Part shown: piece by piece, positions 1 through 64,000 of the stretch | Position numbering within the stretch: the stretch's first letter is position 1 | Layout: each line of letters opens with the position of its first letter | Assembly: GCA_963662715.1 (NCBI GenBank) | Contig: OY759724.1 | Location: 2,074,662-2,138,661 of the forward strand | Length of the DNA stretch: 64,000 bases | From: Candidatus Omnitrophota bacterium | Lineage (GTDB): Bacteria; Omnitrophota; Gorgyraeia; Zapsychrales; JANLHA01 | Reading direction: 5' to 3' | Translations under genes and position numbers: made by a program | The notes under the pieces: model-generated | What the model was told of the DNA's origin: nothing | Seen by the model: the letters and a program-made list of their open reading frames with translations, nothing else | Database searches by the model: none

Positions 1-558
1 ATTTTGTTCGTGGGCCGCCTGGAAAAGGAAAAAAATTTATTCGCTCTGCTTGATGCCATACGGCAGACGCCCCTGACTCTTGATATTGTTGGGGAGGGGC
101 GGCTAAAAGATGAGTTGACAAGCTATATCAAAGTCAATAAGATAAAAGCCCGTTTGCTCGGCCGTATGGCTAATAGCCGATTGCCGGAGACATATAACCG
201 TTATCCGGTTTATATTCTGCCTTCCTTTTGCGAAGGCATGCCCAAAACCTTGCTGGAGGCCATGTCCTGCGGGATGGCTGTTATCGGCAGTGATATTGAA
301 GGAATCCATAATATTATCAAACATAAGGAGTCGGGATACTTATGCGATACAACGACGGAATCCATTAGGGACGCTGTCCGGGAAGTTATGGGGGACCCGT
401 CTTTAAGGCAAAGATGTGGCTCCCGGGCAAGGCGGTATATAGAAGAATATCATAGCCTTGACTCGATTGTCCGACAGGAGAAAAAAATTTACGGTTTTGA
501 TAATGAAAATAATAAAAAAGATTTTGTTAGCACTCTTCAGCAGGAAACTTGTTGCTAA
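1..558 (+). CDS. Glycosyltransferase family 4 (GT-B), C-terminal part; 5' end lies outside the window
   Basis: The frame is open from nt 1 (ILFVGRLEKEKN...). GT4 C-terminal motifs are present: LPSFCEGMPKTLLEAMSCGMAVIGSDIEG and GYL. Confidence 0.85.
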   Translation: MLFVGRLEKEKNLFALLDAIRQTPLTLDIVGEGRLKDELTSYIKVNKIKARLLGRMANSRLPETYNRYPVYILPSFCEGMPKTLLEAMSCGMAVIGSDIEGIHNIIKHKESGYLCDTTTESIRDAVREVMGDPSLRQRCGSRARRYIEEYHSLDSIVRQEKKIYGFDNENNKKDFVSTLQQETCC

Positions 559-1252
559 AATCATTGTCCGCAAAGCCCTGCAATGTCATACGCTGGCCTA
601 TAAATATGCCGGGCGTTTCAGCTGTTTTCTCGAACCTGGGGGCCTGCATCCGAAACACCGGCTTATGAATTATCATCAGTGGTTTATTGACCATATGAAT
701 AAAGACTGGACTGTCCTGGATGTCGGATGCGGGAACGGGGCCCTTTCGTATGACTTGGCATGTTCCTGTCGGCAGGTTATCGCCATCGATAAGAATCCCT
801 TGAATATAGAAAAGGCCAGGAGAAATTTTGCCTTGGGGAATATCGAATATATTTTAGGTGAAGTCCCTGCCTGTTTTGATGACAGAGTTTTTGACGCTGT
901 TGTCCTTTCTAATGTCCTGGAACATATTGCCGACCGGAAGGTCTTTTTGACTGAGATTATGAAAAAAACGAAAAGAATTCTCATACGCGTTCCCATGATC
1001 GATCGTGACTGGATTACCTTGTATAAAAAGGAATGGGGCTTGGAATGGCGTCTGGACCCTACCCATGAAATAGAGTATACCTCTGATCTGCTGGTTGCTG
1101 AACTCAGAGCGGCTGGCTTGGATGTTCAGACATGCGACAGAAGATTTGGAGAGTTGTATTGTCTGGCTGTCCCACTAAGTGAATCAAGAAAGGATCCATC
1201 AGATGAGCGTCTCCCCATTGCGGCGGGTTGCGGTGATTATTCCCTGTTTTAA
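503..1252 (+). CDS. Class I SAM-dependent methyltransferase
   Basis: SAM-binding motif I VLDVGCGNGALSYDLA, followed by VVLSNVLEHI. The start was chosen at ATG 503 (MKIIKK); the track start at 458 overlaps the upstream gene further. The start is uncertain. Confidence 0.8.
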   Translation: MKIIKKILLALFSRKLVAKIIVRKALQCHTLAYKYAGRFSCFLEPGGLHPKHRLMNYHQWFIDHMNKDWTVLDVGCGNGALSYDLACSCRQVIAIDKNPLNIEKARRNFALGNIEYILGEVPACFDDRVFDAVVLSNVLEHIADRKVFLTEIMKKTKRILIRVPMIDRDWITLYKKEWGLEWRLDPTHEIEYTSDLLVAELRAAGLDVQTCDRRFGELYCLAVPLSESRKDPSDERLPIAAGCGDYSLF

Positions 1253-1892
1253 CGAAGAATTGACGATAGAAAACGTTATCTGCGATTTTAAGGATAAAAT
1301 CCCGGAAGCGGATATTTTTGTCGTTGATAATTGTTCTTCCGACCGGACGGGGCAGGTCGCGGAAGCGGCCGGGGCTAAAGTGTTGCACGAACAGGCCCCG
1401 GGGAAGGGCAGTGTGATGCAGATCGCTTTCAATAAGATTTCTGCCGATGTCTTTGTGACGGTAGACGGGGATGCCACTTACAGCGCCTCTGACGTTAAAA
1501 AAATTCTTGCGCCTGTTATCGAAGGCCGGGCGGATATGGTTGTGGGCAACAGGCTGAACAATAGAAATGCCGAAGTCTGGACCCGTCATCGCGTCTGGGG
1601 GAACAGATGTATCTGTCGTTTCTTCAATCTGTTGTACGGGACAAAGTTTTCCGATATCCTTTCGGGGTACCGGGCTTTGTCCGCCGAAGCTGTTGAAGTG
1701 TTGTCTTGCCAGAGCAAAGGTTTTGAGATTGAGACGGAAATAACCGCAAAAGCTGTCATTCACAAACTTCGTGTACAAGAAGAACCTATCCATTATTATC
1801 AAAGACCGGAAGGCAGCAGTTCGAAATTAAGTGCATTCCAGGACGGGCTGAAAATTGTCGGTACAATGATCAGGCTTTGGCTTGCGGCCTAA
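1203..1892 (+). CDS. Glycosyltransferase family 2 (Dpm1/polyprenyl-phosphate glycosyltransferase-like)
   Basis: VAVIIPCFNEELTIENVI, VVDNCSSDRTG and VDGDATY (DXD) motifs. The start was taken at ATG 1203 (MSVSPLRR); 1179 is an alternative. Confidence 0.85.
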   Translation: MSVSPLRRVAVIIPCFNEELTIENVICDFKDKIPEADIFVVDNCSSDRTGQVAEAAGAKVLHEQAPGKGSVMQIAFNKISADVFVTVDGDATYSASDVKKILAPVIEGRADMVVGNRLNNRNAEVWTRHRVWGNRCICRFFNLLYGTKFSDILSGYRALSAEAVEVLSCQSKGFEIETEITAKAVIHKLRVQEEPIHYYQRPEGSSSKLSAFQDGLKIVGTMIRLWLAA

Positions 1893-1934
1893 AATTTCAT
1901 ATAAAATGCAGAAGGAAAATAAAGAGAAAAAAGA

Positions 1935-3521
1935 ATGAATAAAAGCGTGGGATGGCCAGATATCCTTGACTTTATAATTCTTGGTCTTCTCTGTTTATTC
2001 GGGGCCGGATATTCTTTATTAAACCGGACATTCGCACAGCTTCATCTTCAGCTGTCTTTTTTGCCTTTCCCTGTGTTTATCGGTGAAATCCTGTTTGCTG
2101 TATGTTTGATTCTGTTGCTCCTGAAAGAGCGCCTTCAGGGGTATCCTTTCCTGAAAAACAAACCCAGAAGTTTTGCGGCGGGGCTGATATTTTTTTTGCT
2201 TTTCATCGGGTTGAAAGCAGGAACAGGATATCTTGCGTATGGCCCTTTGGCTTTCCGGAATGCCGCTTTGTTTTATTATATTGTGTTTGTTTGGATTGCC
2301 GCTTCCGCTTATAACAGAAGATTTTTTCAGCCGGCTGTTATTTTTTCTTTGATTTTTTTCTTCACCACGTCTATCGTCATCCGCCCGCTTAATTGTTATA
2401 TGTATTTTATGTTCAGTTATATCCTTTTAAGTTTGCTTCTTATCATTCGTCTGCCGCAAAAAAGAATACGGTGGATGATTGTGTCTGTTTTATTTCTTTT
2501 CATCCCTTATCTGTATATCCTCGGCAGTTCCCGGGCTAATATTGTGGCGAGTATTGCCGGTATGTGTGTTTTTCTTCTGTTGTATTTGAGCAAAAGTATG
2601 GTGAAGGTCCGTTTCCTGAGGATTTTTGTGTCCATCCTTGTTTTCCTTTTCGCTGCGGCTTTTTTCGTAATGACTTTCAGCCGGACGGAAGAGATTCGCA
2701 GTCTTACCCGTATTAAGGGATTCCTGGCGCAGTATCGGGAAGCGAATCGGCTGATTCAGGAGAAGAAAGATGATTATGTGATGAGGGATGTCCCCGTACA
2801 GTTGTATTCACATAATAAAACAATTGATTTCATGACAAGCGACAGCCGGATCATCGAAACAGACACTGTCAAAATGGTGAATAAAGTTAAACAGAATATG
2901 AAACAGCATTCTATAAGCATGTCGGTCCGGCTGGCCGCGGGGCCTGACGCTCAAGATGATGCACAGATTTTGGATTCGGAAACATACGACAAGTCCCGAA
3001 ATTTAAAAGACACGGCCGGTTCGCAGGCAGAGGCCGGGAAGGGCGATACCGCTGCGACAGCAAAAGCCTCTTTGACCAATGAACCCACGAATAATATATT
3101 GTGGCGCATTCTTGTTTGGAAAGACATGTTGCAGGAAGTCTGGGCTGTGAATCCCGTTTGGGGTGTACCTTTCGGGAAACCTTTCCGTTCTTGCAGTATT
3201 GAAATCCTGGGCTGGAACAAAATGGAAGTTGACGGCGTGGGGTGGCTGGAGCCGCATAATTCTTATGTGCATATTATTTACCGTGCGGGGGCGCTTGGGG
3301 TTTGCCTGATAGGTCTTATCCTGTTTTTGGTCGTACGCCTGGCGATATTTTTTGTCCGGAAAGGACGAACAACCGGGATTCTGCTTGTTTCGATCCTGGC
3401 ATACTGGCTGGTTGTGGCGAATTTCCTGGTGACTTATGAGCTCCCTTTTTTCGCTATCCCTTTCTGGAGTCTTATGGGCTTGACCGTCGGGTATTATCGG
3501 GATATTCAGGCTCATGCATAG
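1935..3521 (+). CDS. O-antigen ligase/polymerase-like polytopic membrane protein (Wzy_C-type), paralogue 1, with a long hydrophilic insert
   Basis: There are many hydrophobic segments. It shares the motifs GSSRANIVASI and EPHNSYVHIIYRAGALG with the two other paralogues in the window. Upstream sequence aaagagaaaaaagaATG. Confidence 0.75.
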   Translation: MNKSVGWPDILDFIILGLLCLFGAGYSLLNRTFAQLHLQLSFLPFPVFIGEILFAVCLILLLLKERLQGYPFLKNKPRSFAAGLIFFLLFIGLKAGTGYLAYGPLAFRNAALFYYIVFVWIAASAYNRRFFQPAVIFSLIFFFTTSIVIRPLNCYMYFMFSYILLSLLLIIRLPQKRIRWMIVSVLFLFIPYLYILGSSRANIVASIAGMCVFLLLYLSKSMVKVRFLRIFVSILVFLFAAAFFVMTFSRTEEIRSLTRIKGFLAQYREANRLIQEKKDDYVMRDVPVQLYSHNKTIDFMTSDSRIIETDTVKMVNKVKQNMKQHSISMSVRLAAGPDAQDDAQILDSETYDKSRNLKDTAGSQAEAGKGDTAATAKASLTNEPTNNILWRILVWKDMLQEVWAVNPVWGVPFGKPFRSCSIEILGWNKMEVDGVGWLEPHNSYVHIIYRAGALGVCLIGLILFLVVRLAIFFVRKGRTTGILLVSILAYWLVVANFLVTYELPFFAIPFWSLMGLTVGYYRDIQAHA

Positions 3522-3698
3522 TTCTTGAAACTCTGAATCCAGCCGGAATTTCTGTCGGCCGGCGGCGGATCTGAATTTTTCCGGAATCCCGAAGGCGGGT
3601 TTGCTGATGGCAGCACGAAAGACATCCGGTGTTTCATGCTTGTAAAATTTTAAGAATAATGTAATATACTTACTTAAATTGTTTTTACGAAGGAGAAA

Positions 3699-4739
3699 AT
3701 GTCCGTGAAGAAGGCTTTAATAACCGGGGTGACAGGACAGGACGGGAGTTATCTGGCTGAACTTTTGCTCGACCAGGGCTATGAGGTCTATGGCCTCGTG
3801 CGACAAGAAGCTTTGGAAGATCCTAATCACAGGATGGAGAGATTTTTACATATCAGGGACAAGCTGAAATTGTCCGCCGCGTCTTTGGAAAGTTTTCCCA
3901 GCATTTTTAAGATCATTCAGGACGTCAAACCGGATGAGATTTATCATTTGGCCGCGCAGAGTTTCGTTTCTTATAGTTTTGATGACAAATTTTCCCCGCT
4001 GTTGACCAATATCAGCGGAACACATTATGCGCTTTCTTCCTGCAAATCCATGCCCGTTCCGGCCAAGTTTTATTTCGCCGGTTCGAGTGAAATGTTCGGG
4101 AAAGTGGATGCAGAACCCCAAAATGAATCAACGCCTTTTCATCCCCGGTCTCCTTACGGAATTTCCAAGGTGGCGGGTTTCCATTTGACCCGCAACTACC
4201 GTGAGTCTTACGAAATGTTTGCGTGTAACGGCATCTTATTCAATCATGAGTCTCCGCGCAGAGGATTTGAATTTGTCACCCGTAAAATCACATCCGGCGT
4301 GGCTAAAATTAAGTTCGGGCTGGCAGACAGGATCAGTTTAGGCAACCTGAACGCAAAACGCGACTGGGGATTTGCCGGGGATTATGTTAAAGCCATGTGG
4401 CTCATGTTGCAGCAGGAGAAGCCGGATGATTATGTTATTGCTACCGGTCATGCGCATACGGTGCGCGAATTTGTTGAGCTTTCGTTCAAGACGGTTGATA
4501 TGGAGATCCTTTGGGAAGGGAAGGGCATACACGAAAAAGGCATTGATGAGAAAAGCGGACGCGTTTTAGTTGATGTGAACAAAGAATTCTTCCGGCCCGA
4601 CCAAGTCCATGTCCTGAGAGGGGATTATACAAAAGCAAAAAGAATTTTAAACTGGGAACCAACCATTCAGTTCCATGATCTTGTCCCGATGATGGTCGAG
4701 GCGGATTGCCGTTTGTTCTCCCAGGACAAGATGCGATAA
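3699..4739 (+). CDS. gmd: GDP-mannose 4,6-dehydratase, divergent long-form paralogue
   Basis: N-terminal ALITGVTGQDGSYLAELLL Rossmann motif; GSSEMFG; PRSPYGISK (Y..K); [14 protein letters not shown]; [24 protein letters not shown] lies upstream of the ATG. Confidence 0.85.
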   Translation: MSVKKALITGVTGQDGSYLAELLLDQGYEVYGLVRQEALEDPNHRMERFLHIRDKLKLSAASLESFPSIFKIIQDVKPDEIYHLAAQSFVSYSFDDKFSPLLTNISGTHYALSSCKSMPVPAKFYFAGSSEMFGKVDAEPQNESTPFHPRSPYGISKVAGFHLTRNYRESYEMFACNGILFNHESPRRGFEFVTRKITSGVAKIKFGLADRISLGNLNAKRDWGFAGDYVKAMWLMLQQEKPDDYVIATGHAHTVREFVELSFKTVDMEILWEGKGIHEKGIDEKSGRVLVDVNKEFFRPDQVHVLRGDYTKAKRILNWEPTIQFHDLVPMMVEADCRLFSQDKMR

Positions 4740-4986
4740 AGGTGCGCAAATCATAACATTCGTCCTTAGAGTTGTTGGGTGACACGGCCGTAGCTACTGT
4801 TCTGTCAGCCCCGCCGCTGTGTTTAATGTGATTTTTTTGCTTCTAAGATACCCCTGCCGCTGGCCGTGGTTTTCCCGGGCAGACCGGGGTGAAAACATTA
4901 AACTCGTATCCACGAAGGAATGAAGCCTCATCCGTTGACCCCGTAGGTTGCCATGGGGAAGGCAGAAGGGTTTATTTATTTTCTCC

Positions 4987-7401
4987 ATGCAGAATAATAC
5001 ATGTCAAAAAAAGACGCGAAAGCAGAAAGGGCTGGCCGTTTTCTGTTTGGCTCTGGCGCTGTTCGTTTTGTTCGCTCCCGTGTTGACCGGGAAAAAAATT
5101 TTATTCCCATCCGACCTGCTGCACACGATGATCTCCCCTTATGCTGAGGGACGGTCTGTTCATGTTTACAATCATTTTTTGAATGACATTGTCGTTCAGT
5201 ATTTCCCGTACAAAAAATTAACTCAAACAGCCCTGCTGCAAGGGCGATGGGCTTACTGGAATCCTCTCATCCTCGGCGGGTATCCGCAATATGCTTTAAC
5301 GATGGCGGGAAATTTTGACGTGACGAACCTTCTGCTGGTTTTTATCCCTGACCCGCTTCAGGCCTATTTCGTTCAGATTCTTGCTCTGCTGTTCATCGCC
5401 GGCATCTCCATGTTCGCCTTGCTTCAATATTACCAGCTGCCTGTAAATGCCAGCCTGCTTGGTGCCGTCTGTTACATGCTGAACAGCATGTTTATTTGCA
5501 CGATCTTTTTCCCCTGGATTATGGGGGCGTTCTGCTGGATGCCGGCGGCGGTTTTATTCCTGGATAAAAGCCTGAGGGATAGGTTATTGCGGGACCAGGC
5601 GCTTTGCGCTTTATTGACAGGCTGTGCCATGATGGCCGCTTCTGTTCAGACGATGAGTTTTATTTTTTTCCTGACGTTTGTGTTTTCTGTTATGTACGGG
5701 TATGTCTTCGCCCGGACTTTCAGAGATGTCGCAACACTGGCTAAGATTTATTTGACGATACATGTCTGGGCCATAGGCCTGACAGCGGTCATGTTGTTGC
5801 CTACATTAGAACTTTTCTATTTTGACGCTATCCAAGGCGGACAATGGGGCAACGTAGGGCAGGGGGCCATCCCCTTTGTCAAGAGGCTGTGGGGAGTCGC
5901 CGGCGTGATTTCCTTTGCTTTCCCGCAATTGGCCGGGAGTGTCAGGGCCTTTGATCTAACAAAATTAGCATCCTCAACGATGATGTTTTATAACGGTTTT
6001 ATCGGCTTTCTTCCGCTGCTTTTCGGATTGTTAAGTGTCCGGAATATCAAGAAAGACAAAAGAATCATCATTTATATGACCATCACGTTGTTCGGCTTGC
6101 TTGTGCCGCTTGCTTCGCCGTTCTTAAAATATGTTTATCACCGTTTTTTTATTATTTATATTTTCGGCATGTCTGTCCTCTCAGCCTTTGGGCTGACATA
6201 TTATTTGCAATGGCAGGATAAGGATAAGATGGCTTCTTTTTTAAGAAAGGTCACAGCCCTTTTTGTGCTGGTGGTGCTTGTTCTGCTGGCCGGTCATGTG
6301 TTCATTCAGCTTTTTTATGATGACGTTCTTAAGCACGGCCGGAAATTTGTCGAGGCTCATCTGCACATGGCTAACTTGCTTGCCGGCAATCGGGGCTGGT
6401 ATTTGGGGCGCGTGGAGAAACTCTTGCAGCATTTCAACTTTTTTGCTCCGGCCATTTTCATCCCTGTCGCCACCATGGCCTTGGGCCTGGGAGCGCTTTG
6501 GGCCCACAGGGCCAACCGGCTGAAATCATCATTCACAGGCCTCATTTTATTTATCACAGTTTTTCAGCTTTTGTTCTTTGCCTGGAGCTGGCTGCCCATG
6601 GTCAGCCCTCAGGAATACCCTTTATATCCTGAGACGCAGTCGGTTAATTTTTTAAAAAAAGATCAAGATTTATACCGGGTTTTGATTTATAACAATAATA
6701 CGAATAGGAAGCCTGTTTATTCTCCGAATATTCTTTCTGTCTACGGCATCGAAACGATCAACGGTTATGAAAGCGTTGAGCCTAAAACGATAAGATATTT
6801 GATTCAGGGTATGGACCCTGCGGTTTTAGGCTTGTGCAACGTCAAATATATTATCACGCATGATGATCCTCCTTTACGGAGTCCTCATTTGCATTTAACA
6901 TGGGAGGGGGAAGGCCTGCATATATATGAGAATGAACTGTTCGTCCCGCGGGCTTTTTTCCGGTGTCAGCATGAAGTCAGATCCGAGACAGATATCCTTC
7001 AGGGCATTCGGACAGGCCGGTTGGATACCAGCCGGAAAGTCTTTTTCAGTGAAGGGTTGGGCGGGCAGGCCGGGGGGCAGCAAGGGGAGAATTTGCGAAA
7101 GCCTTTGATAAAATTAAGGCAATATTCCCCGGAAGAAGTTTTATATGAGGTCGAGACACAGGTGCCGGGCTATTTCGTGCTCAGTCAATCCTGGTATCCG
7201 GGGTGGACCTGTTATCTCGACGGCCGGCAGGAAGAAGTCAGAAAAGCGAATTATTGTATGCTGGCTGTCCGCGTCCCGGCCGGGAAACATAAAGTCCGGT
7301 TTGTATTCCGTCCGCGTATTTTTTATATAGGCCTTGCTGTAAGCTCGATATTTTTTCTGTTGATTCTTATTTCATTAAGGAAGAAAAGACATGCCTCTTA
7401 A
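4987..7401 (+). CDS. YfhO-family polytopic membrane protein (GT-C-like glycosyltransferase)
   Basis: About 800 aa with many TM segments. The C-terminal soluble region has the typical YPGWTCYLDGRQ...VPAGKHKVRFVFRP followed by a terminal TM. The start was set at ATG 4987 (MQNNTCQKK); 4948 is possible. Confidence 0.7.
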   Translation: MQNNTCQKKTRKQKGLAVFCLALALFVLFAPVLTGKKILFPSDLLHTMISPYAEGRSVHVYNHFLNDIVVQYFPYKKLTQTALLQGRWAYWNPLILGGYPQYALTMAGNFDVTNLLLVFIPDPLQAYFVQILALLFIAGISMFALLQYYQLPVNASLLGAVCYMLNSMFICTIFFPWIMGAFCWMPAAVLFLDKSLRDRLLRDQALCALLTGCAMMAASVQTMSFIFFLTFVFSVMYGYVFARTFRDVATLAKIYLTIHVWAIGLTAVMLLPTLELFYFDAIQGGQWGNVGQGAIPFVKRLWGVAGVISFAFPQLAGSVRAFDLTKLASSTMMFYNGFIGFLPLLFGLLSVRNIKKDKRIIIYMTITLFGLLVPLASPFLKYVYHRFFIIYIFGMSVLSAFGLTYYLQWQDKDKMASFLRKVTALFVLVVLVLLAGHVFIQLFYDDVLKHGRKFVEAHLHMANLLAGNRGWYLGRVEKLLQHFNFFAPAIFIPVATMALGLGALWAHRANRLKSSFTGLILFITVFQLLFFAWSWLPMVSPQEYPLYPETQSVNFLKKDQDLYRVLIYNNNTNRKPVYSPNILSVYGIETINGYESVEPKTIRYLIQGMDPAVLGLCNVKYIITHDDPPLRSPHLHLTWEGEGLHIYENELFVPRAFFRCQHEVRSETDILQGIRTGRLDTSRKVFFSEGLGGQAGGQQGENLRKPLIKLRQYSPEEVLYEVETQVPGYFVLSQSWYPGWTCYLDGRQEEVRKANYCMLAVRVPAGKHKVRFVFRPRIFYIGLAVSSIFFLLILISLRKKRHAS

Positions 7402-9322
7402 AGAATTGCCATTCGTCAGTATTCTGATGGCCACCAAAGATGAAAATCCGCAGTATTTGAAAGAAGCGGTCGATAGCATCTGCCGACAAAGCTATACAAA
7501 CTGGGAGTTTCTTATCTTGGATGACGGGTCTTCGACCCAGGATAATTATGATTGGCTTGTGCACAGATCGGAAGAAGACAAGAGAATTCATGTTTTCCGT
7601 GGCCCGGGCGTGGGGCTGGCCCGGGCGCTTAATTTTCTTATTCCCAAGGCGCAGGGAGAGTTTTTTGCCAGGATGGACAGTGACGACAGGGCTTATCCCG
7701 AAAGGATTATGAAGGAAGTTGAATATTTGATGCGGTATCCCAACACGGTCTTGGTGGGATCCTGGATCAGAATCATTGACGGGACCGGAGAACCGATTCA
7801 TCAGTCATGCCCTGCCGATTATTTCAGGCCTCCCTGGTCCAGGGCCGCGCATTCCGGCTGGTGCGGCCGGTTGGATGCTTTGAAGGCTATCGGCGGATAT
7901 TCTCCGGATTTCCCGGTGAGCCAGGATTATGACTGCTGGCTCCGTTTGCAGCGGCAGGGACGGGTGGGGGTGGTTGAGGAAATCCTTTTGGATTATCGGT
8001 GGGGCCGGATTAGCTCCGAACGCTCGGTTGAGCAGTTACAGTATTTCTGGATTGCGAATCAGATACACCGGGATAACTCAGGGATTCCCAAGGTCAGTGT
8101 CTCTTCGGTTAAGGCCAGGTTAAAGAAATATGATTTTTGGTACGGCAGGATGTTTCAATCCCAGTCTATCAGCCAGCAGGCTATGCGGCTTTGGCAACAA
8201 GGGGATTACCGCCAGTCTTTCAAGGAATTCCTGGCGTCTTTGAGAGTATTCCCTTTCAGCCTCCGGACATGGCTTTGTTCATTCCTCGTTTTGATATTTC
8301 ATAAATATCCTGCCCATATGACGCAATTTTTAAAATTGCGGGTGCTTTTGCCTCGCATACTGTATTTGAATCCCAAGCCGCCGTCTGCGGCTGTCTGTCT
8401 GCATTTTTCTGAGAATGGGGGCCGGGGTGGTTATCGTCTGGCTCTCGTTATTCCTACGGCCGACCGCCGGCAGGTGCTTCATCGATTTTTAAAAAGCGTT
8501 GAACCGCAAAAAAACTGCGTCTCCCAGATTATTATTGTTGACGGGGGCAGGAAACCGGTGGAGGACCTTGTCCGGGAATTTTCCCAGTTGCCCATTGATT
8601 ATGTCCGGGCCCCTTACCCGTGTCTGACCAGGCAGAAAAATCAGGGGATTGAGCATCTCCGTCCGGACATCGATCTTGTATGTTTTTTTGATGATGATAT
8701 TATCCTGGAAGAAAATGCCTTGGATAACATGATCCGTTTCTGGAAGAGCAGCGGGCAGGAGGTCGGCGGCGCGGCGTTTAACATTATCAATGTGGTCAAA
8801 AGGAAAACCTCTTTCATGAAGCGGATTTTTTTGACAGGAAGTGAAGCCAAGGGCCGGATTATGCGTTCCGGTTACGGGGCGATGCTTTCCCCCGTGGATG
8901 ACAGTATCTTTACAGACTGGATTTTCGGCGGAGCCACTGTCTGGCGGCGGGATATTTTTTCGACATATAAATTCGACGAGTGGTTTGAAGGCTACGGTTA
9001 TGGGGAGGACCTGGATTTCAGTTACAACGTGGGTAAAAAATATAAACTAGCGGTCATCTCCGAAGCCCGTGTGCAGCATATCAAAGACAATACAGAAGGT
9101 ATTGATTATGTCCTTTTTGGGAAAATGCAGGTTGTTAACCGGTATTATATTGTCAGAAAGTTTAAGGAATTTTCCACGCTGCTGTTTTTGTGGTCGTCCA
9201 GCGGACAGATGTTGGAAAATTTATATATGTTTCTGTTCAGAAGAAACAAAACCTACTTCTCCAGGCTTTTAGGCAATCTGTCCGGATTATGGCATATTAT
9301 CGTTCAGCCTCCCCGCGTATGA
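7391..9322 (+). CDS. Two-domain glycosyltransferase (tandem GT2 domains)
   Basis: Domain 1: VSILMATKDENPQYLKEAVDSICRQSYTNWEFLILDDGSS and DSDD. Domain 2: LALVIPTADRR...IIIVDGG, FFDDDI and YGEDLDFSY. It overlaps the previous stop by 11 nt. Confidence 0.8.
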   Translation: MPLKELPFVSILMATKDENPQYLKEAVDSICRQSYTNWEFLILDDGSSTQDNYDWLVHRSEEDKRIHVFRGPGVGLARALNFLIPKAQGEFFARMDSDDRAYPERIMKEVEYLMRYPNTVLVGSWIRIIDGTGEPIHQSCPADYFRPPWSRAAHSGWCGRLDALKAIGGYSPDFPVSQDYDCWLRLQRQGRVGVVEEILLDYRWGRISSERSVEQLQYFWIANQIHRDNSGIPKVSVSSVKARLKKYDFWYGRMFQSQSISQQAMRLWQQGDYRQSFKEFLASLRVFPFSLRTWLCSFLVLIFHKYPAHMTQFLKLRVLLPRILYLNPKPPSAAVCLHFSENGGRGGYRLALVIPTADRRQVLHRFLKSVEPQKNCVSQIIIVDGGRKPVEDLVREFSQLPIDYVRAPYPCLTRQKNQGIEHLRPDIDLVCFFDDDIILEENALDNMIRFWKSSGQEVGGAAFNIINVVKRKTSFMKRIFLTGSEAKGRIMRSGYGAMLSPVDDSIFTDWIFGGATVWRRDIFSTYKFDEWFEGYGYGEDLDFSYNVGKKYKLAVISEARVQHIKDNTEGIDYVLFGKMQVVNRYYIVRKFKEFSTLLFLWSSSGQMLENLYMFLFRRNKTYFSRLLGNLSGLWHIIVQPPRV

Positions 9323-9348
9323 ACACCGGGCTATTTATGAGATGATGT

Positions 9349-10473
9349 ATGAGTCGAGTTATCCTGTGTTTGCTACATCTTCCTCCACCGCACATCGGGC
9401 CGTCAGTCATCAATGAATCGGTCATCCAGAGCCTTTCTTTGAACCCGGAATTCGAATGTGATGTTTTCCCGATCAATACGTCGAATCATATACAGCAGAT
9501 CAACCGGTTTTCATTAAAGAAAGTTTCTGTCCTTTTCACAATGAGCTTTAAGCTGATCAGGAGGTTGCTGAACAGAAAGTATCATTTGGTTTATATGTCC
9601 CTGACGCCTACGGGAATCGGATTCTTAAAAGATTTTATCCTGGTGATGATCTTGAAAATGCGGGGTGTTTGCCGGCTTTACCATCTGCATGGCAAAGGGG
9701 TTCATGAGAAACAGAACGTATTCATGACATGGCTTTACCGCCTGTGTTTTAAAGGAAGTCATGTCATTCTGCTGTCGGAAAGCCTTTATCCGGATATCAA
9801 GTGTTATGTTCCTCGTGAGCAGGTTTCGGTCATCCCTAACGGCGTCCCCGAGGATATTGATGCGAAAGCCTGGGAGAAAATAAGAGAGCGGCGGAGACAG
9901 CCTCATGTCTTTCATGTCCTTTTTTTAGCGAACCTGGTGAGAAGCAAGGGGATCTTCACGGCGTTGGAAGCGGTGCGTCAACTGCAGCAGAAGGAGCTGA
10001 AGTTCCAATTTTCTGTTGTCGGTGCGGATTTTGATGTCACACAGGCCGAACTGGTCGAATGGGTGGAGCAAAATGACCTGCAGGAAACGGTTTTTGTTTT
10101 AGGATACAGAAGCGGGGCGCAAAAACGGGAGATATTTGAAAGAGCGGATATTTTTATTTATCCGACACAAAAGGATACTTTTCCTCTGGTCCTTTTGGAA
10201 GCTATGCAGTACGGTTTGCCGGTCGTTTCGACTTTTGAGGGGGCTATCCCTGATATTGTTGACGCCAATCAGACCGGGTTCTTGGTCGCTCCCGGATCAG
10301 CAACGGATCTGGCGGAGAAGATTGAATTTTTAATGAAGGATACGGAATGGCGGAGCAACATGGGGGAACAGGCACGCGCCAAATTCGTCCGGGAGTATAC
10401 ATTTTTTATCTTTGAACATCGGCTGAGCGCTGTTTTTAAAAAGGTGTCTGATGATCGTGCAGCGCTATCTTAA
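9349..10473 (+). CDS. Glycosyltransferase family 4 (GT-B)
   Basis: C-terminal EDTFPLVLLEAMQYGLPVVSTFEGAIPDIV and TGFLV motifs typical of GT4/GT1. Confidence 0.85.
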   Translation: MSRVILCLLHLPPPHIGPSVINESVIQSLSLNPEFECDVFPINTSNHIQQINRFSLKKVSVLFTMSFKLIRRLLNRKYHLVYMSLTPTGIGFLKDFILVMILKMRGVCRLYHLHGKGVHEKQNVFMTWLYRLCFKGSHVILLSESLYPDIKCYVPREQVSVIPNGVPEDIDAKAWEKIRERRRQPHVFHVLFLANLVRSKGIFTALEAVRQLQQKELKFQFSVVGADFDVTQAELVEWVEQNDLQETVFVLGYRSGAQKREIFERADIFIYPTQKDTFPLVLLEAMQYGLPVVSTFEGAIPDIVDANQTGFLVAPGSATDLAEKIEFLMKDTEWRSNMGEQARAKFVREYTFFIFEHRLSAVFKKVSDDRAALS

Positions 10474-10482
10474 GGAGATCTC

Positions 10483-12384
10483 ATGTGCGGCATAAACGGA
10501 TTAAGTGGATTCCCGGAAGGGGCCGCGCTTGTCCAGAATATGAACCAGGCTATCAGGCACCGGGGGCCTGATGCCGAAGGCGTGTGGCAGGACGAGTGTT
10601 TGACGCTTGGGCATCGGCGGCTTTCGATTATCGACCTGTCTCCGGAGGCCAATCAGCCGATGGCGAGAGACGGTTTTATTATCGTTTATAACGGAGAAAT
10701 ATATAATTTCCGGGAATTAAGGGAAGATTTAAAACGAAAAGGAGCCCTTTTTAAGACGCGTTCGGATACCGAAGTCGTCCTGGAACTTTTTCGCCATTAT
10801 CGCGAGGAAAGTTTTTCTAAACTTCAGGGGATGTTTGCCTTTGGCCTCTACGATTGTAAGAATAAAGAATTGTATCTGGTCCGGGACTATTTTGGCATTA
10901 AACCTCTTTTCTACTGGCATGCGCCGCCTGACCGTTTGGCTTTCTCCTCGGAATGTAAATCGTTCCTGAATCTTCCGGGGTTCCGGAAGGAATTGAACCC
11001 CGGGGTTCTCGTCTCCTGCCTGAATTATCTTTGGCCGGCAGGGGATGAGGCTATTTTTAAGGATGTTTTCAAGGTCCCTCCGGCCCATTACCTGAAAGTG
11101 CGTTTTCAGCGTAACGGGATCGCTTTGACCCAAAGACGGTATTGGGAATGGCCGGATCCCCTTTTTTCTCCGGGGCCGGAGCAAGAACATATAGAGGCCT
11201 TATCCGCCATTCTTGAGAAGAGCGTTGAGGAACATCTTGTTTCCGATGTGCCTGTCGGAGCTTTTTTAAGCGGGGGGTTAGATTCTTCATTAATAACGAC
11301 GTTGGCCCGGAGGCATAATCCGGATTTGTCGACTTATACCATATCGATCTCGCGGAAAGCCCAGCAGGTGGAACGCATGCCGCGGGACAACTTTTATGCC
11401 CAGGCGGTGGCTTCGTATTTGGGTGTCCGTCATACAGATATTCCCGTAGAGCCTTCTGTGATCGACGCTTTGCAGAATATGGTTGAAATTTTGGACGAGC
11501 CGATCGGGGATCCGGCCGCAATTAATACTTATCTTATTTGCCGGCTGGCCCGGGAAAGAGGGATAAAAGTGCTTTTGTCCGGCATGGGGGCCGATGAAAT
11601 ATTTGCGGGGTACAGGAGGCATTATGCCACGCTCCTAAGCCGAAAAATACAGCGGTGCCCGGGGTTCATGAAAAAGGCCGTCTCCCGGACCCTTTCCGTT
11701 CTGCCGGTTCGTCTGGGCTCTTACGGCCTGCGGCCCGTCCGCTGGGCCAAGCGTTTTTTTTCTTTTGTCGACATGCCTTTCGCAGAAGCCTATATGCGCA
11801 GCTATTCCTATTATGACCGAAACGAGCTGAGAGAAATCTTTAACGGGCGGTATGATGCCGAGATTGATGAGCTATTCGATCACCATGACCGGCTTTTTAA
11901 CGACGCCAGAAACTGGGATGAGATCAATAGGATGTGTTTTACAGATATTCATATGTTCATGACGGGTTTGAATTTGACGTATACCGACCGGGCTTCTATG
12001 GCGGCTTCGGTGGAAGTCCGGGTGCCTTTTATTGACAAGAATGTTATAGAATGGGGCATGTCTTTGCCGGGTTCCTATAAGATTAAAAATAATACTTCAA
12101 AATATATTTTAAAGAAAGTGGCCGAACGGGATTTGCCGAAACGTATTGTTTACCGCCCCAAAGCTTCTTTCGGCATGCCTTTACGGGCTTGGATGAATGG
12201 AGAACTTCGGGAATTAGTGGACGATGTTTTATCTTATGATAATATAAAAAAGCGCGGGATTTTAAATCCTGACCTGGTCAGGACAATTATCCGAAGAGAC
12301 CGGGAAGGGCGGGAGGACCATGCGTACAGGATTTATCAATTTTTAACTTTGGAATTATGGTTGCGGAAAATCACCGGGGTATAG
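10483..12384 (+). CDS. asnB: Asparagine synthase (glutamine-hydrolysing) family amidotransferase
   Basis: N-terminal MCGI nucleophile, HRGPD and RRLSIIDLS. PP-loop SGGLDSS in the synthetase domain. RBS AAGGAG. Confidence 0.9.
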   Translation: MCGINGLSGFPEGAALVQNMNQAIRHRGPDAEGVWQDECLTLGHRRLSIIDLSPEANQPMARDGFIIVYNGEIYNFRELREDLKRKGALFKTRSDTEVVLELFRHYREESFSKLQGMFAFGLYDCKNKELYLVRDYFGIKPLFYWHAPPDRLAFSSECKSFLNLPGFRKELNPGVLVSCLNYLWPAGDEAIFKDVFKVPPAHYLKVRFQRNGIALTQRRYWEWPDPLFSPGPEQEHIEALSAILEKSVEEHLVSDVPVGAFLSGGLDSSLITTLARRHNPDLSTYTISISRKAQQVERMPRDNFYAQAVASYLGVRHTDIPVEPSVIDALQNMVEILDEPIGDPAAINTYLICRLARERGIKVLLSGMGADEIFAGYRRHYATLLSRKIQRCPGFMKKAVSRTLSVLPVRLGSYGLRPVRWAKRFFSFVDMPFAEAYMRSYSYYDRNELREIFNGRYDAEIDELFDHHDRLFNDARNWDEINRMCFTDIHMFMTGLNLTYTDRASMAASVEVRVPFIDKNVIEWGMSLPGSYKIKNNTSKYILKKVAERDLPKRIVYRPKASFGMPLRAWMNGELRELVDDVLSYDNIKKRGILNPDLVRTIIRRDREGREDHAYRIYQFLTLELWLRKITGV

Positions 12385-12465
12385 GAAAACAGGGAATTTT
12401 TTGGCCCCCGAACGCCAGGAAGCTCAGTGTTCCTGAAAAATAATTGCGAGGAGGTCTTTTGAGAT

Positions 12466-14610
12466 ATGAGACAGATTGTTCAAAACTTGAAAACCGGAGA
12501 GCTGATTTTAGAGAATGTCCCGGCGCCTTCCGGGCAGCCCGGCAAGGTGCTTGTACAGAACAGATATTCTCTGATCAGTGCCGGAACCGAACGCTCAACG
12601 GTTCATACCGGGAAATTGTCTCTGCTGGGAAAGGCTAAGAAGAGGCCGGATCTTGTCAAACAGGTTATGGCAAACATCCGGAAGGAAGGCCTGGCCTCGA
12701 CCATTCACAAAGTCAAAAATAAACTCAATTGGCCTAAAGCTTTGGGCTACAGCAGCTGTGGCATTGTTCTGGCTTCGGACCGGCAGGGCCTTTTTCAGGC
12801 CGGTGATCTTGTGGCCTGCGCCGGGCAGGATTATGCCTCTCATGCTGAGGTTGTCTGCGTCCCGCAGAACCTTACGGTTAAAGTGCCGCCAGGCGTGTCT
12901 CCCGAAGAAGCCTGTTTCACGACAGTGGGCGCCATTGCTTTGCAGGGTGTGCGGCAGGCGGATGTCCGGATCGGGGAAAAGGTCTGTGTTATCGGGCTGG
13001 GGCTTATCGGGCAGCTCACCGCTCAGATTCTCAAAGCCAACGGCTGTTTTGTGTTCGGGATCGATGTCAGCGATCATGCGCTGAAGCTGGCTGAGGATTT
13101 GGGGATACAGGCAGCGGCGCATAGAAAGGCGGCGCATCTTCATCAGAGTCTGAATGCCTTTGCCGGTCCGCACGGTTTTGATAAAGTGATTGTCGCGGCT
13201 TCGTGCCAGAATAATGATCCGGTCCTTTTGGCCGCGGAAGTGCTCCGGAAGAAAGGCCTCATGGTCGTGGTGGGCAACGTCCCGGTGGATATCCCCCGGG
13301 AACCGCATTTTTATAAGAAGGAACTGGAACTGAAAATGGCGACCTCCTACGGGCCGGGCCGGTATGATCCTTCTTATGAGGAGCACGGCCTGGATTATCC
13401 TTACCCCTATGTCAGGTTCACGGAAAACAGAAACATGGAGGTTTTCCTGCATTTAATCGTCCAGGGTATGGTGCAGGTCAAGCCGCTTATAAGCCATGTT
13501 TTCGACTTCGCCGAGGCTTTAAAGGCTTATGACGTGATCATGGAACAAAAAGAGCCGTATACCGGCATACTTTTAAAATATGATGAAAACAGCAGGGCCG
13601 TTGAAACGCGGCAGGTTGCTGTTCATCATGATCCGGTCAAGGCCATCAATGTCGGGTTTATCGGGGCGGGGAGTTTTGCCCAGGGACATCTTCTGCCTGC
13701 CTTGAAGCAATATGATGTTTCTCTCGATACGGTTGTCACGACACAGGGGGTTTCCGCCAAAAACGTCGCGGATAAATTCGGCTTTCGTACGGCTTCCACG
13801 GAGGCAGAGGCCGTATGCTCGGCCAAGGATATCAATACAGTATTCATTGCCACCCGGCACAACACGCATGCCGGTTTTGTTTTGAGATGCCTGGCAGCCC
13901 GGAAGCATATTTTTGTGGAGAAACCTTTATGCTTAACGGAGGACGACCTTAAAGAGATCGCGTCCTTAGGCCCGGGAGGGCGTTTGTTTATGGTGGGGTA
14001 CAACCGCCGTTTTGCCCCGCTGAGTGTTTATGTGAAGGAACATTTGCCGTCTGATATGCGTCCGGTCATGATGAATTTCAGAGTTAATGCCGGATATATC
14101 CCGGCAGAATCCTGGATACAGGACAAAGAGGTCGGGGGCGGCCGCATCCTCGGAGAACTTTGCCATTTTGTGGATCTGATGCTGTTTTTTTCCGGATCTG
14201 TCCCGCGCCGGGTTTCGGCTTTCGGGGTGACCCCGAGGGGCAAATGGCAGAGGGATGACAATCTTGTCGTACAGTTGGAATTCCAGAATGGCTCTGTAGG
14301 GCAGATTTTGTATACAGCCATGGGGTCCTCCCGGATGCCCAAAGAACATCTGGAGATTTTTGCCGGAGGGAGTTCTTTTGTCATCCATGATTTCCGGGAA
14401 GCTAAAATATTTGTTCAAGGCCGCGAATCAAACGTGCGCCGGCCGGGGAAAGGGCATAAAGAGGAAATCGCCGCCTTCATATCATCCCTGCGGGACGGGA
14501 CGGAAAGCCCTGTCCCCTTCGAACATATCCTTTCGGTGTCGCTGACAACTTTTAAGATTATAAAAAGCCTGGAAACCCAGTCATCACAACTGGTCGATAT
14601 TCATGAATGA
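12466..14610 (+). CDS. Bi-domain oxidoreductase: N-terminal MDR/zinc-ADH-like domain fused to a C-terminal Gfo/Idh/MocA domain
   Basis: The N-terminal half is MDR-like (VCVIGLGLIGQL NAD fold). The C-terminal half has INVGFIGAGSFAQGHLLPAL, EKPL and GYNRRF, typical of Gfo/Idh/MocA. RBS GAGGAGG. Confidence 0.8.
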   Translation: MRQIVQNLKTGELILENVPAPSGQPGKVLVQNRYSLISAGTERSTVHTGKLSLLGKAKKRPDLVKQVMANIRKEGLASTIHKVKNKLNWPKALGYSSCGIVLASDRQGLFQAGDLVACAGQDYASHAEVVCVPQNLTVKVPPGVSPEEACFTTVGAIALQGVRQADVRIGEKVCVIGLGLIGQLTAQILKANGCFVFGIDVSDHALKLAEDLGIQAAAHRKAAHLHQSLNAFAGPHGFDKVIVAASCQNNDPVLLAAEVLRKKGLMVVVGNVPVDIPREPHFYKKELELKMATSYGPGRYDPSYEEHGLDYPYPYVRFTENRNMEVFLHLIVQGMVQVKPLISHVFDFAEALKAYDVIMEQKEPYTGILLKYDENSRAVETRQVAVHHDPVKAINVGFIGAGSFAQGHLLPALKQYDVSLDTVVTTQGVSAKNVADKFGFRTASTEAEAVCSAKDINTVFIATRHNTHAGFVLRCLAARKHIFVEKPLCLTEDDLKEIASLGPGGRLFMVGYNRRFAPLSVYVKEHLPSDMRPVMMNFRVNAGYIPAESWIQDKEVGGGRILGELCHFVDLMLFFSGSVPRRVSAFGVTPRGKWQRDDNLVVQLEFQNGSVGQILYTAMGSSRMPKEHLEIFAGGSSFVIHDFREAKIFVQGRESNVRRPGKGHKEEIAAFISSLRDGTESPVPFEHILSVSLTTFKIIKSLETQSSQLVDIHE

Positions 14611-15805
14611 CATTTATGAGTCTTTGGTTCGTTTAAAGGATTATTGTCAAAAGGCCGGTTATCAAGGATGGGATCCTTTTGACGGGTTGAATTCTGCCTT
14701 TTTTCAGGCATCTTTTTTAAGAAATTCCCCTTTGTTTCGGATGTGCTGGATTCAGTTCTTTAAGCGAAGCCCGGTTAACCTGCGGTCGGTCTTTCGTGTC
14801 CCCAAAGGATTCAATCCTAAAGGCATAGCTTTGTTCTTGCGCGGTTATGTCTGTCTGGCCCGGGCTTTTCAGGATGAAGCGGATTTCGCGGTTATTCGTT
14901 CCCTCGCGGAGACATTGCGTAATTCTGTTTCGGCCGGATACTCCGGGTCTTGCTGGGGATATAACTTCGACTGGCAGTCCCGGGCTTTTTTTGTCCCCCG
15001 CGGAACCCCGAATGTGATCGTCTCGACTTTTGCGGGACATGCTTTACTGGATGTTTATGAACTTCAGGGGGAAAAAAAATTCATGCAGATGGCGGTGTCT
15101 GTCAGCGATTTTATCCGGCAGGATTTAAACCGCCAGGAGGATCAGCACGGCGGAATGTGTTTCTCCTACACGCCTTTAGATCACTCACGGATTTTCAACG
15201 CATCTCTTTTGGCGTCGGCTTTTTTAGCCCGGGTTTACCGTTTAACCCGCGACCCCGCGCTTTTTATTGACGCCCAGAGGTCCGTGTCTTTTTGCTGCCG
15301 GCAGCAAAATGCCGACGGCAGCTGGTTTTACGGTATGAACCCGAATCAGCGATGGATCGACAGCTTCCATACGGCGTATAATCTGGAGGCCCTTTTTCAA
15401 TATCAGGATTGGACGGGAGATGATCAGTTTCAGGGATTTTTTGAAAAGGGTTTTTCTTATTATGCGAAAAATTTCTTTACCGAAGAAGGGGTCCCTAAAT
15501 ATTATCACAATCGTATTTATCCTGTTGATGTTCATTCCACGGCCGGCCTGATTTCTCTTATGCTGATATCCGGCCGTCATGCCCGATATGCTGATCTGAA
15601 TAAAAATGTATTGAAGTGGACAATTCGGCATATGCAGTCTAAAATAGGATACTTTTATTACCAAATTCACAAATGGTGCAAGATTGACATCCCGTATATC
15701 CGCTGGACGCAGGCATGGATGTTTTATGCGTTGAGCTTTTACGTGTATTATCTGAAAAAGAACCGTTTGGCTTTTTCATCCGAAGGAGATTGTCAGGAAG
15801 AATGA
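14603..15805 (+). CDS. Uncharacterised soluble enzyme of polysaccharide loci; a guess is an alpha/alpha-toroid fold, epimerase/lyase-like
   Basis: A 400-aa ORF that overlaps both neighbours (8 nt and 4 nt). Repeated aromatic-rich motifs (CWGYNFDWQSR, ADGSWFYG, IDSFHTAYNLEAL). The function was not recognised with confidence. Confidence 0.6.
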   Translation: MNDIYESLVRLKDYCQKAGYQGWDPFDGLNSAFFQASFLRNSPLFRMCWIQFFKRSPVNLRSVFRVPKGFNPKGIALFLRGYVCLARAFQDEADFAVIRSLAETLRNSVSAGYSGSCWGYNFDWQSRAFFVPRGTPNVIVSTFAGHALLDVYELQGEKKFMQMAVSVSDFIRQDLNRQEDQHGGMCFSYTPLDHSRIFNASLLASAFLARVYRLTRDPALFIDAQRSVSFCCRQQNADGSWFYGMNPNQRWIDSFHTAYNLEALFQYQDWTGDDQFQGFFEKGFSYYAKNFFTEEGVPKYYHNRIYPVDVHSTAGLISLMLISGRHARYADLNKNVLKWTIRHMQSKIGYFYYQIHKWCKIDIPYIRWTQAWMFYALSFYVYYLKKNRLAFSSEGDCQEE

Positions 15806-16911
15806 CACGAAGAAAAAAAGTCGTTTTTGTCGCCGGGGCCAGACCGAATTTCATGAAAATTGCCTGTCTGCTTAAGGAATGCCGCAAGTATAAGGCGATC
15901 CGGGCTATTGTTGTCCATTCCGGCCAGCATTATGATAACGAGATGTCGGAACAGTTTTTTAAAGATTTGGACATTGCTCCTCCCCGGTATTTTCTGGGGG
16001 TCGGGTCAGGGAGCCATGCCGAGCAGACAGGTCGTGTGATGGTGGCCTTCGAAAAGATCTGCCAAAAGGAGCGTCCCGATTACGTTGTGGTCGTCGGTGA
16101 TGTCAACTCCACGGTCGCGGCCTGCCTGGCCGCCAAGAAATGTCATATCCGCGTAGCCCATATCGAAGCAGGGTTGAGAAGTTTTGATATGGCGATGCCG
16201 GAAGAGATCAACCGCATGGTGACCGACAGTATTTCCGATGACCTCTTTGTCACGGAACAGAGCGGTGTCACCCATTTACGGAAAGAGGGGCATGCTGCGA
16301 AGAAAATTCATTTTGTCGGAAACACCATGATAGACAGCCTTATCCTGGCGATGAAAAAGATTCAACGTATGGACCCGCGGTCCTGGACGAGTTATCCTTT
16401 GCAGGAACAGTTGTCTTCTTATGGCTTGCTGACTCTGCACCGGCCCAGCAATGTTGACAGCAAAACGCAGCTTAAGCGATTGCTGGCTGTGGTTGATCAA
16501 GTGGCCCAGGAGATTCCCATCATATTCCCTGCGCATCCCCGGACCCGTAAAAGCATCAGAGAGTTTAAAGTTAAATTATCAAAGAATATTCATCTTACCC
16601 ATCCGTTAGGCTATTTGGAGTTTATCTTTTTATGCCAGAAAGCCGGATTCATTTTGACGGACAGCGGGGGGATTCAGGAAGAGACGACCTTTTTGAAAGT
16701 CCCCTGTTTCACTCTGAGGGCCAACACGGAACGTCCGGTCACTCTTGAAAAAGGGACGAACATCCTTGTCGGAAATAACATAGAGCAAATTCCCCGCCTC
16801 GTTCATCAGGTCCTCCGCGGTCAGTCCCGGGCGGGCCAGACGCCCCCTTTATGGGACGGGAGGGCCTCTCAGCGGATCATAAAAATTTTGGTGCGGAAAT
16901 TAATGATATGA
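15802..16911 (+). CDS. wecB: UDP-N-acetylglucosamine 2-epimerase (non-hydrolysing)
   Basis: VVFVAGARPNFMKI, HSGQHYD, VVVGDVNST, HIEAGLRSFD and LTDSGGIQEE motifs. ATG 15802 forms an ATGA overlap with the upstream stop. Confidence 0.9.
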   Translation: MTRRKKVVFVAGARPNFMKIACLLKECRKYKAIRAIVVHSGQHYDNEMSEQFFKDLDIAPPRYFLGVGSGSHAEQTGRVMVAFEKICQKERPDYVVVVGDVNSTVAACLAAKKCHIRVAHIEAGLRSFDMAMPEEINRMVTDSISDDLFVTEQSGVTHLRKEGHAAKKIHFVGNTMIDSLILAMKKIQRMDPRSWTSYPLQEQLSSYGLLTLHRPSNVDSKTQLKRLLAVVDQVAQEIPIIFPAHPRTRKSIREFKVKLSKNIHLTHPLGYLEFIFLCQKAGFILTDSGGIQEETTFLKVPCFTLRANTERPVTLEKGTNILVGNNIEQIPRLVHQVLRGQSRAGQTPPLWDGRASQRIIKILVRKLMI

Positions 16912-17681
16912 TAAGAGAGAGACGGATTAATATCCTGGACTGCCCCATTGATAACCTGAGCCGTAAAGAAACGGTGGCTCTGATTGAAGATATGATCCGT
17001 CAACGGCTCTCTTGCCAGCATGTCGTTATTAATGTTGACAAGCTTTTAAAAGTGCGGCGGGACCGGAAACTTCATGATATTATTTCTCAGTGCGACATCA
17101 TTAATGCTGACGGCATGCCGATTGTCTGGGTTTCCCGTTGGCTGGGCCAGCCTTTGCCGGAAAGGGTGGCCGGTATTGATCTGATGCATGATCTGGTGTC
17201 GTTGTCTGCGCAAAAGAACTATAGGATCTTTTTCCTGGGAGCCCGGCAGGATGTTGTGCAAGCCGTTGTCGGGAAATATCGGATGCTGTACCCGGACATT
17301 AACATTGTGGGGTTCCGGAACGGATACTGGCCGGAATCGGAAGAGGAAGACGTGGTTAACGAAATCAGAGCCGCGGCCCCGGATATCCTTTTTGTCGCGA
17401 TGAGCTCCCCGAAAAAGGAAATGTTTTTAAACAGATACCGGCAGAAACTTCGTGTCCCTTTTGTTATGGGCGTCGGAGGCAGCTTTGACGTGGTGGCCGG
17501 ATATACGCAACGGGCTCCCCTTTGGATGCAACGGCGTGGTCTGGAATGGCTGTTCCGTCTTATGCAGGAACCGAAACGCATGTGGAGACGATATTTGATC
17601 GGTAACACGCAATTTGTTTTTATCGTGGCCCGCGAGATGTTTGGTCCCAAGGCCAGAAGAAACAGCCCGCAGCATCAGTAA
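16908..17681 (+). CDS. WecG/TagA/CpsF-family glycosyltransferase (N-acetylmannosaminyl(uronosyl)transferase-like)
   Basis: INADGMPIVW, FFLGARQDVV, DILFVAMSSPKKE and LEWLFRL motifs. ATG 16908 forms an ATGA overlap with the wecB stop. Confidence 0.85.
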   Translation: MIRERRINILDCPIDNLSRKETVALIEDMIRQRLSCQHVVINVDKLLKVRRDRKLHDIISQCDIINADGMPIVWVSRWLGQPLPERVAGIDLMHDLVSLSAQKNYRIFFLGARQDVVQAVVGKYRMLYPDINIVGFRNGYWPESEEEDVVNEIRAAAPDILFVAMSSPKKEMFLNRYRQKLRVPFVMGVGGSFDVVAGYTQRAPLWMQRRGLEWLFRLMQEPKRMWRRYLIGNTQFVFIVAREMFGPKARRNSPQHQ

Positions 17682-17756
17682 GAATTTTATCCTGTTGCGC
17701 CCACGCGCTATTTTATTATCCCTCTACAATATAAAATAAGCCTGCCGTTCCTTCCC

Positions 17757-17783
17757 GTTCCGGATGGGGAAAAACTCCGGAAC
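17757..17783 (+). terminator. 8-bp hairpin downstream of the WecG-like gene; no T-tract, so terminator function is uncertain
   Basis: gttccgga (17757-17764) pairs with tccggaac (17776-17783) across an 11-nt loop. It lies in a 232-bp AT-rich spacer. Confidence 0.3.
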
Positions 17784-17913
17784 AGGAAAAATTATTGGCA
17801 GGTGTTTTGAAAAATGCTGTATGGATGTATAATTGATATTGCGAAATTAAAAATGAATAGGTAAAATGTAACATTATTAAAATTTATCATTCTAATACTA
17901 ATAATCTTTTTGT

Positions 17914-19323
17914 ATGATCACTTCCATCAGAAAAATCTATCCTCTTTATATCTTCATTGATTTTGTCTTGATCTGGAGCAGTTTTATCATTCCGTATTTT
18001 TTAAAATACAACGCCATTACGGATATTTTCCGGGTGATCACGCTGCCCAACCTTGATCAGTATATTTTTATCTTCGTTCTTTGGACGATATTTATCGTCA
18101 GTTTTTTTCAGGGAAAAGGTCTTTACGCCACGGACCGGAGCCTGCCCATCCCCAAAGAAATGGCGCGGGTGGCCTTAAATCTTTTTTATGTCAGCGTGAT
18201 CATGGCCGCCATCATATTTTTCGCTCAGTATAAATTTTTTTCCCGGAAGGTCTTCCTGGAGAACTTTTTGTCTTTATGTTTTTTGCTGGGAGGGTGGAGG
18301 GTCATCAAGAGGCTTATTCTGCGCAAGCTGATCGCCGGCGGCTTTCATAATATTAATGTCTTGATTGTCGGGGCCGGAAAAGTCGGGGGCGTCGTTCTGG
18401 AGGAAATCCGGCAGAATCCGCAGTGGGGATTCCATATTGTCGGATTCCTGGACGATCGTAAAGAGGAAATCGACGGATTCCCTGTCCTCGGGAAGGTGCG
18501 GGACTTTCCCTCGGTGGCCCGGAAACACTTTGTCGATGAAATTGTTGTGACAATCCCGTCTGTGCGGGAACTTATCGGGGATATTATCAAGAAGGCCAAA
18601 ACCATGCATCTCGGGGTGAGAATCGTTCCGGAGAATTTTGAAGGGCCGCTGTCTTTTATCGAAATCAATTATATGGGCATCATTCCCTTGCTGACATATA
18701 AACAGCGGAAACATCATCCTACGGAGTTTGCCCTTAAACGGCTGTTTGATATCATGCTGTCATTCGTGTTTATTGTTTTGTCATCCCCTTTATTTGTTGT
18801 TATCTCCCTTTTGATTAAATGGGATTCTCCGGGGCCGGTTTTTTATGTCCAACAGAGGGTCGGATTAAAAGGGAAGCGTTTTAATCTGTTTAAATTCCGT
18901 TCCATGTTCGATGGCGCTGAGCAAATGAAGTCCAGACTGTTAAATAATAATGAAGTGAAAGACGGTGTTATTTTTAAAATGAAAAAGGATCCCCGGGTCA
19001 CCCGTTTCGGGAAGTTGTTGCGGAAGTACAGCCTGGATGAATTGCCGCAGCTTTTTAATGTTTTTAAAGGGGACATGAGCCTGGTCGGCCCCCGGCCGCC
19101 GACCCCGGATGAGGTTGAACAATATCAACAGCAGGATTTGCAGCGCTTGTCCATCCGGCCGGGTGTTACGTGCATTTCTCAGGTCCGGGGCCGAAGCGAC
19201 CTGTCGTTTAAAAGATGGGTTAAATGGGATTTGTGGTATATCAATAACTGGTCTTTTGGTTTAGATATGCAGATTCTGCTGTGGACCGTGCCCGCCGTCA
19301 TAAAAGGAAAAGGAGCTTACTGA
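17914..19323 (+). CDS. Polyprenyl-phosphate glycosyl-1-phosphate transferase (WbaP/exopolysaccharide initiating 'bacterial sugar transferase')
   Basis: N-terminal TM segments and a central Rossmann-like VLIVGAGKVGG region. The C-terminal catalytic domain has KRLFDIMLS..., PGPVFYVQQRVG, FKFRSM, DELPQL and GDMSLVGPRP. Confidence 0.9.
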   Translation: MITSIRKIYPLYIFIDFVLIWSSFIIPYFLKYNAITDIFRVITLPNLDQYIFIFVLWTIFIVSFFQGKGLYATDRSLPIPKEMARVALNLFYVSVIMAAIIFFAQYKFFSRKVFLENFLSLCFLLGGWRVIKRLILRKLIAGGFHNINVLIVGAGKVGGVVLEEIRQNPQWGFHIVGFLDDRKEEIDGFPVLGKVRDFPSVARKHFVDEIVVTIPSVRELIGDIIKKAKTMHLGVRIVPENFEGPLSFIEINYMGIIPLLTYKQRKHHPTEFALKRLFDIMLSFVFIVLSSPLFVVISLLIKWDSPGPVFYVQQRVGLKGKRFNLFKFRSMFDGAEQMKSRLLNNNEVKDGVIFKMKKDPRVTRFGKLLRKYSLDELPQLFNVFKGDMSLVGPRPPTPDEVEQYQQQDLQRLSIRPGVTCISQVRGRSDLSFKRWVKWDLWYINNWSFGLDMQILLWTVPAVIKGKGAY

Positions 19324-19335
19324 TGCTGGAAAGGC

Positions 19336-20637
19336 GTGGACAGGTCAATGGCCGGAAATATTAATGTCTCTGCCATCATCCGTTTCTTGCTGTTCGGCCT
19401 TATTGTCTGCCTGCCTTATAGCAAAGCTATTATTGAGACATGTGTCATTCTTTCCCTGGTGCTCTGGTTCTCAGTGCGCCTGAAGCTTCTCGTTCATCCC
19501 AAAGGCCCTGACCGGCAGGGGGGGGCTTCCCGGAGCTGGGGTGATGTTATAAAACCTCCTCCAACACCCCTCAACACAGCGATTTTGTTTTTTGTCATCA
19601 TTTGTTTGTGTTCTGCCGTTTTCAGCATTAATCCCGCGAAATCTTTCCATGGTTTTATCACAAAAACGCTGGAATGGTTTGCCGTATTTTATCTCATGGT
19701 CGGGGTCTTTACGACCAAGAGACAGCTGGCCACGGCGGTTGTCCTTTATCTTGCGACATCATGCGTGACGTGTTTGGACGGCATCGTGCAATTTTACTGG
19801 TTAGGGCATGACGTGATCCGTCAGCGTTTGTTGATCCGGGACGGAGCCACAGCTGCTTTCTCTCATCCCAACAGCCTTGCCGGTTATCTGACCATTGTCG
19901 TGCCCTGCGTATTTTCCCTGTGTTTTTCCCCGGGGCTAAAAGTAAGGCTTCGTCTGGCGTTAATGTCTTTGTGGAGTATTATGAGCTGGGCCTTGATCCT
20001 GACCTTCTCCCGGTCGGGCATTTTCGCCGGTCTGGCGGGGGTCCTGTTTTTTATTTGCCATAAGAGCAAGCCCGTATTTATCTGGATATGTATTCTCGCC
20101 GTTTTGCTCGCCGGAAGTTTTTTGCGTTTTGCGCCTCATGAGGTCCGCAAGCGTACGCGTACCCGGCCGGAAATTGTTTCGGATGATGTGAAATGGCGGT
20201 GGCATCTCTGGCAGGACAGCTTGGCTTTGGTCCGGGAGAGGCCGTGGGTGGGCCACGGATTGAATACTTATATGGATCTGATACATCGCAAAAGACCTGA
20301 TGCGGCTCCGGTTTATGCACATAACTGTTACGTTCAAATCATGGTGGAAACCGGCGTTCTGGGCCTGGCAGGTTTCCTGTGGATCCTGTTCGCCCTTGGA
20401 AAAGCCGTATTCGGAAGCCTGTCAAGCCCGACGGACCGTGTTGCCGACCGGCGGCTATCAGGCCTTATTCTAGGTTTGTATTCAGGGGTGGTCGCGTTTT
20501 TGGTCCACAGCTTTTTTGAAGTCCATTTTTATTCTTTGCAACTATCAGTTTACTTTTGGCTTATTGCCGGTATACTAATCTCTGGAATCTCTATGCAGAC
20601 GCATTATAAGAAATGTGAAGAAAATATTATTATTTGA
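19336..20637 (+). CDS. O-antigen ligase/polymerase-like membrane protein (Wzy_C-type), paralogue 2
   Basis: Polytopic; motifs [11 protein letters not shown] and [17 protein letters not shown]. Start is GTG 19336 or ATG 19348. Confidence 0.8.
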
Positions 20638-20653
20638 AGAGGGAGGCTCATCC

Positions 20654-21667
20654 ATGAAAAAGAGAAAAGTGGCCCTGATCACCGGTATTACGGGACAGGA
20701 TGGCGCTTATTTGTCGGAATTATTGCTTAAAAAGAAATATGATGTTTATGGACTGATCAGACGGTCCAGCACGTTCAATACAACACGCATTGATCATCTC
20801 TATCAGGATCCTCATGAAAAGGATGTTCAATTGCGGCTGCTTTACGGGGATCTCAATGACGCGAGTTCTCTGAACCGGATTATCAGGACTATAAAACCGG
20901 ACGAGATATATAATCTTGGAGCGCAGAGTCATGTCAAGGTCAGTTTTGAGATCCCGGAATACACGGGAGAGATTGTCGGGCTGGGGACGACGCGTCTGCT
21001 GGAAGCCATACGGGATTCAGGTATTAAAGCGAAATTTTATCAGGCTTCAAGCAGTGAAATGTTTGGTAAAGTTCTCGAGATCCCTCAATCTGAAAAGACC
21101 CCGTTTTATCCCCGCAGCCCTTATGCGGCGGCGAAAGTCTACTCTTATTGGATGACCGTCAATTACCGGGAAGCTTATAATATTTTCGCCTGCAACGGTA
21201 TTCTTTTTAACCATGAATCTCCCCGGAGAGGGGAGACCTTCGTGACCCGGAAAATTACCATGGCCCTGGCCCGGATTAAACACGGAGTGCAGGATAAGCT
21301 TTTTTTAGGGAATCTGGACGCTAAAAGAGACTGGGGTTTTGCCGGGGATTATGTTGAAGCCATGTGGTTGATGTTGCAGCAGAAGACCCCGGCTGATTAT
21401 GTCATCGCGACCGGCCAGACGCATTCTGTGCGGGAATTTCTTTTAGAAGCGTTCTCCTATTTAAAGATGGATTGGAAAAAACATGTCAGGATCGATAAGC
21501 GCTATTTCCGGCCAACGGAAGTAGATCTCCTCATAGGCAACAGTTCAAAAGCCCGCAGAAAATTGAAATGGAAACCCCGAGTGAACTTTAAGCAGTTAGT
21601 CCGTATGATGGTTGATGCTGACCTGGAACTAGTTGAACGTCAGCTTTACGGCCAGAAGAAATCTTAA
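20654..21667 (+). CDS. gmd: GDP-mannose 4,6-dehydratase, canonical short-form paralogue
   Basis: [58 protein letters not shown] and [24 protein letters not shown] lies before ATG 20654; the track start at 20615 is an upstream extension. Confidence 0.9.
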
Positions 21668-21685
21668 GATCCTTTAGAGATCATC

Positions 21686-23155
21686 ATGATGAATAACTTT
21701 AGGAACTGGACTGAAAAAGGCATCGTCTACTCTTTCTATGCCTTGATTTATTTTTTGCCTATCTCTACGGCTTTAGTCGAAATTTTCTCTACCTGTATTA
21801 TTTTGTGTTATTTGTCGAGGATGGGGGTTCTCCTTCTGAATCGGGGCGCCGTGGCCGATGGGGCCGGTGGTCCGGTGCGGGATTCTTCTCCATCGGAGAA
21901 GATGTTTTTCGGAGCCTGTGTCCTGTTCCTGGCCGCGAATATCCTGTCCACCCTGACGAGTCAATATCCCTGGGTGAGCTTTAAAGCCCTGTTTTTTAAG
22001 CTGAGTCAGGGGCTGGTGCTGATGCATGCGTTTTCTTTGGTGATGCTGACGCAAAAACGGATAAAAATATTTATAACCGTTTTTTTGGTTTCGGCAACCT
22101 TATCGTCTGTTAATGCCATTTTCCAATCTTTTTCCGGTCATGGTTTCGTGAGAGGTTTTTCGCTGGTGGAGGAGGCCCGGGTTACGTCTTCCTTCAAACA
22201 TCCCAATGATTTTGGCGGATATCTTATTGTTGTCAGTTCGGTTGTCCTGTCTTTGATTGTCACAGGGATTTATGAAGCCTTTTTTTATAAAAAACAGCAG
22301 GAATCGGTCGGCGGGGCTGCTTCGACCCCGGTCTTTGTCTGGATCTGGATCGGGAGTCTGTTGATCCTGACTTTATGGAGTTTGGGGCTGACTTTTTCCC
22401 GGGGAGCCTGGCTGGGATTTATTATCGCGGTGTTATGCCTGGCTTTTTACAGGAAGAAAGTTTTTTTCTTGTTGATAGGGCTCTGTGTGCTTTTTCTCCT
22501 GATCTTCCATCCTCAGTTATACAAAGTCCGGGGAAGGAATTTAAGAGTTTATAACCCCAAAGGCGTTGTTATAAAACCTAAAGACGTAAAGAAAATTATG
22601 GCGCCGGATCAGGAGCCTCCGCCTTCGGCACAGGACCGGTCTTTGAAGAATGACCTGGAATCCCAAGGGCATAAAAATTATATTCAGGCCGTTTTTAAGA
22701 AAGTATTAACGGTTTTTGAGGTTCTTGCCGGAAAAAGCATGGGCAGGTTTGGTTTTTGGAAAGAAGCCATGCTTATTGTCAAAGACTACCCTTTGTGCGG
22801 GGCCGGGCTGAACACCTATTCCAAGGTGGCTCCCCGGTACAAGATTAACTGGGGCGGGTATCCGCATAACTGTTACCTGCACATGGCAGCTGAAACCGGT
22901 GTGTTAGGTTTGGGCCTCTTTTTAGGCCTTGTTGTGATTTTTTTGTGTCACGCATGGACGAAAATTCATTTGGTGACGCCGCCGTATTTATTGTCCGTCT
23001 CCCTGGGAGGCGTGGCCGGGTTGTCAGGCTTTTTGGTGCAATGTTTTTTCGATACCAACCTTTATTCTGTGCAGTTAAACAGTCTTTTTTGGATTTTCAT
23101 CGGGTTGGTCTTAGCGGCTATAAGGACCGGCCGGCCGTACGGTTCAGAGTCATGA
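21686..23155 (+). CDS. O-antigen ligase/polymerase-like membrane protein (Wzy_C-type), paralogue 3
   Basis: Polytopic; motifs TFSRGAWLGF and YPHNCYLHMAAETGVLGLG. Confidence 0.8.
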   Translation: MMNNFRNWTEKGIVYSFYALIYFLPISTALVEIFSTCIILCYLSRMGVLLLNRGAVADGAGGPVRDSSPSEKMFFGACVLFLAANILSTLTSQYPWVSFKALFFKLSQGLVLMHAFSLVMLTQKRIKIFITVFLVSATLSSVNAIFQSFSGHGFVRGFSLVEEARVTSSFKHPNDFGGYLIVVSSVVLSLIVTGIYEAFFYKKQQESVGGAASTPVFVWIWIGSLLILTLWSLGLTFSRGAWLGFIIAVLCLAFYRKKVFFLLIGLCVLFLLIFHPQLYKVRGRNLRVYNPKGVVIKPKDVKKIMAPDQEPPPSAQDRSLKNDLESQGHKNYIQAVFKKVLTVFEVLAGKSMGRFGFWKEAMLIVKDYPLCGAGLNTYSKVAPRYKINWGGYPHNCYLHMAAETGVLGLGLFLGLVVIFLCHAWTKIHLVTPPYLLSVSLGGVAGLSGFLVQCFFDTNLYSVQLNSLFWIFIGLVLAAIRTGRPYGSES

Positions 23156-23174
23156 GGGCCCCTGTCCCATTTCA

Positions 23175-23202
23175 TTGACAAATCGTTTTGCCTGAGTATA
23201 AT
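23175..23202 (+). promoter_or_regulatory. Consensus sigma-70-type promoter upstream of pgk
   Basis: TTGACA (23175-23180), a 16-nt spacer, then TATAAT (23197-23202), about 55 nt upstream of the pgk start. Confidence 0.6.
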
Positions 23203-23261
23203 ATATCGAGTTATTTATTAGTATAGTCTTAGTTAATAAGTTAATAGAAAGAGGAATGAGT

Positions 23262-24443
23262 ATGCAAAAACAAACAGTCAAGGATGTCGAACTTAAAGGG
23301 AAAAAAGTCATTGTCCGCGTTGATTTTAATGTCCCTTTAGATAAAACTCAAAATATTACGGATGACCGCCGTATTAAAGCGGCCCTGCCGACGCTTAAGT
23401 ATATTCTGGAACAGCACCCTGCTAAGGTTATTCTCATGAGCCATTTAGGAAGGCCTAAGGGAGAGGTTATTGAAGCGATGCGTTTAACACCTGTGGCCAA
23501 GCGGCTGGAGGAACTTCTGGGGGAAAAAGTTCTCAAATTGGATGATTGCGTCGGTCAGGCTGTCAAACAGGCTGTGGAGGGTAGTCAAGAAAAGGTTATC
23601 CTGTTAGAAAACTTGCGTTTTCATAAAGAAGAGACCAGGAACGATCCGGATTTTTCTAAACAGCTGGCGTCTTTAGCGGAGATTTATGTGAATGATGCTT
23701 TCGGTTCGGCTCACCGGGCCCATGCTTCAACAGCAGGTATTACGGCCTGCCTTCCTGCCGTTGCCGGTTTTCTGCTGGAGAAAGAAATAACCTATCTCGG
23801 CAAAGCCGTAGAAACACCGGAAAAACCTTTCGTGATTATTCTGGGAGGCGCAAAAGTATCGGATAAGATTGCTCTTATTGAAAACCTTCTGCCGAAAGCC
23901 GATGCCTTTATCATAGGCGGAGGCATGGTCTATACATTTCTTAAAGCCTTGGGCAGGAATATCGGCAACTCTTTATTGGAAGAAGACAAGGTGGAGACCG
24001 CTAAATCTGTTATGGAAAAGGCAGGGCAGGCCGGGGTTAAGATGGTCTTGGCAACGGACTTTGTTGTTGTGGAGGATTTTGACAAGCCGGAAACCCTCAA
24101 GATCGTTAGCGGAGAGATCCCGGACGGCTGGGAAGGGATTGATATCGGTCCGGAAAGCCGGAAAGCCTTCAGAGACGTTTTGTCAACGGCGAAAACGGTT
24201 ATCTGGAACGGTCCTCTAGGGGTTTTCGAAATAGACGCTTATGCGGAAGGGACCAAAGACATTGCCCAGTATATCGCCGGTCTTGAAGATGTGATTTCGA
24301 TCGTGGGCGGAGGGGATTCCGCGGCCGCTGTTGCGAAATTTAACGTGGAGTCAGGCATGACACATATTTCCACGGGCGGCGGAGCTTCCCTGGAATTTTT
24401 GGAAGGCAAGGAACTCCCTGGGGTTGCGGCATTAAACAGTTAA
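23262..24443 (+). CDS. pgk: Phosphoglycerate kinase
   Basis: VRVDFNVPL, ILMSHLGRPKG, NDAFGSAHRAH and STGGGASLEFLEG. GAGGA at 23251-23255 favours ATG 23262 over ATG 23256. Confidence 0.95.
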   Translation: MQKQTVKDVELKGKKVIVRVDFNVPLDKTQNITDDRRIKAALPTLKYILEQHPAKVILMSHLGRPKGEVIEAMRLTPVAKRLEELLGEKVLKLDDCVGQAVKQAVEGSQEKVILLENLRFHKEETRNDPDFSKQLASLAEIYVNDAFGSAHRAHASTAGITACLPAVAGFLLEKEITYLGKAVETPEKPFVIILGGAKVSDKIALIENLLPKADAFIIGGGMVYTFLKALGRNIGNSLLEEDKVETAKSVMEKAGQAGVKMVLATDFVVVEDFDKPETLKIVSGEIPDGWEGIDIGPESRKAFRDVLSTAKTVIWNGPLGVFEIDAYAEGTKDIAQYIAGLEDVISIVGGGDSAAAVAKFNVESGMTHISTGGGASLEFLEGKELPGVAALNS

Positions 24444-24469
24444 AGAAAAATATTACTAGAGGTGAATCC

Positions 24470-25237
24470 ATGAGAAAAATAATTATTGCCGGAAATTGGA
24501 AAATGAATAAAACTTCCCTGGAAGCCATTGAACTGGTGAATTTACTGAAAAGAGAAGTGTTGGACATCGAAGCGGTTGATATGGTTGTTTGTCCTCCTTT
24601 TACCGCTTTGGCGGACATCCGGGATGTCCTGAGCGAATCGGATATCGGATTAGGAGCCCAAAATCTTTACTGGGAGGATTCGGGCGCCTTTACCGGTGAG
24701 GTTTCCGCTCCGATGCTGAAAAATTTGGGCGTTCAGTATGTGATTATCGGACATTCGGAGCGGCGACAGTTCTTCGGGGAAACCAATGAGACGGTCAATA
24801 AGAAAATCAACGCTGCTTTGAAGCACTCCTTGTTGCCGATTGTCTGTATCGGCGAGACTTTGGAAGAACGCGAGAAGGGCCAGACAATGGATGTTATTAA
24901 AACTCAGTGTGAGGGGTCATTGAAGGATTTGACTCAGGAAGACATGGGGAAGATCATTTTGGCTTATGAACCGGTATGGGCGATAGGAACAGGCAAGACA
25001 GCGACCCCGGAACAGGCCCAAGAAGTCCACAAGTTTATTCGCGAGCTTTTGATAAAGATGTTTGGCGCTGAGTGCGCGGCCGGGGTCCGTATCCAATATG
25101 GCGGGAGTGTCAAGCCGGAAAATACGGAGGAACTGATGTCTCAGCCGGACATCGATGGTGCCCTGGTCGGAGGAGCCAGTCTTAAAAGTGATTCTTTTTC
25201 CCAGATTATAAAAAATTGTTTAGAGATTAAAAAATGA
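24470..25237 (+). CDS. tpiA: Triosephosphate isomerase
   Basis: IIAGNWKMN, IIGHSERR, AYEPVWAIGTG and QYGGSV motifs. RBS GAGGTGA. Confidence 0.95.
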   Translation: MRKIIIAGNWKMNKTSLEAIELVNLLKREVLDIEAVDMVVCPPFTALADIRDVLSESDIGLGAQNLYWEDSGAFTGEVSAPMLKNLGVQYVIIGHSERRQFFGETNETVNKKINAALKHSLLPIVCIGETLEEREKGQTMDVIKTQCEGSLKDLTQEDMGKIILAYEPVWAIGTGKTATPEQAQEVHKFIRELLIKMFGAECAAGVRIQYGGSVKPENTEELMSQPDIDGALVGGASLKSDSFSQIIKNCLEIKK

Positions 25238-25247
25238 GGTGTTTATT

Positions 25248-25589
25248 ATGGGCGCGATACTGATGGTGGTTCATGTTTTAACGGCGGTACTCTTAATTAC
25301 GGTTATTCTGATGCAATCCGGGCGAGGGGGAGGCTTGACCGAGAGCTTCGCCTCCGCGGAATCTATGTTCGGGGCACGGACGAACGAGTTTATGGTCCGG
25401 GCCACAGTGATATTAGCCGTGGCTTTTTTGGTGACGAATTTGAGCCTGGCGTATATGAACGCAAAAGAAGAAAGATCCTTGATGCAGGAGATGGGGCAAA
25501 TGAAGACCATTAATGTGCCCCTGGAAAAACCTGCGTCCCCGGCTACAGCAACATCCCCATCCTCGCCGGAACCCGCAACAGCTCAGTAG
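25248..25589 (+). CDS. secG: Preprotein translocase subunit SecG, with a Pro/Ser/Ala-rich C-terminal tail
   Basis: Small two-TM protein with LLITVILMQSGRGGGL. It sits in the conserved position after tpiA. ATG 25248 follows GAGGTG. Confidence 0.85.
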   Translation: MGAILMVVHVLTAVLLITVILMQSGRGGGLTESFASAESMFGARTNEFMVRATVILAVAFLVTNLSLAYMNAKEERSLMQEMGQMKTINVPLEKPASPATATSPSSPEPATAQ

Positions 25590-25701
25590 GGTCGGGCGAA
25601 AAGGGGCGTTATTTAGTAGAGAACCTTTTCTTAGCCAAAAACCGGTCTTGAAGAAATACCTTTCCAAAAAATGGTGTCTTAAGACAGCTTTCCCTCAACG
25701 G

Positions 25702-27426
25702 GTGAGTGCGTCTTTGCTTTCCTGTGTTTTGCCCTTCTGTCTGTTTTTTTTCCTGTCCTTCTGCTGTTCGGCGGCTCAGAGTGACCGTCACGGGGGGACC
25801 CTTGTGATGGCCACGACGTCGGACCCCAAATCGTTCAATTCCGTCATGGCCAAAGAAGCCTCCTCAACGGCGGTGACCGGGCTTATTTTTGAAGGATTAA
25901 CCACGACGAATGCCTTTACGCTAAAGGTCGAACCGCATTTGGCCAGGAAATGGGATGTGAGCAAGGATGGATTGACCTGGACATTTTATCTGCGGGAGGA
26001 TGTCCAGTGGAACGACGGATATCCTTTTACGGCGGATGATGTTGTCTTTACCTTCAATGACCTGATTTACAACGAAGACATCCCCAGTTCGGCCCGCGAT
26101 ATATTCACGATTAACGGGCAGGAATTTCAGGTTGAAAAAATAGATGATTATACGGTCCAGTTTACGCTGCCGGTTAAGTTTGCTCCTTTCCTGCGGGCCA
26201 TGGCCCAGCCCATCCTTCCCAAACACAGGTTGTTGCAGTCTGTCATGGATAAAAAGTTCAATTTTACCTGGGGCATCGATACTCCGCCGCAGGACATTGT
26301 CGGGACCGGCCCGTTCAAGCTGACGCAATACCGTCCGGGAGAACGGCTGGTTTTCCATCGCAACGAACGGTACTGGAAAAAGTCTTCGGAAGGGGAGGTC
26401 CTTCCTTATCTGAATCGTATTATTTATCTTATCGTCCAGAATATTGATGTGGAAATATTAAAATTTTTGGACGGCGAAACGGATTATTGCGGCATTAGCC
26501 GGGGCAGTGATTACCCTTTGTTAAAGCCTTTGGAAGCAGAAAAGAATTTCACGGTATATGAATCCGGACCGAATTTTGGCAGCAATTTTCTTGTTTTCAA
26601 CCAGAATAAGGGGCTCAACCCTGGAACGCAAAGGCCTTTTGTTGATCCTGTTAAATTGAAATGGTTTACCAACCGTGGATTCCGCCGGGCGGTCGCGCAT
26701 ACTATCGACAAGCAGAAGATGATAGATATCCTTAAGAATCAATTGGGATATCCGCAGGACGGGCCGTTGAGCCCGAGTGCCGGATTTTTTTATAACCCGG
26801 ATACAGTAAAATATGAATTTGATTTGGAGGAAGCCAAAGCGATTCTTTCGGAAAACGGCTTCCTTGACCGTAACGGGGACGGCATCATAGAAGACCCGGA
26901 AGGCCATGATGTTCAGTTTAATTTATACACAAATTCCGATAATTCGGAAAGGGTGCAAATCGCTGCCATTATCCGCCATGACCTGCAGGAGTTGGGGATG
27001 AAGGTGAATTTTCTGGCCCTTGAGTTTAATTCTTTGGTCAGTAAACTCAACGCTTCCTTTGACTGGGATGCCATTATCATCGGCCTGACCGGAGGCGTGG
27101 AACCTCATTTCGGGAAGAATGTCTGGTCTTCCGACGGGCAGCTGCATATGTGGTATCCCCAGCAGGACAAGCCGGCCACGGGATGGGAGAAAAGAGTCGA
27201 TGAGATTTTTACCGCAGGAGTCCAGGAGCTTGACGATGAGAAACGGAAAATCCTTTATGACGAATGGCAGCGGATCGTTTCCGAGGAGCTCCCGTTTATT
27301 TATACGGTTTTAGGGAGCAATATTTTTGCTGTACGCAATAAATTCGGGAATTTAAAGCCTTCTAGTTATGCCGGGGCTTTCCATAATTTGGAAGAGATTT
27401 ATATTTTAGAGGAGAACCGCCGATGA
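25702..27426 (+). CDS. ABC transporter substrate-binding protein, family 5 (peptide/nickel, Opp/Dpp-type)
   Basis: GTG 25702 gives a signal-peptide-like N-terminus (VSASLLSCVLPFCLFFFLSFCCSAAQ). The mature part is typical SBP_bac_5 (GGTLVMATTSDPKSFN, WNDG.PFTADDVVFT). The start is uncertain. Confidence 0.8.
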   Translation: MSASLLSCVLPFCLFFFLSFCCSAAQSDRHGGTLVMATTSDPKSFNSVMAKEASSTAVTGLIFEGLTTTNAFTLKVEPHLARKWDVSKDGLTWTFYLREDVQWNDGYPFTADDVVFTFNDLIYNEDIPSSARDIFTINGQEFQVEKIDDYTVQFTLPVKFAPFLRAMAQPILPKHRLLQSVMDKKFNFTWGIDTPPQDIVGTGPFKLTQYRPGERLVFHRNERYWKKSSEGEVLPYLNRIIYLIVQNIDVEILKFLDGETDYCGISRGSDYPLLKPLEAEKNFTVYESGPNFGSNFLVFNQNKGLNPGTQRPFVDPVKLKWFTNRGFRRAVAHTIDKQKMIDILKNQLGYPQDGPLSPSAGFFYNPDTVKYEFDLEEAKAILSENGFLDRNGDGIIEDPEGHDVQFNLYTNSDNSERVQIAAIIRHDLQELGMKVNFLALEFNSLVSKLNASFDWDAIIIGLTGGVEPHFGKNVWSSDGQLHMWYPQQDKPATGWEKRVDEIFTAGVQELDDEKRKILYDEWQRIVSEELPFIYTVLGSNIFAVRNKFGNLKPSSYAGAFHNLEEIYILEENRR

Positions 27427-28391
27427 TGCTGCGTTATGTCATAAGACGCTTTGTCGTGGCCGTGCCCTTGTTGCTTGTCATGACGTTGCTGACCTTTGTC
27501 CTCATGCAGAAAACGACGGGGAGTTTTTATGATATGTTGCGGCTGGATCCGCATATTTCCGAGGACACCATTAACCGGTATATCAGGCTTTACCAGCTCG
27601 ATAGGCCGGTTATTTATCAGTATAAACAGTGGGTGTTGAATTTGCTTAGAGGGGAGTTCGGCTATTCTTTTTATTATAATATTCCGGTTGTCTCGCTTAT
27701 CTCGAGCCGGCTGTGGAACACGTTTATCCTTTCTTTCTCCAGTATTGTCTTAACCTGGACGGTCGCGATCCCCCTGGGGATCATGGCTGCCGTTCATCAC
27801 AACCGCTGGCTGGACCGCCTCATCCAGTCTTTGTCTTATGTGGGGCTGGCTACCCCGAGTTTTTTCCTGGCCCTCTTGCTGCTGTTTTTTGCCAGCCAGA
27901 CGGGATTGTTCCCTTTGGGCGGCATGCATAGCGCGCAGTATGACGATTTGACCTGGTGGGGAAAGTTTTGGGATTTGTTGCGGCATTTAGCCATCCCCGT
28001 GATAACGTTGTCTGTCGGTTCGATAGGCGCCCTGCAGCGGATTATGCGGGGCAACATGCTGGAAGTTTTGCGGCAGCAGTACATCCTGACGGCCCGGGCC
28101 AAAGGATTGCCTGAAAACCGTGTTATTTACCGTCATGCTCTGAGAAATGCGATTAACCCTTTGATCACTTTAATGGGATATGAATTCTCGCGTCTCTTGA
28201 GCGGTGCCGCTTTGCTGGAAATCATCTGCAGTTGGCCCGGCCTGGGGGCGTTAATGTTAACGGCTGTGCGCTCCAAAGATATCTACCTGGTTATGGCGAG
28301 TTTTATTATGGGGAGTGTGTTGTTCCTTTTAGGAAATCTTTTCGCGGACATCCTTCTGGCCCGCATGGATCCAAGGATAAGATATGAGTAA
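27423..28391 (+). CDS. ABC transporter permease (OppB/DppB-like)
   Basis: N-terminal MLRYVIRRF; six TM segments; EAA-like loop YILTARAKGL. Confidence 0.9.
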   Translation: MMLRYVIRRFVVAVPLLLVMTLLTFVLMQKTTGSFYDMLRLDPHISEDTINRYIRLYQLDRPVIYQYKQWVLNLLRGEFGYSFYYNIPVVSLISSRLWNTFILSFSSIVLTWTVAIPLGIMAAVHHNRWLDRLIQSLSYVGLATPSFFLALLLLFFASQTGLFPLGGMHSAQYDDLTWWGKFWDLLRHLAIPVITLSVGSIGALQRIMRGNMLEVLRQQYILTARAKGLPENRVIYRHALRNAINPLITLMGYEFSRLLSGAALLEIICSWPGLGALMLTAVRSKDIYLVMASFIMGSVLFLLGNLFADILLARMDPRIRYE

Positions 28392-29481
28392 AGATCAGTA
28401 TTCTGTTCAATCTCAAAACGGCTTTCAGCGTTTCCGCAAGAATGGCTGGGCGGTATTCTGTTTGAGCGTCCTTGTCCTCTTGTACGGGGCAGCCCTGTTG
28501 GCCGATTTTATCAGCCCTTACTCCTATCAGAATGAAGACCGGAATTATTCCTATTGTCCGCCGACAAGCATTCAATTTCATGATGAACAGGGCCGTCTCA
28601 GGTGGCCGTACATTTACGGCTTTAAAATTTATTTTGACGAATATCATAAACGCGGGTATGAGATTAACCGGGAAGAAAAATATCCGCTTAAATTGTTTAC
28701 CCGAGGAGATCCGTACAAATTTTTGGGGTTCCTCCCGGGGACCATACGCCTTTTTGGTGTTGAGCGCCCCGGCCGTCTTCTGATCTGGGGGGCTGATTCG
28801 CGCGGACGGGACCTTTTTTCCCGCATTGTCTATGGCGGACGGATATCTTTATCGATCGGATTGTTCGGGGTGTTTATCTCTTTTTCGATCGGACTGCTGG
28901 TGGGCGGTATTGCCGGCTATTACGGAGGAAGGGTTGATGATATCCTGATGAGGATTTGTGAAATGATTATGATGATTCCGGGGTTTTACCTTTTACTGGC
29001 CTTAAGGGCCATGGTCCCGGCGAGCTTTAATTCCGTCCAGGTTTATTTCTCCATTGTTATCATTCTTTCCTTTATCGGCTGGGCCGGCTTAGCCAGAATC
29101 ATCCGGGGAATGTGCCTTTCGATTAGGGAACGGGAGTTTGTCTTGGCTGCGAAAGTTATGGGCCTTTCTGATCTTAAGATTATCGTCAGGCATGTTTTGC
29201 CCCATACATTGTCTTATTCTATTATTGCGATTATGCTTTCGATCCCCGGATATATCTTGGCCGAATCAGCCTTAAGCCTGATCGGGCTGGGGATCCAGGA
29301 CCCGTATGCGTCCTGGGGAAATTTGTTGTCAGAGGCGATGGGGATTATTCAGATACATTTCGCCCCGTGGATCCTTTTGCCCGGATTGTTTATCTTTTTG
29401 ACTGTCATGTGCTTTAATGTGATCGGCGATGCTTTGAGAGATTGTTTGGACCCGCGGTTTAGGGTCGAGGAGAATCTTTGA
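28384..29481 (+). CDS. ABC transporter permease (OppC/DppC-like)
   Basis: GADSRGRDLFSRIVYG and FVLAAKVMGLSD motifs. It overlaps the upstream permease by 8 nt. Confidence 0.9.
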   Translation: MSKDQYSVQSQNGFQRFRKNGWAVFCLSVLVLLYGAALLADFISPYSYQNEDRNYSYCPPTSIQFHDEQGRLRWPYIYGFKIYFDEYHKRGYEINREEKYPLKLFTRGDPYKFLGFLPGTIRLFGVERPGRLLIWGADSRGRDLFSRIVYGGRISLSIGLFGVFISFSIGLLVGGIAGYYGGRVDDILMRICEMIMMIPGFYLLLALRAMVPASFNSVQVYFSIVIILSFIGWAGLARIIRGMCLSIREREFVLAAKVMGLSDLKIIVRHVLPHTLSYSIIAIMLSIPGYILAESALSLIGLGIQDPYASWGNLLSEAMGIIQIHFAPWILLPGLFIFLTVMCFNVIGDALRDCLDPRFRVEENL

Positions 29482-29552
29482 GTTTTTCCCGGGGCAACGA
29501 TTAAGGTTTCAGTGGGTTTTGATATGAAAAAACACAAAAAAATTATCCCATT

Positions 29553-30326
29553 ATGTTGTTAGAGATCCAAAAATTAAGCATTGTCGCCAAAACAGAGCAG
29601 GGAGAAAAGCCGATTGTGGATCGGGTGAGCTTCCAGGTCCAGGAACGTAATATTGTGGCTTTGGTCGGGGGCTCCGGCAGCGGCAAGACGACAACGGGGC
29701 TGGCCGTTATGAGACTGCTGGCGCCGGGATTAAACATTGTTTCCGGCTCCATCTATTTTAACGGGAAAAATATTCTGACCTTGCCTGAGCAGCAAGTGCG
29801 GGATCTCCGCGGCGGCCAGATCGCGATGGTTTTTCAGGAACCCCTGTATGCCTTTAATCCTGTCTTCCGTGTCGGATACCAGATCGATGAAGTGTTGCGG
29901 TTTCATACGAGTTTGACGGTCTTGCAGCGTCAAAGACGCGTTGAAGAATTGCTGAGGCAGGTGGAAATTAAAGAACCGATGAGAATCGCCCAATCTTATC
30001 CGCATCAGTTGAGCGGCGGATTGCGCCAGCGGGCGATGTTGGCGCAGGCCATGGCGGCGAATCCTCAATTAATTATTGCCGACGAACCTACAAGCAATCT
30101 GGATGTCACCGTGCAGGCAAGGATTCTGACGTTATTCAAGAAACTCAGAGATGAGTTCCGTTTGACGCTTTTGCTTATTACGCATGATTTGGGGCTTGTG
30201 CAGTATTTATCAGATCATGTTGTGGTTTTATCCGGGGGGAAAGTGGTCGAACAGGGGCCGGCGTCCGACGTTTTGCAGCGTCCCCAGGAACCGTATACTC
30301 AAACACTGCTGGAGGCATTGAAATAA
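29553..30326 (+). CDS. ABC transporter ATP-binding protein (OppD/DppD-like)
   Basis: Walker A GGSGSGKTT, signature LSGGLRQR, Walker B LIIADEPTSNLD. Confidence 0.9.
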   Translation: MLLEIQKLSIVAKTEQGEKPIVDRVSFQVQERNIVALVGGSGSGKTTTGLAVMRLLAPGLNIVSGSIYFNGKNILTLPEQQVRDLRGGQIAMVFQEPLYAFNPVFRVGYQIDEVLRFHTSLTVLQRQRRVEELLRQVEIKEPMRIAQSYPHQLSGGLRQRAMLAQAMAANPQLIIADEPTSNLDVTVQARILTLFKKLRDEFRLTLLLITHDLGLVQYLSDHVVVLSGGKVVEQGPASDVLQRPQEPYTQTLLEALK

Positions 30327-30327
30327 T

Positions 30328-31263
30328 ATGTTGCTGGAGTTGCAGGGGATACAAAAATATTTCCCGGTCAAACACAGCGTTTCTTGCGGGGCAAGAGAAG
30401 ACAGCTCTCCCGGAAATCTTGGCGCTTCTGTCGAACAGGCGGTCTCCGCCCTTGCCTGGTGGCAAAAGAGTTATGTCCGGGCGGTCGATGGAGTTGATTT
30501 AAGTATTGAGCAGGGGGAAGATCTGGGCTTGGTCGGAGAATCCGGTTCCGGAAAAACAACGTTAGGACGGCTTATTGTCAGGCTGTATTCTTTAGACAAG
30601 GGACGAATCTTCCTGGAGGGGAAAGACATTTCTTCTTCCCGGTCAGCTGTCCAGTTATTAAGGAAAAAAGTCCAAATGGTCTTCCAGGACCCTTATAGCA
30701 GTTTGAATCCCCGTTTCCCGGTAAGGAAAATTTTAAAGGAAGCCTTTCATCAATTGCGCCCTTTCCCGGACAGAAATTATCAAGAGCTTAAAATGATTGA
30801 AATGATGAAAGCGGTGGGGTTGGAAGGGGAAAATCTTAACCGGTTCCCTCATGAATTTAGCGGCGGGGAGAGGCAGCGTATCGCTATTGCACGGGCGCTG
30901 CTGATGAACCCGAAGCTTCTCATTTTAGACGAAGCGGTTTCTTCTTTGGATGTGCTCGTCCAGCAGCAGATCATTTCTTTGTTGAAAGAACTGCAGAAAA
31001 AGTTTAATGTCACGTATTTTTTTATTACGCATAATCTTCGAGTGGTCAAAAAATTGTGCAGACGTATTGCCGTTATGTATAAGGGGAAAATTGTTGAGCT
31101 GGGATATGCGGAAGACATTTTTGAGAATCCGCAACATGTTTATACAAAAGAATTATTGTCCGCTGCGGTGAATTATCAGGCATCGCAAAGTGATTTGGAA
31201 ATAGAGTTTGATAAAAGTTCCCGTTTGGTTGACTTGGGGAACGGACATTTTGTAATAAAGTGA
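30328..31263 (+). CDS. ABC transporter ATP-binding protein (OppF/DppF-like), with an N-terminal insertion
   Basis: Walker A GESGSGKTT, signature FSGGERQR, Walker B LILDEAVSSLD. Confidence 0.9.
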   Translation: MLLELQGIQKYFPVKHSVSCGAREDSSPGNLGASVEQAVSALAWWQKSYVRAVDGVDLSIEQGEDLGLVGESGSGKTTLGRLIVRLYSLDKGRIFLEGKDISSSRSAVQLLRKKVQMVFQDPYSSLNPRFPVRKILKEAFHQLRPFPDRNYQELKMIEMMKAVGLEGENLNRFPHEFSGGERQRIAIARALLMNPKLLILDEAVSSLDVLVQQQIISLLKELQKKFNVTYFFITHNLRVVKKLCRRIAVMYKGKIVELGYAEDIFENPQHVYTKELLSAAVNYQASQSDLEIEFDKSSRLVDLGNGHFVIK

Positions 31264-31389
31264 CGGAAAATTTGCTATAATAAATGTTTTCAGTAAGAAT
31301 TTTAAATATCATTTATAATTTGAATATTATCTTCTAAAAAATTTGTTAAAATAGACACGACTAAGTTTCCCTAATAACGGAGAAAATCT

Positions 31390-33729
31390 ATGAGTAATGC
31401 TTTCTGGAAAAGATTGAGTCTTATTTTTGGGCTTTTAACGTTAGCCTTTATATTCGGGCTGCTTGTTTTTGTCGCTAATTTGGAAGTCAAGGATTTGGAT
31501 TTGTGGCTTCATTTAGGCATGGGCCGGCACCTGGTTGAGAACGGATTCCGTGTCCCGGCAGCGGATATTTTAACCTGCACGTTTGCGGGCATCCCCTGGG
31601 TGAATCACGAATGGCTTTTTCAGGTCATTGTATACCTTATCTACTCCCGGTGGGGTCCTGAAGCCCTTATCACCATGCAGGTGATTGTTGTGACGCTCAC
31701 GATGACGATATTGTTGCTTATGGGCTACAGCCGGAAACGCCAGCTCGGCTCTATCTTTATGTTTCTCCTGGTTTCGCTCGTTTTTCAAAACCGTTTTACG
31801 ATACGTCCGGATCTTTACAGTTTATTGTTTTTTGTCCTATATATCTTTATTTTATCTTTCCATATTGACAAGAAATGGTCTTTGTATGCTTTATTTATTG
31901 TGCAGCTTTTATGGACGAATATGCACGGTTTCTTTTTCTTCGGTCCTCTTTTTGTCCTTATCGGCTTGGTGTCCGAGTGGATGAAACGGCATGTGCCTTT
32001 GCCTTATGAATGGAATAAAATCGGCCGGTTAACAGATGATGAATACAGTCGAATGGGCTGGATTTTTGCTGTTGTTATTTTGGCCTGCCTGCTTAATCCT
32101 TTGACATTCGAAGGGGCGTGGTATCCGATCGGGGTCTTTTTTAAGATTTCCGGAGAGCACAAAATCTTTTTCGATAAAATTATCGAACTTAGGAAGCCCA
32201 TCACGAGTGACACGCTGTTTTTGCCCACAGAATACCCTTATTATAAACTGCTTATTATCTTGTCATTCGTCAGCCTCTTCTTTAACCGTTTCCGGCTGGA
32301 CATCGCCGGATTGTTTTTTTGGCTGATCTTTCTGTTCTTTTCCCTGGCCGCGGTCCGCAACCTGATTTTTTTCGGTTTCGCGGCTTATATCGTTTATATG
32401 AGTAACGCCCTTGTCTTATCCATGCGCGATATTGTGCCGATCCGGATCACGGACAGGAAGTTTTTATATTTGACAACAATTCTTGCAAAGATTTTTCTCC
32501 TGGTCTGGATCATGCAGTACTGGACCACTATTTCCACGAACGGTTATTTTGATTTTGACAAGTATGAGCGTAAAAGTGAGTTCGGGGGGGTCTCTTTGCG
32601 GTCTTATCCCAATAAAGCCGTGGATTTCCTGGTTGAAAACAAAGTGAAAGGCAATTTTTTTAATGACTTTAACACCGGCGCTTATCTTACCGGGAGATGT
32701 TTTCCTGATATAAAAACGTTCATTGACGGACGGACAGAAGTCTATGGCCCGATTTTCTTCAAGTATTATGTGTCTTTGTGGGAAAAGGACAACCCGGAAC
32801 TTTTTGCCGACGCTTTGGAGAAGTTCGGCATTACCGGGGCTCTGATGAATTCCGTTCAGCAGCCGATTCCGCCGCGGGTCCTTAATTACTTGGAAAATAA
32901 TCCGGAGTGGATTCCCGTCTATTTTGATTATGACGCGGTGATCTATCTTAAGGATGTCCCGCAAAATCGGGATATTATCGAAAAACATGCCATTGATTTT
33001 TCCAAATGGGAGGGGAAATCTCTGGATATGTACCGGCTGGGGTCCAAGAAGGTTACCCCTTATCAGAACATGAACCGGGCTTATACTTTAGAGTCCATGG
33101 GCTATGATAAAGCGGCTTTGAAAGAGATTAACTATGCTTTGGAAGTTACCCCGGTTTATAATCTGCCGTATCTGTTGTTAGGTAAAATTTATGCCAAACA
33201 TAAGAATTATCAGAAGGCGTACGAAAACTTCCGTATCGCCGTTTTATTCTCCCCCGGGAACAGGAAGGCCCGTTATAATATGGCTCTGGCTCTTTATGAC
33301 CTGGGAGAATTCAAGTATGCGGCAGATCAATACCAGCGGCTTATTGACCAGTCGCCCCGGTCGGCCAAAGCCCATTTTCTCATGGCCAGGACTCTTGTTA
33401 AGATGGAAAAATATGACAATGCCCTGGAATTTATCCAGGTCGCCCATGCCTTGAAGCCGGGGGACATTAAAGATATTCTGGATCTCGGGAAGATGCTCGA
33501 AGAAGAAGAGGCTTATGCGATAGCGGTGGACGTCTATAAGCTCGGTTTAAATACGAAAAAAAATCTTGATGAAGTCCACCGTCTTTTGGCTGGCGTCTAT
33601 GAAAAATTAGGACAGCCGGAGAAAGCGGCAGAGCATCTTCGCGCGGAGAAGCGAATTATTTCGGAAGAGAAATATCAGACTCAGTTGCCAGATGTCCTGT
33701 CGGGGCCTGAAGATGAGCCGGAAGAATAA
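31390..33729 (+). CDS. Polytopic membrane protein with C-terminal TPR repeats (GT-C/TMTC-like architecture)
   Basis: The N-terminal ~400 aa are highly hydrophobic. The C-terminal ~230 aa show TPR-like repeats (AYTLESMGYDKAAL..., LGKIYAKHKNYQKAYENF..., MALALYDLGEFKYAADQY..., MARTLVKMEKYDNALEF...). Confidence 0.7.
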   Translation: MSNAFWKRLSLIFGLLTLAFIFGLLVFVANLEVKDLDLWLHLGMGRHLVENGFRVPAADILTCTFAGIPWVNHEWLFQVIVYLIYSRWGPEALITMQVIVVTLTMTILLLMGYSRKRQLGSIFMFLLVSLVFQNRFTIRPDLYSLLFFVLYIFILSFHIDKKWSLYALFIVQLLWTNMHGFFFFGPLFVLIGLVSEWMKRHVPLPYEWNKIGRLTDDEYSRMGWIFAVVILACLLNPLTFEGAWYPIGVFFKISGEHKIFFDKIIELRKPITSDTLFLPTEYPYYKLLIILSFVSLFFNRFRLDIAGLFFWLIFLFFSLAAVRNLIFFGFAAYIVYMSNALVLSMRDIVPIRITDRKFLYLTTILAKIFLLVWIMQYWTTISTNGYFDFDKYERKSEFGGVSLRSYPNKAVDFLVENKVKGNFFNDFNTGAYLTGRCFPDIKTFIDGRTEVYGPIFFKYYVSLWEKDNPELFADALEKFGITGALMNSVQQPIPPRVLNYLENNPEWIPVYFDYDAVIYLKDVPQNRDIIEKHAIDFSKWEGKSLDMYRLGSKKVTPYQNMNRAYTLESMGYDKAALKEINYALEVTPVYNLPYLLLGKIYAKHKNYQKAYENFRIAVLFSPGNRKARYNMALALYDLGEFKYAADQYQRLIDQSPRSAKAHFLMARTLVKMEKYDNALEFIQVAHALKPGDIKDILDLGKMLEEEEAYAIAVDVYKLGLNTKKNLDEVHRLLAGVYEKLGQPEKAAEHLRAEKRIISEEKYQTQLPDVLSGPEDEPEE

Positions 33730-33792
33730 TCAGGCCGGTTTTTACGATACGACAGGGCATCCTTTTGGGAAAGGACAAGGGGACATAATTCT

Positions 33793-35019
33793 ATGAGAGA
33801 GGTTTTGACGTTTATTTTAGCCGGGGGAAAAGGAGAACGGTTGAATCCGTTGACCCGCGACCGGGCGAAGCCTGCCGTTCCTTTCGGGGGAATTTATCGC
33901 ATCATTGATTTCACATTAAGTAACTGCATCAACTCCGGATTAAGAAGAATATATATATTGATCCAATATAAATCTTTTTCCCTGCAGAAACATGTCCTGG
34001 CCGGCTGGGGCGATATCGTTTCCAGTCAGTTGGGGGAGTTTATTGATGTTATCCCCGCGCAGCAGCGGATCAGTTCGGACTGGTATCGCGGAACCGCGGA
34101 TGCCATTCATCAGAATATTTATACGATCCATGACCATGATCCAAAATTGATCCTTATCCTGGCGGGTGACCATGTTTATAAAATGAACTATGAGAAAATG
34201 ATTTCTTATCAGAAGAAAACGAATGCGGACATGGTTGTCTCCTGCATCCCCATGCCGGCGGAGACGGCTGTGAGTTTTGGGGTGATCGAAGTGGACCAGG
34301 AGAACAGGGTGTGCGGCTTTCGGGAAAAACCCAAAAAACCCAAAACGATTCCCGGGGATTCGGAGCATATTTTTGCTTCTATGGGCATTTATCTTTTCAA
34401 GAAGGATGTCTTGCTGCAAGAACTGGAAATAGATTCAAAGAGCATGACATCAGAGCATGATTTTGGAAAGAATGTCATTCCGCAAATGTTGAAGAACGGT
34501 AAAAAAATATTGGTTTATAATTTTGTGGATAAGGATAACAAGCCGTGTTACTGGCGGGATATCGGGACGCGGGATGCGTATTATCAGGCTAATATGGACC
34601 TTGTCCAAAGAGACCCGGAATTCAACTTGTATGAACGGACGTGGCCGGTCAGGACTTTGCATGAGCAATTCCCGCCCATTAAGCTGCTGCATGCCGAGGA
34701 GAACGGACAGCTTATTCACGGTGAGCTTGACGACTGCCTGATCGCGGGCGGCTGTATTATCGACGGGGCAAAGATTAAAGGATCCATCCTTTCCACGAAC
34801 GTTTGTGTCCACCCCCATGCCAGCGTCATCAATTCTGTTATTATGGAGGGGGTTTCGGTCGGTTCTCATGCGAAGATAAAGAATGCTATCGTTGATAAAG
34901 AGGTCGTCGTTCCGCCGGGGGCGCAGATAGGGTATGATCTCAGTCTCGACCGGAAAAGATTTGACGTAACAACATCAGGCATTGTTATTGTGCCCAAAAG
35001 AGTCAAGATTCAGGGATGA
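33793..35019 (+). CDS. glgC: Glucose-1-phosphate adenylyltransferase
   Basis: FILAGGKGERLNPLTRDRAKPAVPFGG.YRIIDF, WYRGTADA and ILAGDHVYKMNY motifs. Confidence 0.9.
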   Translation: MREVLTFILAGGKGERLNPLTRDRAKPAVPFGGIYRIIDFTLSNCINSGLRRIYILIQYKSFSLQKHVLAGWGDIVSSQLGEFIDVIPAQQRISSDWYRGTADAIHQNIYTIHDHDPKLILILAGDHVYKMNYEKMISYQKKTNADMVVSCIPMPAETAVSFGVIEVDQENRVCGFREKPKKPKTIPGDSEHIFASMGIYLFKKDVLLQELEIDSKSMTSEHDFGKNVIPQMLKNGKKILVYNFVDKDNKPCYWRDIGTRDAYYQANMDLVQRDPEFNLYERTWPVRTLHEQFPPIKLLHAEENGQLIHGELDDCLIAGGCIIDGAKIKGSILSTNVCVHPHASVINSVIMEGVSVGSHAKIKNAIVDKEVVVPPGAQIGYDLSLDRKRFDVTTSGIVIVPKRVKIQG

Positions 35020-35054
35020 TTATGGCGTAATAAATATAAAAAGAAAGGAACTGT

Positions 35055-36266
35055 ATGATTGTGCAGCCAAAAATAAGAGGGTTTATTTGTACGACAGCCC
35101 ATCCTGCGGGCTGTGCTAAAAATGTCCAGGACCAGATTGACTATGTGAAAGAGCAGGGGCTTATTCAAGACGGCCCCGAAAGGGTTCTTGTGGTCGGAGC
35201 TTCAACAGGCTACGGCCTGGCGAGCCGTATCACGGTCGCTTTCGGATGCCGGGCTAAGACCATGGGTGTCTTTTATGAAAAAGCAGCGGAGGGGCGGCGC
35301 ACGGCGACGGCCGGGTGGTATAACTCGATTGCTTTTGACCAGGCCGCCATAAATGAAGGGCTTTACGCGAGAAGCTTTAACGGCGATGCGTTTAGCGACG
35401 AGATGAAGGATCGGGTCGTCTCGACGATCCGGGAGGACTGGGGAGGCGTTGATTTGCTGATCTACAGCTTGGCATCTCCCAGGCGTTTGCATCCGAAAAC
35501 AGGTCAATTGTCCAAATCCTCGTTGAAGCCAAGAGGCGCTCCCTATACGAACAAATCCATAGATTTTTCCATCAACAAAATTGTGAATGTGACCCTGCCT
35601 TCAGCCACAGAAGAAGATGTGCAGCAGACGATCGATGTTATGGGCGGTGAGGACTGGGACATGTGGGTGGCCGCATTAAAGCAGGCTAATCTGCTGTCTG
35701 AAAAATTTGTCACGGCTGCTTATTCGTATGTCGGCCCGGATGTGACGATGCCGGTTTATCGCAATGGAACGATTGGGGCGGCTAAAGACCATTTGGAAGA
35801 AACAGCCCGCAAAATGGACGAATGGCTTAGACAAAAAGGCGGCCGGGCTTTCGTGTCCGTGAACAAGGCTTTGATCACTCAATCCAGTTCGGCGATCCCT
35901 TTCATCCCGCTTTATTTCATTATTTTGATGAAAGTTATGAAGCAAAAAGGCGTTCATGAGGACTGTATTCATCAGATGGTCAGACTTTTTCATGAGAGGC
36001 TTTATGCCGGGGGAGAGATCCCGGTTGATGAACTTGGCCGCGTACGAGTGGATGATTGGGAGATGCGTCCGGATATCCAGAGTGAGGTCCGAGAGTTATG
36101 GGAAAAAGTATCTAACGAGAATGTTGAGCAGTTGGCTGATGTCCGGGGATATCATGAAGATTTCCTGAAGTTGTTCGGCTTTGGGTTGTCTGGCGTAGAT
36201 TATGAAGCTGATGTCGATATCGATTTAAAGTTCCCCGATTACGATTCTGTTATTATGAAAACATGA
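35055..36266 (+). CDS. fabV: Enoyl-[ACP]/trans-2-enoyl-CoA reductase, FabV family
   Basis: IRGFICTTAHPAGC, VLVVGASTGYGLASRI and YSLASP motifs, with a length of about 400 aa. Confidence 0.85.
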   Translation: MIVQPKIRGFICTTAHPAGCAKNVQDQIDYVKEQGLIQDGPERVLVVGASTGYGLASRITVAFGCRAKTMGVFYEKAAEGRRTATAGWYNSIAFDQAAINEGLYARSFNGDAFSDEMKDRVVSTIREDWGGVDLLIYSLASPRRLHPKTGQLSKSSLKPRGAPYTNKSIDFSINKIVNVTLPSATEEDVQQTIDVMGGEDWDMWVAALKQANLLSEKFVTAAYSYVGPDVTMPVYRNGTIGAAKDHLEETARKMDEWLRQKGGRAFVSVNKALITQSSSAIPFIPLYFIILMKVMKQKGVHEDCIHQMVRLFHERLYAGGEIPVDELGRVRVDDWEMRPDIQSEVRELWEKVSNENVEQLADVRGYHEDFLKLFGFGLSGVDYEADVDIDLKFPDYDSVIMKT

Positions 36267-36419
36267 CCTTTTCTGCCTCTTTCGGCATTCTTGATCAGAG
36301 GTGTCCGTTTTTGTCCGCAGTGTTTGAGGATGATTTGCAGTTAGTGGTGATCAGATGCATTTTATGCTGTTTCCTGCCAGAGGTTGTTTGTCTTCTTATT
36401 TAAAAAGTTTAATAAAAGA

Positions 36420-36448
36420 TTGACAAGGGTCTTTTGATCTAATACATT
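36420..36448 (+). promoter_or_regulatory. Candidate sigma-70-type promoter for the HTH-ACP(-smc) unit
   Basis: TTGACA (36420-36425), a 17-nt spacer, then TACATT (36443-36448). Confidence 0.4.
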
Positions 36449-36475
36449 GAAAATAAATAATTAAAATTAGTACTA

Positions 36476-36730
36476 ATGGAAAAAGATATGAACCAGAATC
36501 AGTTGATGACAATTGACGAAGTTGCTCAATATCTAAGGGTAAAAAAACGAACTGTTTATGACTGGCTTAAAAAAGATAAGATCCCGGCCATCAAGACCGT
36601 TGGGCAATGGCGGTTTAAGAAAGAAACGATTGATTCATGGCTTGAGGCTCAGCAGAGATTTATCGATCAGATTCGCATGGAAAAAGAGTCAAAGGATAAG
36701 GGAGGAACAAATGATGGCAGCACGAGGTGA
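36476..36730 (+). CDS. Small excisionase/MerR-type helix-turn-helix DNA-binding protein (HTH_17-like)
   Basis: MTIDEVAQYLRVKKRTVYDWLKKDKIPAIKTVGQWRFKKETIDSWL matches the excisionase-family HTH pattern. The start could be ATG 36476, 36488 or 36506. Confidence 0.75.
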   Translation: MEKDMNQNQLMTIDEVAQYLRVKKRTVYDWLKKDKIPAIKTVGQWRFKKETIDSWLEAQQRFIDQIRMEKESKDKGGTNDGSTR

Positions 36731-36974
36731 CTCTAATATTGAGAAAGACATTCGGATGCTTGTTGCAGACATCTTGGAGACTGAACCCGAAGAGATAGAT
36801 GGTGAGGCAAAGTTTGTTCAGGATTTAGGTATGGACTCTATGATGGCTTTGGAGATTTTAGCCGGATTAGAAAAGAAGTATCGCATCGTTATCCCGGAAG
36901 AGATGCTGGCAAAATTTGTCAATCTCAACACGACTGTGAAGATTGTAGAGGATCTTTTAAGAGAAAAGTCATAG
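36711..36974 (+). CDS. Acyl carrier protein, non-canonical (DSM phosphopantetheine site)
   Basis: FVQDLGMDSMMALEILAGLEKKY is a carrier-protein helix II motif. A strong RBS GGGAGGA lies 4-5 nt before ATG 36711, and the ATG sits 20 nt inside the end of the HTH gene. Confidence 0.8.
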   Translation: MMAARGDSNIEKDIRMLVADILETEPEEIDGEAKFVQDLGMDSMMALEILAGLEKKYRIVIPEEMLAKFVNLNTTVKIVEDLLREKS

Positions 36975-37026
36975 GACGGTCTTTCCGAGAATTCTTCAGA
37001 ATTTCCATCCCAGAGAGGAGTAAGGT

Positions 37027-40000
37027 GTGTTTTTTAAAAGATTAGAAATCTTTGGATTTAAATCTTTTGCGGATAAAACTGTGATGAATTTCGGCCCAGG
37101 CGTTACGGCGATTGTCGGGCCTAACGGTTGCGGTAAAAGCAATGTTTTTGATGCTATCCGCTGGGTGTTAGGGGAGCAGAGCGTTAAGGAACTGCGTGGC
37201 TCGGCCATGGAGGATGTCATCTTTAATGGCACGGAGAAGAAACCTTCTTTAGGTTTTGCCGAAGTGAGCCTTACTTTTTCCAATGAGTCGCGTGCTTTAC
37301 CCGTTGATTATAACGAAGTAACCGTAACGAGACGCCTGTTCCGTTCGGGGGAAAGTGAGTATCTGCTGAATAAGACGACAGTCCGGTTGAAAGATATCGC
37401 TGAGCTTTTTATGGGGACGGGTATTGGCGCAGAAGCCTATTCTCTTGTTCAGCAGGGAAAAGTTGATTTGGTCGTCAGCGCTAAACCGGAAGACCGGAGA
37501 ATTATTCTGGATGAGGCTTCGGGGATAACAAAGTACAAATCGAAGCGGAAAGAAGCTTTGAATAAACTGCGAGACACAGAGAACAACCTGCTGCGGATTA
37601 ATGATATTATCGTTGAAGTCAAAAGACAGATCGCTTCGCTGGAAAGACAGGCGAATAAAGCCCGGCGTTATAGAGAAGAATTTGAGAAGTTGAAGGACCT
37701 GGAAGTCCAATACGCGGGGATGGAACTCAATGAGTTTTCCGAGCAAAGCCAGCGTCTCCGGCAGCATATTGCGGAAATGAAAGACCGGGAGAACCAGGAA
37801 ATCGAAGCCCTGAAAGAGCTTAATGAACTTTTAGGCCATGAAACGAGTTTTATGGAGGAGCTGGACGAAAAGATCAGCGAAATGACCGGGCAGGCGATAA
37901 AAGTGGAAGGTCAGGTTGACCTCCATCAGAGGCAAATTGAATTTAACGAAGAAAGAATTGAAAATGCCTTGTCTCAACAAAAGCGAATTGCTGAACATAA
38001 GGGGCAGATCCGGGAACGGTGCCGGCTGCAGGAAGAAAAGCTGGAAGAACTCCGTGTCTCATTGTCTCAATCGGAACACGTGATTGAAGGGAAGACCGGG
38101 CAGCTTGAAGAGAAAAGGAGTTCTCTTAACACGATCGTTGAAGGAATTGCCACGGCGCGTTTGAATATCCGGGATGAGGAGGAAAAAATATTAACGATTA
38201 CCGCTAATCAGGTTCAGGTGCGCAACAGGTTGACGGAGGTCATGAAAGAGGTCCAGGGCAGTTTGGCCAGAAAGAGACGGCTGGAAATAGAGAATGTCAA
38301 AGTGGCCCAGGAAAAAGAAGTGGTCGATCATAGATATGCCGATATCTGCCAGAAAACCCAAACAGCGAAACAGACCATTCAGGATCTGCGGGGCCAGAGG
38401 GAAACCCAGGTCACTCAATTGAAGGCTCTGCAGAGAGAGATGGATGCCCTAAAACAATGCATTGACGATCTTGAAAAAAAGAAACTGTTTTTAAAGTCAC
38501 AAAAAGAATTTATTGAGAAATTGCGTGTCCAATATCAAGATATCCCCGATCCGATTGTCTCCGGCCGTTTTGTGACGACGACATCCCCTTCGCAACATCA
38601 TACCGGTATTATCGGTAAGGTCCGGGAGGTTGTTCCTCTTCAGGGGGAGCGTTTGGCCCAGATGCAGGCCTACTTGGGAGAGCAGGGGGATCAGTGTTTT
38701 GAGATCATCTGTGAAACAAAGTTTATTGAGTTAGACCCGCAACATATCTCGGTGAAGATCGATGAGTTGAGCCAGGACATTTCGGACCGTATGGTAACGA
38801 AGAGCCACTTGGAGAATGATATCAGGGGTTTGTCGGATCTGGTGGAACAACTTGAAGAAAAAATCCAGGAACAGGAGAAAGTCCTTTCCATTTTTGAGGC
38901 CCAAAAGGATGATGTGATCAAGGAAACGGACAAATTGAACGATGAATTGGATCTTGTGAAATTGGAGCTGGAAGAAGTCACGGGGATGTTGTCCTCTTTA
39001 AAGAAATCCGAGGAAGAATTAACCATTAATCTGGATTCCTTGTCTCAAGAGCTGGCTTTTTGTCAGGTCCGGATTCAGGAAGGGCAGAAACTGGTTGCTG
39101 ACAATTCCCAGCAGAGAGAAGAAACAACCATCCTGATTGCTCAGATAGAGTCGGAAATCCGTTCGGAACAGGAAAAAAGAAACAGCTATAGTGAGAATTT
39201 AAAGCTTTATCAGGAAACCTTGGAAGGCAGCATCAAGGAAATAGAACAGCTGGATCAAGAGGAGGCTGAAGAGCAGTTGAAACACCAGCAGTTCGAGCAG
39301 GAAATTGTGTCCTTGCTGGCGAAGATAGAAGATGTTAAAAAACAGAAAAGCTCTTTGCAGAACGTGTTGAGAGATTATGAGAAGCAAAAGGATGAGGTTG
39401 TCAGCCGCATCAACAGTGTGCGGGCGAACATCTCTTCCAACAACTCAGATCTGGAGGAAATCAGAAGTCTTGTCCACCAGGACCAGTTTAATGATCAGGA
39501 AATTTCGTTTCACATCAAAGAGATCAAAGACCGTCTGCAGCAGGCCTACCGGATCGATTTTGACGAGTATGTCCGTCAGAGGAACGAACAGGTCCCGGCC
39601 GGGGCCGAGGTTCCTGAGGCGTCTGCTCCGAAGGAGCTTCCCGATATTGATGAGTTGAAAGAAACGATCAACCGCCTGCGCAAGCGTTGCGATGCCTTTG
39701 GGTCCGTAAACTTAGTGGCCATTGAAGAGTTTGAGGAGCTAAAGCAGCGTTTTGAATTCCTGACCAGTCAGCAGAGCGATTTGATTTCAGCGAAACATTC
39801 CTGCAGCAAACGATCGTCAAGATTAACCGCCAAACACGGCAAATGTTTATGGATACGTTTACCAAGGTGAGTGAAGAGTTCCGTATCTATTTCAGAATGC
39901 TTTTCGGCGGAGGAGAAGCCCAGCTCGTTTTGATGGATCCCGACAATGTCCTTGAGACAGGGATTGAAATTATCGCGAGGCCTCCTGGCAAAAAACTGCA

Positions 40001-40340
40001 GAATATCAGCCTGCTTTCCGGAGGGGAAAAGACCCTGACGGCGATCGCTCTCATTTTCGGCGTTTTCAAGGTGAATCCCAGCCCGTTTTGTGTCCTCGAT
40101 GAAATTGACGCTGCCCTGGATGAATCAAACGTGGGACGGTTCAGTTATCTTCTTAAGGACTTTGCCGAAATTGCCCAGTTTATTGTTATAACTCATAACA
40201 AGAAGACCATCGCTTCTGCAAAAGTCATGTACGGGATTACGATGCAGGAGACAGGGGTCTCTAAAATCGTGTCGGTGAAGTTCGCGGAGAAAGACGAGAC
40301 AAAGACGGAGAATCTTCAGGCCGTTACCGCCAGTGTATGA
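37027..40340 (+). pseudogene. smc: Chromosome segregation protein SMC, interrupted by a single-nucleotide frameshift near 39793-39800 (true pseudogene or sequence error)
   Basis: N-terminal head FGFKSFADKT...IVGPNGCGKSN. C-terminal head [14 protein letters not shown]...[13 protein letters not shown] is in a different frame (ORFs 37027-39870 and 39843-40340). The second frame is open from 39756 and reads ...[23 protein letters not shown] start preceded by GAGAGGAG. Confidence 0.85.
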
Positions 40341-40368
40341 TTCTTACCCTCCCGGGGCACGGGGATTT

Positions 40369-41567
40369 TTAATATTTTTCTTCTCTAAAATGATTGGCAA
40401 AGCAGGTTTTGTTTTTGCCGCTGAATTTTGCGATATACATGGCTTTATCCGCCATGGCGATTAAATCTTCTTTGTTCATCGCGTCATCAGGGTAATTGGC
40501 CAGCCCAAGGCTGATTGTCATGTGAAGAGACTGGCCTTCCGAAGGCTCGGGAAAAGAATATTCCTCAATACGCTTGCGTAATCTCTCGGCGATATCCCAT
40601 CCTTGATCGAGATTGGCTCCCGATAAGATAATCGCAAATTCCTCCCCTCCGTAACGGCAGACAAAGTCAATATCCCGGGAGGAGTTGGTGAGTATCTGGG
40701 CCATGTTTTTCAGGAGCTGGTCTCCATGCTGATGCCCGTAGGTGTCGTTGATTTTTTTAAAGTCGTCAATATCAATCATAACCAGGCTTAACGGCTGTTT
40801 CAGCAGGATAGCCTGGTTAAGTTCTTCCGTCAGTTTTTCTTGAAAGAAACGGTGATTCCAGAGACCGGTGATTGGGTCGGTCAGGCTTTGCAGAACAACC
40901 ATTTCGTATAAATGGGAGTTTTCGATGGCAAGCCCGGCTTGGTTGGCCAGCATGGTAAAAATTTTTATGTCATCCTGACTGATAGGCTTTTGGGTGTAAA
41001 TATTGTCGGCGATAATGAGTCCGTTAACCTCGTCTTTGGCTTTAAGGGGCATGATGAGCAGTTCATTCGTGTAGAATATTTTTAGAAGAGGATCATCTTT
41101 ATATTCCGATATGGCATAAGGAAGCAGATGCCAGGGGGTCCCTCTGAAGTAGGCTTGGGAAAGGAGAAAAGGGCTGACGGGGTCCAGAGGAAAGCGAAGG
41201 TCTTTCACCGATTTAAAAAGGCTTGCCTGGTCGATAGTGTTGTAAACTTTATCGGCTTGAATGAGGTCGTTAAGATCCTGGTTGCAGTTTTCGATGTATT
41301 CCAGACTTTATTGGCATGTTCTCCCGATTCCGGGCCTATGGCCATTTTGCATTCCAGGACTTTTTTCTGTGAGTTGACAAGAAAGAGAATCGCCCGGTTG
41401 TACCCGAGCCCGGTGTGGGAGGTGACTCCTGTCAGGATAATATAGAGGATATGATTCAGTTCAAGGGTCGTCCTCATGGCGCAGCTTACTTCGTAGAGGA
41501 CGTTGAGCTCCCGGTTCGCTTGTTTGATGCGGTTTTCGGTCATGTCTCTTGTTGTGATTTCAGTCAT
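40369..41567 (-). pseudogene. GAF-domain diguanylate cyclase (GGDEF), interrupted by a frameshift inside the GAF domain (true pseudogene or sequence error)
   Basis: The downstream ORF has the GGDEF domain (DPITGLWNHRFF, IDIDDFKKINDTYGH, RYGGEEFAI) and the C-terminal half of a GAF domain. The upstream ORF 41205-41567 has the N-terminal GAF half. The alternative frame is open from about 41310 and reads SLEYIENCNQDLNDLIQADKVYNTIDQASLFKSVKDLRF. Confidence 0.8.
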
Positions 41568-41745
41568 TTATTCTTAATATTATTGAAAAATTTCCCTAAG
41601 TCTTCTTGGATTGCAAGATAGCATTTTCCCTGATCTTTGTCAAGATGAGAAATGTTTGATCTTTGGGGGCGGTAATCACTTTAATATATTGATATATAAA
41701 GATTTAAGAATTTAATATAATAGAAAAAATCTGGGAAGCGCTTTC

Positions 41746-41774
41746 TTGACACTCATTATAGCATATGTTATACT
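41746..41774 (+). promoter_or_regulatory. Near-consensus sigma-70-type promoter for the CvpA-like gene
   Basis: TTGACA (41746-41751), a 17-nt spacer, then TATACT (41769-41774). The track's TTG start at 41746 coincides with the -35 box, so it is probably not a start codon. Confidence 0.55.
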
Positions 41775-41790
41775 TGGACAGTTTAACTTA

Positions 41791-42375
41791 ATGTTTTTCA
41801 ACATGATAAGAGAAATTCTTACAATTGTAAACATCGTTGACGTTGTCGTATTTTTCATCTTCATAAGAAGCGCCTATATTGGCTTTACCCAAGGACTTAT
41901 CGTGGAGCTTTTTAAGATGATGGGGATACTTTTTGCGACATTCTTTACATTGCATTATTTTATTATTTTGACTTCTTACTTAGGCGGGGTTCTTCCTTTG
42001 CCGATGGATATGATCGTCGTTGTGGCCTATATTATGATATGGGTGATTATGGTCGCTTTATTTGCTGTCGTCCGGCAGGGGTGGATGCTGGGTTTTCCAC
42101 CCATTGAAAAAACGTTTATATACAAGATATTGGGAGGGGTTTTGGGGACGATTCGGGCCATGTTCGTCAGCGGTTTGTTGTTTCTAGTGATATTTATTTC
42201 ATCAAGCGCAATTTTAGTTCAATCGGCTCGCTCCTCCTTTGCAGGCTTTTACCTTAAAAGTATTTCAGTAGATTTTTATAAATCCTGTTATATGAATTTC
42301 ATTGTAAGAGTCTTCCCCAAAGAACCCATGAATGATAAGATATTTGAATTTTTCCCGGAAGAACTCAAAAGGTAA
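41791..42375 (+). CDS. CvpA-family integral membrane protein (colicin V production protein-like)
   Basis: Four or five TM segments, with N-terminal IVDVVVFFIFIRSAYIGFTQGLIVELFKMMG typical of CvpA. The start is ATG 41791 or 41803; no clear RBS. Confidence 0.6.
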   Translation: MFFNMIREILTIVNIVDVVVFFIFIRSAYIGFTQGLIVELFKMMGILFATFFTLHYFIILTSYLGGVLPLPMDMIVVVAYIMIWVIMVALFAVVRQGWMLGFPPIEKTFIYKILGGVLGTIRAMFVSGLLFLVIFISSSAILVQSARSSFAGFYLKSISVDFYKSCYMNFIVRVFPKEPMNDKIFEFFPEELKR

Positions 42376-42431
42376 CTGAGTTTGCTCCGCGGCTTTTTGA
42401 ACCTTTCGATTGGCTCAGAAAAGGACATCCA

Positions 42432-43400
42432 TTGAAGCTGAGGGATATTTTTGATTTACTTGTTCGAGAAGGTGTTCAGGCGGATTTAAGGCCTCTTAAG
42501 CAAATTCAAGGGCAACAGCGGCGGCTTAAAAAAGAATATCAGTTGTTGCCGGAAAAAAAACGTAAGTTCTTTGACAAAGAACGCTTGTCTAATCCTTATT
42601 CAGATTCCCGGGTTTTATCCGGGGACCCCGATCTGGATGTGACACAAATTTTGGTGGGTATTGATATCGGCGTCGGGGAACTTCTCGTGGCCAATCAGTT
42701 GCGACAGTCCGGAATAGCTGTTGACGCGGTCTTAAGTCATCATCCTCTGGGGAAAGCTTTGGCCGGCTTGACGGATGTGATGGGGATTCAGACGGACATT
42801 TTGATAAAACAGGGGGTGAAGGATGCCGCGGCCAAAGGCTTGATGGAAAGGCGGATAGGGGAGGTTGCCCGTCGGTTGCATGGCCAGAATCATGAGCAGG
42901 TCGTTGATGCCGCCCGCTTGCTGGGTATCCCGCTGCTGTGCTGTCATACCCCGGCCGATAATCATGTCGCGAGCTATTTGCAGACCCTGATGGAACGGCG
43001 GCATCCCAAAAAACTGGAGGACGTCGTAGAGCTCCTTTTGAAAGAGCCGGAATATCAGGAAGCCGCCTTAAGAGGGGCCGGCCCGCATATTTTGGCCGGG
43101 GAGCCGGACGATAAAGCCGGACGTATTCTGGTTGATATGACAGGAGGGGCGGAAGGTTCCAAAGAGACTTTTGCCCGGCTATCTCAGCTCGGGATTAATA
43201 CCTTGTTGATCATGCATTATTCAGAAGGGCATTATCAAAAGGTTAAAAACGAATATTTAAATGTGGTTAACGCTGGTCATATTGCCAGCGATACTTTGGG
43301 GATAAATTTAATTTTAGATAAGTTGGAACGACAGGCACAATTGCAAGTTTTGGAATGTTCCGGATTCAGGAGATTTAAACGTTATGGGACTCATCCCTGA
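42432..43400 (+). CDS. NIF3-family (YqfO/YbgI, DUF34) dinuclear-metal-centre protein
   Basis: His-rich metal motifs LSHHPL and CCHTPADNH, with a PII-like insert region. TTG start. Confidence 0.7.
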   Translation: MKLRDIFDLLVREGVQADLRPLKQIQGQQRRLKKEYQLLPEKKRKFFDKERLSNPYSDSRVLSGDPDLDVTQILVGIDIGVGELLVANQLRQSGIAVDAVLSHHPLGKALAGLTDVMGIQTDILIKQGVKDAAAKGLMERRIGEVARRLHGQNHEQVVDAARLLGIPLLCCHTPADNHVASYLQTLMERRHPKKLEDVVELLLKEPEYQEAALRGAGPHILAGEPDDKAGRILVDMTGGAEGSKETFARLSQLGINTLLIMHYSEGHYQKVKNEYLNVVNAGHIASDTLGINLILDKLERQAQLQVLECSGFRRFKRYGTHP

Positions 43401-45165
43401 AGATACCGTCCGCCAGATCCTCGATCGGGTGGATATCGTTGATGTGATTTCTTCATGGCTCCCTTTGAAACGGGCCGGACGGAACTATAAAGCTCCGTGC
43501 CCTTTTCACCAGGAAAAGACTCCGTCTTTTGTCGTTAATCCTGATAAGCAGATTTTTCATTGCTTCGGTTGCGGAATCGGGGGGAATGTGGTTTCTTTTG
43601 TGATGCAGCAGGAGCAGATAAGTTTTCCGGAAGCCATGAGACTCCTGGCGGACCGATGCGGTGTGGTCATCCCTCAGACGGATTCCCATCGCTCGCAGAA
43701 AGATAAACAGAGGGAACAGATTCTTGAGGCCACGCAGTTGGCGTGTCAGTTTTATCATCGGCAGTTGCTGTCTTCCCGAAGTGAAGGGGCTCGGGAGGCG
43801 CGTAGCTATTTGAAGGAGCGCGGCATTCATCTTGAGCCGGTCCAGGAATATCAATTGGGCTATGCGCCGGATCAATGGGAGTCTTTATTGATCTTTCTAA
43901 GAGACAAAGGTGTTCCGCCGGATATCATGGATAAAGCCGGTCTGATTATCCCTCGGCAGAAGCAGCCAGGATATTATGATAGATTTCGTAACCGGATTAT
44001 CTTTCCGATCCTGGACAGACGAGGCCGCTGTCTGGCTTTTGGCGCACGCTCCCTGGAGAAGGACAACCCGGCGAAATATATCAATTCCCCGGAGACCGTG
44101 CTTTATACGAAAGGTCACCACCTGTACGGACTGAACTGGGCCAAAGACGCTATCGTTCAGGAAGACCAGGCCATCGTCGTTGAAGGATATATCGATTTTA
44201 TTACCCCATTTCATGCCGGTATAAAAAATATCGTCGCTTCATTGGGAACCGCTTTGACCGTGGAGCAGATCCGGATTTTGAGCCGGTATACTCACAATGT
44301 GTTCATGCTGTTTGACTCGGACGAGGCCGGAGAACAGGCGATGATGCGGAGCCTGGATTTGCTGGTTGAAGAGGGGTTTAACGTCCGCATCGCAACCCTG
44401 GCGGTTGGGGAGGACCCGGATTCTTTTATCCGGAAACATTCCGTCCGCGATTTTAAAGACCGTTTGGCGCAGGCCGAGACATTTTTTGATTTTAAATTGC
44501 GTGTTCTTTTATCGCGACATAATTCCCAAACGATTGAAGGGCGGGCCCAAATTTCTTCGGACATGTTGCAAACTGTGGCTAAGTTCCCGAATGCTGTCAT
44601 TCGGGCGGAATATGTGAAGCGTTTAGCCGGTGCTCTTTGTTTGTCTGAGGAGGCTTTGGCTTTTGAGTTTAAGAGAATCCTGGCCAGCCACGGCCAGCAG
44701 CAAAAGGCATCAGCGCCTTCCCCGGCGGGAGGGGTTGAAACGGCTTTTCCTGTCCGTCCTGTCGAACGGGATATGCTCCGTTTGCTGCTTAATGAACAGA
44801 GTTTCGTCCCGCTAACGAAGGAGTTGTTGTCCCTTTCTGATTTTCATAACGAAGACGTACGGTCTGTTATGGCGAAAGTTTTTGAGTTGTACGAGGAAAG
44901 ACAAGAAGTTCATTTGTCTGACTTAATGTGTTGTTTCGAGGATCAAAAGATTTTGCAAATGATATCTCATCTGGTTGCCGATGAGGAGTTTGTTGTTGGC
45001 GATAAGCAGCGTTTCCATAAAGATTGCTTGCATCGTTTGCGTCAGGACCGGCTGAAAATGATTCGACAAGATATTTTGCGGCAGATGCGACAGGCTGATC
45101 AGCAGGGAGATGCAGAGAAGCTGGAGGAATTAATGCTGGAGTTTAATCGAATTGTAAAAAATTAA
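43384..45165 (+). CDS. dnaG: DNA primase
   Basis: Zinc finger CPFHQEKTPSFVVNPDKQIFHCFGCGIGGN and TOPRIM region VVEGYIDFI...LFDSDEAG. Confidence 0.95.
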   Translation: MGLIPEDTVRQILDRVDIVDVISSWLPLKRAGRNYKAPCPFHQEKTPSFVVNPDKQIFHCFGCGIGGNVVSFVMQQEQISFPEAMRLLADRCGVVIPQTDSHRSQKDKQREQILEATQLACQFYHRQLLSSRSEGAREARSYLKERGIHLEPVQEYQLGYAPDQWESLLIFLRDKGVPPDIMDKAGLIIPRQKQPGYYDRFRNRIIFPILDRRGRCLAFGARSLEKDNPAKYINSPETVLYTKGHHLYGLNWAKDAIVQEDQAIVVEGYIDFITPFHAGIKNIVASLGTALTVEQIRILSRYTHNVFMLFDSDEAGEQAMMRSLDLLVEEGFNVRIATLAVGEDPDSFIRKHSVRDFKDRLAQAETFFDFKLRVLLSRHNSQTIEGRAQISSDMLQTVAKFPNAVIRAEYVKRLAGALCLSEEALAFEFKRILASHGQQQKASAPSPAGGVETAFPVRPVERDMLRLLLNEQSFVPLTKELLSLSDFHNEDVRSVMAKVFELYEERQEVHLSDLMCCFEDQKILQMISHLVADEEFVVGDKQRFHKDCLHRLRQDRLKMIRQDILRQMRQADQQGDAEKLEELMLEFNRIVKN

Positions 45166-45177
45166 TGAGGTAAATGA

Positions 45178-46758
45178 ATGGATAAAAAGGATTTAAAAGT
45201 TGATTTGGAAAAACTGATTGCTTTGGGGAAAAAGAAGGGATTCCTGACCTATGACGAGGTCAATTCCACATTATCCGAAAACGTTGATTCCTCCGAAGAC
45301 ATCGATCATGTTTTTGAGATCTTAGACGGGAAGAATATTAAAGTCCTGGAATCGGACGATGACTTTGTCCCCCCGGAAGACGAAGAGGGCGAAACCCGCG
45401 AACAACAACTGAGACGTTTGCGTGAGGAGCAAAACCGGGATGACGATTATGCGGATAAGTTTATCCCCCTGGACGACCCTGTCAAAATGTATCTCAAACA
45501 GATGGGGTCTATCCCTCTGTTAATGCGCGACGAAGAGATTAACCTTGCAAAACGCATTGAGGAAACAGAGCATCGGTTAGCCGAGGCCCTTTTTGTGACC
45601 GCTTTTGCCCGGAAGGAAGCCCTGGATGTCGTGGGCAAGGTCCTTAAAGAGGAGATCAATGTCGAAGATGTCATTAAGGATGAGCTGGAAAGACGTCCGA
45701 AGCTTATCCGTGATCTCAAGAGAATCATGAAGAAGGTGAAGTACTCCCGGATAGGCACCGAGCAGTCGGCCAAGGCGCTGGCGGAATTTAAGTTAACGGC
45801 CTCCTTTAATGAAGATACGATCAATAAGATTGTTGAGATCGTGGAGAGTATTGCCAAGATTGAGAAGGCCCTGAAAGGGAAAAGAAAAAGCGCGAGCGTT
45901 CAGGAATTGAAAGCTCGCAAGAAAAAATTGGAAAAAGAACTGGGCGAGCCGGTCGGCAAGGTTAAAGACCAGTTGAGAGTTATTAAAATCCGGCAGTCAA
46001 AATTCAACAAAGCCAAAAAATTGCTGGTGGAAGCGAATCTGCGGCTGGTTGTCAGTATCGCGAAGAAATACATTAATCGGGGGCTTTCTTTTCTCGACCT
46101 GATACAGGAAGGAAACATGGGGCTGATTCGGGCTGTTGAAAAGTTTGAGTATAAACGGGGATACAAGTTTTCCACCTACGCCACCTGGTGGATTCGTCAG
46201 GCCATTACCAGGTCTATTGCTGATCAGGCCAGAACGATTCGCATCCCGGTGCATATGACGGAAACGATCAATAAAATCATTCGTGTTTCCCGGTTGTTTG
46301 TCCAGGAATACGGCCGTGAGCCGACCGCCCAGGAAATTGCCAAGCAGATGCGTATCCCGGTCAGCAAAGTTAAAGAGATACTGAAAATTTCTCAAGTGCC
46401 CATTTCTCTGCAGACACCCATTGGGGATGAAGGGGATACGAATTTCGGTGATTTTATCGAGGACAAGAAGGCTGTCTCCCCGGCGAATGCAACGCTGCAC
46501 TCCATGCTGAAGGAGGAAATCACGTCTGTTTTGCAAACCCTGGACGAAAGAGAACGCAAAATCCTGGAGCTGCGCTTTGGGATTCATGACGGTACGAGCC
46601 GGACGCTGGAAGAAGTCGGTACGGAATTTAATGTCACGAGGGAAAGGGTCCGGCAAATAGAATCTAAAGCATTGAGAAAATTGCGACATCCCACAAGATC
46701 CCGGAGGATAAAGACTTTTCTTGATATTTCTGCCAAGGAGGCTGAAGGTATCATTTAA
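45178..46758 (+). CDS. rpoD: Primary RNA polymerase sigma factor (sigma-70/RpoD)
   Basis: Region 1.1 [12 protein letters not shown], region 2 [37 protein letters not shown], and region 4 [20 protein letters not shown]. Confidence 0.95.
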
Positions 46759-46958
46759 AATGATTTTGAATGATGGTTAAGGCCTGCGAGACAGCTTTTT
46801 CTTGTGGGCTTTTTCTCTGTCTGGGGCAACCGTTGTTGGAGGCTGAAGGCGGCTCGTTGCAAAGGCCCGGAGGCCCGCTTTCCGGTTCTCCTCTTTAGAT
46901 GTTGCGCGATTTGTGCTATACTTTCTTTATAATTGCGTAAACTATCAGAATTAATATT

Positions 46959-47876
46959 ATGAAAAAAATTATTATATTTATATTTGTTCTTCTGTTTGTT
47001 GGCCCGCAGTTTTCTTATGCCAAGTCCAGGAAATTGGATGACCAGACGAAAGACCTTTGTAACCAGGTGATGGTGGAGATCTTCAAGGAAATTTATTCCC
47101 TGAAGAACAAACATAAGGAACTGTCCCAGTTCGACAAGAAGGTCCTGCTTAAAAATAAATTAGGTATTTATACCATTGTTTACAAATATAAAGAGGAGCT
47201 GGAATATCCTGACGGGACGATTGAGGTGAAAGTCCCTTATTCTTTTGCCGTGACGATCGACCGTTTAAAGGACGAGACATTCCCGCAAAGGGACGGTTCT
47301 TTTGCCTACAGTTTTCCGGCTTTGAGTCTGAAATTCGCCGGATATCAAAATAAACGTTTGTTAAGGACGCAGTTCAACCTCCTGCCGGTTTTAGGGAAAC
47401 ACGGCAAAGTGCTTAACGACTATCAGCAGCAATTTCTCCCGGTCAGACTGTTCATCAGGACCTCCAAGCAGGAGTACAAGGTCGATGAAACGGTTGACTT
47501 TGCCGTTTTGTTAACGAATGTCAGCAAAGCCAATCTTATCATGAAAAAATTGGATTCGGAAACCCTTCATTTCTCTGTTAACGGTCGTATTTGGGGGGTG
47601 TTCCTTGAAGCGCAGAATAAAAAGACCCCCACTGATCGTGCGGAAGCCGTCAGGCAGCAGCTTGAAGCGAAAAGAGCTGCCCGCAGGAAACAGGCTGAAG
47701 CTAAAAAGGATCCGAACCAGGTCAGTGGTTTGCTGGAATCCGGCGAAGCTTTTATTATTAACCTTCAGGGGACGACGTTTTCTGAACCTCAGGAGGTTGT
47801 TGTGGAAGCCGTGTACCAAATTCCCATCAGAGGCGTATATCCATCTGCCACTTTTAAATTTAAAGTCGTTGAGTAG
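46959..47876 (+). CDS. Secreted hypothetical protein
   Basis: Signal peptide MKKIIIFIFVLLFVGPQFSYA. No recognisable catalytic motif. A Lys/Ala/Arg/Gln-rich segment (AEAVRQQLEAKRAARRKQAEAKKD) lies near the C-terminus. Confidence 0.6.
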   Translation: MKKIIIFIFVLLFVGPQFSYAKSRKLDDQTKDLCNQVMVEIFKEIYSLKNKHKELSQFDKKVLLKNKLGIYTIVYKYKEELEYPDGTIEVKVPYSFAVTIDRLKDETFPQRDGSFAYSFPALSLKFAGYQNKRLLRTQFNLLPVLGKHGKVLNDYQQQFLPVRLFIRTSKQEYKVDETVDFAVLLTNVSKANLIMKKLDSETLHFSVNGRIWGVFLEAQNKKTPTDRAEAVRQQLEAKRAARRKQAEAKKDPNQVSGLLESGEAFIINLQGTTFSEPQEVVVEAVYQIPIRGVYPSATFKFKVVE

Positions 47877-47976
47877 TCGCTTCGTTTTTTTTCCATTCAG
47901 ATTCCTCTTGTTTTTCATGCTTAAGAGGCTTTTTCTGGAAATGATATAACCTGGCGAGTTTCATGCGTTTATTTTA

Positions 47977-48005
47977 TTGAAAAACCATGTTCGTTATGTT
48001 ATGCT
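47977..48005 (+). promoter_or_regulatory. Candidate promoter for the tRNA pair
   Basis: TTGAAA (47977-47982), a 17-nt spacer, then TATGCT (48000-48005), about 45 nt upstream of the first tRNA. Confidence 0.45.
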
Positions 48006-48048
48006 GAATAGCAAATTTTGGGATTAAAAGAGGATTTTTGTTTGTCCC

Positions 48049-48122
48049 GGGCCCATAGCTCAGTCGGTCAGAGCAGTTGACTCATAATCAATTGGTCCCA
48101 GGTTCGAGTCCTGGTGGGCCCA
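48049..48122 (+). tRNA. tRNA with CAT anticodon (elongator Met, or Ile2 read via lysidine)
   Basis: Cloverleaf read by eye: acceptor GGGCCCA/TGGGCCC, D-arm GCTC...GAGC, anticodon stem GTTGA/TCAAT with loop CTCATAA, T-arm CCAGG TTCGAGT CCTGG. No encoded CCA. Confidence 0.85.
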
Positions 48123-48177
48123 GATAATACTGATATGTTTTGTCGCAAAGCAGGTTGTGCTTCCTTACGAATAAAAT

Positions 48178-48254
48178 GGGCGCATAGCTCAGCCGGTTAG
48201 AGTGCTGCCCTCACATGGCAGAGGTCGAAGGTTCGAGTCCTTCTGTGCCCACCA
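48178..48254 (+). tRNA. tRNA-Val (CAC anticodon), CCA encoded
   Basis: Acceptor GGGCGCA/TGTGCCC (one G-T pair), anticodon stem CTGCC/GGCAG with loop CTCACAT, T-arm GAAGG TTCGAGT CCTTC, 3' ACCA. Confidence 0.85.
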
Positions 48255-48314
48255 AAATTATATAATCTTTAGTGCAAAGGACAATTCGCTCTACGGGAAA
48301 GAAAGGAATAACGA

Positions 48315-49043
48315 TTGGAACAGATTGATATCAAAGAGCAAATCAGCGAATTATTGAAGCTGCAGCACGTAGATGCGGAAATTTATGATCTTAAAAGACA
48401 GTTAGAGGAAAAGCCGGAATATCTCAAGTCCCTTCAGGAGCAGTTTGAGGCTAAAAAGACCGTTTTTCATCAATTAGAGGAAAAACATAAGGCCGTACAG
48501 CTTGAACGGAAGTCCCAGGAAGGCGACCTGCAGGCGAAAGATGACGCTATCGCCAAGGCGAATATGCAACTGTCACAAATAAAAAACAACAAAGAATATA
48601 CTGCAAAAATTAATGAAATAGAGAGCATTAAAGCGGATAAGTCCATTATCGAAGAGAAGATCATCCTCGCTTACGATGAGGGGGACAAGCTCAAAGACGA
48701 AATAGAAAAAGAAAAAGAACTTGTTCATCAGGAGGAGCAGCGGTATTTGCAGCAGAAAAAGGAAGTGGAGGAGAATATCCGGAGCATTGAGCAGCGGATC
48801 AAGGAATTGCATAAGCAACGCGAGGAATTGATACCCCAAATTAATCCCTCTTTCTTAAGCCGTTATGAACGTATTCTGGTTAATAAAGAAGGGTTGGCTA
48901 TCGTCCCTGTCGAGGGCCAGGCCTGCGGCGGATGTTATATGAACGTGCCTGCCCAGGTGATCAATGAAATAAAGAAATATGAGGAATTGGTTTATTGTGA
49001 GATCTGTGCTCGGATCCTTTATTTAAAAGAAAGAGAATCATAA
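48315..49043 (+). CDS. Coiled-coil protein with a C-terminal C4 zinc ribbon (COG1579/DUF164-type)
   Basis: A long heptad-rich region followed by CGGCYM...CEIC. TTG start. Confidence 0.75.
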   Translation: MEQIDIKEQISELLKLQHVDAEIYDLKRQLEEKPEYLKSLQEQFEAKKTVFHQLEEKHKAVQLERKSQEGDLQAKDDAIAKANMQLSQIKNNKEYTAKINEIESIKADKSIIEEKIILAYDEGDKLKDEIEKEKELVHQEEQRYLQQKKEVEENIRSIEQRIKELHKQREELIPQINPSFLSRYERILVNKEGLAIVPVEGQACGGCYMNVPAQVINEIKKYEELVYCEICARILYLKERES

Positions 49044-49090
49044 TTATAATAAAGAATGACGACGCGGATTCGGACCATGTCTGAGGAGCT

Positions 49091-49546
49091 ATGAGACTGA
49101 AAATATACTCTGATGGTGCTTGTAGCGGTAATCCCGGCCCCGCAGGTATTGGTGTTGTTATTCACAAAGACGGGGAAGTTGTTAAAGAGATTTCGAAGTA
49201 TATCGGAGAGGCAACGAATAATATTGCAGAGTATACGGCTGTCATTTATGCCGCTCAGGAAGCGCTGATTATGCGGGCCGATGAAGTAGCGCTTTTTACT
49301 GACAGCGAGCTTGTTTATAATCAATTGTCCGGCTATTATAAGGTTAAGGACAGCAAAATCAAGCCGCTTTTTGATCAAATTCAGCATTTAGCTGGGGGGT
49401 TCAAAAAATTTTATATCACGCATGTCCTCAGGGATAAAAACAAGGACGCTGATAAATTAGCACGTAAGGCCATTAAAGACAAGCAGGCCAAGGTGGTTGC
49501 CTCGCGGCCGGTCCAGAATCAGGTGCAGTCTGATTTATGGGCTTAA
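49091..49546 (+). CDS. rnhA: Ribonuclease HI family protein (RVT_3/type-1 RNase H fold)
   Basis: DEDD catalytic pattern: IYSDGAC, TNNIAEYTA, FTDSELV and NKDADKLA. Confidence 0.8.
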   Translation: MRLKIYSDGACSGNPGPAGIGVVIHKDGEVVKEISKYIGEATNNIAEYTAVIYAAQEALIMRADEVALFTDSELVYNQLSGYYKVKDSKIKPLFDQIQHLAGGFKKFYITHVLRDKNKDADKLARKAIKDKQAKVVASRPVQNQVQSDLWA

Positions 49547-49897
49547 ACAAACCGCGGGGAGGAAAGTCCGGGCTCCAAAGGATATTGTATCCTGGTAACG
49601 CAGGACATCCTGATTTCCGTATCAGGGTAGGATTAGAGCTACAGTGACGATACTCGATCCTTGTTAACAGGGGTCGAGGGTGAAACGAGCAATCTCTACA
49701 AGGAGCAAGGCCAAATAGGGAGAGACACGGTGATAACACCGGGGCGAAGTGATCCGCTTCGCGAAAAGAGCGCAGCTGTTTTCGGTATCTCCGGGTAGGC
49801 TGCAAGAGTCCTTAACGTGAGTTGAGGAGTCAGTGCAATAACCATCCATCTCGCCTGTAAAAAATCGAGATGCACAAAACCCGGCTTATTGGTCTGC
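49525..49897 (+). ncRNA. rnpB: RNase P RNA, bacterial type A
   Basis: Universally conserved P4 strands GAGGAAAGTCCGGGCTCC (49558-49575) and CACAAAACCCGGCTTA (49873-49888). Other matches: GGTAACGC, AGGGTGAAA, AGCAAGGCCAAATAGGG and CCGGGTAGGCTGC. Ends were inferred from pairing GCAG(T)CTGAT with ATTGG(T)CTGC and are approximate. Confidence 0.85.
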
Positions 49898-50018
49898 TTG
49901 AAATATCATTTTTGGGGAATTTTTATGAGTGTTCTGAGAGATGTCGGAATATGGCTTTTCGAAAAGAGAGCGGATTTTTTATTTGTATGAATCATGATTT
50001 AAATGAGGAGGGTTGAAT

Positions 50019-50768
50019 ATGTCAGGTCATTCGAAATGGGCAAGTATTAAACATAAAAAGGCGGCTACTGATGCAAAAAGAGGCGCTGCTTTTACTAAGG
50101 TGACCCGAGAAATTACCGCTGCCGCCAAGGATGGGGGCGGTAATACAGAGACAAATATCAGGCTTCGTGCGGCAATTGCCCGGGCTAAAGAGATTAATAT
50201 GCCTAATACGAATATTGAAAATGCTATAAAGAAGGGGACAGGAGAACTTCCCGGTGTGATCTATGAAAATGTGGTTTTTGATGCCTATGCTCCGGGTGGC
50301 GTGGCGATGCTTATTGAAGGCTTGACGGATAATAAGAACCGGACGACAGCTGAAATCAGAAATATTCTGTCGAAGAAGAACGGCAGTCTGGCCGGAGCCG
50401 GCAGCACGGCCTGGATGTTCACATCAAAGGGTTTTATCTCTATCGAGAAAGACAAAATAGGGGAAGAGGAACTGATGGACATTGTCCTTGAGGCCGGCGC
50501 CGACGATATTGATCCCAAAGGACAATATTATGAAATTGTTTGCGATCCTTCAAACTTGGAAGCAGTCAAGGCCGCCATTCAAGCCAAAAATATTCCCACC
50601 GTAACGGCTGAAGTCACGAAGATTCCTAATTCTTATATCAAGGTCACGGGCAACGAGGCGAAGCAGGTGTTGAGCCTGATGGAAACTTTGGAGGACCACG
50701 AGGATATTCAGGCCGTTCACGCCAATTTTGATATCCCGGATGACGAGATGGAAAAAGCAGCGGAATGA
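50019..50768 (+). CDS. yebC: YebC/PmpR-family transcriptional regulator
   Basis: MSGHSKWASIKHKKA N-terminus. RBS GAGGAGGG before ATG 50019. Confidence 0.9.
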   Translation: MSGHSKWASIKHKKAATDAKRGAAFTKVTREITAAAKDGGGNTETNIRLRAAIARAKEINMPNTNIENAIKKGTGELPGVIYENVVFDAYAPGGVAMLIEGLTDNKNRTTAEIRNILSKKNGSLAGAGSTAWMFTSKGFISIEKDKIGEEELMDIVLEAGADDIDPKGQYYEIVCDPSNLEAVKAAIQAKNIPTVTAEVTKIPNSYIKVTGNEAKQVLSLMETLEDHEDIQAVHANFDIPDDEMEKAAE

Positions 50769-50769
50769 T

Positions 50770-51255
50770 ATGAAAATTATTGGTGTTGATCCGGGCTTGC
50801 ATGCCACGGGGTACGGGTTGATTACCGTTGAGTTGAGTCAATCCAGAAATGTTAAGCTCCTTGAAGCCGGGGCTATTGAACCCAAGCCGGATGATTTCCT
50901 GCAAAACAGAATCAATAAAGTCTACGATTGTCTTACGGATATCGTTTCTGAACATCGGCCGACAGTCATGGTTTTGGAGAGGCTTTACTCTCATTACCGG
51001 CATCCGACAACGGCCTGCAAATTGGGACATGTGAGAGGCGTGATCTGCCTCGTCTGCGCCCATCAGCATCTTCAGCTGGTTGAGTACAGCGTAAAACGCA
51101 TCAGGAAAAATGTTGTGGGTGACGGCAACGCGTCAAAACAGCAGACCCGGGAAGTCGTCGCTAACATTCTCCGTATTGATCCCGGACGGCTGACATTGGA
51201 TGCGAGCGATGCTTTGGCGCTGGCCTTGGGGTATGCGTATATGGAACATTATTAG
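50770..51255 (+). CDS. ruvC: Crossover junction endodeoxyribonuclease RuvC
   Basis: MKIIGVDPGLHATGYG, VLERLY and ASDALALAL motifs. The start was trimmed from the track ORF to ATG 50770. Confidence 0.9.
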   Translation: MKIIGVDPGLHATGYGLITVELSQSRNVKLLEAGAIEPKPDDFLQNRINKVYDCLTDIVSEHRPTVMVLERLYSHYRHPTTACKLGHVRGVICLVCAHQHLQLVEYSVKRIRKNVVGDGNASKQQTREVVANILRIDPGRLTLDASDALALALGYAYMEHY

Positions 51256-51293
51256 GCCGATATCTTGTGGAATAAGAATATAAAATATATAAG

Positions 51294-51920
51294 ATGATAA
51301 CGAAGATTTCTGGACAACTGGTTGAAAAAAAAGATAATTCATTGATAATAAAGGTGGGGGGCGTGAGTTATGAAATTTTTGTCCCTTACTCGGTGTTGCA
51401 GAGAGTTTACGAACATGCGGATGAACAGAATCAACTGGAACTGATTACTTATCATTATATTCAGATGGGGACAGGAGCGGGATTCCCTTTTTTGGTTGGG
51501 TTCTTAAATGAGGTTGAAAAGGAATTTTTCCTTCAGTTTATCAAAGTCTCTGGGATCGGTCCCCGGGCCGCTGTCAAGGCTTTAAACAAGCCGATCAGTG
51601 AAATATCGGAAGCCATCGACCGGGGAGACCTACAGTATTTAAAGTCGCTTCCGGGCATTGGGTTCCAGAGGGCGAAAGAGATTGTTGCAAAATTGCAGGG
51701 GAAGGTCGGACGCTATGGGTTAATTCAGGATAAAACCCCGGCGGAGACCGGTTGCCCCATCCCGGATTGGCAGGAAGAAGCTTTGGCTGTCTTAGTTCAG
51801 TTGCAGTATAAAAAGCCGGAAGCGAAGTCTATGATTGATAAAGCTTTAAGACGTTGCCCGCACATCAAGGACACAGAACAACTGATTAATGAAATCTATA
51901 AACAAAGGATGAATGATTGA
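51294..51920 (+). CDS. ruvA: Holliday junction DNA helicase subunit RuvA
   Basis: MITKISG...VGGVSYEI OB-fold N-terminus and HhH motifs SGIGPRAA and LPGIGFQRAKEI. Confidence 0.9.
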   Translation: MITKISGQLVEKKDNSLIIKVGGVSYEIFVPYSVLQRVYEHADEQNQLELITYHYIQMGTGAGFPFLVGFLNEVEKEFFLQFIKVSGIGPRAAVKALNKPISEISEAIDRGDLQYLKSLPGIGFQRAKEIVAKLQGKVGRYGLIQDKTPAETGCPIPDWQEEALAVLVQLQYKKPEAKSMIDKALRRCPHIKDTEQLINEIYKQRMND

Positions 51921-52753
51921 TGACTCAGTCAGAAAAAGATTTTATTAAGAATATTATTGAAGCGTTGCTGTTTATCAGTGAAAAACCCGTGTCGTTGGAA
52001 CAGATCCGTGCGGTGATGGAAGAGGTGTCGCCCGCGGATATCCGCCGGAAGATTCTGGAATTAAAAGATGAATATGAAAGTGGCATGCGGGGTATCGTGA
52101 TTATGGAGATCGCCGGCGGATATCAAATGTTAAGCAGCCCGCATTATACGGATGCTATCCGTCGGTTCTTTAAAAAAAGAGTTAAAGAGAAATTGTCCAG
52201 ACCCGCTTTGGAGACTTTGGCGATTATTGCTTATAAACAGCCCGTGTCCCGGGCTGATATTGAAGTCATCAGGGGCGTAAATTCGGATGGGGTCGTGGCC
52301 CATCTTCTTAACAAGGGGCTCATTAAGGTTGTGGGGCGCAAAGAACTCCCGGGCAAGCCTTACATCTATGGCACAACAAAACAGTTTCTTGAATATTTTG
52401 GTTTGAAGTCCTTGCGTGACCTGCCTAAACTGGAAGATTTCCCCACGTTATTTGCCAGCAGCGGCGAGACGGGGCATGCGACACCGGAAGAAGGCTCCCG
52501 GGATGTTGAGCCGGATGCTGCTGCCGCACAAGATATCCCTGATGAAGAGGGCGTTGAAGGCCAGGAGGCGGTTGCCTCTGTGGAGGATGTTTCTGAAGGC
52601 GTTTCGGAGGACAAGGAGGAATCCCGGAATTTTGCCTCCCCTGTGCCGGATGCTTCAAGGGAGGAAAGCCAGGAGTCCCTGCCGCTGGAAGGGGTTGAAG
52701 CGAATATGCCTGAGGGTGAACCTGTTATGAGTAACGAAAGAGAACATTTATGA
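51920..52753 (+). CDS. scpB: Segregation and condensation protein B (ScpB) with a long acidic C-terminal tail
   Basis: IIEALLFISEKPVSLEQI, LETLAIIAYKQPVSRADIE.IRGV and GKPYIYGTTKQFLEYFGL motifs. The ATG overlaps the ruvA TGA (TGATG). Confidence 0.85.
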   Translation: MTQSEKDFIKNIIEALLFISEKPVSLEQIRAVMEEVSPADIRRKILELKDEYESGMRGIVIMEIAGGYQMLSSPHYTDAIRRFFKKRVKEKLSRPALETLAIIAYKQPVSRADIEVIRGVNSDGVVAHLLNKGLIKVVGRKELPGKPYIYGTTKQFLEYFGLKSLRDLPKLEDFPTLFASSGETGHATPEEGSRDVEPDAAAAQDIPDEEGVEGQEAVASVEDVSEGVSEDKEESRNFASPVPDASREESQESLPLEGVEANMPEGEPVMSNEREHL

Positions 52754-53808
52754 GTCTAAATGAATTAAGAAAAAAGATTGATCAGATTGATGAAAAAATC
52801 GTGTCCTTGCTGAATCAGAGAGCCAAGGTCAGCAAAGCTATCGGGCAAGAAAAAGCCAGAAGTAATAAAGGGGTGTATGCTCCTGACCGGGAAGTTAAGG
52901 TTCTTAAAAAGATACGGTCTCTTAATCAAGGTCCCATGACTCACGAAGGGTTGGAGGCGGTTTACCGGGAGATCATGTCCAGTTCCCTTTCATTGGAAAA
53001 GAATTTGCGTATTGCCTATATGGGGCCGCAGGCGTCTTTTTCCCATCTGGCGGCGCAGCGCCGGTTCGGCTCGCAGGTCGGATATGTTCCGAGCGGAAAT
53101 ATTGCCGATGTCTTCCGCGCCGTGGAAAGCGGTGACTGTGATTATGGCGTTGTCCCGATAGAGAATTCAATCGAAGGAGCCGTGAATCATACGTTTGACC
53201 TGTTTGTCGAATCTGAATTAAAGATTTGTTCGCAGATTTTGTTGGAAGTGTCGCATAATCTTTTAGCGAAAATCCCGGAGAAAAATATTAGAAGAATTTA
53301 TTCTAATCCGCAGGTTTTTGGCCAATGCCGCAGCTGGCTGACAGCTCATTTGCCGCAGGCAGAACTCATTGATGTCGTCTCAACGACCAGGGCGGCGCAG
53401 CTGGCGGCCAAGGAAAAGAATGCGGCATGTATCGCATCATTAATGGCCGCTCAAGTGTATAATCTGCGTGTCCTTCATAAAGATATAGAGGACCGCGCTT
53501 ATAATATTACTCGGTTTTTAGTTATTGCCCAGACGGATGTCCCTCCGACAGGAAAAGACAGGACGTCGATCCTTTTTTCGATCAAGGACCGCATGGGCGC
53601 GCTGCACGATATGTTGACTCCTTTCTTCGACAATAAGATCAATTTGACGAAAATCGAATCTCGCCCTTCCAAAAAGAAAGCGTGGGATTATTATTTCTTT
53701 GTCGATTTTGAGGGGCACCGGGAGGAGAAGCCTGTGAAGCGGGCCTTAATGAAATTGGAAGATATGTGTAAATATTTAAAAATATTAGGTTCCTATCCTG
53801 TATCATAG
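52750..53808 (+). CDS. pheA: Bifunctional chorismate mutase / prephenate dehydratase (P-protein)
   Basis: N-terminal chorismate mutase helix (LRKKIDQIDEKIVSLLNQR), a PDT domain (IAYMGPQASFSH, VPIENSIEGAV) and a C-terminal ACT domain (TSILFS...GAL, ESRP). ATGA overlap with scpB. Confidence 0.9.
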   Translation: MSLNELRKKIDQIDEKIVSLLNQRAKVSKAIGQEKARSNKGVYAPDREVKVLKKIRSLNQGPMTHEGLEAVYREIMSSSLSLEKNLRIAYMGPQASFSHLAAQRRFGSQVGYVPSGNIADVFRAVESGDCDYGVVPIENSIEGAVNHTFDLFVESELKICSQILLEVSHNLLAKIPEKNIRRIYSNPQVFGQCRSWLTAHLPQAELIDVVSTTRAAQLAAKEKNAACIASLMAAQVYNLRVLHKDIEDRAYNITRFLVIAQTDVPPTGKDRTSILFSIKDRMGALHDMLTPFFDNKINLTKIESRPSKKKAWDYYFFVDFEGHREEKPVKRALMKLEDMCKYLKILGSYPVS

Positions 53809-53810
53809 CT

Positions 53811-54899
53811 ATGAAAGTATTACCTCGTGTTTTAACAGTCAAGCCTTATCAGCCGGGGCGCCCTATAGATGAAGTCAAACGTGAACTGGGCCTGAAGTCG
53901 GTGATCAAACTGGCTTCGAATGAAAGTCCTTACGCCCCTTCTCCTAAAGTGTTGGCAGCCATTTCCAAAGAAGCCGGGGCAATTAACCGTTATCCGGATA
54001 GCGGCTGTTATACCCTGCGGCGGGCTCTTTCTGCGGAGCTGTCGTGTCATGAAAACCAGTTGATTTTCGGGAACGGTTCGGATGAGATCATTGTCGCGGC
54101 CATTCGTGCCTTTGTCGGGGAAGGCGATGAGGTTGTGGTGGCCCACCCCTCATTTCTTATTTATACCATTGCCACTCAGGTCGTAGGGGGAAAGGTTCAG
54201 GCTGTCCCGGTAAAGGATTTCCGCTACGATCTTTCGGGGATGGCCCAAGCGGTCTCCGACAGGACGAAGATTGTTTTCCTGGCCAATCCGGATAATCCGG
54301 CCGGCACGTATATTTCTACCGGGGATTTGGAACGCTTCCTTTCCTGTCTCCCTTCGGATATTGTTGTTTTTTTAGATGAAGCTTATCACGAATTTGTGGC
54401 CGACAGGAAGGATTATCCGAATTCCAAGGAGTTGCTGAAGAAATATCCTCAGCTGATTATTTCAAGGACATTTTCCAAACTGTACGGCTTGGCCGGGTTG
54501 CGGATCGGGTACGGTCTGGCCCGTCCGGAAATGATAGACATCCTTAAACGGGTTTGCGAACCTTTTAACGTCAACTCTCTGGCTCAGGCGGCGGCTTTAG
54601 CCTGTTTAAAGGATAAGCCTTATTATCGACGCATTGCCAGGGAGATCGAAGCTCAGCGTGAATTTATCTTTCAGTGCCTGGAGTCCTGGGGCATCGGATT
54701 TGTGCGAACGTGTACGAATTTTGTGCTTATTCTTGTGCCGGGAAAGGGAAGGGACTACTGTCGGGGACTATTGGAAAAGGGGATTATTGTCCGGGATATG
54801 AGTGGTTGGGGTTTGGACCATTATATCCGGGTGACCATCGGAACCCCGAAAGAGAACAAGCGCTTTTTATCCGTTTTTAAAACCATGATAAAAAGATAA
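53811..54899 (+). CDS. hisC: Histidinol-phosphate/aromatic aminotransferase (class II)
   Basis: [19 protein letters not shown] and [17 protein letters not shown] (PLP lysine) motifs. Confidence 0.85.
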
Positions 54900-54954
54900 T
54901 TATTTAAAGGATAAAACCAGGATAGCTTTGCGGAAAAATCCTGAAGGGGGATTT

Positions 54955-55971
54955 ATGATTATTATTTGTAAACCGGATGCCACAGAAGAACAGCTGCATC
55001 ATATTATTGAAAAAGCGGAAAAATTAGGGCTCAAAGTTCATGTCTCCAAGGGCGTAGAGCGAACAGTCCTGGGATTTATCGGCCCGGAAGACGTTTTGCG
55101 CGTGATTCCCTTGGAAGTTTTTCCGGGAGTTGACCAGGTTTTGCCGGTACTGGTCCCGTATAAACTTGTATCCCGGGAATTTCAAAAAGAGGATTCAATC
55201 ATTCGGATTAATGAAACGGTGCAGGTCGGGGGCGAAAAGATTACCGTCATAGCCGGGCCGTGTTCTGTGGAAAGTTACGATGCCTTGCTGTCTGTGGCCG
55301 AGAAAGTCAAAGCATCGGGAGCAACGGTTCTCCGGGGAGGGGCGTTCAAGCCCCGCACGTCCCCTTATGATTTTCAAGGGCTGGGAGAAGAAGGGTTGAA
55401 GTATCTTAAAGACGTCAGTGAAGCCGTAGGATTGGCGACGATTACGGAGGTCATGGATCCGCGTCATGTCGACCTTGTTGCCCGGTATGTGGATGTCCTG
55501 CAGATTGGAGCAAGAAATATGCAGAATTATAGCTTGCTGCAGGAAGTCGGGAATACCAAGAAACCGGTCATGTTAAAACGCGGAATGAGCGCGACGATTA
55601 AAGATCTTTTGATGGCGGCGGAATATATTGCGGCAAAGGGCAATTTAAATGTTATGTTGTGTGAAAGAGGTATTCGGACATTTGAAACGGCGACCAGGAA
55701 CACATTTGATATTAATGCCATTCCTGTCATTAAGCAGAAGTCCCACCTACCCGTCATTGCTGACCCTAGTCACGGCACTGGCCGATGGGGTTTGGTCAGC
55801 CGGATTGCTTTAGCTGCTGTGGCGGCCGGATGCGATGCTTTGATTATTGAAGTTCATGCCAATCCTGAAGAAGCCTTGTCTGACGGCGCCCAATCCCTTA
55901 CCCCGGAAAACTTTCAAGCCCTTATGTTACAGTTGCAAGCTGTCGCTAAAGCCGTAAACAGAGCGCTTTAG
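54955..55971 (+). CDS. aroF: 3-deoxy-7-phosphoheptulonate (DAHP) synthase, type I-beta with an N-terminal ferredoxin-like regulatory domain
   Basis: [49 protein letters not shown] and DPSH motifs. RBS GAAGGGGG before ATG 54955. Confidence 0.9.
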
Positions 55972-56016
55972 CATTTTCTGGTTGGATTCTTAAAGAATTA
56001 AGGGAGAAAAAGACAT

Positions 56017-56871
56017 ATGCCACTAGGATCACGTTTATTTAAAAAGGTCACCATTATTGGTGTTGGATTGATGGGCGGATCTTTGGGAAAAGCCATCAAA
56101 AAGCATAATCTTGCCAAAGAAGTCGTCGGGCTGTCTCAACGTCAGTCAACTTTATCGACGGCAGTCAAAACCCAGGCGATTGATTATGGGACTCACGATA
56201 TTAAAAAGGCCGTGCATAATGCCGACTTGGTCGTTCTCGCTACCCCGGTCAGCATTATTACAGGCATGTTGTCGATGATCGGGCCTCATTTGAAACGCAA
56301 TTGTATTGTCACAGACGTGGGAAGCTCCAAAGTTTCCATCGTTCAGGCCGCTCAGCAGTCTTTGCCGAATTATGTTAGTTTTTTGGGGTCGCATCCCCTC
56401 GCGGGATCAGAGAAAAGGGGTGTCCAGTTCTCCGACGATGAACTGTTTAACGGGTCGCTTTGCATTATAACTCCGACCGAGCGGGGCAACCGTTCAGTCA
56501 CGAACAGGGTCAAATCCTTATGGAGCCGCGTTGGATGTAAAGTGAAATTTTTATCTCCGGAGGAGCATGACCGTATCATGGCTTTTATCAGTCATCTCCC
56601 GCATGTCCTGGCCTTTTCCCTGATGAATATTATTCCGGAGGATTTATTGGAGTATGCGGCCCAGGGCTTAAAAGACACCACAAGGATTGCGGCCTCTTCT
56701 CCCCAAGTGTGGAATGATATCTGTATGGGCAATGCCCATAATATTGTTAAACTTTTGGATGATTATGTGAAGGATTTGTCTGCTATCAGACGAGCCATTA
56801 TAACGAATGATACGAAGTTCCTTTTGGACACGTTCCAGAAAGCCAAAGAAAAAAGAGATAGGATTATGTGA
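56017..56871 (+). CDS. tyrA: Prephenate dehydrogenase
   Basis: VTIIGVGLMGGSLG NAD fold, GSHPLAGSEK and ISHLPH motifs. Confidence 0.85.
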   Translation: MPLGSRLFKKVTIIGVGLMGGSLGKAIKKHNLAKEVVGLSQRQSTLSTAVKTQAIDYGTHDIKKAVHNADLVVLATPVSIITGMLSMIGPHLKRNCIVTDVGSSKVSIVQAAQQSLPNYVSFLGSHPLAGSEKRGVQFSDDELFNGSLCIITPTERGNRSVTNRVKSLWSRVGCKVKFLSPEEHDRIMAFISHLPHVLAFSLMNIIPEDLLEYAAQGLKDTTRIAASSPQVWNDICMGNAHNIVKLLDDYVKDLSAIRRAIITNDTKFLLDTFQKAKEKRDRIM

Positions 56872-56872
56872 A

Positions 56873-57583
56873 ATGAAAGATCTTTCGGGTTTTCATGTTG
56901 TGACCATTGACGGACCGGCGGGAGCGGGAAAAAGCACTGTCGCTAAAATGCTCGCCCGGAGGCTGAATTATGCGTATCTGGACACGGGGGCCATGTACAG
57001 GGCTTTGACTCTTAAGGCGATGCGCACAGGCTGTGAATTGGCCCGGGAGGAGTCCCTGATCCAGTGCGCGCAAAAAACAACTATTGCCTTGAAGGCGGAT
57101 CCGGTTAAGGGGCTGAGGGTTTTTCTGGAAGGGGAGGATGTCTCCGATGAGATCCGTACCCTGGAAGTCACGAACAATACGTTTTATGTCGCCAGGGTTC
57201 CCGCGGTGAGAGAGATTTTGGTGGGCTGGCAAAGAGATATCGGGAAGAAACAAAACGTTGTGGTGGAAGGAAGAGATGTGGGCACGGTTGTTTTTCCGGA
57301 GGCTTCGTTCAAATTTTATCTTGACGCGGAATTCTCCGAACGGGTCCGTCGGCGGCTGACAGAACTGCGGGATAAGGGGAAGGCTGTAGAGGCAGAACAG
57401 CTCCGTTGTGAACTGAGTGACCGTGATCAGAAAGATCTCACCAGGACAGTCGGACCTTTAAAGAAAGCCGAAGATGCTATTATGCTTGACTCGACATCGT
57501 TATCTATTGAAGATGTCGTTGACAGCATGTTAAATATCATTCAGGCTAAACGCGCTGTGCCGGAGGGGCAAAAAAGTCCCTGA
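56873..57583 (+). CDS. cmk: (d)CMP kinase
   Basis: VVTIDGPAGAGKSTVAK P-loop, YLDTGAMYR and EGRDVGTVVFP motifs. The start was trimmed to ATG 56873. Confidence 0.9.
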   Translation: MKDLSGFHVVTIDGPAGAGKSTVAKMLARRLNYAYLDTGAMYRALTLKAMRTGCELAREESLIQCAQKTTIALKADPVKGLRVFLEGEDVSDEIRTLEVTNNTFYVARVPAVREILVGWQRDIGKKQNVVVEGRDVGTVVFPEASFKFYLDAEFSERVRRRLTELRDKGKAVEAEQLRCELSDRDQKDLTRTVGPLKKAEDAIMLDSTSLSIEDVVDSMLNIIQAKRAVPEGQKSP

Positions 57584-57641
57584 CCCGGCCGGGAGGGGCC
57601 GTGATAGCGGCAGAATCACTCTGCCAGAAGAAATAAAAAAT

Positions 57642-59432
57642 ATGGATAAGTCACTGATTAGAAATTTTTCGATTATTGCCCATATTGACCACGGAAAATC
57701 GACCCTGGCGGATCGGTTGCTTTTATTTACCGGGGCGATCGATGAAAGAAAATTCCAGAATCAGCTTTTGGATGATATGGATATTGAACGGGAGAGGGGC
57801 ATCACAATTAAAGCTTCTGCCGTAAGGCTGGATTACAAAGCAGACAACGGCAAGTCATATGTTTTTAACTTGATTGATACCCCGGGGCATGTGGACTTTA
57901 CGTATGAGGTGGAAAAATCTCTGCGTGCATGTGAAGGGGCTCTGCTCGTCATCGATGCTTCGCAGGGGGTTGAATCGCAGACCGTGGCGAACAATTATCT
58001 TGCTATTGAAAGCAATCTGGAAATTCTGCCTGTGATTAATAAGATTGATATTGCCAACATTGATATTGATCACGCTAAGATGGAGTTTATGGATATTTTG
58101 AACTTTAAAGAAGAGGATATCCAGCTGGTTTCGGCCAAAGAAGGGGTTGGCATCAAGGAGCTGTTTGAAAAGATTGTCAGTTTCATCCCCTGCCCGGAAG
58201 GAGATGATCATGCGCCTCTGCAAGCTCTGATTTTCGATATGAAATATGACATTTATAAAGGAATTATTATTTATGTGCGCATCTTCAACGGCGTTATAGA
58301 TCCGGGGCTGAAGATCCTGATGATGCATACCGGGAAGGAGTTTTCCATAGAAGAGATCGGTGTTTTTCGCCCGGAAGCGACCAGGGTCAAGAAGCTTACA
58401 AGCGGCGAGGTCGGGTACATTACATGTAATGTCCACGACCCGAGAGAAGTCAGGGTGGGAGATACGATAACGGCTGTCGCCCGTCCGACAGTATCTCCGC
58501 TGGAAGGCTATCGCCAGCTGAATCCCATGGTTTTTTGTGGGGTTTATCCCGTCAATTCAAAAGATTTTATGTCTTTGCGGGAAGCCATCGATAAGCTGAG
58601 GCTGAATGACCCGAGTTTTGTTTTTGAGCCGGAAACCTCTCAGTCCTTTGGCCACGGATTCCGGTGCGGCTTCTTAGGGCTGCTGCACATGGAAATTGTG
58701 CAAGAACGCCTGCAGCGGGAATATGATCTCAACCTGATCTTGACGACGCCCAACGTTAAATACCGCCTTACAACTAAAAATAAAGAGACTTGTTATGTCG
58801 AGAATCCCGCCCAGTTGACGGAGCGGACCCAGATAGACCGGATCGAGGAACCGTATCTGGAGGTTTCCATCATGTCTCCCGTGGAATACATGGATAAGGT
58901 GATGGAGCTGTCCAAATCTAAAAGAGGGATCTATATCAAGAGTGAGTATGTCTCTGACCGTATGCGTATTCTTTTCGACATGCCCTTATCCGAAGTTATC
59001 GTTGATTATAACGATATGATTAAATCCGTAACGCGGGGCTACGGCTCCATCGATTACCGGTTCAAAGGCTATTATCCTGCCAAAATTTCTAAACTGGATA
59101 TTCTGATTAACGGAAAAGAATGCGATGCTTTCTCCTGCCTTGTGAACCAGGAGAGAGCTTATGAAAAGGGGGTTGCGTTAGTGAGTAAATTAAAAGAGCT
59201 GATCCCGCAACAGTTGTTTGAGGTCCGCATTCAGGCCACGTGTGACGGAAGGGTCATTTCCAGCGCCAAAGTGCGCTCAACAGGGAAAAATGTGACGGCG
59301 AAATGTTACGGGGGAGATATTACCCGCAAACGGAAATTGTGGGAAAAGCAGAAAGAAGGGAAAAAAAGGTTGAAGCAGATAGGGAATGTTGAGGTGCCGC
59401 AGGAGGCATTCTTGGCTGTATTAAAAATTTGA
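57642..59432 (+). CDS. lepA: Translation elongation factor 4 (LepA)
   Basis: IRNFSIIAHIDHGKSTLADR, LIDTPGHVDF and NKID G-domain motifs. C-terminal LepA region (YGGDITRKRKLWEKQKEGKKR). Confidence 0.95.
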   Translation: MDKSLIRNFSIIAHIDHGKSTLADRLLLFTGAIDERKFQNQLLDDMDIERERGITIKASAVRLDYKADNGKSYVFNLIDTPGHVDFTYEVEKSLRACEGALLVIDASQGVESQTVANNYLAIESNLEILPVINKIDIANIDIDHAKMEFMDILNFKEEDIQLVSAKEGVGIKELFEKIVSFIPCPEGDDHAPLQALIFDMKYDIYKGIIIYVRIFNGVIDPGLKILMMHTGKEFSIEEIGVFRPEATRVKKLTSGEVGYITCNVHDPREVRVGDTITAVARPTVSPLEGYRQLNPMVFCGVYPVNSKDFMSLREAIDKLRLNDPSFVFEPETSQSFGHGFRCGFLGLLHMEIVQERLQREYDLNLILTTPNVKYRLTTKNKETCYVENPAQLTERTQIDRIEEPYLEVSIMSPVEYMDKVMELSKSKRGIYIKSEYVSDRMRILFDMPLSEVIVDYNDMIKSVTRGYGSIDYRFKGYYPAKISKLDILINGKECDAFSCLVNQERAYEKGVALVSKLKELIPQQLFEVRIQATCDGRVISSAKVRSTGKNVTAKCYGGDITRKRKLWEKQKEGKKRLKQIGNVEVPQEAFLAVLKI

Positions 59433-59443
59433 CGGAGAGATTT

Positions 59444-60175
59444 ATGGAAGACATTCATTGGAAGGATCAATATGATAAGCTGATCGCGGAAGGAAAAAAA
59501 AGCGGATTCCTCCACCGGGATGCGATCACCAAGAGCCTTCAATCCGCCGGGGCCGATGAGCAAGAGCTTCAGCAGGCGCTGGTGAATTTGCATGATGAAG
59601 GCATTGAAATTGTCAGGAAGTCGGCCACCCGCGAATGGGTGGAATCCATTGTTATCGCCTTTATTCTTGCCATGTTTATCCGGGAATTCTTCTTCCAGGC
59701 TTTCCGGATTCCAAGCGGGTCTATGCGGAACACCCTCCTGGAGGGGGATCGGCTGCTGGTTAATAAATTGTATTATGGCCCCAAGATTCGGTTTACCCAA
59801 AAACGTTTGCCGGGGTTCACGACCCCGCATCGGGGAGATGTTATTGTCTTTATTTACCCGCTTGACCCCAAAAGAGATTTTATTAAACGACTTATAGCCG
59901 TGGGCGGGGAGATCGTAGAAATAAAGGACGGCGATATCTTTATTAACGGGAAGCTGATTGAAAATCCTTTGATTAAGAACACTTTCTACTATAATTACGG
60001 CAATGCTTTGCCGGGCCAGAAGATCAAGGTTCCGGAAGGGCATTATTTCGTTTTAGGCGATAACAGTGCCTCGAGCAGTGACAGCCGTTATTGGGGGTTT
60101 GTGCCGGAAAACAATGTTGTCGGGAAGGCCGCTTTGATTTACTGGCCTCCGCAACGCATACGCCTGATAAAATAG
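59444..60175 (+). CDS. lepB: Signal peptidase I with an N-terminal cytoplasmic sigma-70-region-1.1-like extension
   Basis: S26 boxes IPSGSMRNTL, RGDVIVF, KRLIAVGGE and VLGDNSASSSDSRYWG. A single TM (WVESIVIAFILAMFIREFFF) follows about 65 N-terminal residues. RBS GGAGAG before ATG 59444. Confidence 0.9.
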   Translation: MEDIHWKDQYDKLIAEGKKSGFLHRDAITKSLQSAGADEQELQQALVNLHDEGIEIVRKSATREWVESIVIAFILAMFIREFFFQAFRIPSGSMRNTLLEGDRLLVNKLYYGPKIRFTQKRLPGFTTPHRGDVIVFIYPLDPKRDFIKRLIAVGGEIVEIKDGDIFINGKLIENPLIKNTFYYNYGNALPGQKIKVPEGHYFVLGDNSASSSDSRYWGFVPENNVVGKAALIYWPPQRIRLIK

Positions 60176-60219
60176 GGTTATGCCTGTGTGAGATTTTTGA
60201 ACCCAGCCTGAGGGATCAG

Positions 60220-60630
60220 ATGAGAAAGATGTTGCGGAAGAGTTTGAATATCGGCGTCGCCGGGTATTTCTTCGTCAGCCTGTTGTTTCTTCTTCTGTCG
60301 GGATGTGCTTCTTTTGGGCAGCAAAAAGGATCTCTTCAGAAAACGGACGGGAAGCTCCGAAAAGAAACGAAAGAAGAGATCCTTTCCGCGGCAGGGACAG
60401 TTGTGGAAGCCGTGAGCGGACAGGATATGACAGAAGAGGAATTAAAGGATTTTGTGGAGAATATGCGCAAGGATGAAGAGGCTCAGGAGGCGGTGGAAAC
60501 CATCGCTGATGCCTTGGACCAGAATCATAAAAAAGTGAAATATTGCCCTGTGACCGGAAAAAGATACCGTTATAGTCTTGAAAGATGTCCGATTCATAAT
60601 GTGCCGTTGAAAGTATTAGGGGAAGAATAA
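60220..60630 (+). CDS. Small lipoprotein, hypothetical
   Basis: Signal peptide with lipobox LLSGC. An acidic helical middle region. C-terminal CPVTG...CPIH pattern. The start was trimmed from track ORF 60091 to ATG 60220. Confidence 0.6.
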   Translation: MRKMLRKSLNIGVAGYFFVSLLFLLLSGCASFGQQKGSLQKTDGKLRKETKEEILSAAGTVVEAVSGQDMTEEELKDFVENMRKDEEAQEAVETIADALDQNHKKVKYCPVTGKRYRYSLERCPIHNVPLKVLGEE

Positions 60631-60663
60631 TGCTTTGCGGTTGTGATATTTTTGGTTCGCCCC

Positions 60664-61236
60664 ATGCCGGTTACCTTAGCCAATAGGATTACTCTTATCC
60701 GTATTTTGTTAGTGCCATTTTTTATCATGGCGCTTTTGTATTATTCCCCTGAACAAACCTTTTGGCTTCGTGTGGCTTTGGCGATATTATTGCTGGCGGT
60801 GTTCTCGGATATCGCCGACGGGTATTTGGCGAGAAAACGGGGCGAGAAAAGTTCTTTGGGAATTCTGCTGGACCCGTTAGCCGATAAAATGTTATTGATG
60901 AGCGGTTTTATCTGCCTGAATCAGATCGGCGTTCATTTGCCTGTTTTTAGATTCCCGACGTGGTTGATCGTGACGGCCATCAGCAGAGATGTTGTCCTGA
61001 TCGTCGGTTCCGCTTTGATCGTCATTCATCACGGGAGCCTGTGCATTGAAGCGACCTGGTGGGGCAAAATTTCCACGATGAGCCAGGTTGCTGTCATCGC
61101 GGGGATGTTGTTGCAGTGGTCCTGGTCGGAATTGTTGTGGCCTTTTGTCGTCTTGTCCTGCGGGGTGTCAGGCCTGGACTATTTGATGAAAGGATTTAAA
61201 TTATTAAACATCGAGAATCCCGGAGGTTCGTCCTGA
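60664..61236 (+). CDS. pgsA: CDP-diacylglycerol--glycerol-3-phosphate 3-phosphatidyltransferase (CDP-alcohol phosphatidyltransferase family)
   Basis: Motif DIADGYLARKRGEKSSLGILLDPLADK. N-terminal NRITLIRI. Confidence 0.85.
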   Translation: MPVTLANRITLIRILLVPFFIMALLYYSPEQTFWLRVALAILLLAVFSDIADGYLARKRGEKSSLGILLDPLADKMLLMSGFICLNQIGVHLPVFRFPTWLIVTAISRDVVLIVGSALIVIHHGSLCIEATWWGKISTMSQVAVIAGMLLQWSWSELLWPFVVLSCGVSGLDYLMKGFKLLNIENPGGSS

Positions 61237-61260
61237 CGGGAGTTAACAGAGGATAACAAC

Positions 61261-61881
61261 ATGTTCCTTTTATGGGGATTGATTCTGAGTTATTTGATCG
61301 GCTCGTTTCCAACGGCCTATGTTTTTGTCCGGGTGCTGAAAGGTGTCGATATCAGAGACTATGGTTCGGGCAATGTCGGAGCCACGAATGCCTCCCGTGT
61401 TTTGGGAAAAGGGCCGGGGCTCTTTGTCCTTTTCCTTGATGTCGTCAAGGGCATCCTGCCTGTCGTATGGCTGGGAGGCGCTTTATCCTTGGAGGGCATT
61501 GTTGAATGTGTTTTGTTAGGCGTTGCCGTCGTCTGCGGGCATAACTGGTCCGTCTTTTTAAGGTTCAAAGGGGGGAAAGGCATTGCTACAAGTCTGGGCG
61601 TGTTAATCGGCCTGGCTATGAATTTCCCCCCTTTTCGCCCGGTCCTGATTCTGACATTATCTTTGTGGACAGTTATTTTCTTCGTGACGGGTTATGTTTC
61701 GCTTTCCTCTATAACCGCGGGGTTCGGCTTGCCTGTCTTTATGATCCTGACACATCAGGTTGTAGAGATGATTATTCTAGGATGTATACTTTGTGTCTTT
61801 GTTTTTCTCCGGCATATCCCCAATATCCGACGGCTCCTTCAGGGGCAGGAGTCCCGCATGAATTTGTTCCCCAGAAAGTGA
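61261..61881 (+). CDS. plsY: Glycerol-3-phosphate acyltransferase PlsY
   Basis: YLIGSFPTAY, GSGNVGATNASRVLG and FKGGKGIAT motifs. Confidence 0.9.
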   Translation: MFLLWGLILSYLIGSFPTAYVFVRVLKGVDIRDYGSGNVGATNASRVLGKGPGLFVLFLDVVKGILPVVWLGGALSLEGIVECVLLGVAVVCGHNWSVFLRFKGGKGIATSLGVLIGLAMNFPPFRPVLILTLSLWTVIFFVTGYVSLSSITAGFGLPVFMILTHQVVEMIILGCILCVFVFLRHIPNIRRLLQGQESRMNLFPRK

Positions 61882-62035
61882 ATTTCTCTTTCTTTCGGCT
61901 TATTTCCGTAAGTCCTATATTCCCTGCGGGTAGGGGTGCCCACCTGCGCAGCTTTTAAAAAAAATATTGCATAAAAAATTGCCGGTTAAAGAAAGCGTTT
62001 TTTTGTCCCGTCGCTGCCGGAAAAATATTTTTGAA

Positions 62036-62049
62036 AGAAAGCGCTTTCT
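62036..62049. promoter_or_regulatory. Perfect 14-bp palindrome AGAAAGCGCTTTCT (operator-like) upstream of the orphan-gene promoter
   Basis: The palindrome was read directly. Its half-site AGAAAGCG also occurs at 61990-61997. It lies about 20 bp upstream of the candidate -35 box. Confidence 0.3.
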
Positions 62050-62068
62050 CCCCTAAAAGGCGATGACC

Positions 62069-62096
62069 TTGCCTGCCGGAATCCACATGTTATACT
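62069..62096 (+). promoter_or_regulatory. Candidate promoter of the AT-rich orphan gene
   Basis: TTGCCT (62069-62074), a 16-nt spacer, then TATACT (62091-62096). Confidence 0.4.
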
Positions 62097-62143
62097 TTGA
62101 TTGTAAGTTCCCAATAAACATTCTTGCCCTTGAGGGGGAGGAC

Positions 62144-62497
62144 ATGCGGAAAATATTATATAAAAAACGCCATTCTTTTAAACACCGTCGGAAAATTATT
62201 TTGATTAAAGAGATGGCCGAAGATAAAGAATGCCGGACAATAGTTCAAAAAAGTTTTATTTACAAAATTAGAAATTCGGGGTATACTAATACTGTTGATA
62301 CGCATCCAGAGATATTCGTTAGAAAACATATTGATAACAAACAGCAGAAAGAAGTTTTTCATTTTAAAGTTAAAGGTTCATTCTCATTGAGGCAGGGACG
62401 GCATTCTTACAAAGTTGAATTTTGTCATATTTTGAAAATAAATATTTTTTGGAAAGCAAAAATTTTCTCCCCCAAAAAGTCAGGAACTCTGACTTAG
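62144..62497 (+). CDS. Orphan small, very basic hypothetical protein (117 aa) in a visibly AT-rich segment
   Basis: A strong RBS GGGGGAGG lies 3-4 nt before ATG 62144. The N-terminus is MRKILYKKRHSFKHRRK. A strong terminator follows. No recognisable family. Confidence 0.5.
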   Translation: MRKILYKKRHSFKHRRKIILIKEMAEDKECRTIVQKSFIYKIRNSGYTNTVDTHPEIFVRKHIDNKQQKEVFHFKVKGSFSLRQGRHSYKVEFCHILKINIFWKAKIFSPKKSGTLT

Positions 62498-62529
62498 CTG
62501 CTTGTGTTTAATCAACACTAGCCGAGGAT

Positions 62530-62567
62530 GAGCGGCAGTCTTTTCGAAGACTGCCGCTCGTTTTTTA
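62530..62567 (+). terminator. Rho-independent terminator
   Basis: A 13-bp perfect stem, gagcggcagtctt (62530-62542) with aagactgccgctc (62547-62559), loop ttcg, followed by a T-tract gttttttatt. Confidence 0.85.
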
Positions 62568-62665
62568 TTCAATAAAATCTTATCTTGAAAACAAAGCACT
62601 TTTTCTATAAACTACCATTAATATTAGAAATTAAAAAAGACTAATAATTTAATATATATTGTCTT

Positions 62666-63433
62666 ATGAGAAACAAAATCGTATGGCTACCTGTTATCAT
62701 ATCAGTGTTGGGCTGTGCTACCGTTCATCCTGATAATAATATATCTCCGCAGACCCCCGTTGGCACTACAGAACAACAGGAGGATGTTGCCGACACAGAG
62801 CTGGATATCCCAGACACCTCCCCGGCTTCTGTTTTAGAGGATATCTCCTTGCAGGATGTGGCAGAGGAATCAGCTTCTTCAGCAGAGGAAGCAGAAAGAT
62901 TGTTAATCCCTTCCGGGTCCGTGTTCGCCAAGACCGTGTTTGAAGGTGTTGTAAAAACAAGCTATGTCCAATTGAGTATTGTTGACATCACCGACCCCCA
63001 AAAAGTTTTTCAACTGATCATCGGGGACAAGGACCGGCAGAAAAATTTGCCGTGGAATATTCAGACAGTCAAACCAGGCTATTTCTTTATCGATTTGCCT
63101 GTTGGGCGGTATCGGATTAATTCGATTACGATCCCCGTGGGGACAACTTTAGCCACAGAGCCGATGGACGTTTCTTTTGATGTTGAGCTGGACAAAACGA
63201 TTTACCTCGGGACATTAAGAGTCATTGGAGAAAAGGAGCGGATTAAACTCGGCGGTGTCCCGATTATCAAGCCGGGTTTTGAATATACCTTGCAGGTCCT
63301 CGATGAAAGAACAGAAGCTCAGAAGGAGTTCCTGCGACGCTTCCCGGAACATCATGGCAGCATTGATTACCAGCTCATGGAAATCAACGCCTTCCGTAAT
63401 ACCCACGAACTTCTCCAGAAGGATAATTCCTGA
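62666..63433 (+). CDS. Lipoprotein, hypothetical (acidic linker plus predicted beta-rich domain)
   Basis: Signal peptide with lipobox VLGC. An acidic low-complexity linker (QQEDVADTELDIPDTSPASVLEDISLQDVAEESASSAEEAE). The C-terminal region has VKPGYFFIDLPVGRYRINSITIP. Confidence 0.65.
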   Translation: MRNKIVWLPVIISVLGCATVHPDNNISPQTPVGTTEQQEDVADTELDIPDTSPASVLEDISLQDVAEESASSAEEAERLLIPSGSVFAKTVFEGVVKTSYVQLSIVDITDPQKVFQLIIGDKDRQKNLPWNIQTVKPGYFFIDLPVGRYRINSITIPVGTTLATEPMDVSFDVELDKTIYLGTLRVIGEKERIKLGGVPIIKPGFEYTLQVLDERTEAQKEFLRRFPEHHGSIDYQLMEINAFRNTHELLQKDNS

Positions 63434-63596
63434 AAATATTTTTGAATTTTTGCCGGATCCTCAGCGGAACAAGAGAAAAGAATCGCTGCGGGGAACTAAA
63501 AAAAGTGCAAGAACAGATGGTCAGTTGGGATCTTTATGGTAAAATACGTTCTATAAGTCTTTATTGAGTAAGATTTAACCGTAAAGGAGGTTCTTC

Positions 63597-64000
63597 ATGT
63601 CCAGGACATTAGCTCTTGTTGTTATAGTGATGATGGTGTTGTCGGGATGCGTGACATCATCTCCTAATTCTAGCAATGTCAATATGCTGCAGATGCGGGT
63701 CGGTGAGCTTGAGCGGGAAGTGCAGACAAAGGATAATGAGATCAAAGATTTGCAGTATCAGATTAAAGATTTGAGTTATGAGATTGACCGGTTGAAAAAT
63801 AAATCCCCCCGTATGGAAAAGCGGCCTGCCGTAAGCTCAGCGGTTCCCGCCAGCAGTAAAACAGAGGCGGATGATGATATTATCCGGGTTAAAGCCAGTA
63901 TCCGGCAGGTGCAGGTGGCTCTGAAGAAAGCCGGTTATTATAAAGGAAACATCGACGGGAAAGTCGGAGACATGACCAAGACCGCTATCAGCGATTTTCA
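63597..64000 (+). CDS. Lipoprotein with a coiled-coil segment and a peptidoglycan-binding (PG_binding_1-like) domain; 3' end lies outside the window
   Basis: My own translation (the ORF is not in the track because it runs off the end): MSRTLALVVIVMMVLSGC lipobox; heptad region ELEREVQTKDNEIKDLQYQIKDLSYEIDRLK; then VQVALKKAGYYKGNIDGKVGDMTKTAISDF. RBS AAGGAGG at 63584-63590. Confidence 0.75.
   Translation, partial: MSRTLALVVIVMMVLSGCVTSSPNSSNVNMLQMRVGELEREVQTKDNEIKDLQYQIKDLSYEIDRLKNKSPRMEKRPAVSSAVPASSKTEADDDIIRVKASIRQVQVALKKAGYYKGNIDGKVGDMTKTAISDF

Follow-up and report, generated by a model that had tools for sequence, protein, structure and literature searches.

The first 23,155 nucleotides of the DNA analysed (a 64-kb stretch from Candidatus Omnitrophota, hereafter the window) are a glycan-assembly cluster with every gene on one strand, which we tentatively regard as a conserved cell-envelope (surface) glycan locus of this phylum. 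It is a known pathway, the assembly of surface sugar chains, in variant form: three distant copies of a WaaL-type enzyme (P1, P2 and P3), a type whose usual task is to join completed sugar chains to the lipid of the outer membrane, lie in one locus, in an arrangement conserved across the phylum. Because the three form separate conserved orthologous groups, carry a ligase-type Arg/Arg/His set and show no likeness to the E. coli polymerases WzyE, WbbH and WcaD, it is reasonable to read the locus as performing three transfer steps that are not redundant, or as making several glycoconjugates. What is new is the source, Candidatus Omnitrophota, and the recurrence in distant members of the phylum of the trio together with the block WecG-PGT-P2-Gmd-P3-pgk-tpiA-secG.

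Results

Pfam and NCBIfam profile searches assigned families to 17 genes of 1-23155 (Table 1), and the open reading frames lie where a first-pass annotation of this DNA had placed them. Its count of six glycosyltransferase domains (the GT4 fragment, the single GT2, two in the GT2 fusion, the second GT4 and WecG), one methyltransferase and one initiating polyprenyl-phosphate glycosylphosphotransferase was borne out by Pfam and TIGR03025 (425 bits vs a cut-off of 296); a GT-C protein of the YfhO family and three polytopic proteins of WaaL fold complete this set. The largest intergenic gap in 1-23300 is at most 247 nt.

Table 1. Genes of the glycan-assembly cluster, with window coordinates and profile evidence.
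Feature	Coordinates	Strand	Evidence
GT4 glycosyltransferase, C-terminal 184 aa; gene starts upstream of window	4..558	+	PF00534 E 1.4e-29
Class I SAM methyltransferase	458..1252	+	PF08241 and PF13649
GT2 glycosyltransferase, soluble, 237 aa, immediately 5' of P1	1179..1892	+	PF00535 E 5.7e-23
P1: divergent WaaL-fold (GT-C_B) polytopic transferase, 528 aa	1935..3521	+	candidate catalytic R200, R391, H441
GDP-mannose 4,6-dehydratase paralogue 1	3699..4739	+	PF16363 E 2.4e-123
YfhO-family GT-C membrane glycosyltransferase, 804 aa	4987..7401	+	PF09586 45.9 bits
Two fused GT2 domains, 643 aa, soluble	7391..9322	+	PF00535 in two stretches
GT4 glycosyltransferase	9349..10473	+	PF00534 E 7.3e-37
Asparagine-synthase-type glutamine amidotransferase	10483..12384	+	PF00733 and GATase_7
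ADH_zinc_N + Gfo/Idh/MocA oxidoreductase fusion	12466..14610	+	PF00107 and PF01408
Soluble 400-aa protein, weak alpha/alpha-toroid (GH88/GH127) similarity	14603..15805	+	PF07470 E 3.5e-4, below cut-off
UDP-GlcNAc 2-epimerase (WecB type)	15715..16911	+	PF02350 E 2e-106
WecG/TagA/CpsF-family glycosyltransferase	16851..17681	+	PF03808 E 7e-66
Initiating polyprenyl-phosphate glycosylphosphotransferase (PGT; WbaP/WcaJ class)	17914..19323	+	PF02397, PF13727; TIGR03025
P2: Wzy_C / O-antigen-ligase family protein, 429 aa, compact	19348..20637	+	PF04932 74.7 bits
GDP-mannose 4,6-dehydratase paralogue 2, between P2 and P3	20615..21667	+	PF16363 E 5e-145
P3: Wzy_C / O-antigen-ligase family protein, 489 aa	21686..23155	+	PF04932 73.6 bits; candidate catalytic R239, R354, H394

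Many of these genes recur in related loci. The truncated GT4 has full-length 372-aa orthologues in L001 and L004, and both the methyltransferase (63-67% identical, at the same position) and the GT2 fusion (73-75% identical) have orthologues in L001-L003, from which GDP-mannose 4,6-dehydratase paralogue 1, present in L004, is missing. Paralogue 2 is highly conserved (80-88% identity in L005, L006 and L008). The single GT2 has zero transmembrane segments by hydropathy; a GT2 is likewise paired with P1 in L006, L008 and L012-L014. The amidotransferase resembles TIGR03108 (484 bits, under that model's cut-off) and is probably a sugar-acid amidase; the L005 orthologue of the 400-aa soluble protein gave no match in a Pfam scan. 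The true start of the WecB-type epimerase is probably near nt 15802, since the alignment with its L005 orthologue starts at residue 30. The PGT and one GT2 also gave sub-threshold matches to HfsE and HfsG.

The translations confirm the first-pass claim that three polytopic proteins share the motifs SR(A/S/G) and (P/A)HN(S/C)Y. The full set reads SSR200A, W-R391-ILVW and P-H441-N-S-Y...Y-R450-AGALG in P1; FS-R222-SG, W-R284-WHLW and A-H325-N-C-Y...V-E334-TGVLG in P2 (429-aa numbering, start at nt 19348); and FS-R239-GA, G-R354-FGFW and P-H394-N-C-Y...A-E403-TGVLG in P3. P2 and P3 are true paralogues (25% identity over full length, BLASTP E 7e-25) and exceed the cut-off of the Pfam Wzy_C model PF04932 (31.7 bits), but P1 does not (18.7 bits, E 0.0016). 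The P2 family profile matched 7tpg_B, the WaaL of Cupriavidus metallidurans, among PDB sequences (E 4e-14), with R222/R284/H325 aligned directly onto WaaL R191/R265/H313, and it matched E. coli WaaL at 23.7 bits. Matches to two experimentally characterised WaaL ligases are what an LPS route predicts, and sequence likeness makes P2 the best candidate for a lipid A-core ligase among the three.

The membership of P1 needed a separate argument. Its BLASTP similarity to P2 and P3 is not significant (E 0.03-0.2), so that the motif match by itself is not above chance, and its family profile gave zero matches among PDB sequences; together with the Pfam score, these results would suit a locus with only two Wzy_C proteins and a chance motif in a third, hydrophobic one. 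That explanation is highly implausible, being contradicted by hhalign of the family alignments, which joins P1 to P2 with 96% probability (E 2.5e-9) and to P3 with 92%. Roughly one in two P1 homologues exceeds the PF04932 cut-off, and invariant Arg and His residues stand at the aligned positions. The profile alignment and the Pfam matches of its homologues thus establish the homology of P1. P1 carries a disordered loop (residues ∼298-378), and P3 an expanded one (residues 283-350).

In all three proteins the Arg/Arg/His set of the WaaL structure is retained, and these residues are invariant or nearly so inside each family. P1 R391/H441 align to P2 R284/H325 by hhalign; the first Arg of P1 and of P3 comes from weaker alignments, for P1 R200 was placed on P2 R222 by BLASTP alone, at a weak E of 0.046, and the family profile of P3, itself weakly aligned to WaaL, put the first Arg on R168 instead of R191. 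In WaaL the set has roles in Und-PP binding and acceptor activation, and inverting polymerases of the same CAZy clan (GT-C1) have Asp or Glu at the position of the His (PMC10920833). If this rule of His in ligases and Asp/Glu in clan GT-C1 polymerases holds, none of the three is polymerase-like, which weakens a polymerase role for P1 and P3. The E. coli polymerases WzyE, WbbH and WcaD were not matched by any of the three family profiles.

The Wzy_C domain and its essential His are common to WaaL ligases and all known O-oligosaccharyltransferases (PMC9829042), which bears out the earlier caution that the domain name assigns no function and means that the two activities are not separable by sequence and fold. 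Accessory domains of the PglL_A or Wzy_C_2 type were absent from a Pfam scan at E ≤ 10, and no pilin or other acceptor gene lies beside the three, their neighbours being sugar-nucleotide enzymes, glycosyltransferases and pgk. Fusions to TPR or LamG domains occur among the homologues of P3 and P1.

P1, P2 and P3 occur together in one locus in at least five divergent Omnitrophota lineages, in which the WecG-to-secG block is intact; this recurrence marks them as three old orthologous groups. P1 lies beside a GT2 in the variable, glycosyltransferase-rich half of the locus. P1 itself is not hypervariable, its C-terminal 140 residues keeping 47-50% identity in distant relatives.

The YfhO-family GT-C assignment made at first pass holds, with PF09586 above its cut-off (28.5 bits; the match covers the C-terminal 80 residues only) and the deposited protein beginning at nt 4987. 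Hydropathy indicates ∼13 N-terminal transmembrane segments, a C-terminal domain outside the cytoplasm and one transmembrane segment at the end. It has 33,925 representative homologues, of which those listed include full-length matches, and 40 of 40 sampled full-length homologues match PF09586. NCBIfam returned only PgfM1/PgfM2 of streptococcal protein glycosylation, weakly (31-32 bits) and at the C-terminus only. YfhO enzymes are extracytoplasmic GT-C transferases with C55-P-sugars as donors (PMC5836110, PMC8035078). No membrane-anchored GtrB/CsbB-type GT2 lies nearby, and the gaps are too small for a GtrA-type flippase gene. YfhO is confined to the closest relatives; other loci have PMT_2-type GT-C or unassigned polytopic proteins instead.

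No Wzx/MurJ, Wzz, Poly_export or ABC-2 Pfam family was found in any scanned ORF of the window, and none of its remaining short ORFs is Wzx-like by hydropathy. The first-pass statement that the 23 kb hold no wzx, wzz, wza/wzc or wzm/wzt is therefore sound, and extends to the ORFs scanned or checked in the whole window. None of these genes was found in the 8 kb upstream in the closest relatives, nor Wzz or Poly_export in eleven Pfam-annotated views of related loci. Canonical Wzx (PF01943/PF13440) lies inside ∼6 of 59 related P1 loci (∼10%), L013 among them, and in the close relative L001 an MsbA/PglK-type ABC exporter (31% identity to MsbA) and a heptosyltransferase-like gene of family GT9 lie 5-9 kb upstream of P1. 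Such GT9 genes upstream in L001 and L004 are an LPS context in these relatives. The missing flippase is thus most simply encoded elsewhere. The annotation had gone on to propose several glycoconjugates or a protein/lipid route rather than a classical cluster; the ligase-type sites and three orthologous groups make several glycoconjugates reasonable, but the absence of a flippase is weak evidence in view of the Wzx-bearing loci and the L001 exporter, and P2 matches WaaL with no PglL domain in sight.

Discussion

Starting from what is shown, namely which genes are present, their fold, their conserved residues and a synteny that spans the phylum, we infer an order of steps, an acceptor for each enzyme and a location for the flippase. 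With some hesitation, we favour a locus working through an undecaprenyl-diphosphate-linked intermediate, with P2 as lipid A-core ligase, P1 and P3 serving other acceptors and the YfhO protein adding a side branch. The WbaP-class phosphoglycosyltransferase would prime the lipid carrier at the cytoplasmic face, and the WecG-family enzyme, GT4s and GT2s would extend the chain, with ManNAc-type sugars supplied by WecB, 6-deoxyhexoses by the two GDP-mannose dehydratases, other sugars by the amidotransferase/oxidoreductase module, and methyl groups by the methyltransferase. A transporter encoded outside the window would flip the lipid-linked glycan, and at the outer face P1, P2 and P3 would each perform inverting en-bloc transfer from the Und-PP-glycan. 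P2, compact and nearest to the solved and genetically proven WaaL, would transfer it to lipid A-core; P3, an ancient P2 paralogue with an enlarged loop, and P1, very divergent and GT2-paired, may use other acceptors: perhaps the growing chain itself, which would be a polymerase role, or perhaps a second lipid or a protein. Outside the cytoplasm, the YfhO-family protein may attach a side-branch sugar with an Und-P-monosaccharide as donor. Several observations count against this scheme: WecG/TagA enzymes classically act on a primer made by WecA/TagO and not on a WbaP-type one, the YfhO protein is without its GtrB/CsbB-type and GtrA-type partners, flippase, chain-length and export genes are absent from the window and from the 8 kb upstream in relatives, and the first Arg of P3 falls on WaaL R168 in a weak profile alignment.

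In a classical Wzx/Wzy polysaccharide pathway, P1 and/or P3 would be redundant or specialised repeat-unit polymerases and P2 the ligase, with Wzx, Wzz and export genes elsewhere. Consistent with this are the in-locus Wzx of L013 and about five other related loci, the place of P1 in the variable half near a GT2, like that of serotype-specific polymerases, the sub-threshold HfsE and HfsG matches, and a polysaccharide cassette described from Omnitrophota in which Wzc, an O-antigen ligase and heptosyltransferase II occur (bioRxiv 10.64898/2026.05.20.726742). However, we consider it somewhat unlikely given the His where same-clan polymerases have Asp/Glu (PMC10920833), the unmatched E. coli polymerases, the absence of Wzz and Poly_export in the eleven related views, and the conserved P1 C-terminus.

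General protein O-glycosylation, in which at least one of P1-P3 would, like PglL, TfpO or PglS, move Und-PP-glycan to Ser/Thr of surface proteins (for example pilins or S-layer-like proteins) and the YfhO protein would act as PgfM1/PgfM2 do in streptococci, is unlikely. The profile of P2 matches bona fide WaaL of two species, the GT9 genes of relatives point to LPS, and neither PglL_A or Wzy_C_2 domains (E ≤ 10) nor an adjoining acceptor gene was found, although the essential His of all known O-oligosaccharyltransferases is present in all three (PMC9829042), the YfhO protein has its weak Pgf matches, some P3 and P1 homologues carry the often protein-binding TPR/LamG fusions, and neither Wzz nor a polymerase-type partner can be seen.

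The undecaprenyl-diphosphate route with P2 as ligase can be set beside several known systems. The YfhO/CsbB/GtcA systems (Bacillus subtilis and Listeria teichoic acids, streptococcal Pgf) likewise place a YfhO GT-C architecture amid glycan-synthesis genes, but have the membrane-anchored GT2 and small GtrA/GtcA-type flippase that are not found nearby here, and belong to Firmicutes rather than to a diderm-type PVC-group bacterium; here, moreover, YfhO is a feature of the closest relatives only, with PMT_2-type GT-C or unassigned polytopic proteins elsewhere. Helicobacter pylori makes O-antigen with the ABC flippase Wzk and WaaL, without Wzy or Wzz. The present locus resembles that route in that its ligase-type enzyme is accompanied by no recognisable polymerase or regulator of chain length, and in the L001 exporter, but this exporter is of generic type and found in one relative only, and the initiating enzyme is WbaP-class, not WecA. 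Wzx/Wzy-dependent O-antigen, exopolysaccharide and holdfast loci, such as those of E. coli colanic acid and Caulobacter hfs with its paralogous holdfast polymerases HfsC/HfsI, share a WbaP-class initiator, WecG-family, GT2 and GT4 enzymes, sugar-nucleotide genes and the presence of at least two Wzy_C-type membrane enzymes; the window differs in lacking Wzx, PCP (Wzz/Wzc) and OPX (Wza), in its active-site His, and in being fixed beside housekeeping genes phylum-wide. PglL, TfpO/PilO, PglS and TfpM have in common with the trio the essential Wzy_C His and en-bloc Und-PP-glycan transfer at the periplasmic face, but no sequence relationship was detected beyond the Wzy_C domain, and PglL_A/Wzy_C_2 and an adjacent pilin or acceptor gene are absent here. 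WaaL O-antigen ligase (CAZy GT121; 7TPG/7TPJ, C. metallidurans) differs in having one member per locus instead of three; P1 and P3 also carry long low-confidence loops ahead of the catalytic Arg helix, P1 scores under the Pfam threshold, and lipid A-core is a presumed acceptor, the genes adjoining a phosphoglycosyltransferase and pgk rather than a waa core cluster. With WaaL the trio shares the Wzy_C domain and Arg/Arg/His at matching positions, and the profile of P2 matches the enzymes of both C. metallidurans and E. coli.

Results

The cluster at 1-23155 comprises 17 genes, every one on the + strand and each overlapping its neighbor or lying no more than 247 nt from it; it is closed by P3, one of three WaaL-fold polytopic proteins (P1, 528 aa; P2, 429 aa; P3, 489 aa), and a phosphoglycerate kinase gene (pgk) starts at 23256. 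Gene assignments made with Pfam and NCBIfam (table below) agree with the count in the first-pass annotation of six glycosyltransferase (GT) domains, one methyltransferase, and one initiating phosphoglycosyltransferase (PGT). The two copies of GDP-mannose 4,6-dehydratase (Gmd) are ∼49% identical; the window holds no GDP-fucose synthase/reductase partner for them, and an Fcl-like epimerase directly follows the second copy in three distant Omnitrophota loci (L006, L008, and L099). The module at 10483-15805 (amidotransferase, ADH/Gfo-Idh-MocA fusion, and 400-aa protein, the last of which falls into no assigned family) is kept in the closest relatives only.

Genes of the cluster, with the basis of each assignment
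Product	Position (nt)	Strand	Basis
GT4, cut by window start	4-558	+	Pfam/NCBIfam
SAM methyltransferase	458-1252	+	Pfam/NCBIfam
GT2, soluble	1179-1892	+	Pfam/NCBIfam
P1	1935-3521	+	Wzy_C-like; PF04932 18.7 bits, sub-threshold
GDP-mannose 4,6-dehydratase, first copy	3699-4739	+	Pfam/NCBIfam
YfhO-family protein	4987-7401	+	PF09586
Double GT2	7391-9322	+	Pfam/NCBIfam
GT4	9349-10473	+	Pfam/NCBIfam
Asparagine-synthase-type amidotransferase	10483-12384	+	Pfam/NCBIfam
ADH/Gfo-Idh-MocA fusion	12466-14610	+	Pfam/NCBIfam
Soluble protein, 400 aa	14603-15805	+	Weak, sub-threshold GH88/GH127 toroid-hydrolase similarity
WecB	15715-16911	+	Pfam/NCBIfam
WecG/TagA-family transferase	16851-17681	+	Pfam/NCBIfam
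WbaP-class phosphoglycosyltransferase	17914-19323	+	TIGR03025 above cut-off
P2	19348-20637	+	PF04932 74.7 bits
GDP-mannose dehydratase, second copy	20615-21667	+	Pfam/NCBIfam
P3	21686-23155	+	PF04932 73.6 bits

Nearly all genes of the whole window (1-64000) are on the + strand, and GC skew is positive in each 2-kb bin, its cumulative curve climbing steadily; together these features place the window, by prediction, within one replichore with its genes co-oriented with replication. Outside the cluster, the N-terminal stretch of a signal-peptidase S26 ORF (59429-60175) matches Sigma70 region 1.1 (E = 8e-7), which may be an artefact of the ORF start, given that the ORF and the end of lepA overlap. 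In two further ORFs (46959-47876, 305 aa; 62666-63433, 255 aa) the N-terminus resembles a signal peptide or that of a lipoprotein, and Pfam gave no match.

Three Wzy_C paralogues had been described in the cluster from shared motifs. The motifs are present in P1, P2, and P3, but only P2 and P3 pass the curated PF04932 (Wzy_C) cut-off of 31.7 bits; these two are full-length paralogues of each other (25% identity, E = 7e-25), whereas P1 falls below the cut-off and showed no significant similarity to either by BLASTP. Its homology emerges by other routes: an alignment of the P1 family (45 sequences) matched the P2 family in hhalign with 96% probability (E = 2.5e-9) and the P3 family with 92%, about half of the P1 homologues carry PF04932, and a Foldseek search with the AlphaFold model of P1 (pLDDT 83.6, pTM 0.82; disordered at 298-315 and 329-378) returned a WaaL ligase as its only credible match. 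P1-P3 share the WaaL-type polytopic GT-C_B fold that characterizes the PF04932/GT121 family. The three lines of evidence on P1 contradict the notion that the sub-threshold P1 score is a chance match, which we regard as extremely improbable, and P1 is a deeply divergent clade added to the WaaL/O-oligosaccharyltransferase (O-OTase) group. Extra TPR or LamG (PF13385) domains occur in one P1-family homologue (P0020) and in several of the P3 family (P0079, P0083-P0085, P0092, P0104, P0105, P0111, P0121, P0123, P0132, P0133, and P0140), which suggests that these proteins may bind a protein or glycan partner.

Single-sequence searches of P1-P3 against the PDB returned no match, so family profiles were needed for structural comparison. 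In the WaaL O-antigen ligase of Cupriavidus metallidurans (7TPG), R191 and R265 bind Und-PP and H313 activates the acceptor, and the place of the His is taken by Asp or Glu in the inverting polysaccharide polymerases of this CAZy clan (GT-C1; PMC10920833); the same His, in the Wzy_C domain, is essential in all known O-OTases (PMC9829042). The P2 family profile aligned to 7TPG at E = 4e-14, with R222, R284, and H325 exactly on R191, R265, and H313. P3 R354 and H394 aligned directly to R265 and H313, while R239 was placed via P2 and is less certain, the direct weak alignment having put it one helix earlier, at R168. In P1, R391 and H441 aligned to P2 R284 and H325 by hhalign, and R200 to R222 in a weak BLASTP alignment (E = 0.046). 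The Arg/Arg/His set is invariant or nearly so within each family, and the acceptor-activating position is an invariant His in all three, with no polymerase-type Asp or Glu. Considered together with the essential His of the known O-OTases, these sites predict ligase/OTase-like chemistry for P1, P2, and P3; the set does not separate a lipid from a protein acceptor.

The characterised proteins used for comparison were E. coli K-12 WaaL, WzyE, WbbH, and WcaD and the 7TPG sequence. E. coli WaaL was detected by the P2 profile only (23.7 bits; hhalign E = 9e-5 over 197 columns), and none of the three profiles matched WzyE, WbbH, or WcaD, three references for a very diverse group of polymerases, or any Wzx. 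S. meliloti ExoQ, a characterised Wzy_C-type polymerase, was also sought as a reference; the plasmid gene reached was an uncharacterised O-antigen-ligase-like one from a different cluster and was dropped.

Almost all named homologues of P1, P2, and P3 come from Candidatus Omnitrophota MAGs. The closest relatives (L001-L005, 52-62% identity) share the whole gene order with the cluster, and four distant loci (L006, L008, L098, and L099; ∼30-40% identity) keep WecG-PGT-P2-Gmd-(Fcl-like)-P3 followed by pgk-tpiA-secG-opp, sometimes past a few extra genes; L006 and L008 have a GT2-paired P1 homologue 8-10 kb upstream of P2. Retention of this order from close to distant Omnitrophota shows that P1-P3 are three ancient orthologous groups in non-redundant positions rather than recent duplicates, and because the block order survives at 30-40% P2/P3 identity, the surface-glycan block is fixed beside glycolysis and secretion genes. 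The order WecG-PGT-P2-Gmd-P3-pgk-tpiA-secG-oppABCDF (16851-31263 and 31390-33729 in the window) also occurs in L005, L006, L098, and L099, and in L098, as in the window, a ∼775-aa TPR protein follows the block. The PGT (8550-9960) and pgk (13889-15074) of L005, the closest relative, are each split into two called genes, probably by assembly frameshifts. Three further distant relatives have, upstream of the GT2-P1 pair, a conserved cassette (L012:1018-8863, L013:1222-8930, and L014:1-6908) of SIS, transaldolase-like, HpcH/HpaI aldolase, HAD phosphatase, two SDR, CMP-sugar cytidylyltransferase, and 2-hydroxyacid dehydrogenase genes that looks like a CMP-activated acidic-sugar pathway.

The lack of wzx, wzz, and export genes first noted over 23 kb held throughout the 64-kb window, where Pfam found no Wzx/MurJ, Wzz, Poly_export, or ABC-2 protein among the scanned ORFs (those left unscanned were too short or not polytopic); nor was Wzz seen in annotated relatives. 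The possibility that one of the polytopic proteins in the window is a disguised Wzx was rejected, as none resembles WzxE, RfbX, or WzxC of E. coli or the Wzx of L013. The region upstream of the window start was read by proxy, as the 8 kb beyond the equivalent point in L001, L002, and L004. L002 and L004 have there methyltransferases, GT4-like genes, radical-SAM enzymes, a deacetylase, and a GT9 heptosyltransferase-like gene, and no wzx, wzz, or export gene; L001 has an ABC exporter along with a NeuB fragment, GT2, FkbM methyltransferase, and GT9. This 628-aa protein (L001:1097-2983) is of the MsbA/PglK/Sav1866 type, is 31% identical to E. coli MsbA, and lies between the GT2 and the FkbM methyltransferase/GT9 pair, 7-9 kb upstream of P1. 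It is a generic type-IV exporter, as close to many others as to MsbA, and its sequence does not point to a particular substrate.

A metagenome scan for the P1 family yielded 80 loci. Counts were made over 59 P1-containing loci of at least 8 kb each, drawn from the scan and from loci fetched earlier: canonical Wzx is present in ∼6 and YfhO in five, all close relatives, and ∼7 polytopic neighbors match PMT_2-type GT-C. Most other polytopic neighbors belong to recurrent families without a Pfam match (five gave none even at E ≤ 1), and these have no homologue in the window. At least five such families, with 7-12 TM segments, were observed (L008:3430-4782, L008:5139-7070, L012:15560-17251, L012:19074-20534, L013:13343-14845, L013:16141-17166, L014:15831-19364, and others), and they are candidates for unrecognised flippases, polymerases, or GT-C enzymes. 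This locus and its close relatives thus truly lack a flippase, but loci of the type do not always do so, since ∼6 of the 59 have canonical Wzx. Most simply, the flippase would be encoded at another site; one that escapes recognition may exist among the unassigned families of other lineages.

PF09586 matches the YfhO-family protein at 45.9 bits (cut-off 28.5), covering its last 80 residues only, and was found in 40 of 40 sampled homologues; an exhaustive search gave 33,925 representative homologues, and the matches listed include full-length ones. Its hydropathy (∼13 TM segments as far as residue 540, then soluble sequence over 540-775 and a last TM segment at 776-799) fits the predicted family architecture of a polytopic N-terminal module, an extracytoplasmic C-terminal domain, and a terminal TM segment. 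By sequence, the family profile has no relative of solved structure.

Discussion

Our study shows a cluster that is conserved across the phylum and encodes three ligase-type WaaL-fold enzymes, of which one belongs to a deeply divergent clade; the genes, motifs, and counts of the first-pass annotation were confirmed, while its interpretation was only partly supported. Omnitrophota are very small, widespread bacteria, most of them uncultured. Many are thought to attach to other cells or to live off them, which makes their surface glycans the probable mediators of such contacts. The three-ligase locus provides concrete target genes for the building and distribution of surface glycans in an uncultured phylum, and the P1 clade widens the WaaL/O-OTase group, whose enzymes are used to glyco-engineer conjugate vaccines. 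Both chemistry and pathway logic are already well known, and the locus overturns neither.

We tentatively favor a scheme, short of calling it probable, in which an Und-PP-linked heteroglycan would be assembled in the cytoplasm, flipped by a transporter encoded outside the window, and handled at the outer face by the ligase-type P1, P2, and P3. P2 would ligate the glycan to lipid A-core, and is the best candidate for this step because it is compact and closest to the proven WaaLs; P3 and P1 would perform the same chemistry on other acceptors, which could be the growing chain or else a second acceptor, lipid or protein, and the YfhO protein would add a periplasmic side-branch. The GT9 genes of the relatives fit an LPS setting, as does a published Omnitrophota cassette of heptosyltransferase II, O-antigen ligase, and Wzc (bioRxiv 10.64898/2026.05.20.726742).

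A classical Wzy pathway with several polymerases, which the canonical Wzx of some related loci would suit, appears rather unlikely: Wzx/Wzy-dependent polymerases have co-located Wzx and Wzz/Wzc, none of which is in the window, and the invariant His stands where inverting polymerases have Asp or Glu. Protein O-glycosylation would agree with that same His and with an active site that serves either kind of acceptor, yet we consider it unlikely, as the hallmarks of the known systems are missing around and within P1-P3 (below). Quite improbable is a broader proposal, a phylum-wide, housekeeping-linked glycosylation hub in which the three enzymes would serve lipid A-core, surface proteins, and a third target with no dedicated polymerase, the P1 clade would form a new GT-C_B family with an acceptor unlike any studied, and among the Pfam-less polytopic proteins of related loci there would be a lipid-linked-glycan flippase of a new type.

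YfhO systems are normally paired with a C55-P-sugar synthase and a GtrA/GtcA flippase, whereas this locus has no membrane-anchored synthase of the GtrB/CsbB type (its GT2 proteins lack TM segments) and no small GtrA/GtcA-type flippase beside YfhO, where gaps of at most 247 nt leave no room for a small ORF. Among O-OTases, the TfpO, PglS, and TfpM types have an adjacent pilin or acceptor gene, whereas P1-P3, in the window and its relatives, adjoin no pilin or dedicated acceptor gene, their neighbors being PGT, Gmd, GT2, and pgk. PglL carries PglL_A and Wzy_C_2 accessory domains, whereas P1-P3 showed neither PglL_A (PF15864) nor Wzy_C_2 even at E ≤ 10. What P1-P3 have in common with PglL, TfpO, PglS, and TfpM is the essential His of the Wzy_C type.

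Follow-up and report, generated by a model that had tools for sequence, protein, structure and literature searches.

A VpsJ-family protein and a bi-domain oxidoreductase as candidate tailoring enzymes in an Omnitrophota polysaccharide operon

Introduction

In the VPS pathway of Vibrio cholerae, ManNAc(A) is the second sugar and is tailored afterwards. VpsJ was proposed in 2026 to be the C5-epimerase which converts lipid-linked ManNAcA to L-GulNAcA, and genetic and LC-MS evidence supports the need for VpsJ in this conversion (PMC13463779). Deletion of vpsJ leads to accumulation of the unmodified BPP-Glc-ManNAcA disaccharide, and the proposed epimerase activity rests on this phenotype and on fold similarity (PMC13463779).

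EPS I of Ralstonia solanacearum includes N-acetylgalactosaminuronic acid (PMC12846841, PMC3759889). In its eps operon, genes for a heparinase II/III-like protein of 570-611 aa and for a GT4 follow an oxidoreductase gene, wecC adjoins wecB, and a bacillosamine derivative serves as initiating sugar. The original EPS I structural work is said to have found the N-acetylgalactosaminuronic acid in the L configuration. The oxidoreductase and heparinase-like pair is probably the putative WeeE/WeeF (GnlA/GnlB), which was postulated to make L-GalNAcA (PMC9676051).

We analyzed a 64-kb window from a Candidatus Omnitrophota bacterium (contig OY759724.1). A sequence-only reading had delimited five genes in it, asnB, an oxidoreductase gene, a gene for a 400-aa protein, wecB and wecG, as a unit building a modified ManNAc-derived residue.

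Results

Gene layout

The features of the region are as follows, in window positions.

4948-7401, + strand: polytopic membrane protein of 817 aa, YfhO-like (Pfam YfhO matches at the C-terminal end only), opening a tightly spaced run
7391-9322, + strand: two-domain GT2 glycosyltransferase protein, 643 aa (Pfam Glycos_transf_2, two stretches)
9349-10473, + strand: GT4 glycosyltransferase, VpsI-position counterpart (Pfam Glycos_transf_1)
10483-12384, + strand: glutamine amidotransferase of the AsnB type (633 aa), predicted to amidate a uronate (Pfam GATase_7 and Asn_synthase; stop TAG)
12385-12465, no strand: intergenic gap, 81 nt (GC 0.46; ribosome-binding site GGAGG at 12450-12454, 11 nt before the ATG at 12466)
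12466-14610, + strand: 714-aa bi-domain oxidoreductase in which an MDR dehydrogenase lacking zinc ligands is fused to a Gfo/Idh/MocA dehydrogenase (Pfam)
14603-15805, + strand: 400-aa member of the VpsJ family with an (alpha/alpha)6 barrel, predicted to epimerize a ManNAc(A) residue at C5 (or 3,5)
15802-16911, + strand: WecB, non-hydrolysing UDP-GlcNAc 2-epimerase, 369 aa (TIGR00236, 322 bits, cutoff 210)
16908-17681, + strand: VpsK-like WecG/TagA/CpsF (GT26) transferase, 257 aa (TIGR00696, 175 bits, cutoff 69; stop TAA)
17682-17913, no strand: AT-rich spacer, 232 nt (GC 0.33)
17914-19323, + strand: polyprenyl-phosphate hexose-1-phosphate transferase (PHPT), VpsL-like initiating enzyme (TIGR03025, 425 bits, cutoff 296)
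19336-23155, + strand: Wzy_C-like membrane protein, GDP-mannose 4,6-dehydratase and second Wzy_C-like protein (Pfam)

The Pfam and TIGRFAM scores bear out the earlier domain calls for AsnB, the MDR+GFO fusion, WecB and the WecG/TagA family, and the earlier coordinates of the overlaps, gap and spacer are all correct. The oxidoreductase gene and the gene for the 400-aa protein overlap by 8 nt (ATGAATGA at 14603-14610, with the ATG at 14603 and the TGA at 14608-14610), and the next two junctions are ATGA overlaps at 15802-15805 and 16908-16911. The starts at 15802 and 16908, shorter than those of the longest open reading frames, give the 369- and 257-aa products of the public record. No terminator-like site was found on the + strand of the 81-nt gap.

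The five-gene delimitation does not hold at its left edge, which is arbitrary. The GT4 stop lies 9 nt before the asnB ATG, with AGGAG in between, and tight spacing reaches back to 4948, with an 11-nt overlap between the YfhO-like and double-GT2 genes and 26 nt between the latter and the GT4 gene. On the right, the spacer is real (GC 0.33 against 0.50 for the cassette), but the claim that it closes the unit is not confirmed: it contains no terminator-like site, and the PHPT gene beyond it functionally belongs to the same pathway as the cassette. Two weak promoter-like sites (9/12) lie in the spacer at 17839-17867 and 17877-17905. PHPT is 32% identical to the VpsL-position gene (E 6e-51), and its TIGR03023 (WcaJ) score of 375 bits is under the cutoff of 411.

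The 400-aa protein

The 400-aa protein, for which no chemistry had been assignable, belongs by sequence comparison to the VpsJ family and is a predicted epimerase. Its identity is 37% (E 1e-82) with a protein named VpsJ by JGI and 34% (E 4e-70) with the product of the VpsJ-position gene in a colinear vps-like cluster of Pseudoalteromonas, so that identity to VpsJ-family proteins is only 34-37%. The order of that cluster is wecB-wecC-...-VpsD family-...-VpsF family-...-phenylacetate-CoA-ligase-like-GT4-[J]-...-WecG family-UndP-Glc transferase. Its VpsK-position protein is 48% identical to our WecG (E 6e-88). The best match of our GT4 within it is the VpsI-position GT4 (24% identity, E 3e-21), which falls with ours into one BLAST cluster (c5) present in 42 loci.

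The VpsJ-family comparison has 69 invariant columns, including two His and several Asp, Glu and Arg. The fold is confidently an (alpha/alpha)6 barrel. Its neighbors include AGE and cellobiose 2-epimerase, the same as given for VpsJ, and the protein also bears the 'aspartate-semialdehyde dehydrogenase' misannotation mentioned for VpsJ (PMC13463779). The barrel is just as close to GH76 and GH88 hydrolases, which counts against the epimerase reading.

The bi-domain oxidoreductase

The oxidoreductase, likewise previously left without chemistry, belongs to the family of the Ralstonia EPS I operon, which is probably the putative WeeE/GnlA postulated for L-GalNAcA. It has more than 8000 full-length homologues under the PGAP name 'bi-domain-containing oxidoreductase' and aligns with the EPS I protein along its entire length at 40% identity (E 5e-165). 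Pfam places ADH_zinc_N at residues 181-299 and GFO_IDH_MocA at 394-640, with GxGxxG motifs at 177-182 and 400-405 and EKP at 485-487. In the AF2 model (pLDDT 85) each half matches a complete enzyme. Structure matches are TADH and the levoglucosan, scyllo-inositol, DgpA and KanD2 dehydrogenases, and the GFO half is similar to enzymes that dehydrogenate ring secondary alcohols.

A Sphingobium plasmid repeats the oxidoreductase, heparinase-like and GT4 arrangement of the R. solanacearum eps operon, and in Proteobacteria the family is found with wecB-wecC. The heparinase-like partner has no detectable sequence similarity to the 400-aa protein, so the two can be equated only by analogy.

AsnB and the source of the carboxylate

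AsnB-type amidotransferases of the WbpS type occur in O-antigen loci, for example that for GalNAcAN in P. aeruginosa O6. Our AsnB shares with the TIGR03108 enzymes, and presumably with those of the WbpS type, a full-length class II glutaminase plus Asn-synthase architecture within a polysaccharide operon. Its N terminus is MCG, with the nucleophile Cys2 present. It aligns end to end with TIGR03108 (XrtA/PEP-CTERM amidotransferase) at 485 bits, under the cutoff of 817, and unlike for that family no exosortase context was seen in the window. With 473 bits it also clears the generic asparagine-synthase threshold (TIGR01536, cutoff 267), a point against the pathway preferred below. A UDP-ManNAc dehydrogenase (WecC) was looked for across the 64-kb window and not found.

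Related loci

We compared 54 related loci, complete for 8 kb on each side. wecG lies at most two genes downstream of the VpsJ-like gene in 40 of them; 38 contain a PHPT and 28 a member of the GT4 cluster. The oxidoreductase is near the VpsJ-like gene in 38 loci; it lies immediately upstream of it in 28 and no more than three genes away in 36. PHPT comes after wecG or wecB in most loci, and the GT4 accompanies the cassette in other genomes too. In one Omnitrophota MAG the gene order is identical, flanks included. Among the related loci, the YfhO-like protein is common only to L003 and L004, and L003 repeats the gene order of 19336-23155.

AsnB tracks the oxidoreductase (14/38 loci with it, 1/16 without; Fisher p = 0.02) and a VpsH-like ligase tracks its absence (9/38 against 14/16; p = 3e-5), p-values that are optimistic because the loci are not phylogenetically independent. 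Carboxylate-amidating enzymes (AsnB, VpsH-like or ATP-grasp) occur in 23 of the 38 oxidoreductase loci. wecB is present in 27 of these and WecC in 3, an anticorrelation between WecC and the oxidoreductase which is not significant (p = 0.18); two loci (L058 and L069) combine the oxidoreductase family with both wecB and wecC. With so few WecC genes there and none found in our window, no source of the carboxylate that AsnB would need was seen here, which counts against the pathway preferred below.

Discussion

With middling confidence, we propose that the cassette forms the core of a Wzx/Wzy-type polysaccharide operon on the plan of V. cholerae VPS and serves sugar supply and tailoring. PHPT would form undecaprenyl-PP-hexose, and WecB would provide UDP-ManNAc; should the genome encode a UDP-ManNAc dehydrogenase outside the window, the donor would be UDP-ManNAcA. 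The VpsK-like WecG would add ManNAc(A) as the second residue onto the lipid-linked hexose. On this residue, the VpsJ-like barrel protein and the translationally coupled oxidoreductase may invert stereocenters: one dehydrogenase domain would transiently oxidize a ring hydroxyl, probably at C4, the barrel protein would epimerize C5 and possibly C3 via enolates, and the other domain would reduce the ketone. The predicted product is L-GalNAcA, or L-GulNAcA with C5 alone inverted; by stereochemical reasoning, these are the 3,5-epimer and the 5-epimer of D-ManNAcA. AsnB would then amidate the C6 carboxylate with ammonia from glutamine, replacing the glycine-adding VpsH, and the VpsI-like GT4 would attach the next sugar.

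This route resembles that of GDP-mannose 3,5-epimerase (GME) both in its outcome, D-manno to L-galacto with L-gulo as the 5-epimer, and in the transient C4 oxidation, enolate epimerization and re-reduction. The likeness is a mechanistic analogy without homology. GME combines these steps in one SDR enzyme that acts on a nucleotide sugar, whereas the cassette would split the functions between the MDR/GFO protein and the (alpha/alpha)6 barrel.

The locus shares with VPS a VpsL-like PHPT, WecB in the role of VpsA, a VpsJ-family protein, a VpsK-like GT26 transferase and a VpsI-like GT4. It differs in that the window has no VpsB/WecC, the cassette has AsnB instead of the CapK-like glycine ligase VpsH, and the VpsJ-like gene is translationally coupled to that of an additional bi-domain oxidoreductase. 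The other glycosyltransferases are different as well, and a YfhO-like protein and two GDP-mannose dehydratases are present. The EPS I operon is similar in its oxidoreductase followed by an alpha/alpha-toroid protein, its linked GT4 and its WecB, and its polymer includes an N-acetyl-hexosaminuronic acid, said to be of the L series like the proposed cassette product. Its heparinase-like partner, adjoining wecB-wecC and initiating sugar set it apart from the cassette, and it lacks AsnB and a WecG-family transferase.

Most known sugar epimerizations act on nucleotide sugars, and all four enzymes are predicted to be soluble, so the oxidoreductase and barrel protein might instead turn UDP-ManNAc(A) into UDP-L-GalNAc(A) before the WecG transfer. 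The Acinetobacter gnlAB nomenclature assumes that level, naming the products UDP-L-GalpNAcA (PMC9676051). We nevertheless consider this order of events rather unlikely. The lipid-linked Glc-ManNAcA that accumulates in the vpsJ deletion indicates that VpsJ acts after the WecG-type transfer, and V. cholerae VpsK transfers a D-manno donor (PMC13463779); the identities of our proteins to the VpsJ family (37%) and to the VpsK-position enzyme (48%) argue for the same order here.

The absence of WecC from the window and its scarcity in the oxidoreductase loci despite wecB suggest another role, in which the oxidoreductase oxidizes C6 of ManNAc to the uronic acid in two steps, on UDP-ManNAc or after transfer. 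Two dehydrogenase domains would fit two oxidation steps, and the carboxylate would serve both C5-H abstraction by the VpsJ-like protein and amidation by AsnB, in line with the frequency of carboxylate-amidating enzymes in these loci. However, the Ralstonia and Sphingobium operons already have adjacent wecB-wecC, as L058 and L069 have both genes, and the anticorrelation is not significant. The GFO half is unlike primary-alcohol or aldehyde dehydrogenases, and the catalytic-Cys chemistry of aldehyde dehydrogenases is not evident. We therefore regard this replacement as improbable and disfavor the earlier term 'oxidised' in the sense of C6 oxidation. The barrel protein could also be a glycoside hydrolase or lyase and trim or release the polymer, as PssZ, PslG and BcsZ do in other exopolysaccharide operons, with the oxidoreductase and AsnB modifying another sugar. 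Such enzymes act outside the cytoplasm, whereas the 400-aa N terminus has no visible signal peptide or membrane anchor and the start and stop codons of its gene overlap those of the cytoplasmic dehydrogenase and WecB genes. The protein is also a VpsJ-family member, and loss of vpsJ stalls a lipid-linked intermediate that has yet to be tailored further (PMC13463779), which makes a hydrolase or lyase very improbable.

The analysis shows family memberships, folds, gene order and co-occurrence, and we infer from it each catalytic step, the lipid-linked stage of tailoring and the identity of the product. The earlier idea that a residue derived from ManNAc is modified, and probably amidated, is supported. 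The earlier view that the two proteins have no assignable chemistry is partly undercut, as they match the VpsJ family and the EPS I, probably WeeE-type, family, whose functions are themselves proposals. Recent proposals that both families make rare L-sugars from N-acetylmannosamin(uron)ic acid render the cassette interpretable. The polysaccharide operon around this five-gene core is longer and widely conserved, and its amidated product is probably L-GalNAcAN or L-GulNAcAN.

Organization of the locus

In the ORF map, an uninterrupted series of + strand genes begins at the start of the window and reaches about 23155; pgk and tpiA come next. According to the Pfam and NCBIfam searches, the upstream part contains genes for a methyltransferase, a GT2, a 528-aa ORF without a match, a GDP-mannose 4,6-dehydratase, and a YfhO-like protein. 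The order continues with a 2xGT2 protein, GT4, AsnB, the MDR+GFO fusion, the 400-aa protein, WecB, a GT26 WecG/TagA/CpsF transferase, the polyprenyl-phosphate hexose-1-phosphate transferase (PHPT), and two Wzy_C-like proteins around a second GDP-mannose dehydratase.

Features of the locus (all on the + strand)
1935-3521, 528-aa ORF
3699-4739, first GDP-mannose 4,6-dehydratase
4948-7401, 817-aa YfhO-like membrane protein
9349-10473, GT4
10483-12384, asnB
81-nt intergenic gap after asnB, with GGAGG 11 nt upstream of the ATG at 12466
12466-14610, 714-aa MDR+GFO fusion (bi-domain oxidoreductase)
14603-15805, 400-aa protein
from 15802, wecB
from 16908, wecG, with its stop at 17681
17914-19323, PHPT
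19336-20637, Wzy_C/O-antigen-ligase-like protein
20615-21667, second GDP-mannose 4,6-dehydratase
21686-23155, Wzy_C/O-antigen-ligase-like protein

Base-by-base reading of the junctions confirmed every coordinate and junction that the sequence-only reading had given for the five-gene cassette from asnB to wecG. The 3' end of the fusion gene extends 8 nt into the 400-aa gene (ATGAATGA, 14603-14610), and ATGA overlaps are located at 15802-15805 and 16908-16911. Translation from the shorter starts at 15802 and 16908 yields proteins of 369 and 257 aa, identical to entries in public protein collections. The 232-nt spacer 3' of wecG has a GC content of 0.33, compared with 0.50 for the cassette. The consensus scan for promoters and terminators, informative only for the lack of terminator-like sites in the two gaps, found none in the 81-nt gap or the 232-nt spacer, and it placed two weak promoter-like sites in the spacer. 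The cassette genes therefore have the layout of a translationally coupled operon, being on one strand with overlapping or abutting stop and start codons and no internal terminator.

The left edge, which had been set at asnB, has to be moved. The GT4 gene ends 9 nt 5' of the asnB ATG with AGGAG in between, 26 nt separate the two-domain GT2 gene from the GT4 gene downstream, and the GT2 gene overlaps the YfhO-like gene by 11 nt. Because this tight spacing extends upstream to the GT4, GT2, and YfhO-like genes, the five-gene cassette is, judged from its sequence, a real tightly coupled block, yet the middle of a longer unit.

Several other features of the region were recorded. The two GDP-mannose 4,6-dehydratases are paralogues (50% identical) within one polysaccharide locus, and no GDP-4-keto-6-deoxymannose reductase, epimerase, or aminotransferase was recognized among the locus genes scanned. 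The two Wzy_C-like proteins belong to one BLAST cluster and stand on either side of the second dehydratase, an arrangement also present in L003, the locus of an Omnitrophota MAG. No Wzx, Wza, or Wzc was recognized in the scanned part of the locus. The 528-aa ORF, inside the polysaccharide locus, has no Pfam match at E ≤ 0.001 and occurs in none of the fetched loci. The match of the 817-aa protein to YfhO/PgfM-type glycosyltransferases is confined to its C-terminal 80 residues, and besides the window the protein is common only to L003 and L004, the locus of a 'Planctomycetales' MAG. Farther downstream, 48049-48254 and 49480-49904 hold tRNA-Met (CAT), tRNA-Val (CAC), and a class A bacterial RNase P RNA (164 bits).

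AsnB, WecB, and the GT26 transferase

AsnB has the class II glutaminase plus synthase architecture, with an MCG N terminus, GATase_7 at 44-162, and Asn_synthase (PP-loop) at 241-628, and it also scores above the generic asparagine-synthase model TIGR01536. WecB reaches the equivalog level of TIGR00236 (322 bits, cutoff 210). The GT26 transferase matches the superfamily model TIGR00696 (175 bits vs 69) and falls under all equivalog cutoffs (E. coli WecG 142/323, TarA 151/350, EpsA 182/500). Its closest relative among those tested is a VpsK-position protein, with 48% identity, and its donor would be either ManNAc or ManNAcA.

Relationship of the 400-aa protein to VpsJ

In a July 2026 study of the assembly of V. 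cholerae polysaccharide (VPS), VpsA, VpsB, and VpsK act like WecB, WecC, and WecG, placing ManNAcA onto BPP-glucose (PMC13463779). Deletion of vpsJ led to a buildup of the unmodified disaccharide, and the predicted fold of VpsJ resembles GlcNAc 2-epimerase and cellobiose 2-epimerase. On the basis of this phenotype and fold similarity, VpsJ was proposed to be a new C5-epimerase acting on the lipid-linked disaccharide to give L-GulNAcA, and the CapK-like VpsH adds glycine next (PMC13463779).

The 400-aa protein has no family match above threshold in Pfam or NCBIfam, only a sub-threshold GH88 match in Pfam, and single-sequence and profile searches found no sequence relatives in the PDB. It folds as an (alpha/alpha)6 barrel, and its structural neighbors include AGE and cellobiose 2-epimerase. 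There are at least 5600 homologues, mostly in Bacteroidota, and some are misnamed 'delta-aminolevulinic acid dehydratase' or 'YesR'. A tblastn search of annotated plasmids and chromids found a Pseudoalteromonas gene with 34% identity over 94% of the length, annotated as 'aspartate-semialdehyde dehydrogenase', an odd association also reported for VpsJ (PMC13463779). The annotation around this gene is colinear with vpsA-vpsO. The cluster begins with wecB, wecC, a serine acetyltransferase, a VpsD-family GT, and Wzx-like, VpsF-family, acetyltransferase, and hypothetical genes. It continues with a phenylacetate-CoA-ligase-like gene (VpsH position), a GT4 (VpsI position), and the tblastn match itself (VpsJ position; 34% identity to the 400-aa protein, E 4e-70), and ends with an acyltransferase, a WecG-family GT (VpsK position), an UndP-glucose phosphotransferase (VpsL position), and export genes. 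A search with the Pseudoalteromonas protein returned Vibrio, Pseudoalteromonas, Colwellia, and Moritella proteins. One of these, P0290, is named 'polysaccharide biosynthesis protein VpsJ' by JGI and is 37% identical to the 400-aa protein over 379 aa (E 1e-82).

Membership in the VpsJ family was thus set via the colinear Pseudoalteromonas cluster and the JGI-named VpsJ, which stand in for V. cholerae VpsJ. The alignment across both subfamilies has 69 invariant columns, including H256, H311, D123, D253, E262, D309, R55, R61, R127, and R367. Owing to the identity to the JGI-named protein, the colinear Pseudoalteromonas gene, and these columns, we filed the 400-aa protein as a member of the VpsJ family, whose enzymology is itself a proposal.

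VpsJ-family homologues were also observed on haloarchaeal and Methanosarcina plasmids (Haloferax, Halomarina, Methanosarcina, and others; 27-35% identity, >90% coverage), several of them misannotated as 'antibiotic ABC transporter permease'. Their occurrence fits the gulosaminuronic acid reported in Halococcus cell walls (PMC3210612).

The bi-domain oxidoreductase

The 714-aa protein, named 'bi-domain-containing oxidoreductase' by NCBI, has >8000 full-length homologues, with at least 52% identity among the best matches. The AlphaFold2 model (pLDDT 85) contains two complete dehydrogenases in one chain. In Foldseek searches, the N-terminal half resembles medium-chain alcohol dehydrogenases (TADH, TM ~0.8 on the target). 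Read against MDR motifs, it has SAGTE and GYS at what we take to be the positions of the catalytic zinc ligands in the MDR family. The Foldseek matches of the C-terminal half are Gfo/Idh/MocA enzymes that oxidize ring secondary alcohols (levoglucosan and scyllo-inositol dehydrogenases, 1,5-anhydrofructose reductase, DgpA, and KanD2). The Rossmann motifs (GxGxxG at 177-182 and 400-405) and EKP at 485-487 are invariant. Pfam, AlphaFold2, and Foldseek agree on a single chain with an N-terminal MDR and a C-terminal Gfo/Idh/MocA part, each with its own Rossmann motif.

A tblastn search of plasmids with the oxidoreductase matched 132 Ralstonia megaplasmids, and the R. solanacearum homologue is 40% identical over 714 aa (E 5e-165). 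The annotated megaplasmid locus is recognizably the eps (EPS I) operon. It starts with a phosphatase, a tyrosine kinase, UDP-GlcNAc 2-epimerase, wecC, two transporters, a GT, and an acyltransferase, and ends with the oxidoreductase, a 'heparinase' that has Hepar_II_III N and C domains, a GT4, and bacillosamine-type genes. This core (wecB-wecC ... oxidoreductase - heparinase II/III - GT4) recurs on a Sphingobium plasmid. The original structure paper on EPS I is said to describe its uronic acid as L-configured. EPS I consists of N-acylated galactosamine, galactosaminuronic acid, and bacillosamine (PMC12846841, PMC3759889). The A. baumannii K-locus update postulates that UDP-L-GalNAcA is made by neighboring homologues of WeeE and WeeF, for which it uses the new names GnlA/GnlB (PMC9676051). 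By gene order and literature, WeeE/WeeF are very probably the same oxidoreductase and heparinase-like pair.

In contrast to the heparinase-like partner in Ralstonia and Sphingobium, the gene adjoining the window oxidoreductase is VpsJ-like, and no heparinase II/III-like partner of the GnlB/WeeF type stands next to it. The 400-aa protein has no Hepar_II_III Pfam domain. An hhalign comparison of the VpsJ-like profile with the heparinase-like protein of Ralstonia found no similarity (probability 0.03), and we claim no homology of the two partners.

Gene neighborhoods of the VpsJ-like relatives

One genome per species was scanned for relatives of the 400-aa protein; 590 were confirmed, of which the best 80, mostly from Bacteroidota, were used. 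The two closest, from an Omnitrophota MAG and a 'Planctomycetales' MAG, showed 59-60% identity. ORFs were called in the loci and clustered by BLAST, the gene order was read, and recurrent clusters were annotated with Pfam. Unless stated otherwise, counts refer to the 54 loci, among the best 80 of 590, with at least 8 kb on both sides.

A wecG gene lies within two genes 3' of the VpsJ-like gene in 40 of the 54 complete loci, and in 54 of the 75 loci with enough downstream sequence. The oxidoreductase gene is directly 5' of the VpsJ-like gene in 28/54, at most three genes upstream in 36/54, and anywhere in the locus in 38/54. PHPT was found in 38/54, wecB in 32/54, and the window's GT4 cluster, which includes the VpsI-position GT4, in 28/54. 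The window has the linkage to GT26 and Glc/Gal-1-P PHPT genes of the VpsJ family, with wecB, wecG, and PHPT directly after the VpsJ-like gene. The Omnitrophota locus has the exact window order, including the flanking Wzy_C-Gmd-Wzy_C and pgk/tpi genes. The order of window 4948-25237, with pgk and tpiA downstream, is common to L003 and L004 (59-75% protein identity), and the window probably belongs to the lineage of these MAGs.

Two flavors of locus emerge, with and without the oxidoreductase. AsnB occurs in 14/38 loci with it and 1/16 without it (Fisher p 0.02), whereas a VpsH/CapK-like ligase occurs in 9/38 and 14/16, respectively (Fisher p 3e-5); both p-values are optimistic because the loci are phylogenetically related. 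A WecC orthologue (>45% to E. coli WecC) was found in 3/38 vs 4/16 loci, a difference that is not significant in the Fisher test.

Other genes occupy some of the slots. In several Bacteroidota loci (L020, L022, L030, L046, L055, L058, L069, L074, L075, L081), a conserved trio takes the wecG slot after the VpsJ-like gene and may be an alternative transfer or tailoring module. It consists of a DUF354 protein, a Gfo/Idh/MocA oxidoreductase that stands alone, and a 291-aa protein without a Pfam match. Directly 5' of the oxidoreductase, an MBOAT acyltransferase and a 314-aa protein of an unknown family are found in L006, L013, L016, L021, L023, L040, L048, L075, and L078, and a PHP-domain protein and an 802-aa protein with a class I/II aminotransferase domain in L017, L036, and L060. 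Both pairs offer additional options for tailoring around this core.

Proposed pathway and alternatives

With D-ManNAcA as the substrate, L-GulNAcA is the 5-epimer and L-GalNAcA the 3,5-epimer. GDP-D-mannose, GDP-L-gulose, and GDP-L-galactose have the same relation in the GDP-mannose 3,5-epimerase reaction, which proceeds via a transient 4-keto intermediate. VPS-type loci, where VpsJ occurs alone, make the 5-epimer, whereas loci known or thought to make L-GalNAcA have the bi-domain oxidoreductase beside a toroid protein. By analogy, the most economical reading would be that one dehydrogenase domain oxidizes a ring hydroxyl of the residue, the toroid protein epimerizes the carbons flanking the ketone, and the second domain reduces the ketone. 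AsnB would then amidate the carboxylate, taking the amide-forming role in the window instead of VpsH, which adds glycine in VPS, and chain extension would fall to the VpsI-like GT4. This tailoring would take place on the lipid-linked disaccharide, with VpsJ as the model.

We suggest, as a tentative and rather doubtful possibility, that the oxidoreductase and the alpha/alpha-toroid protein form a previously unrecognized split, redox-assisted 3,5-epimerase system acting on lipid-linked ManNAc(A). One domain would oxidize C4, the toroid protein would invert C5 and C3, and the second domain would reduce the ketone. In loci without WecC, the C-H acidity would come from the transient ketone and not from the C6 carboxylate.

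The main rival to epimerization on the lipid-linked disaccharide places it at the UDP-sugar level, as the Acinetobacter nomenclature assumes. The weak point of the proposed pathway is the absent WecC: no tblastn match to E. coli WecC was found in the 64-kb window at E < 1e-8, and Pfam, NCBIfam, and tblastn found no UDP-sugar 6-dehydrogenase there. WecC may be encoded in another part of the 3.36-Mb genome, the carboxylate may be a product of the oxidoreductase, or the residue may be neutral, with a different target for AsnB. Of these, substitution of the oxidoreductase for WecC is disfavored because members of its family are found alongside wecB-wecC in Ralstonia, in Sphingobium, and in two Bacteroidales loci, and because the GFO half resembles secondary-alcohol dehydrogenases. 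Reductive amination of a GFO-made ketone with AsnB-derived ammonia was rejected because it has no precedent and because the adenylating synthase domain of AsnB is intact. Membership in the VpsJ family, the lack of an export signal, and the coupling of its gene to those of cytoplasmic enzymes make it unlikely that the barrel protein is a hydrolase.

Significance

L-GulNAcA and L-GalNAcA occur in surface polymers such as V. cholerae VPS, Ralstonia EPS I, the P. aeruginosa O10/O19 O-antigen, and Acinetobacter capsules, and we know of no biochemical demonstration of their biosynthesis. Each part of the cassette belongs to a described, biochemically unproven family, so the finding is not categorically new, and the sequence-only statement that no chemistry could be assigned to the 400-aa and fusion proteins is outdated, the chemistry itself being still a proposal. 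We found no description of a WeeE/GnlA-type oxidoreductase translationally coupled to a VpsJ-type partner, in place of a heparinase-type one, and joined with AsnB, WecB, and WecG.

VpsJ and the WeeE/GnlA-type oxidoreductase, which were proposed separately, are here one translationally coupled pair in a very common cassette, whose thousands of homologues come mostly from Bacteroidota, with others in Omnitrophota and Planctomycetota MAGs. This arrangement joins two literatures on L-aminouronic acid synthesis into a concrete, testable mechanism, and predicts that the choice between AsnB and a VpsH-like ligase follows the presence or absence of the oxidoreductase. The VpsJ-family misannotations as 'delta-aminolevulinic acid dehydratase', 'aspartate-semialdehyde dehydrogenase', 'YesR', and 'antibiotic ABC transporter permease' are also corrected. 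If the split epimerase is real, the VpsJ-like proteins here and the heparinase II/III-like biosynthetic proteins of Proteobacteria would be functional analogues, and the system would explain the origin of L-GalNAcA-type and L-GulNAcA-type sugars across bacteria and archaea.

Follow-up and report, generated by a model that had tools for sequence, protein, structure and literature searches.

A BldC-like winged-helix gene overlaps the gene of an amxACP-like acyl carrier protein upstream of smc in a lineage of Omnitrophota

Omnitrophota are an uncultured and largely uncharacterised phylum. In a 3.36-Mb genome from this phylum, a stretch of 64,000 nucleotides (the window in the following) carries the gene of a small HTH protein whose 3' end overlaps the start of an acyl carrier protein (ACP) gene by 20 nt. 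Both genes lie between fabV and smc. This arrangement raises the question of whether the overlap marks a dedicated regulatory/carrier module, as considered in a preliminary description made from the sequence alone, whether the two genes have come together by chance, or whether they are independent members of one operon. The answer depends on the families to which the two proteins belong, on the behaviour of the two genes in related genomes and on the promoter in front of them.

Layout of the locus

The arrangement given in the preliminary description is confirmed by the coordinates (Table 1). The HTH gene overlaps a non-canonical ACP gene between fabV and smc, and both the ATG start of the ACP gene and its ribosome-binding site, which ends 4 nt ahead of that ATG, can be read within the 3' end of the HTH gene. 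The open reading frame of the HTH protein spans 36476..36730, with the TGA stop at 36728-36730. Its conserved start is ATG 36488, in agreement with the database entry P0121 and the aligned relatives; an alternative start at ATG 36476 would lead to a protein of 84 aa.

Table 1. Features of the fabV-HTH-ACP-smc locus (positions counted from the first nucleotide of the window)
Feature	Position	Strand	Evidence or remark
fabV, enoyl-ACP reductase (403 aa)	35055..36266	+	NCBIfam NF043048 EnoyACPredFabV, 605 bits (cutoff 400)
Candidate promoter of the HTH-ACP-smc operon	36401..36449	+	Consensus scan and conservation
Promoter elements	-35 TTGACA 36420-36425; -10 TACATT 36443-36448	+	Upstream A/T-rich UP-like tract
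12-mer TCTAATACATTG	36438-36449	+	Contains the -10; family consensus TGTAATAAATTG
HTH_17 / BldC-like winged-helix protein gene (80 aa)	36488..36730	+	Pfam, TIGR01764, alignment
Shine-Dalgarno GGGAGGA of the ACP gene	36700..36706	+	Inside the HTH 3' coding end; read directly
HTH 3' / ACP 5' overlap, 20 nt	36711..36730	+	ORF coordinates
amxACP-like acyl carrier protein gene (87 aa)	36711..36974	+	PP-binding match, amxACP similarity
smc, third gene of the apparent operon	37027..40340	+	Pfam SMC_N; starts 52 nt past the ACP stop

The upstream neighbour fabV encodes a protein with all three Pfam enoyl-reductase domains and probably belongs to a transcription unit separate from HTH-ACP-smc. It had been described as the only fab gene of the window, and this holds: tblastn searches of the window with PlsX, FabH, FabD, FabG and FabF of E. 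coli reveal no further fab gene, and Omnitrophota KS, KR and DH used as queries find no match there. A scan of the window sequence shows no terminator-like site between HTH, ACP and smc. In this assembly, the smc gene falls into two pieces (37027-39870 and 39843-40340) because of a 1-nt deletion close to 39798, the missing base being located by a junction alignment with the related locus L001. Pfam SMC_N matches both pieces, and relatives carry an intact SMC of 1098 aa. The GGDEF gene adjoining smc is likewise frameshift-split in this assembly, around 41200-41210.

Relatives of the two proteins

The HTH protein scores above the curated cutoffs of both Pfam HTH_17 (PF12728; 8.6e-19, 68 bits, cutoff 27) and TIGR01764 'excise' (8e-17, 61.3 bits, cutoff 28.8) and is thereby a member of the HTH_17 / 'excisionase family' domain. 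In sequence and predicted fold it is closest to BldC. The best profile matches in the PDB are the BldC entries 6AMA and 6AMK (E = 2.4e-5), and Foldseek places BldC first for the AF2 model (TM 0.72-0.79, rmsd 1.5 Å), with RacA, Xis and RdfS as other structural neighbours. The model (pLDDT 78.6) shows a strand, two helices, a beta-hairpin wing and a C-terminal helix. The NCBIfam model HTH_BldC has a cutoff of 77 bits, and the protein reaches 30.5. BldC of Streptomyces is the founder of a family of MerR-like single-domain winged-HTH regulators; it binds ~9- to 10-bp direct repeats head-to-tail and controls the segregation operon smeA-sffA (PMC5859096). The Omnitrophota protein shows the size and architecture of this family, a single winged HTH of about 55-70 aa that lacks both an effector domain and a coiled coil for dimerisation, and its core is of similar size (~56-60 aa compared to 68 aa). 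It differs from BldC in its occurrence in another phylum, in an identity of only 32-35% and in being encoded by the first gene of an acp-smc operon, whereas BldC is a lone developmental regulator; its DNA binding is predicted. In addition, the HTH protein of the window's clade carries an extra C-terminal helix or tail of ~20 aa (residues ~57-80), an extension specific to this clade.

Across the HTH family, the core comprises 55-62 aa and is 66-87% identical (about 75%), compared to about 50% for SMC over the same loci. No other protein of the locus is as well conserved. Such conservation goes beyond that of a usual plain autoregulator and hints at a broader role.

The ACP belongs to the PF00550 superfamily, with a PP-binding match (1.5e-12, 48 bits, cutoff 20.8), the serine of the DS motif and a four-helix bundle in the AF2 model (pLDDT 84). 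The motif DLGMDSMMALE, singled out in the preliminary description, is invariant across the family alignment, including D42-S43, and Ser43 is the predicted phosphopantetheine attachment site. The designation as non-canonical is likewise supported, as the protein stays below the cutoffs of all acpP equivalogs (TIGR00517, 49.5 bits against 70.45; NF002147-51). Its gene also does not show the canonical location in or beside fabD-fabG-(acpP)-fabF, fabV being the sole adjacent fab gene in the window. The closest relative is amxACP rather than any canonical ACP. A profile search of the PDB gives 71-74 bits for the amxACP entries 7QV0, 7AUF and 9S5I, compared to 53 for the ACP of H. pylori and 45 for E. 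coli AcpP, with a smaller margin in a single-sequence search (amxACP 55 versus 50 bits). Foldseek also ranks 7QV0_D and 7AUF first (TM 0.83-0.87).

The protein amxACP is the anammox-specific 'Cluster I' ACP (Kuste3603, Scabro02231; PDB 7AUF, 7QV0; PMC10139942; bioRxiv 10.64898/2026.05.19.726425), for which a long 3-10 helix is described as unique (bioRxiv 10.64898/2026.05.19.726425). A further mark of this type is its selective use by amxFabZ/amxFabF. With an identity of 41%, the two proteins have the helix II-III signature DS(L/M)(L/M)ALEILA.(I/L)EKK(F/Y)..IPEE.L in common. The Omnitrophota ACP lacks the two-residue insertion of amxACP alignments, and in the window's lineage its gene stands before smc, apart from the partner enzymes. 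Canonical AcpP is a four-helix carrier with a DS motif as well, but shows an acidic EEEF after helix II in place of the basic EKKY of the Omnitrophota protein. Longer ACP matches of 106-121 aa and a 138-aa ORF in the window (36558-36974) look like in-frame upstream extensions, not HTH-ACP fusions. The likeness of the HTH protein to BldC and that of the ACP to amxACP were not foreseen in the preliminary description.

A comparable gene order is found in B. subtilis, with the arrangement fapR-plsX-fabD-fabG-acpA-rnc-smc. In both cases, the ACP gene lies close upstream of smc and a transcription factor gene heads the ACP-containing operon. The Omnitrophota locus differs in the absence of rnc, fabD, fabG and plsX. 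Its regulator is a winged HTH of 56-80 aa without a malonyl-CoA-binding domain and is therefore not FapR.

The enzymes with which the ACP may work are encoded elsewhere. In distant lineages, the ACP gene is found inside KS(dead)-KR-ACP-DH-KS clusters (L069, L077-L084), in which F/N,S,T,G/E,D replace C/H/H of the dead KS. Five of these clusters (L077, L080, L081, L082 and L084) are headed by an HTH_17 gene whose product is 30-47% identical to the operon HTH by alignment and tblastn. Related genomes with the HTH-ACP-smc arrangement carry a KS(dead)-KR-DH cluster without an ACP of its own, so the smc-linked ACP most likely serves these enzymes in trans. The window's own genome encodes a dead KS (P0296), a likely partner of the ACP, outside the window.

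As in anammox Cluster I, some Omnitrophota ACPs lie beside a FabZ/FabA-like dehydratase and a KS/dead-KS pair, the anammox counterparts being amxFabZ and amxFabF2/amxFabFmut. The Omnitrophota clusters carry a FabG-type KR, a GMC oxidoreductase and a nitroreductase instead, and no phytoene-dehydrogenase or B12-radical-SAM genes are seen in the Omnitrophota ACP-KS clusters. Ladderane synthesis is not known from Omnitrophota. AntiSMASH 'ladderane-type' clusters have been reported in non-anammox phyla including Omnitrophota, and Omnitrophota MAGs are already known to contain such sets, for which a function in fatty-acid synthesis has been suggested (PMC9902471; Rattray 2009, PMC2649909). The genes considered here are of the same kind (KS, dead KS, DH and ACP). 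The reported sets are clustered, whereas here the ACP gene is placed in an smc operon behind a BldC-like gene, an arrangement for which no published description was found.

Gene order, overlap and promoter

Gene order was compared across 78 assessable GTDB loci anchored on the ACP and 78 metagenome loci anchored on the HTH protein. The order fabV-HTH-ACP-smc is found in 51 and 58 of them, respectively, and close relatives of the window share it; fabV lies upstream in many related loci. In all 78 resolvable HTH-anchored loci, smc follows downstream of HTH, in 20 of them directly and without an ACP gene. Conversely, 18 ACP-anchored loci have no HTH gene, and 17 of these retain smc downstream. 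The SMC tree requires at least six state changes for HTH and at least eight for ACP, and in GCA_001805645.1 an HTH-smc pair and an ACP-KS-KS group lie on separate contigs.

These ACP-smc and HTH-smc loci, together with the repeated state changes, show HTH and ACP as operon neighbours and not as an obligate functional pair. The idea of a dedicated regulatory/carrier module is thus not upheld, given the 18 HTH-less and 20 ACP-less loci and an overlap that is present in few clades. A fortuitous juxtaposition, which the preliminary description would have accepted had a canonical acpP stood in a fab operon elsewhere and the adjacency been missing from relatives, is contradicted: HTH and ACP adjoin in most loci across the phylum, and the short gaps or overlaps and the strong Shine-Dalgarno sequence of the ACP gene are conserved across Omnitrophota. 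The weight of adjacency as a functional argument is limited, as synteny is high for the entire block from glgC to rpoD.

Whereas the adjacency is kept across the phylum, the overlap is not. Among 96 unique loci, the median HTH-ACP gap is +16 nt and only 18 show any overlap; in clades other than that of the window, the two genes overlap by 13, 7 or 4 nt or are separated by 0 to +287 nt. In nearly all of the 96, the ACP start is preceded at a distance of 5-10 nt by a strong (A)AGGAGG. The gap between ACP and smc mostly measures 15-75 nt, with four loci above 75 nt and a maximum of 294. In the window's clade, the C-terminal extension of the HTH protein runs across the ribosome-binding site of the ACP gene, and the 20-nt overlap is a lineage-specific by-product of this extension. 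At most, it couples translation of the ACP to that of the HTH protein, and in itself it is of little consequence. An artefact of assembly or annotation could be suspected from the frameshifts in smc and the adjoining GGDEF gene and from several other ORF pairs of the window that overlap suspiciously. This explanation deserves hardly any credence, however, since the overlap and the gene lengths recur identically in L001-L006 and L091, which are short-read assemblies of the clade obtained independently, the overlap is also present in L007/L092 with an 80-aa HTH protein, and the database gene calls for this very genome are 80 aa (P0121) and 87 aa (P0001).

The promoter proposed in the preliminary description at 36420-36448 gains support from a consensus scan, in which TTGACA-17-TACATT matches 10 of the 12 consensus positions of a sigma-70-type promoter, and from its location in a block of ~70 nt that hardly varies among six related assemblies; the remainder of the spacer lacks conservation. 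A single copy of the pattern TTGACA-N13-15-TAATANATTG is present in the window, compared to 0.01 expected by chance. One conserved promoter, short gaps, the strong Shine-Dalgarno sequence of the ACP gene and the lack of a terminator-like site make HTH, ACP and smc look like one operon.

Within this promoter, the 12-mer of consensus TGTAATAAATTG, with at most one mismatch allowed, has 66 occurrences ahead of HTH, compared to 11 at all other places in 1.38 Mb of sequence. No gene other than HTH was found to carry it upstream in these 1.38 Mb, and a regulon is therefore not apparent. HTH promoters further show TG/TGT peaks at -29, -20, -10, 0 and +10, corresponding to a 10-bp phasing; beyond the 12-mer, just 30-40% of loci carry TG(T) repeats. 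HTH-less loci retain TTGACA-N17-TAAAKT. The flanking TG is found in 0 of 16 HTH-less loci compared to 58 of 107 loci with HTH, a contrast that traces back to few independent losses and is not phylogenetically independent. The phased repeats, the specific 12-mer and the absence of the repeats from HTH-less loci suggest autoregulation by the HTH protein through the promoter repeats. The candidate target is a series of AT-rich direct repeats that overlaps the promoter and shows a fixed G/C step at intervals of ~10 bp; the repeats of BldC itself, AATTNNNN(C), are of the same kind. The 12-mer of the window's own clade has a degenerate sequence (TCTAATACATTG), which makes the proposed operator weakest exactly there.

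The 12-mer might also be an unusual promoter element and not an operator. Two other readings of the conserved promoter sequences were rejected. A general Omnitrophota promoter consensus does not fit, as 9 matches with at most two mismatches are found in the window compared to 8.5 expected, and as the 12-mer is nearly confined to the HTH promoter across the 1.38 Mb. The conserved TG is not an extended -10 either, for it sits at -17/-16 relative to the TAAATT hexamer instead of -15/-14.

Readings of the locus

The reading favored here, with a probability of roughly 0.55, is a sigma-70 HTH-ACP-smc operon with a BldC-type autoregulator and an amxACP-like carrier that acts in trans, the overlap being a by-product. 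HTH, ACP and smc would form a single sigma-70-driven operon, ancestral and widespread in Omnitrophota. From the predicted fold and the observed promoter repeats it may be inferred that the HTH protein most likely binds the TG(T)AA-type, 10-bp-phased direct repeats flanking its own -10 element and, once bound, would autoregulate the operon or set its level. The homology and the gene contexts of the ACP point to a biochemical role in lipid synthesis, in which it would most likely serve in trans a dispersed and unusual type-II fatty-acid/polyketide-like machinery. This machinery would comprise FabV next door and, elsewhere in the genome, an inactive-KS/active-KS pair, a FabG-type KR and an ApeP/FabA-type dehydratase. 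In the window's clade, the HTH protein would then have gained the extension of ~20 residues that reads through the ribosome-binding site of the ACP gene.

Closer relations between the products of the operon have to be weighed against this reading. The HTH protein and the ACP could form a sensor pair in which the HTH protein binds (acyl-)ACP, the complex controls lipid-synthesis genes and translational coupling fixes the stoichiometry. Acyl-ACP is known as the co-repressor of FabT. The very short gaps or overlaps between the adjoining genes in most loci, the HTH_17 gene at the head of the distant KS-KR-ACP-DH-KS clusters and the immediate neighbourhood of fabV agree with such a pair, and an added protein-binding surface would fit the unusual conservation of the HTH protein. 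However, the HTH gene stays before smc when the ACP gene is gone (20 of 78 loci; GCA_001805645.1), the ACP gene stays after loss of HTH (18 loci), and both changes are repeated. A core of ~56 aa leaves no room for a ligand-binding domain, the cluster-head HTH proteins share little beyond the generic HTH_17 consensus, their orthology being unproven, and the promoter 12-mer reveals no regulon. A sensor pair is thus quite improbable. Unlikely, too, is a role of the HTH protein with SMC as a chromosome-organisation factor, either nucleoid-associated or SMC-loading, with the ACP as a passenger or as an SMC cofactor resembling AcpP in its relation to MukB. The constant position of smc behind HTH, with or without ACP, and the exceptional conservation of the HTH protein speak for this role, and the linkage acpA-rnc-smc exists in B. 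subtilis too. RacA, a chromosome-anchoring protein, and BldC, the controller of smeA-sffA (PMC5859096), are structural neighbours of the HTH protein. In E. coli, MukB is bound by AcpP and depends on it for its ATPase activity; the paper describing this makes no mention of acp-smc gene linkage (PMC8602292). Against this role stand the loss of HTH in at least six lineages that keep ACP-smc, the loss of ACP from the site in at least eight, the low weight of adjacency within the syntenic glgC-rpoD block and the nature of the nearest ACP relatives, which are carrier proteins of the enzymatic type and serve FabZ and KS. A contact of SMC with the HTH protein or the ACP is hypothetical.

A different origin of the HTH gene would be a mobile or defence element beside the ACP gene, with the HTH protein as an excisionase (RDF) or as MAD1 of a methylation-associated defence system. 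The TIGR01764 match, the structural neighbours Xis and RdfS and a score of 70.5 bits with NF047737 antiphage_MADS1 would be in line with this origin. The MADS1 score nevertheless lies under the cutoff of 80, and neither an integrase, att-like repeats or an adjacent tRNA nor a defence gene is found flanking the gene. Its neighbours are housekeeping genes in a fixed order across about 160 loci, and the HTH protein itself is vertically conserved. Both the excisionase/mobile-element and the MADS interpretation are effectively refuted by context and score, and their probability is minimal.

More far-reaching, and at present a speculative proposal of low probability, is the view of the BldC-like HTH protein as a phylum-wide, near-invariant factor tying membrane-lipid synthesis to chromosome organisation in Omnitrophota. 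Here, it would control, and perhaps physically join, an operon co-expressing a lipid carrier protein and SMC, and the ACP might have a second role as cofactor of SMC, by analogy with AcpP and MukB. As a corollary, the main fatty-acid synthase of Omnitrophota may use an amxACP-type carrier and a KS/dead-KS initiator in place of canonical AcpP/FabH; if true, the core of the anammox 'ladderane' Cluster I would be an offshoot of an ordinary lipid pathway.

If the favored reading of an autoregulated operon holds, Omnitrophota possess a compact regulatory unit made of a BldC-type protein of 56-80 aa and a well-defined candidate operator before smc/ACP, BldC-type direct-repeat regulators extend well beyond Actinobacteria, and a concrete pair of promoter and protein is at hand for in-vitro work. 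In this non-anammox phylum, the carrier of amxACP type and its KS/dead-KS partners are encoded by ordinary genes that lie dispersed and are housekeeping-like, which bears on the current assumption of ladderane-specific enzymes.

Architecture and conservation of the operon

The DNA downstream of fabV carries a conserved Omnitrophota operon that joins a small BldC-like regulator of the HTH_17 type (HTH) to an amxACP-like acyl carrier protein (ACP) and is equipped with a well-defined candidate operator. The two proteins are new members of two known kinds. The coordinates of the pair in the preliminary description, with their 20-nt overlap, hold. Alignment of the window with five related assemblies shows ATG 36488 as the HTH start kept among relatives, giving 80 aa, in agreement with the database gene call P0121. 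The ACP stop lies 52 nt before smc, with no terminator-like site between HTH, ACP and smc in the window. The earlier remark that other fab genes are missing from the 64 kb is borne out by tblastn with PlsX, FabH, FabD, FabG and FabF of E. coli and the ketosynthase (KS), FabG-type reductase (KR) and dehydratase (DH) of Omnitrophota.

Features of the window and of homologous Omnitrophota loci (L handles); dead KS, ketosynthase with lost catalytic triad
Feature	Position	Strand	Remarks
fabV	35055-36266	+	NF043048, 605 bits; unambiguous
Promoter-like site TTGACA-17-TACATT	36420-36448	+	10/12 positions match
HTH_17 / 'excisionase family' ORF	36476-36730	+	Pfam 8.6e-19; TIGR01764 8e-17
Shine-Dalgarno GGGAGGA of ACP	36700-36706	+	four bases before ATG 36711
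PP-binding (ACP) ORF	ATG 36711 to 36974	+	
smc	37027-39870 and 39843-40340	+	two pieces, 947 aa and 165 aa
KS pair / dead KS with KR and DH	L069 228-2715; L078 6289-9291; L084 3957-7882; L173 8001-10438; L176 8001-10443		

Homologues of HTH and of ACP number hundreds each, and all those with a named source belong to Candidatus Omnitrophota; the window's own pair is encoded on a contig of 3,360,633 bp. Close relatives (ACP 81% identical) keep the order opp-TPR-glgC-fabV-HTH(80 aa)-ACP(87 aa, 20-nt overlap)-smc-GGDEF-cvpA-dnaG-rpoD. Among 80 ACP-anchored loci from a scan of GTDB species representatives, all Omnitrophota by synteny, smc directly follows ACP in 68, and 51 of the 78 loci that could be assessed have an HTH orthologue directly before ACP; in 18, HTH is absent even when every upstream ORF is searched with an iterated HMM. 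Another 80 loci, HTH-anchored and taken from a metagenome scan, comprise 58 with HTH-ACP(-smc), 20 with HTH then smc without ACP and 2 cut by a contig end, with smc downstream in 78/78 resolvable loci. These counts take in related species and do not represent independent events. On a neighbor-joining tree of the SMC N terminus, the unique loci divide into 70 with both genes, 14 with ACP only and 11 with HTH only, and by parsimony HTH was gained or lost at least six times and ACP at least eight times. The adjacency is ancestral and common. Given the loci with a single gene and the repeated changes of state, neither gene requires the other at the smc site. The earlier interpretation is supported in part: the presence of the adjacency in most loci speaks against the fortuitous juxtaposition that its absence from relatives was to indicate, but a dedicated two-gene regulatory/carrier module is not supported. 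L006, L011, L013, L015 and about 25 more loci of the GTDB scan are titled 'uncultured Planctomycetales/Planctomycetia bacterium'; these MAGs contain the Omnitrophota-type glgC-fabV-HTH-ACP-smc block with proteins 60-80% identical, and the submitted labels look wrong.

Conservation does not extend to the 20-nt overlap, which is limited to the window's clade. In 96 unique HTH-ACP loci the median distance from HTH stop to ACP start is +16 nt, with an overlap in 18, a gap of 0-30 nt in 49, of 31-100 nt in 24 and a larger one in 5. The 18 overlaps measure 4 to 20 nt; a call of 46 nt beyond these is questionable. In almost all 96 loci ACP is preceded by a strong (A)AGGAGG, and the TAA of TAAGGAGG is the HTH stop codon in many. 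The HTH of the window's clade has about 20 extra C-terminal residues (…RFIDQIRMEKESKDKGGTNDGSTR) and reads through the ribosome-binding site of ACP, as does that of an Aceula-like clade with a 13-nt overlap. What is conserved is the tight spacing of the operon genes, not their overlap. An assembly artefact was rejected as the origin of the overlap, which is real and inherited within the clade. ACP-to-smc gaps are mostly 15-75 nt, with four larger ones of up to 294 nt. A few loci show HTH-ACP distances of 150-290 nt compared to the usual 0-30 nt (L128 770-1058, L140 5201-5404, L154 and L169).

The HTH protein and its promoter

The HTH family shares a core of about 56 aa, LMTIDEVA.YLRVKKRTVYDWLKKGKIPAIKTVGQWRFKKEKID.WL, with 21 invariant positions in a 25-sequence sample; the core is 66-87% identical where the SMC proteins of the same loci reach only about 45-55%. 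A PDB profile search retrieves BldC only (6AMA and 6AMK; E = 2e-5). The AlphaFold model (pLDDT 78.6) consists of a strand, two helices, a beta-hairpin wing and a C-terminal helix, and its best Foldseek match is BldC (TM 0.72-0.79, rmsd 1.5 Å, 32-35% identity), with the RacA DNA-binding domain and phage and ICE excisionases as other best matches. Since the window's HTH stays under the NCBIfam BldC subfamily cutoff (30.5 compared to 77 bits), it is termed BldC-like rather than a proven BldC member. BldC, 68 aa long and MerR-like, lacks dimerisation and effector domains and forms cooperative head-to-tail multimers on direct repeats AATTNNNN(C) (PMC5859096).

The candidate promoter of the preliminary description is part of a ~70-nt block almost invariant among relatives, outside of which the fabV-HTH spacer is not conserved between the window and five related assemblies. 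About 100 distinct HTH loci show a fixed upstream layout of A-tract, TTGACA, 12 nt and TGTAATAAATTG. The 12-mer motif of this promoter contains the -10 hexamer TAAATT at a 17-nt spacing. With at most one mismatch allowed, both strands of 1.38 Mb of Omnitrophota DNA contain 66 copies of it immediately before HTH and only 11 at other places, a distribution that excludes a generic promoter consensus. Relative to the 12-mer, TG peaks at -29, -20, -10, 0 and +10 and TGT at -20, -10, 0 and +10, a spacing of one helical turn. HTH-less loci retain TTGACA-N17-TAAA(T/G)T before ACP, with A rather than G at 12-mer position 11; TG at positions 0-1 is found in 0/16 of them, which represent few independent losses, compared to 58/107 HTH loci. 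Judged from this sequence pattern, the phased repeats flanking the -10 hexamer and co-occurring with HTH would be the trace expected of a BldC-type autoregulator. The 12-mer is degenerate in the window's clade (TCTAATACATTG at 36438-36449). Another copy with one mismatch lies at 31229-31262, upstream of the TPR gene (31390), as TTGACT-N16-TGTAATAAAGTG; its spacing from the -35 element differs from that of the HTH promoter, and it could be a second HTH target or a coincidence.

The carrier protein and its probable, dispersed partner enzymes

The ACP, rightly called noncanonical before, stays under the cutoffs of all NCBIfam acpP equivalogs (TIGR00517, 49.5 compared to 70.45). Conservation within the family is tight (FV(K/Q)DLGMDSMMALEILAG(I/L)EKKY.I.IPE), and in the PDB the family matches best the anammox-specific amxACPs 7QV0, 7AUF/7AX5 and 9S5I. 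The family profile gives the amxACPs 71-74 bits, the H. pylori ACP 53 and E. coli AcpP 45, and the helix II-III signature DS(L/M)(L/M)ALEILA.(I/L)EKK(F/Y)..IPEE.L is common to amxACP and ACP. The AlphaFold model (pLDDT 84) is a four-helix bundle that best matches amxACP (41% identity, TM 0.83-0.87), by a small margin over ordinary ACPs. Anammox 'Cluster I' encodes amxACP together with amxFabZ and a KS/dead-KS heterodimer, which use it selectively (PMC10139942; bioRxiv 10.64898/2026.05.19.726425).

In the most distant family members found (L069 and L077-L084), ACP lies away from smc in clusters such as HTH_17-KS-KR-ACP-DH(FabA-like)-KS. One KS of each cluster has Cys-His-His, and the other has Phe, Asn/Ser/Thr/Gly and Glu/Asp there. 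Phe at the first and Glu at the third position recur in 120/120 of the best 120 dead-KS homologues, the second being Asn in 116, Asp in 3 and Ser in 1; one homologue, P0296, is encoded on the window's own contig. The KS pair is accompanied in Omnitrophota by a FabG-type KR and an ApeP/FabA-like dehydratase. This set parallels amxFabF2/amxFabFmut-amxFabZ-amxACP of Cluster I, currently described as unique to ladderane producers. 'Ladderane' clusters had already been called by antiSMASH in Omnitrophota MAGs, with fatty-acid synthesis suggested (PMC9902471), and are not new.

The decisive contexts are those of L173 and L176. L173 shares its assembly with L020, the site of fabV-HTH-ACP-smc, and L176 its 1.17-Mb contig with L120, the site of HTH-ACP-smc. 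Both show ribE-KS(dead)-KR-DH(ApeP/FabA-like)-acylphosphatase…ligA, and these blocks contain neither ACP nor a second KS. In GCA_001805645.1 the arrangement is the converse: one contig carries fabV-HTH-smc, lacking ACP, and ACP-KS(dead)-x-KS is on a second contig. The simplest reading of these arrangements is that one ACP of the family would serve KS/dead-KS, KR, DH and FabV in trans, its gene having switched between enzyme cluster and smc operon. In many genomes the KS, KR and DH genes are dispersed and adjoin the riboflavin operon and ligA; by this housekeeping context, they may have a core role in lipid synthesis and would not form a facultative cluster for secondary metabolites. Downstream of KS-KR-ACP-DH-KS, L082 (7916-10882) and L084 (7886-8965) encode a 359-364-aa protein with a weak PP-loop ATPase match, a GMC-type FAD oxidoreductase and a nitroreductase, which could act as tailoring enzymes on some unknown lipid.

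Readings of the operon and remarks on the assembly

The favored reading, with a probability of about 0.55, is that a single promoter drives HTH-ACP-smc, that HTH binds the phased repeats over this promoter and tunes its own operon, and that ACP is an amxACP-type carrier for a dispersed FAS-II-like system; the 20-nt overlap would at most couple translation in one clade. A role of HTH in SMC-linked nucleoid organization or segregation, in which ACP might behave as AcpP does towards MukB, would fit the invariable smc linkage of the HTH-anchored loci, the extreme conservation of HTH and its resemblance to RacA and BldC, but HTH is lost repeatedly while smc stays and synteny of the whole block is generally high, which makes this role unlikely. 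A FabT-like pair in which HTH senses acyl-ACP is quite improbable: the HTH_17 gene heading the distant KS-KR-ACP clusters speaks for it, though this gene is perhaps just a generic relative, but HTH has no ligand-binding domain, and HTH and ACP are each lost independently of the other. Mobile-element, defence and artefact readings are effectively excluded. An excisionase role disagrees with the fixed housekeeping synteny and the lack of an integrase or att site, and a role in MADS defence with the lack of defence genes and a MAD1 model score below its cutoff.

The two pieces of smc result from a missing single base near 39790-39805 (CATTC-CTGCAG in the window, CATTCGCTGCAG in L001). The GAF-GGDEF gene beside smc, on the minus strand, likewise lies in two frames (41205-41567 and 40369-41208; junction 41200-41210). 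Relatives have intact proteins (SMC 1098 aa, GAF-GGDEF 397 aa), and the two splits probably reflect indels introduced in assembling a long single-contig genome, not pseudogenes. Same-strand ORFs overlapping by 40-90 nt (15715-16911/16851-17681, 25239-25589/25513-27426, 50013-50768/50728-51255, 56017-56871/56807-57583 and 59429-60175/60091-60630) may be further frameshifts of the assembly or genuine overlaps. The window also encodes a bacterial class A RNase P RNA (163.7 bits), tRNA-Met and tRNA-Val (spans 49480-49904; 48049-48254), ordinary housekeeping RNAs with no bearing on the HTH-ACP finding.
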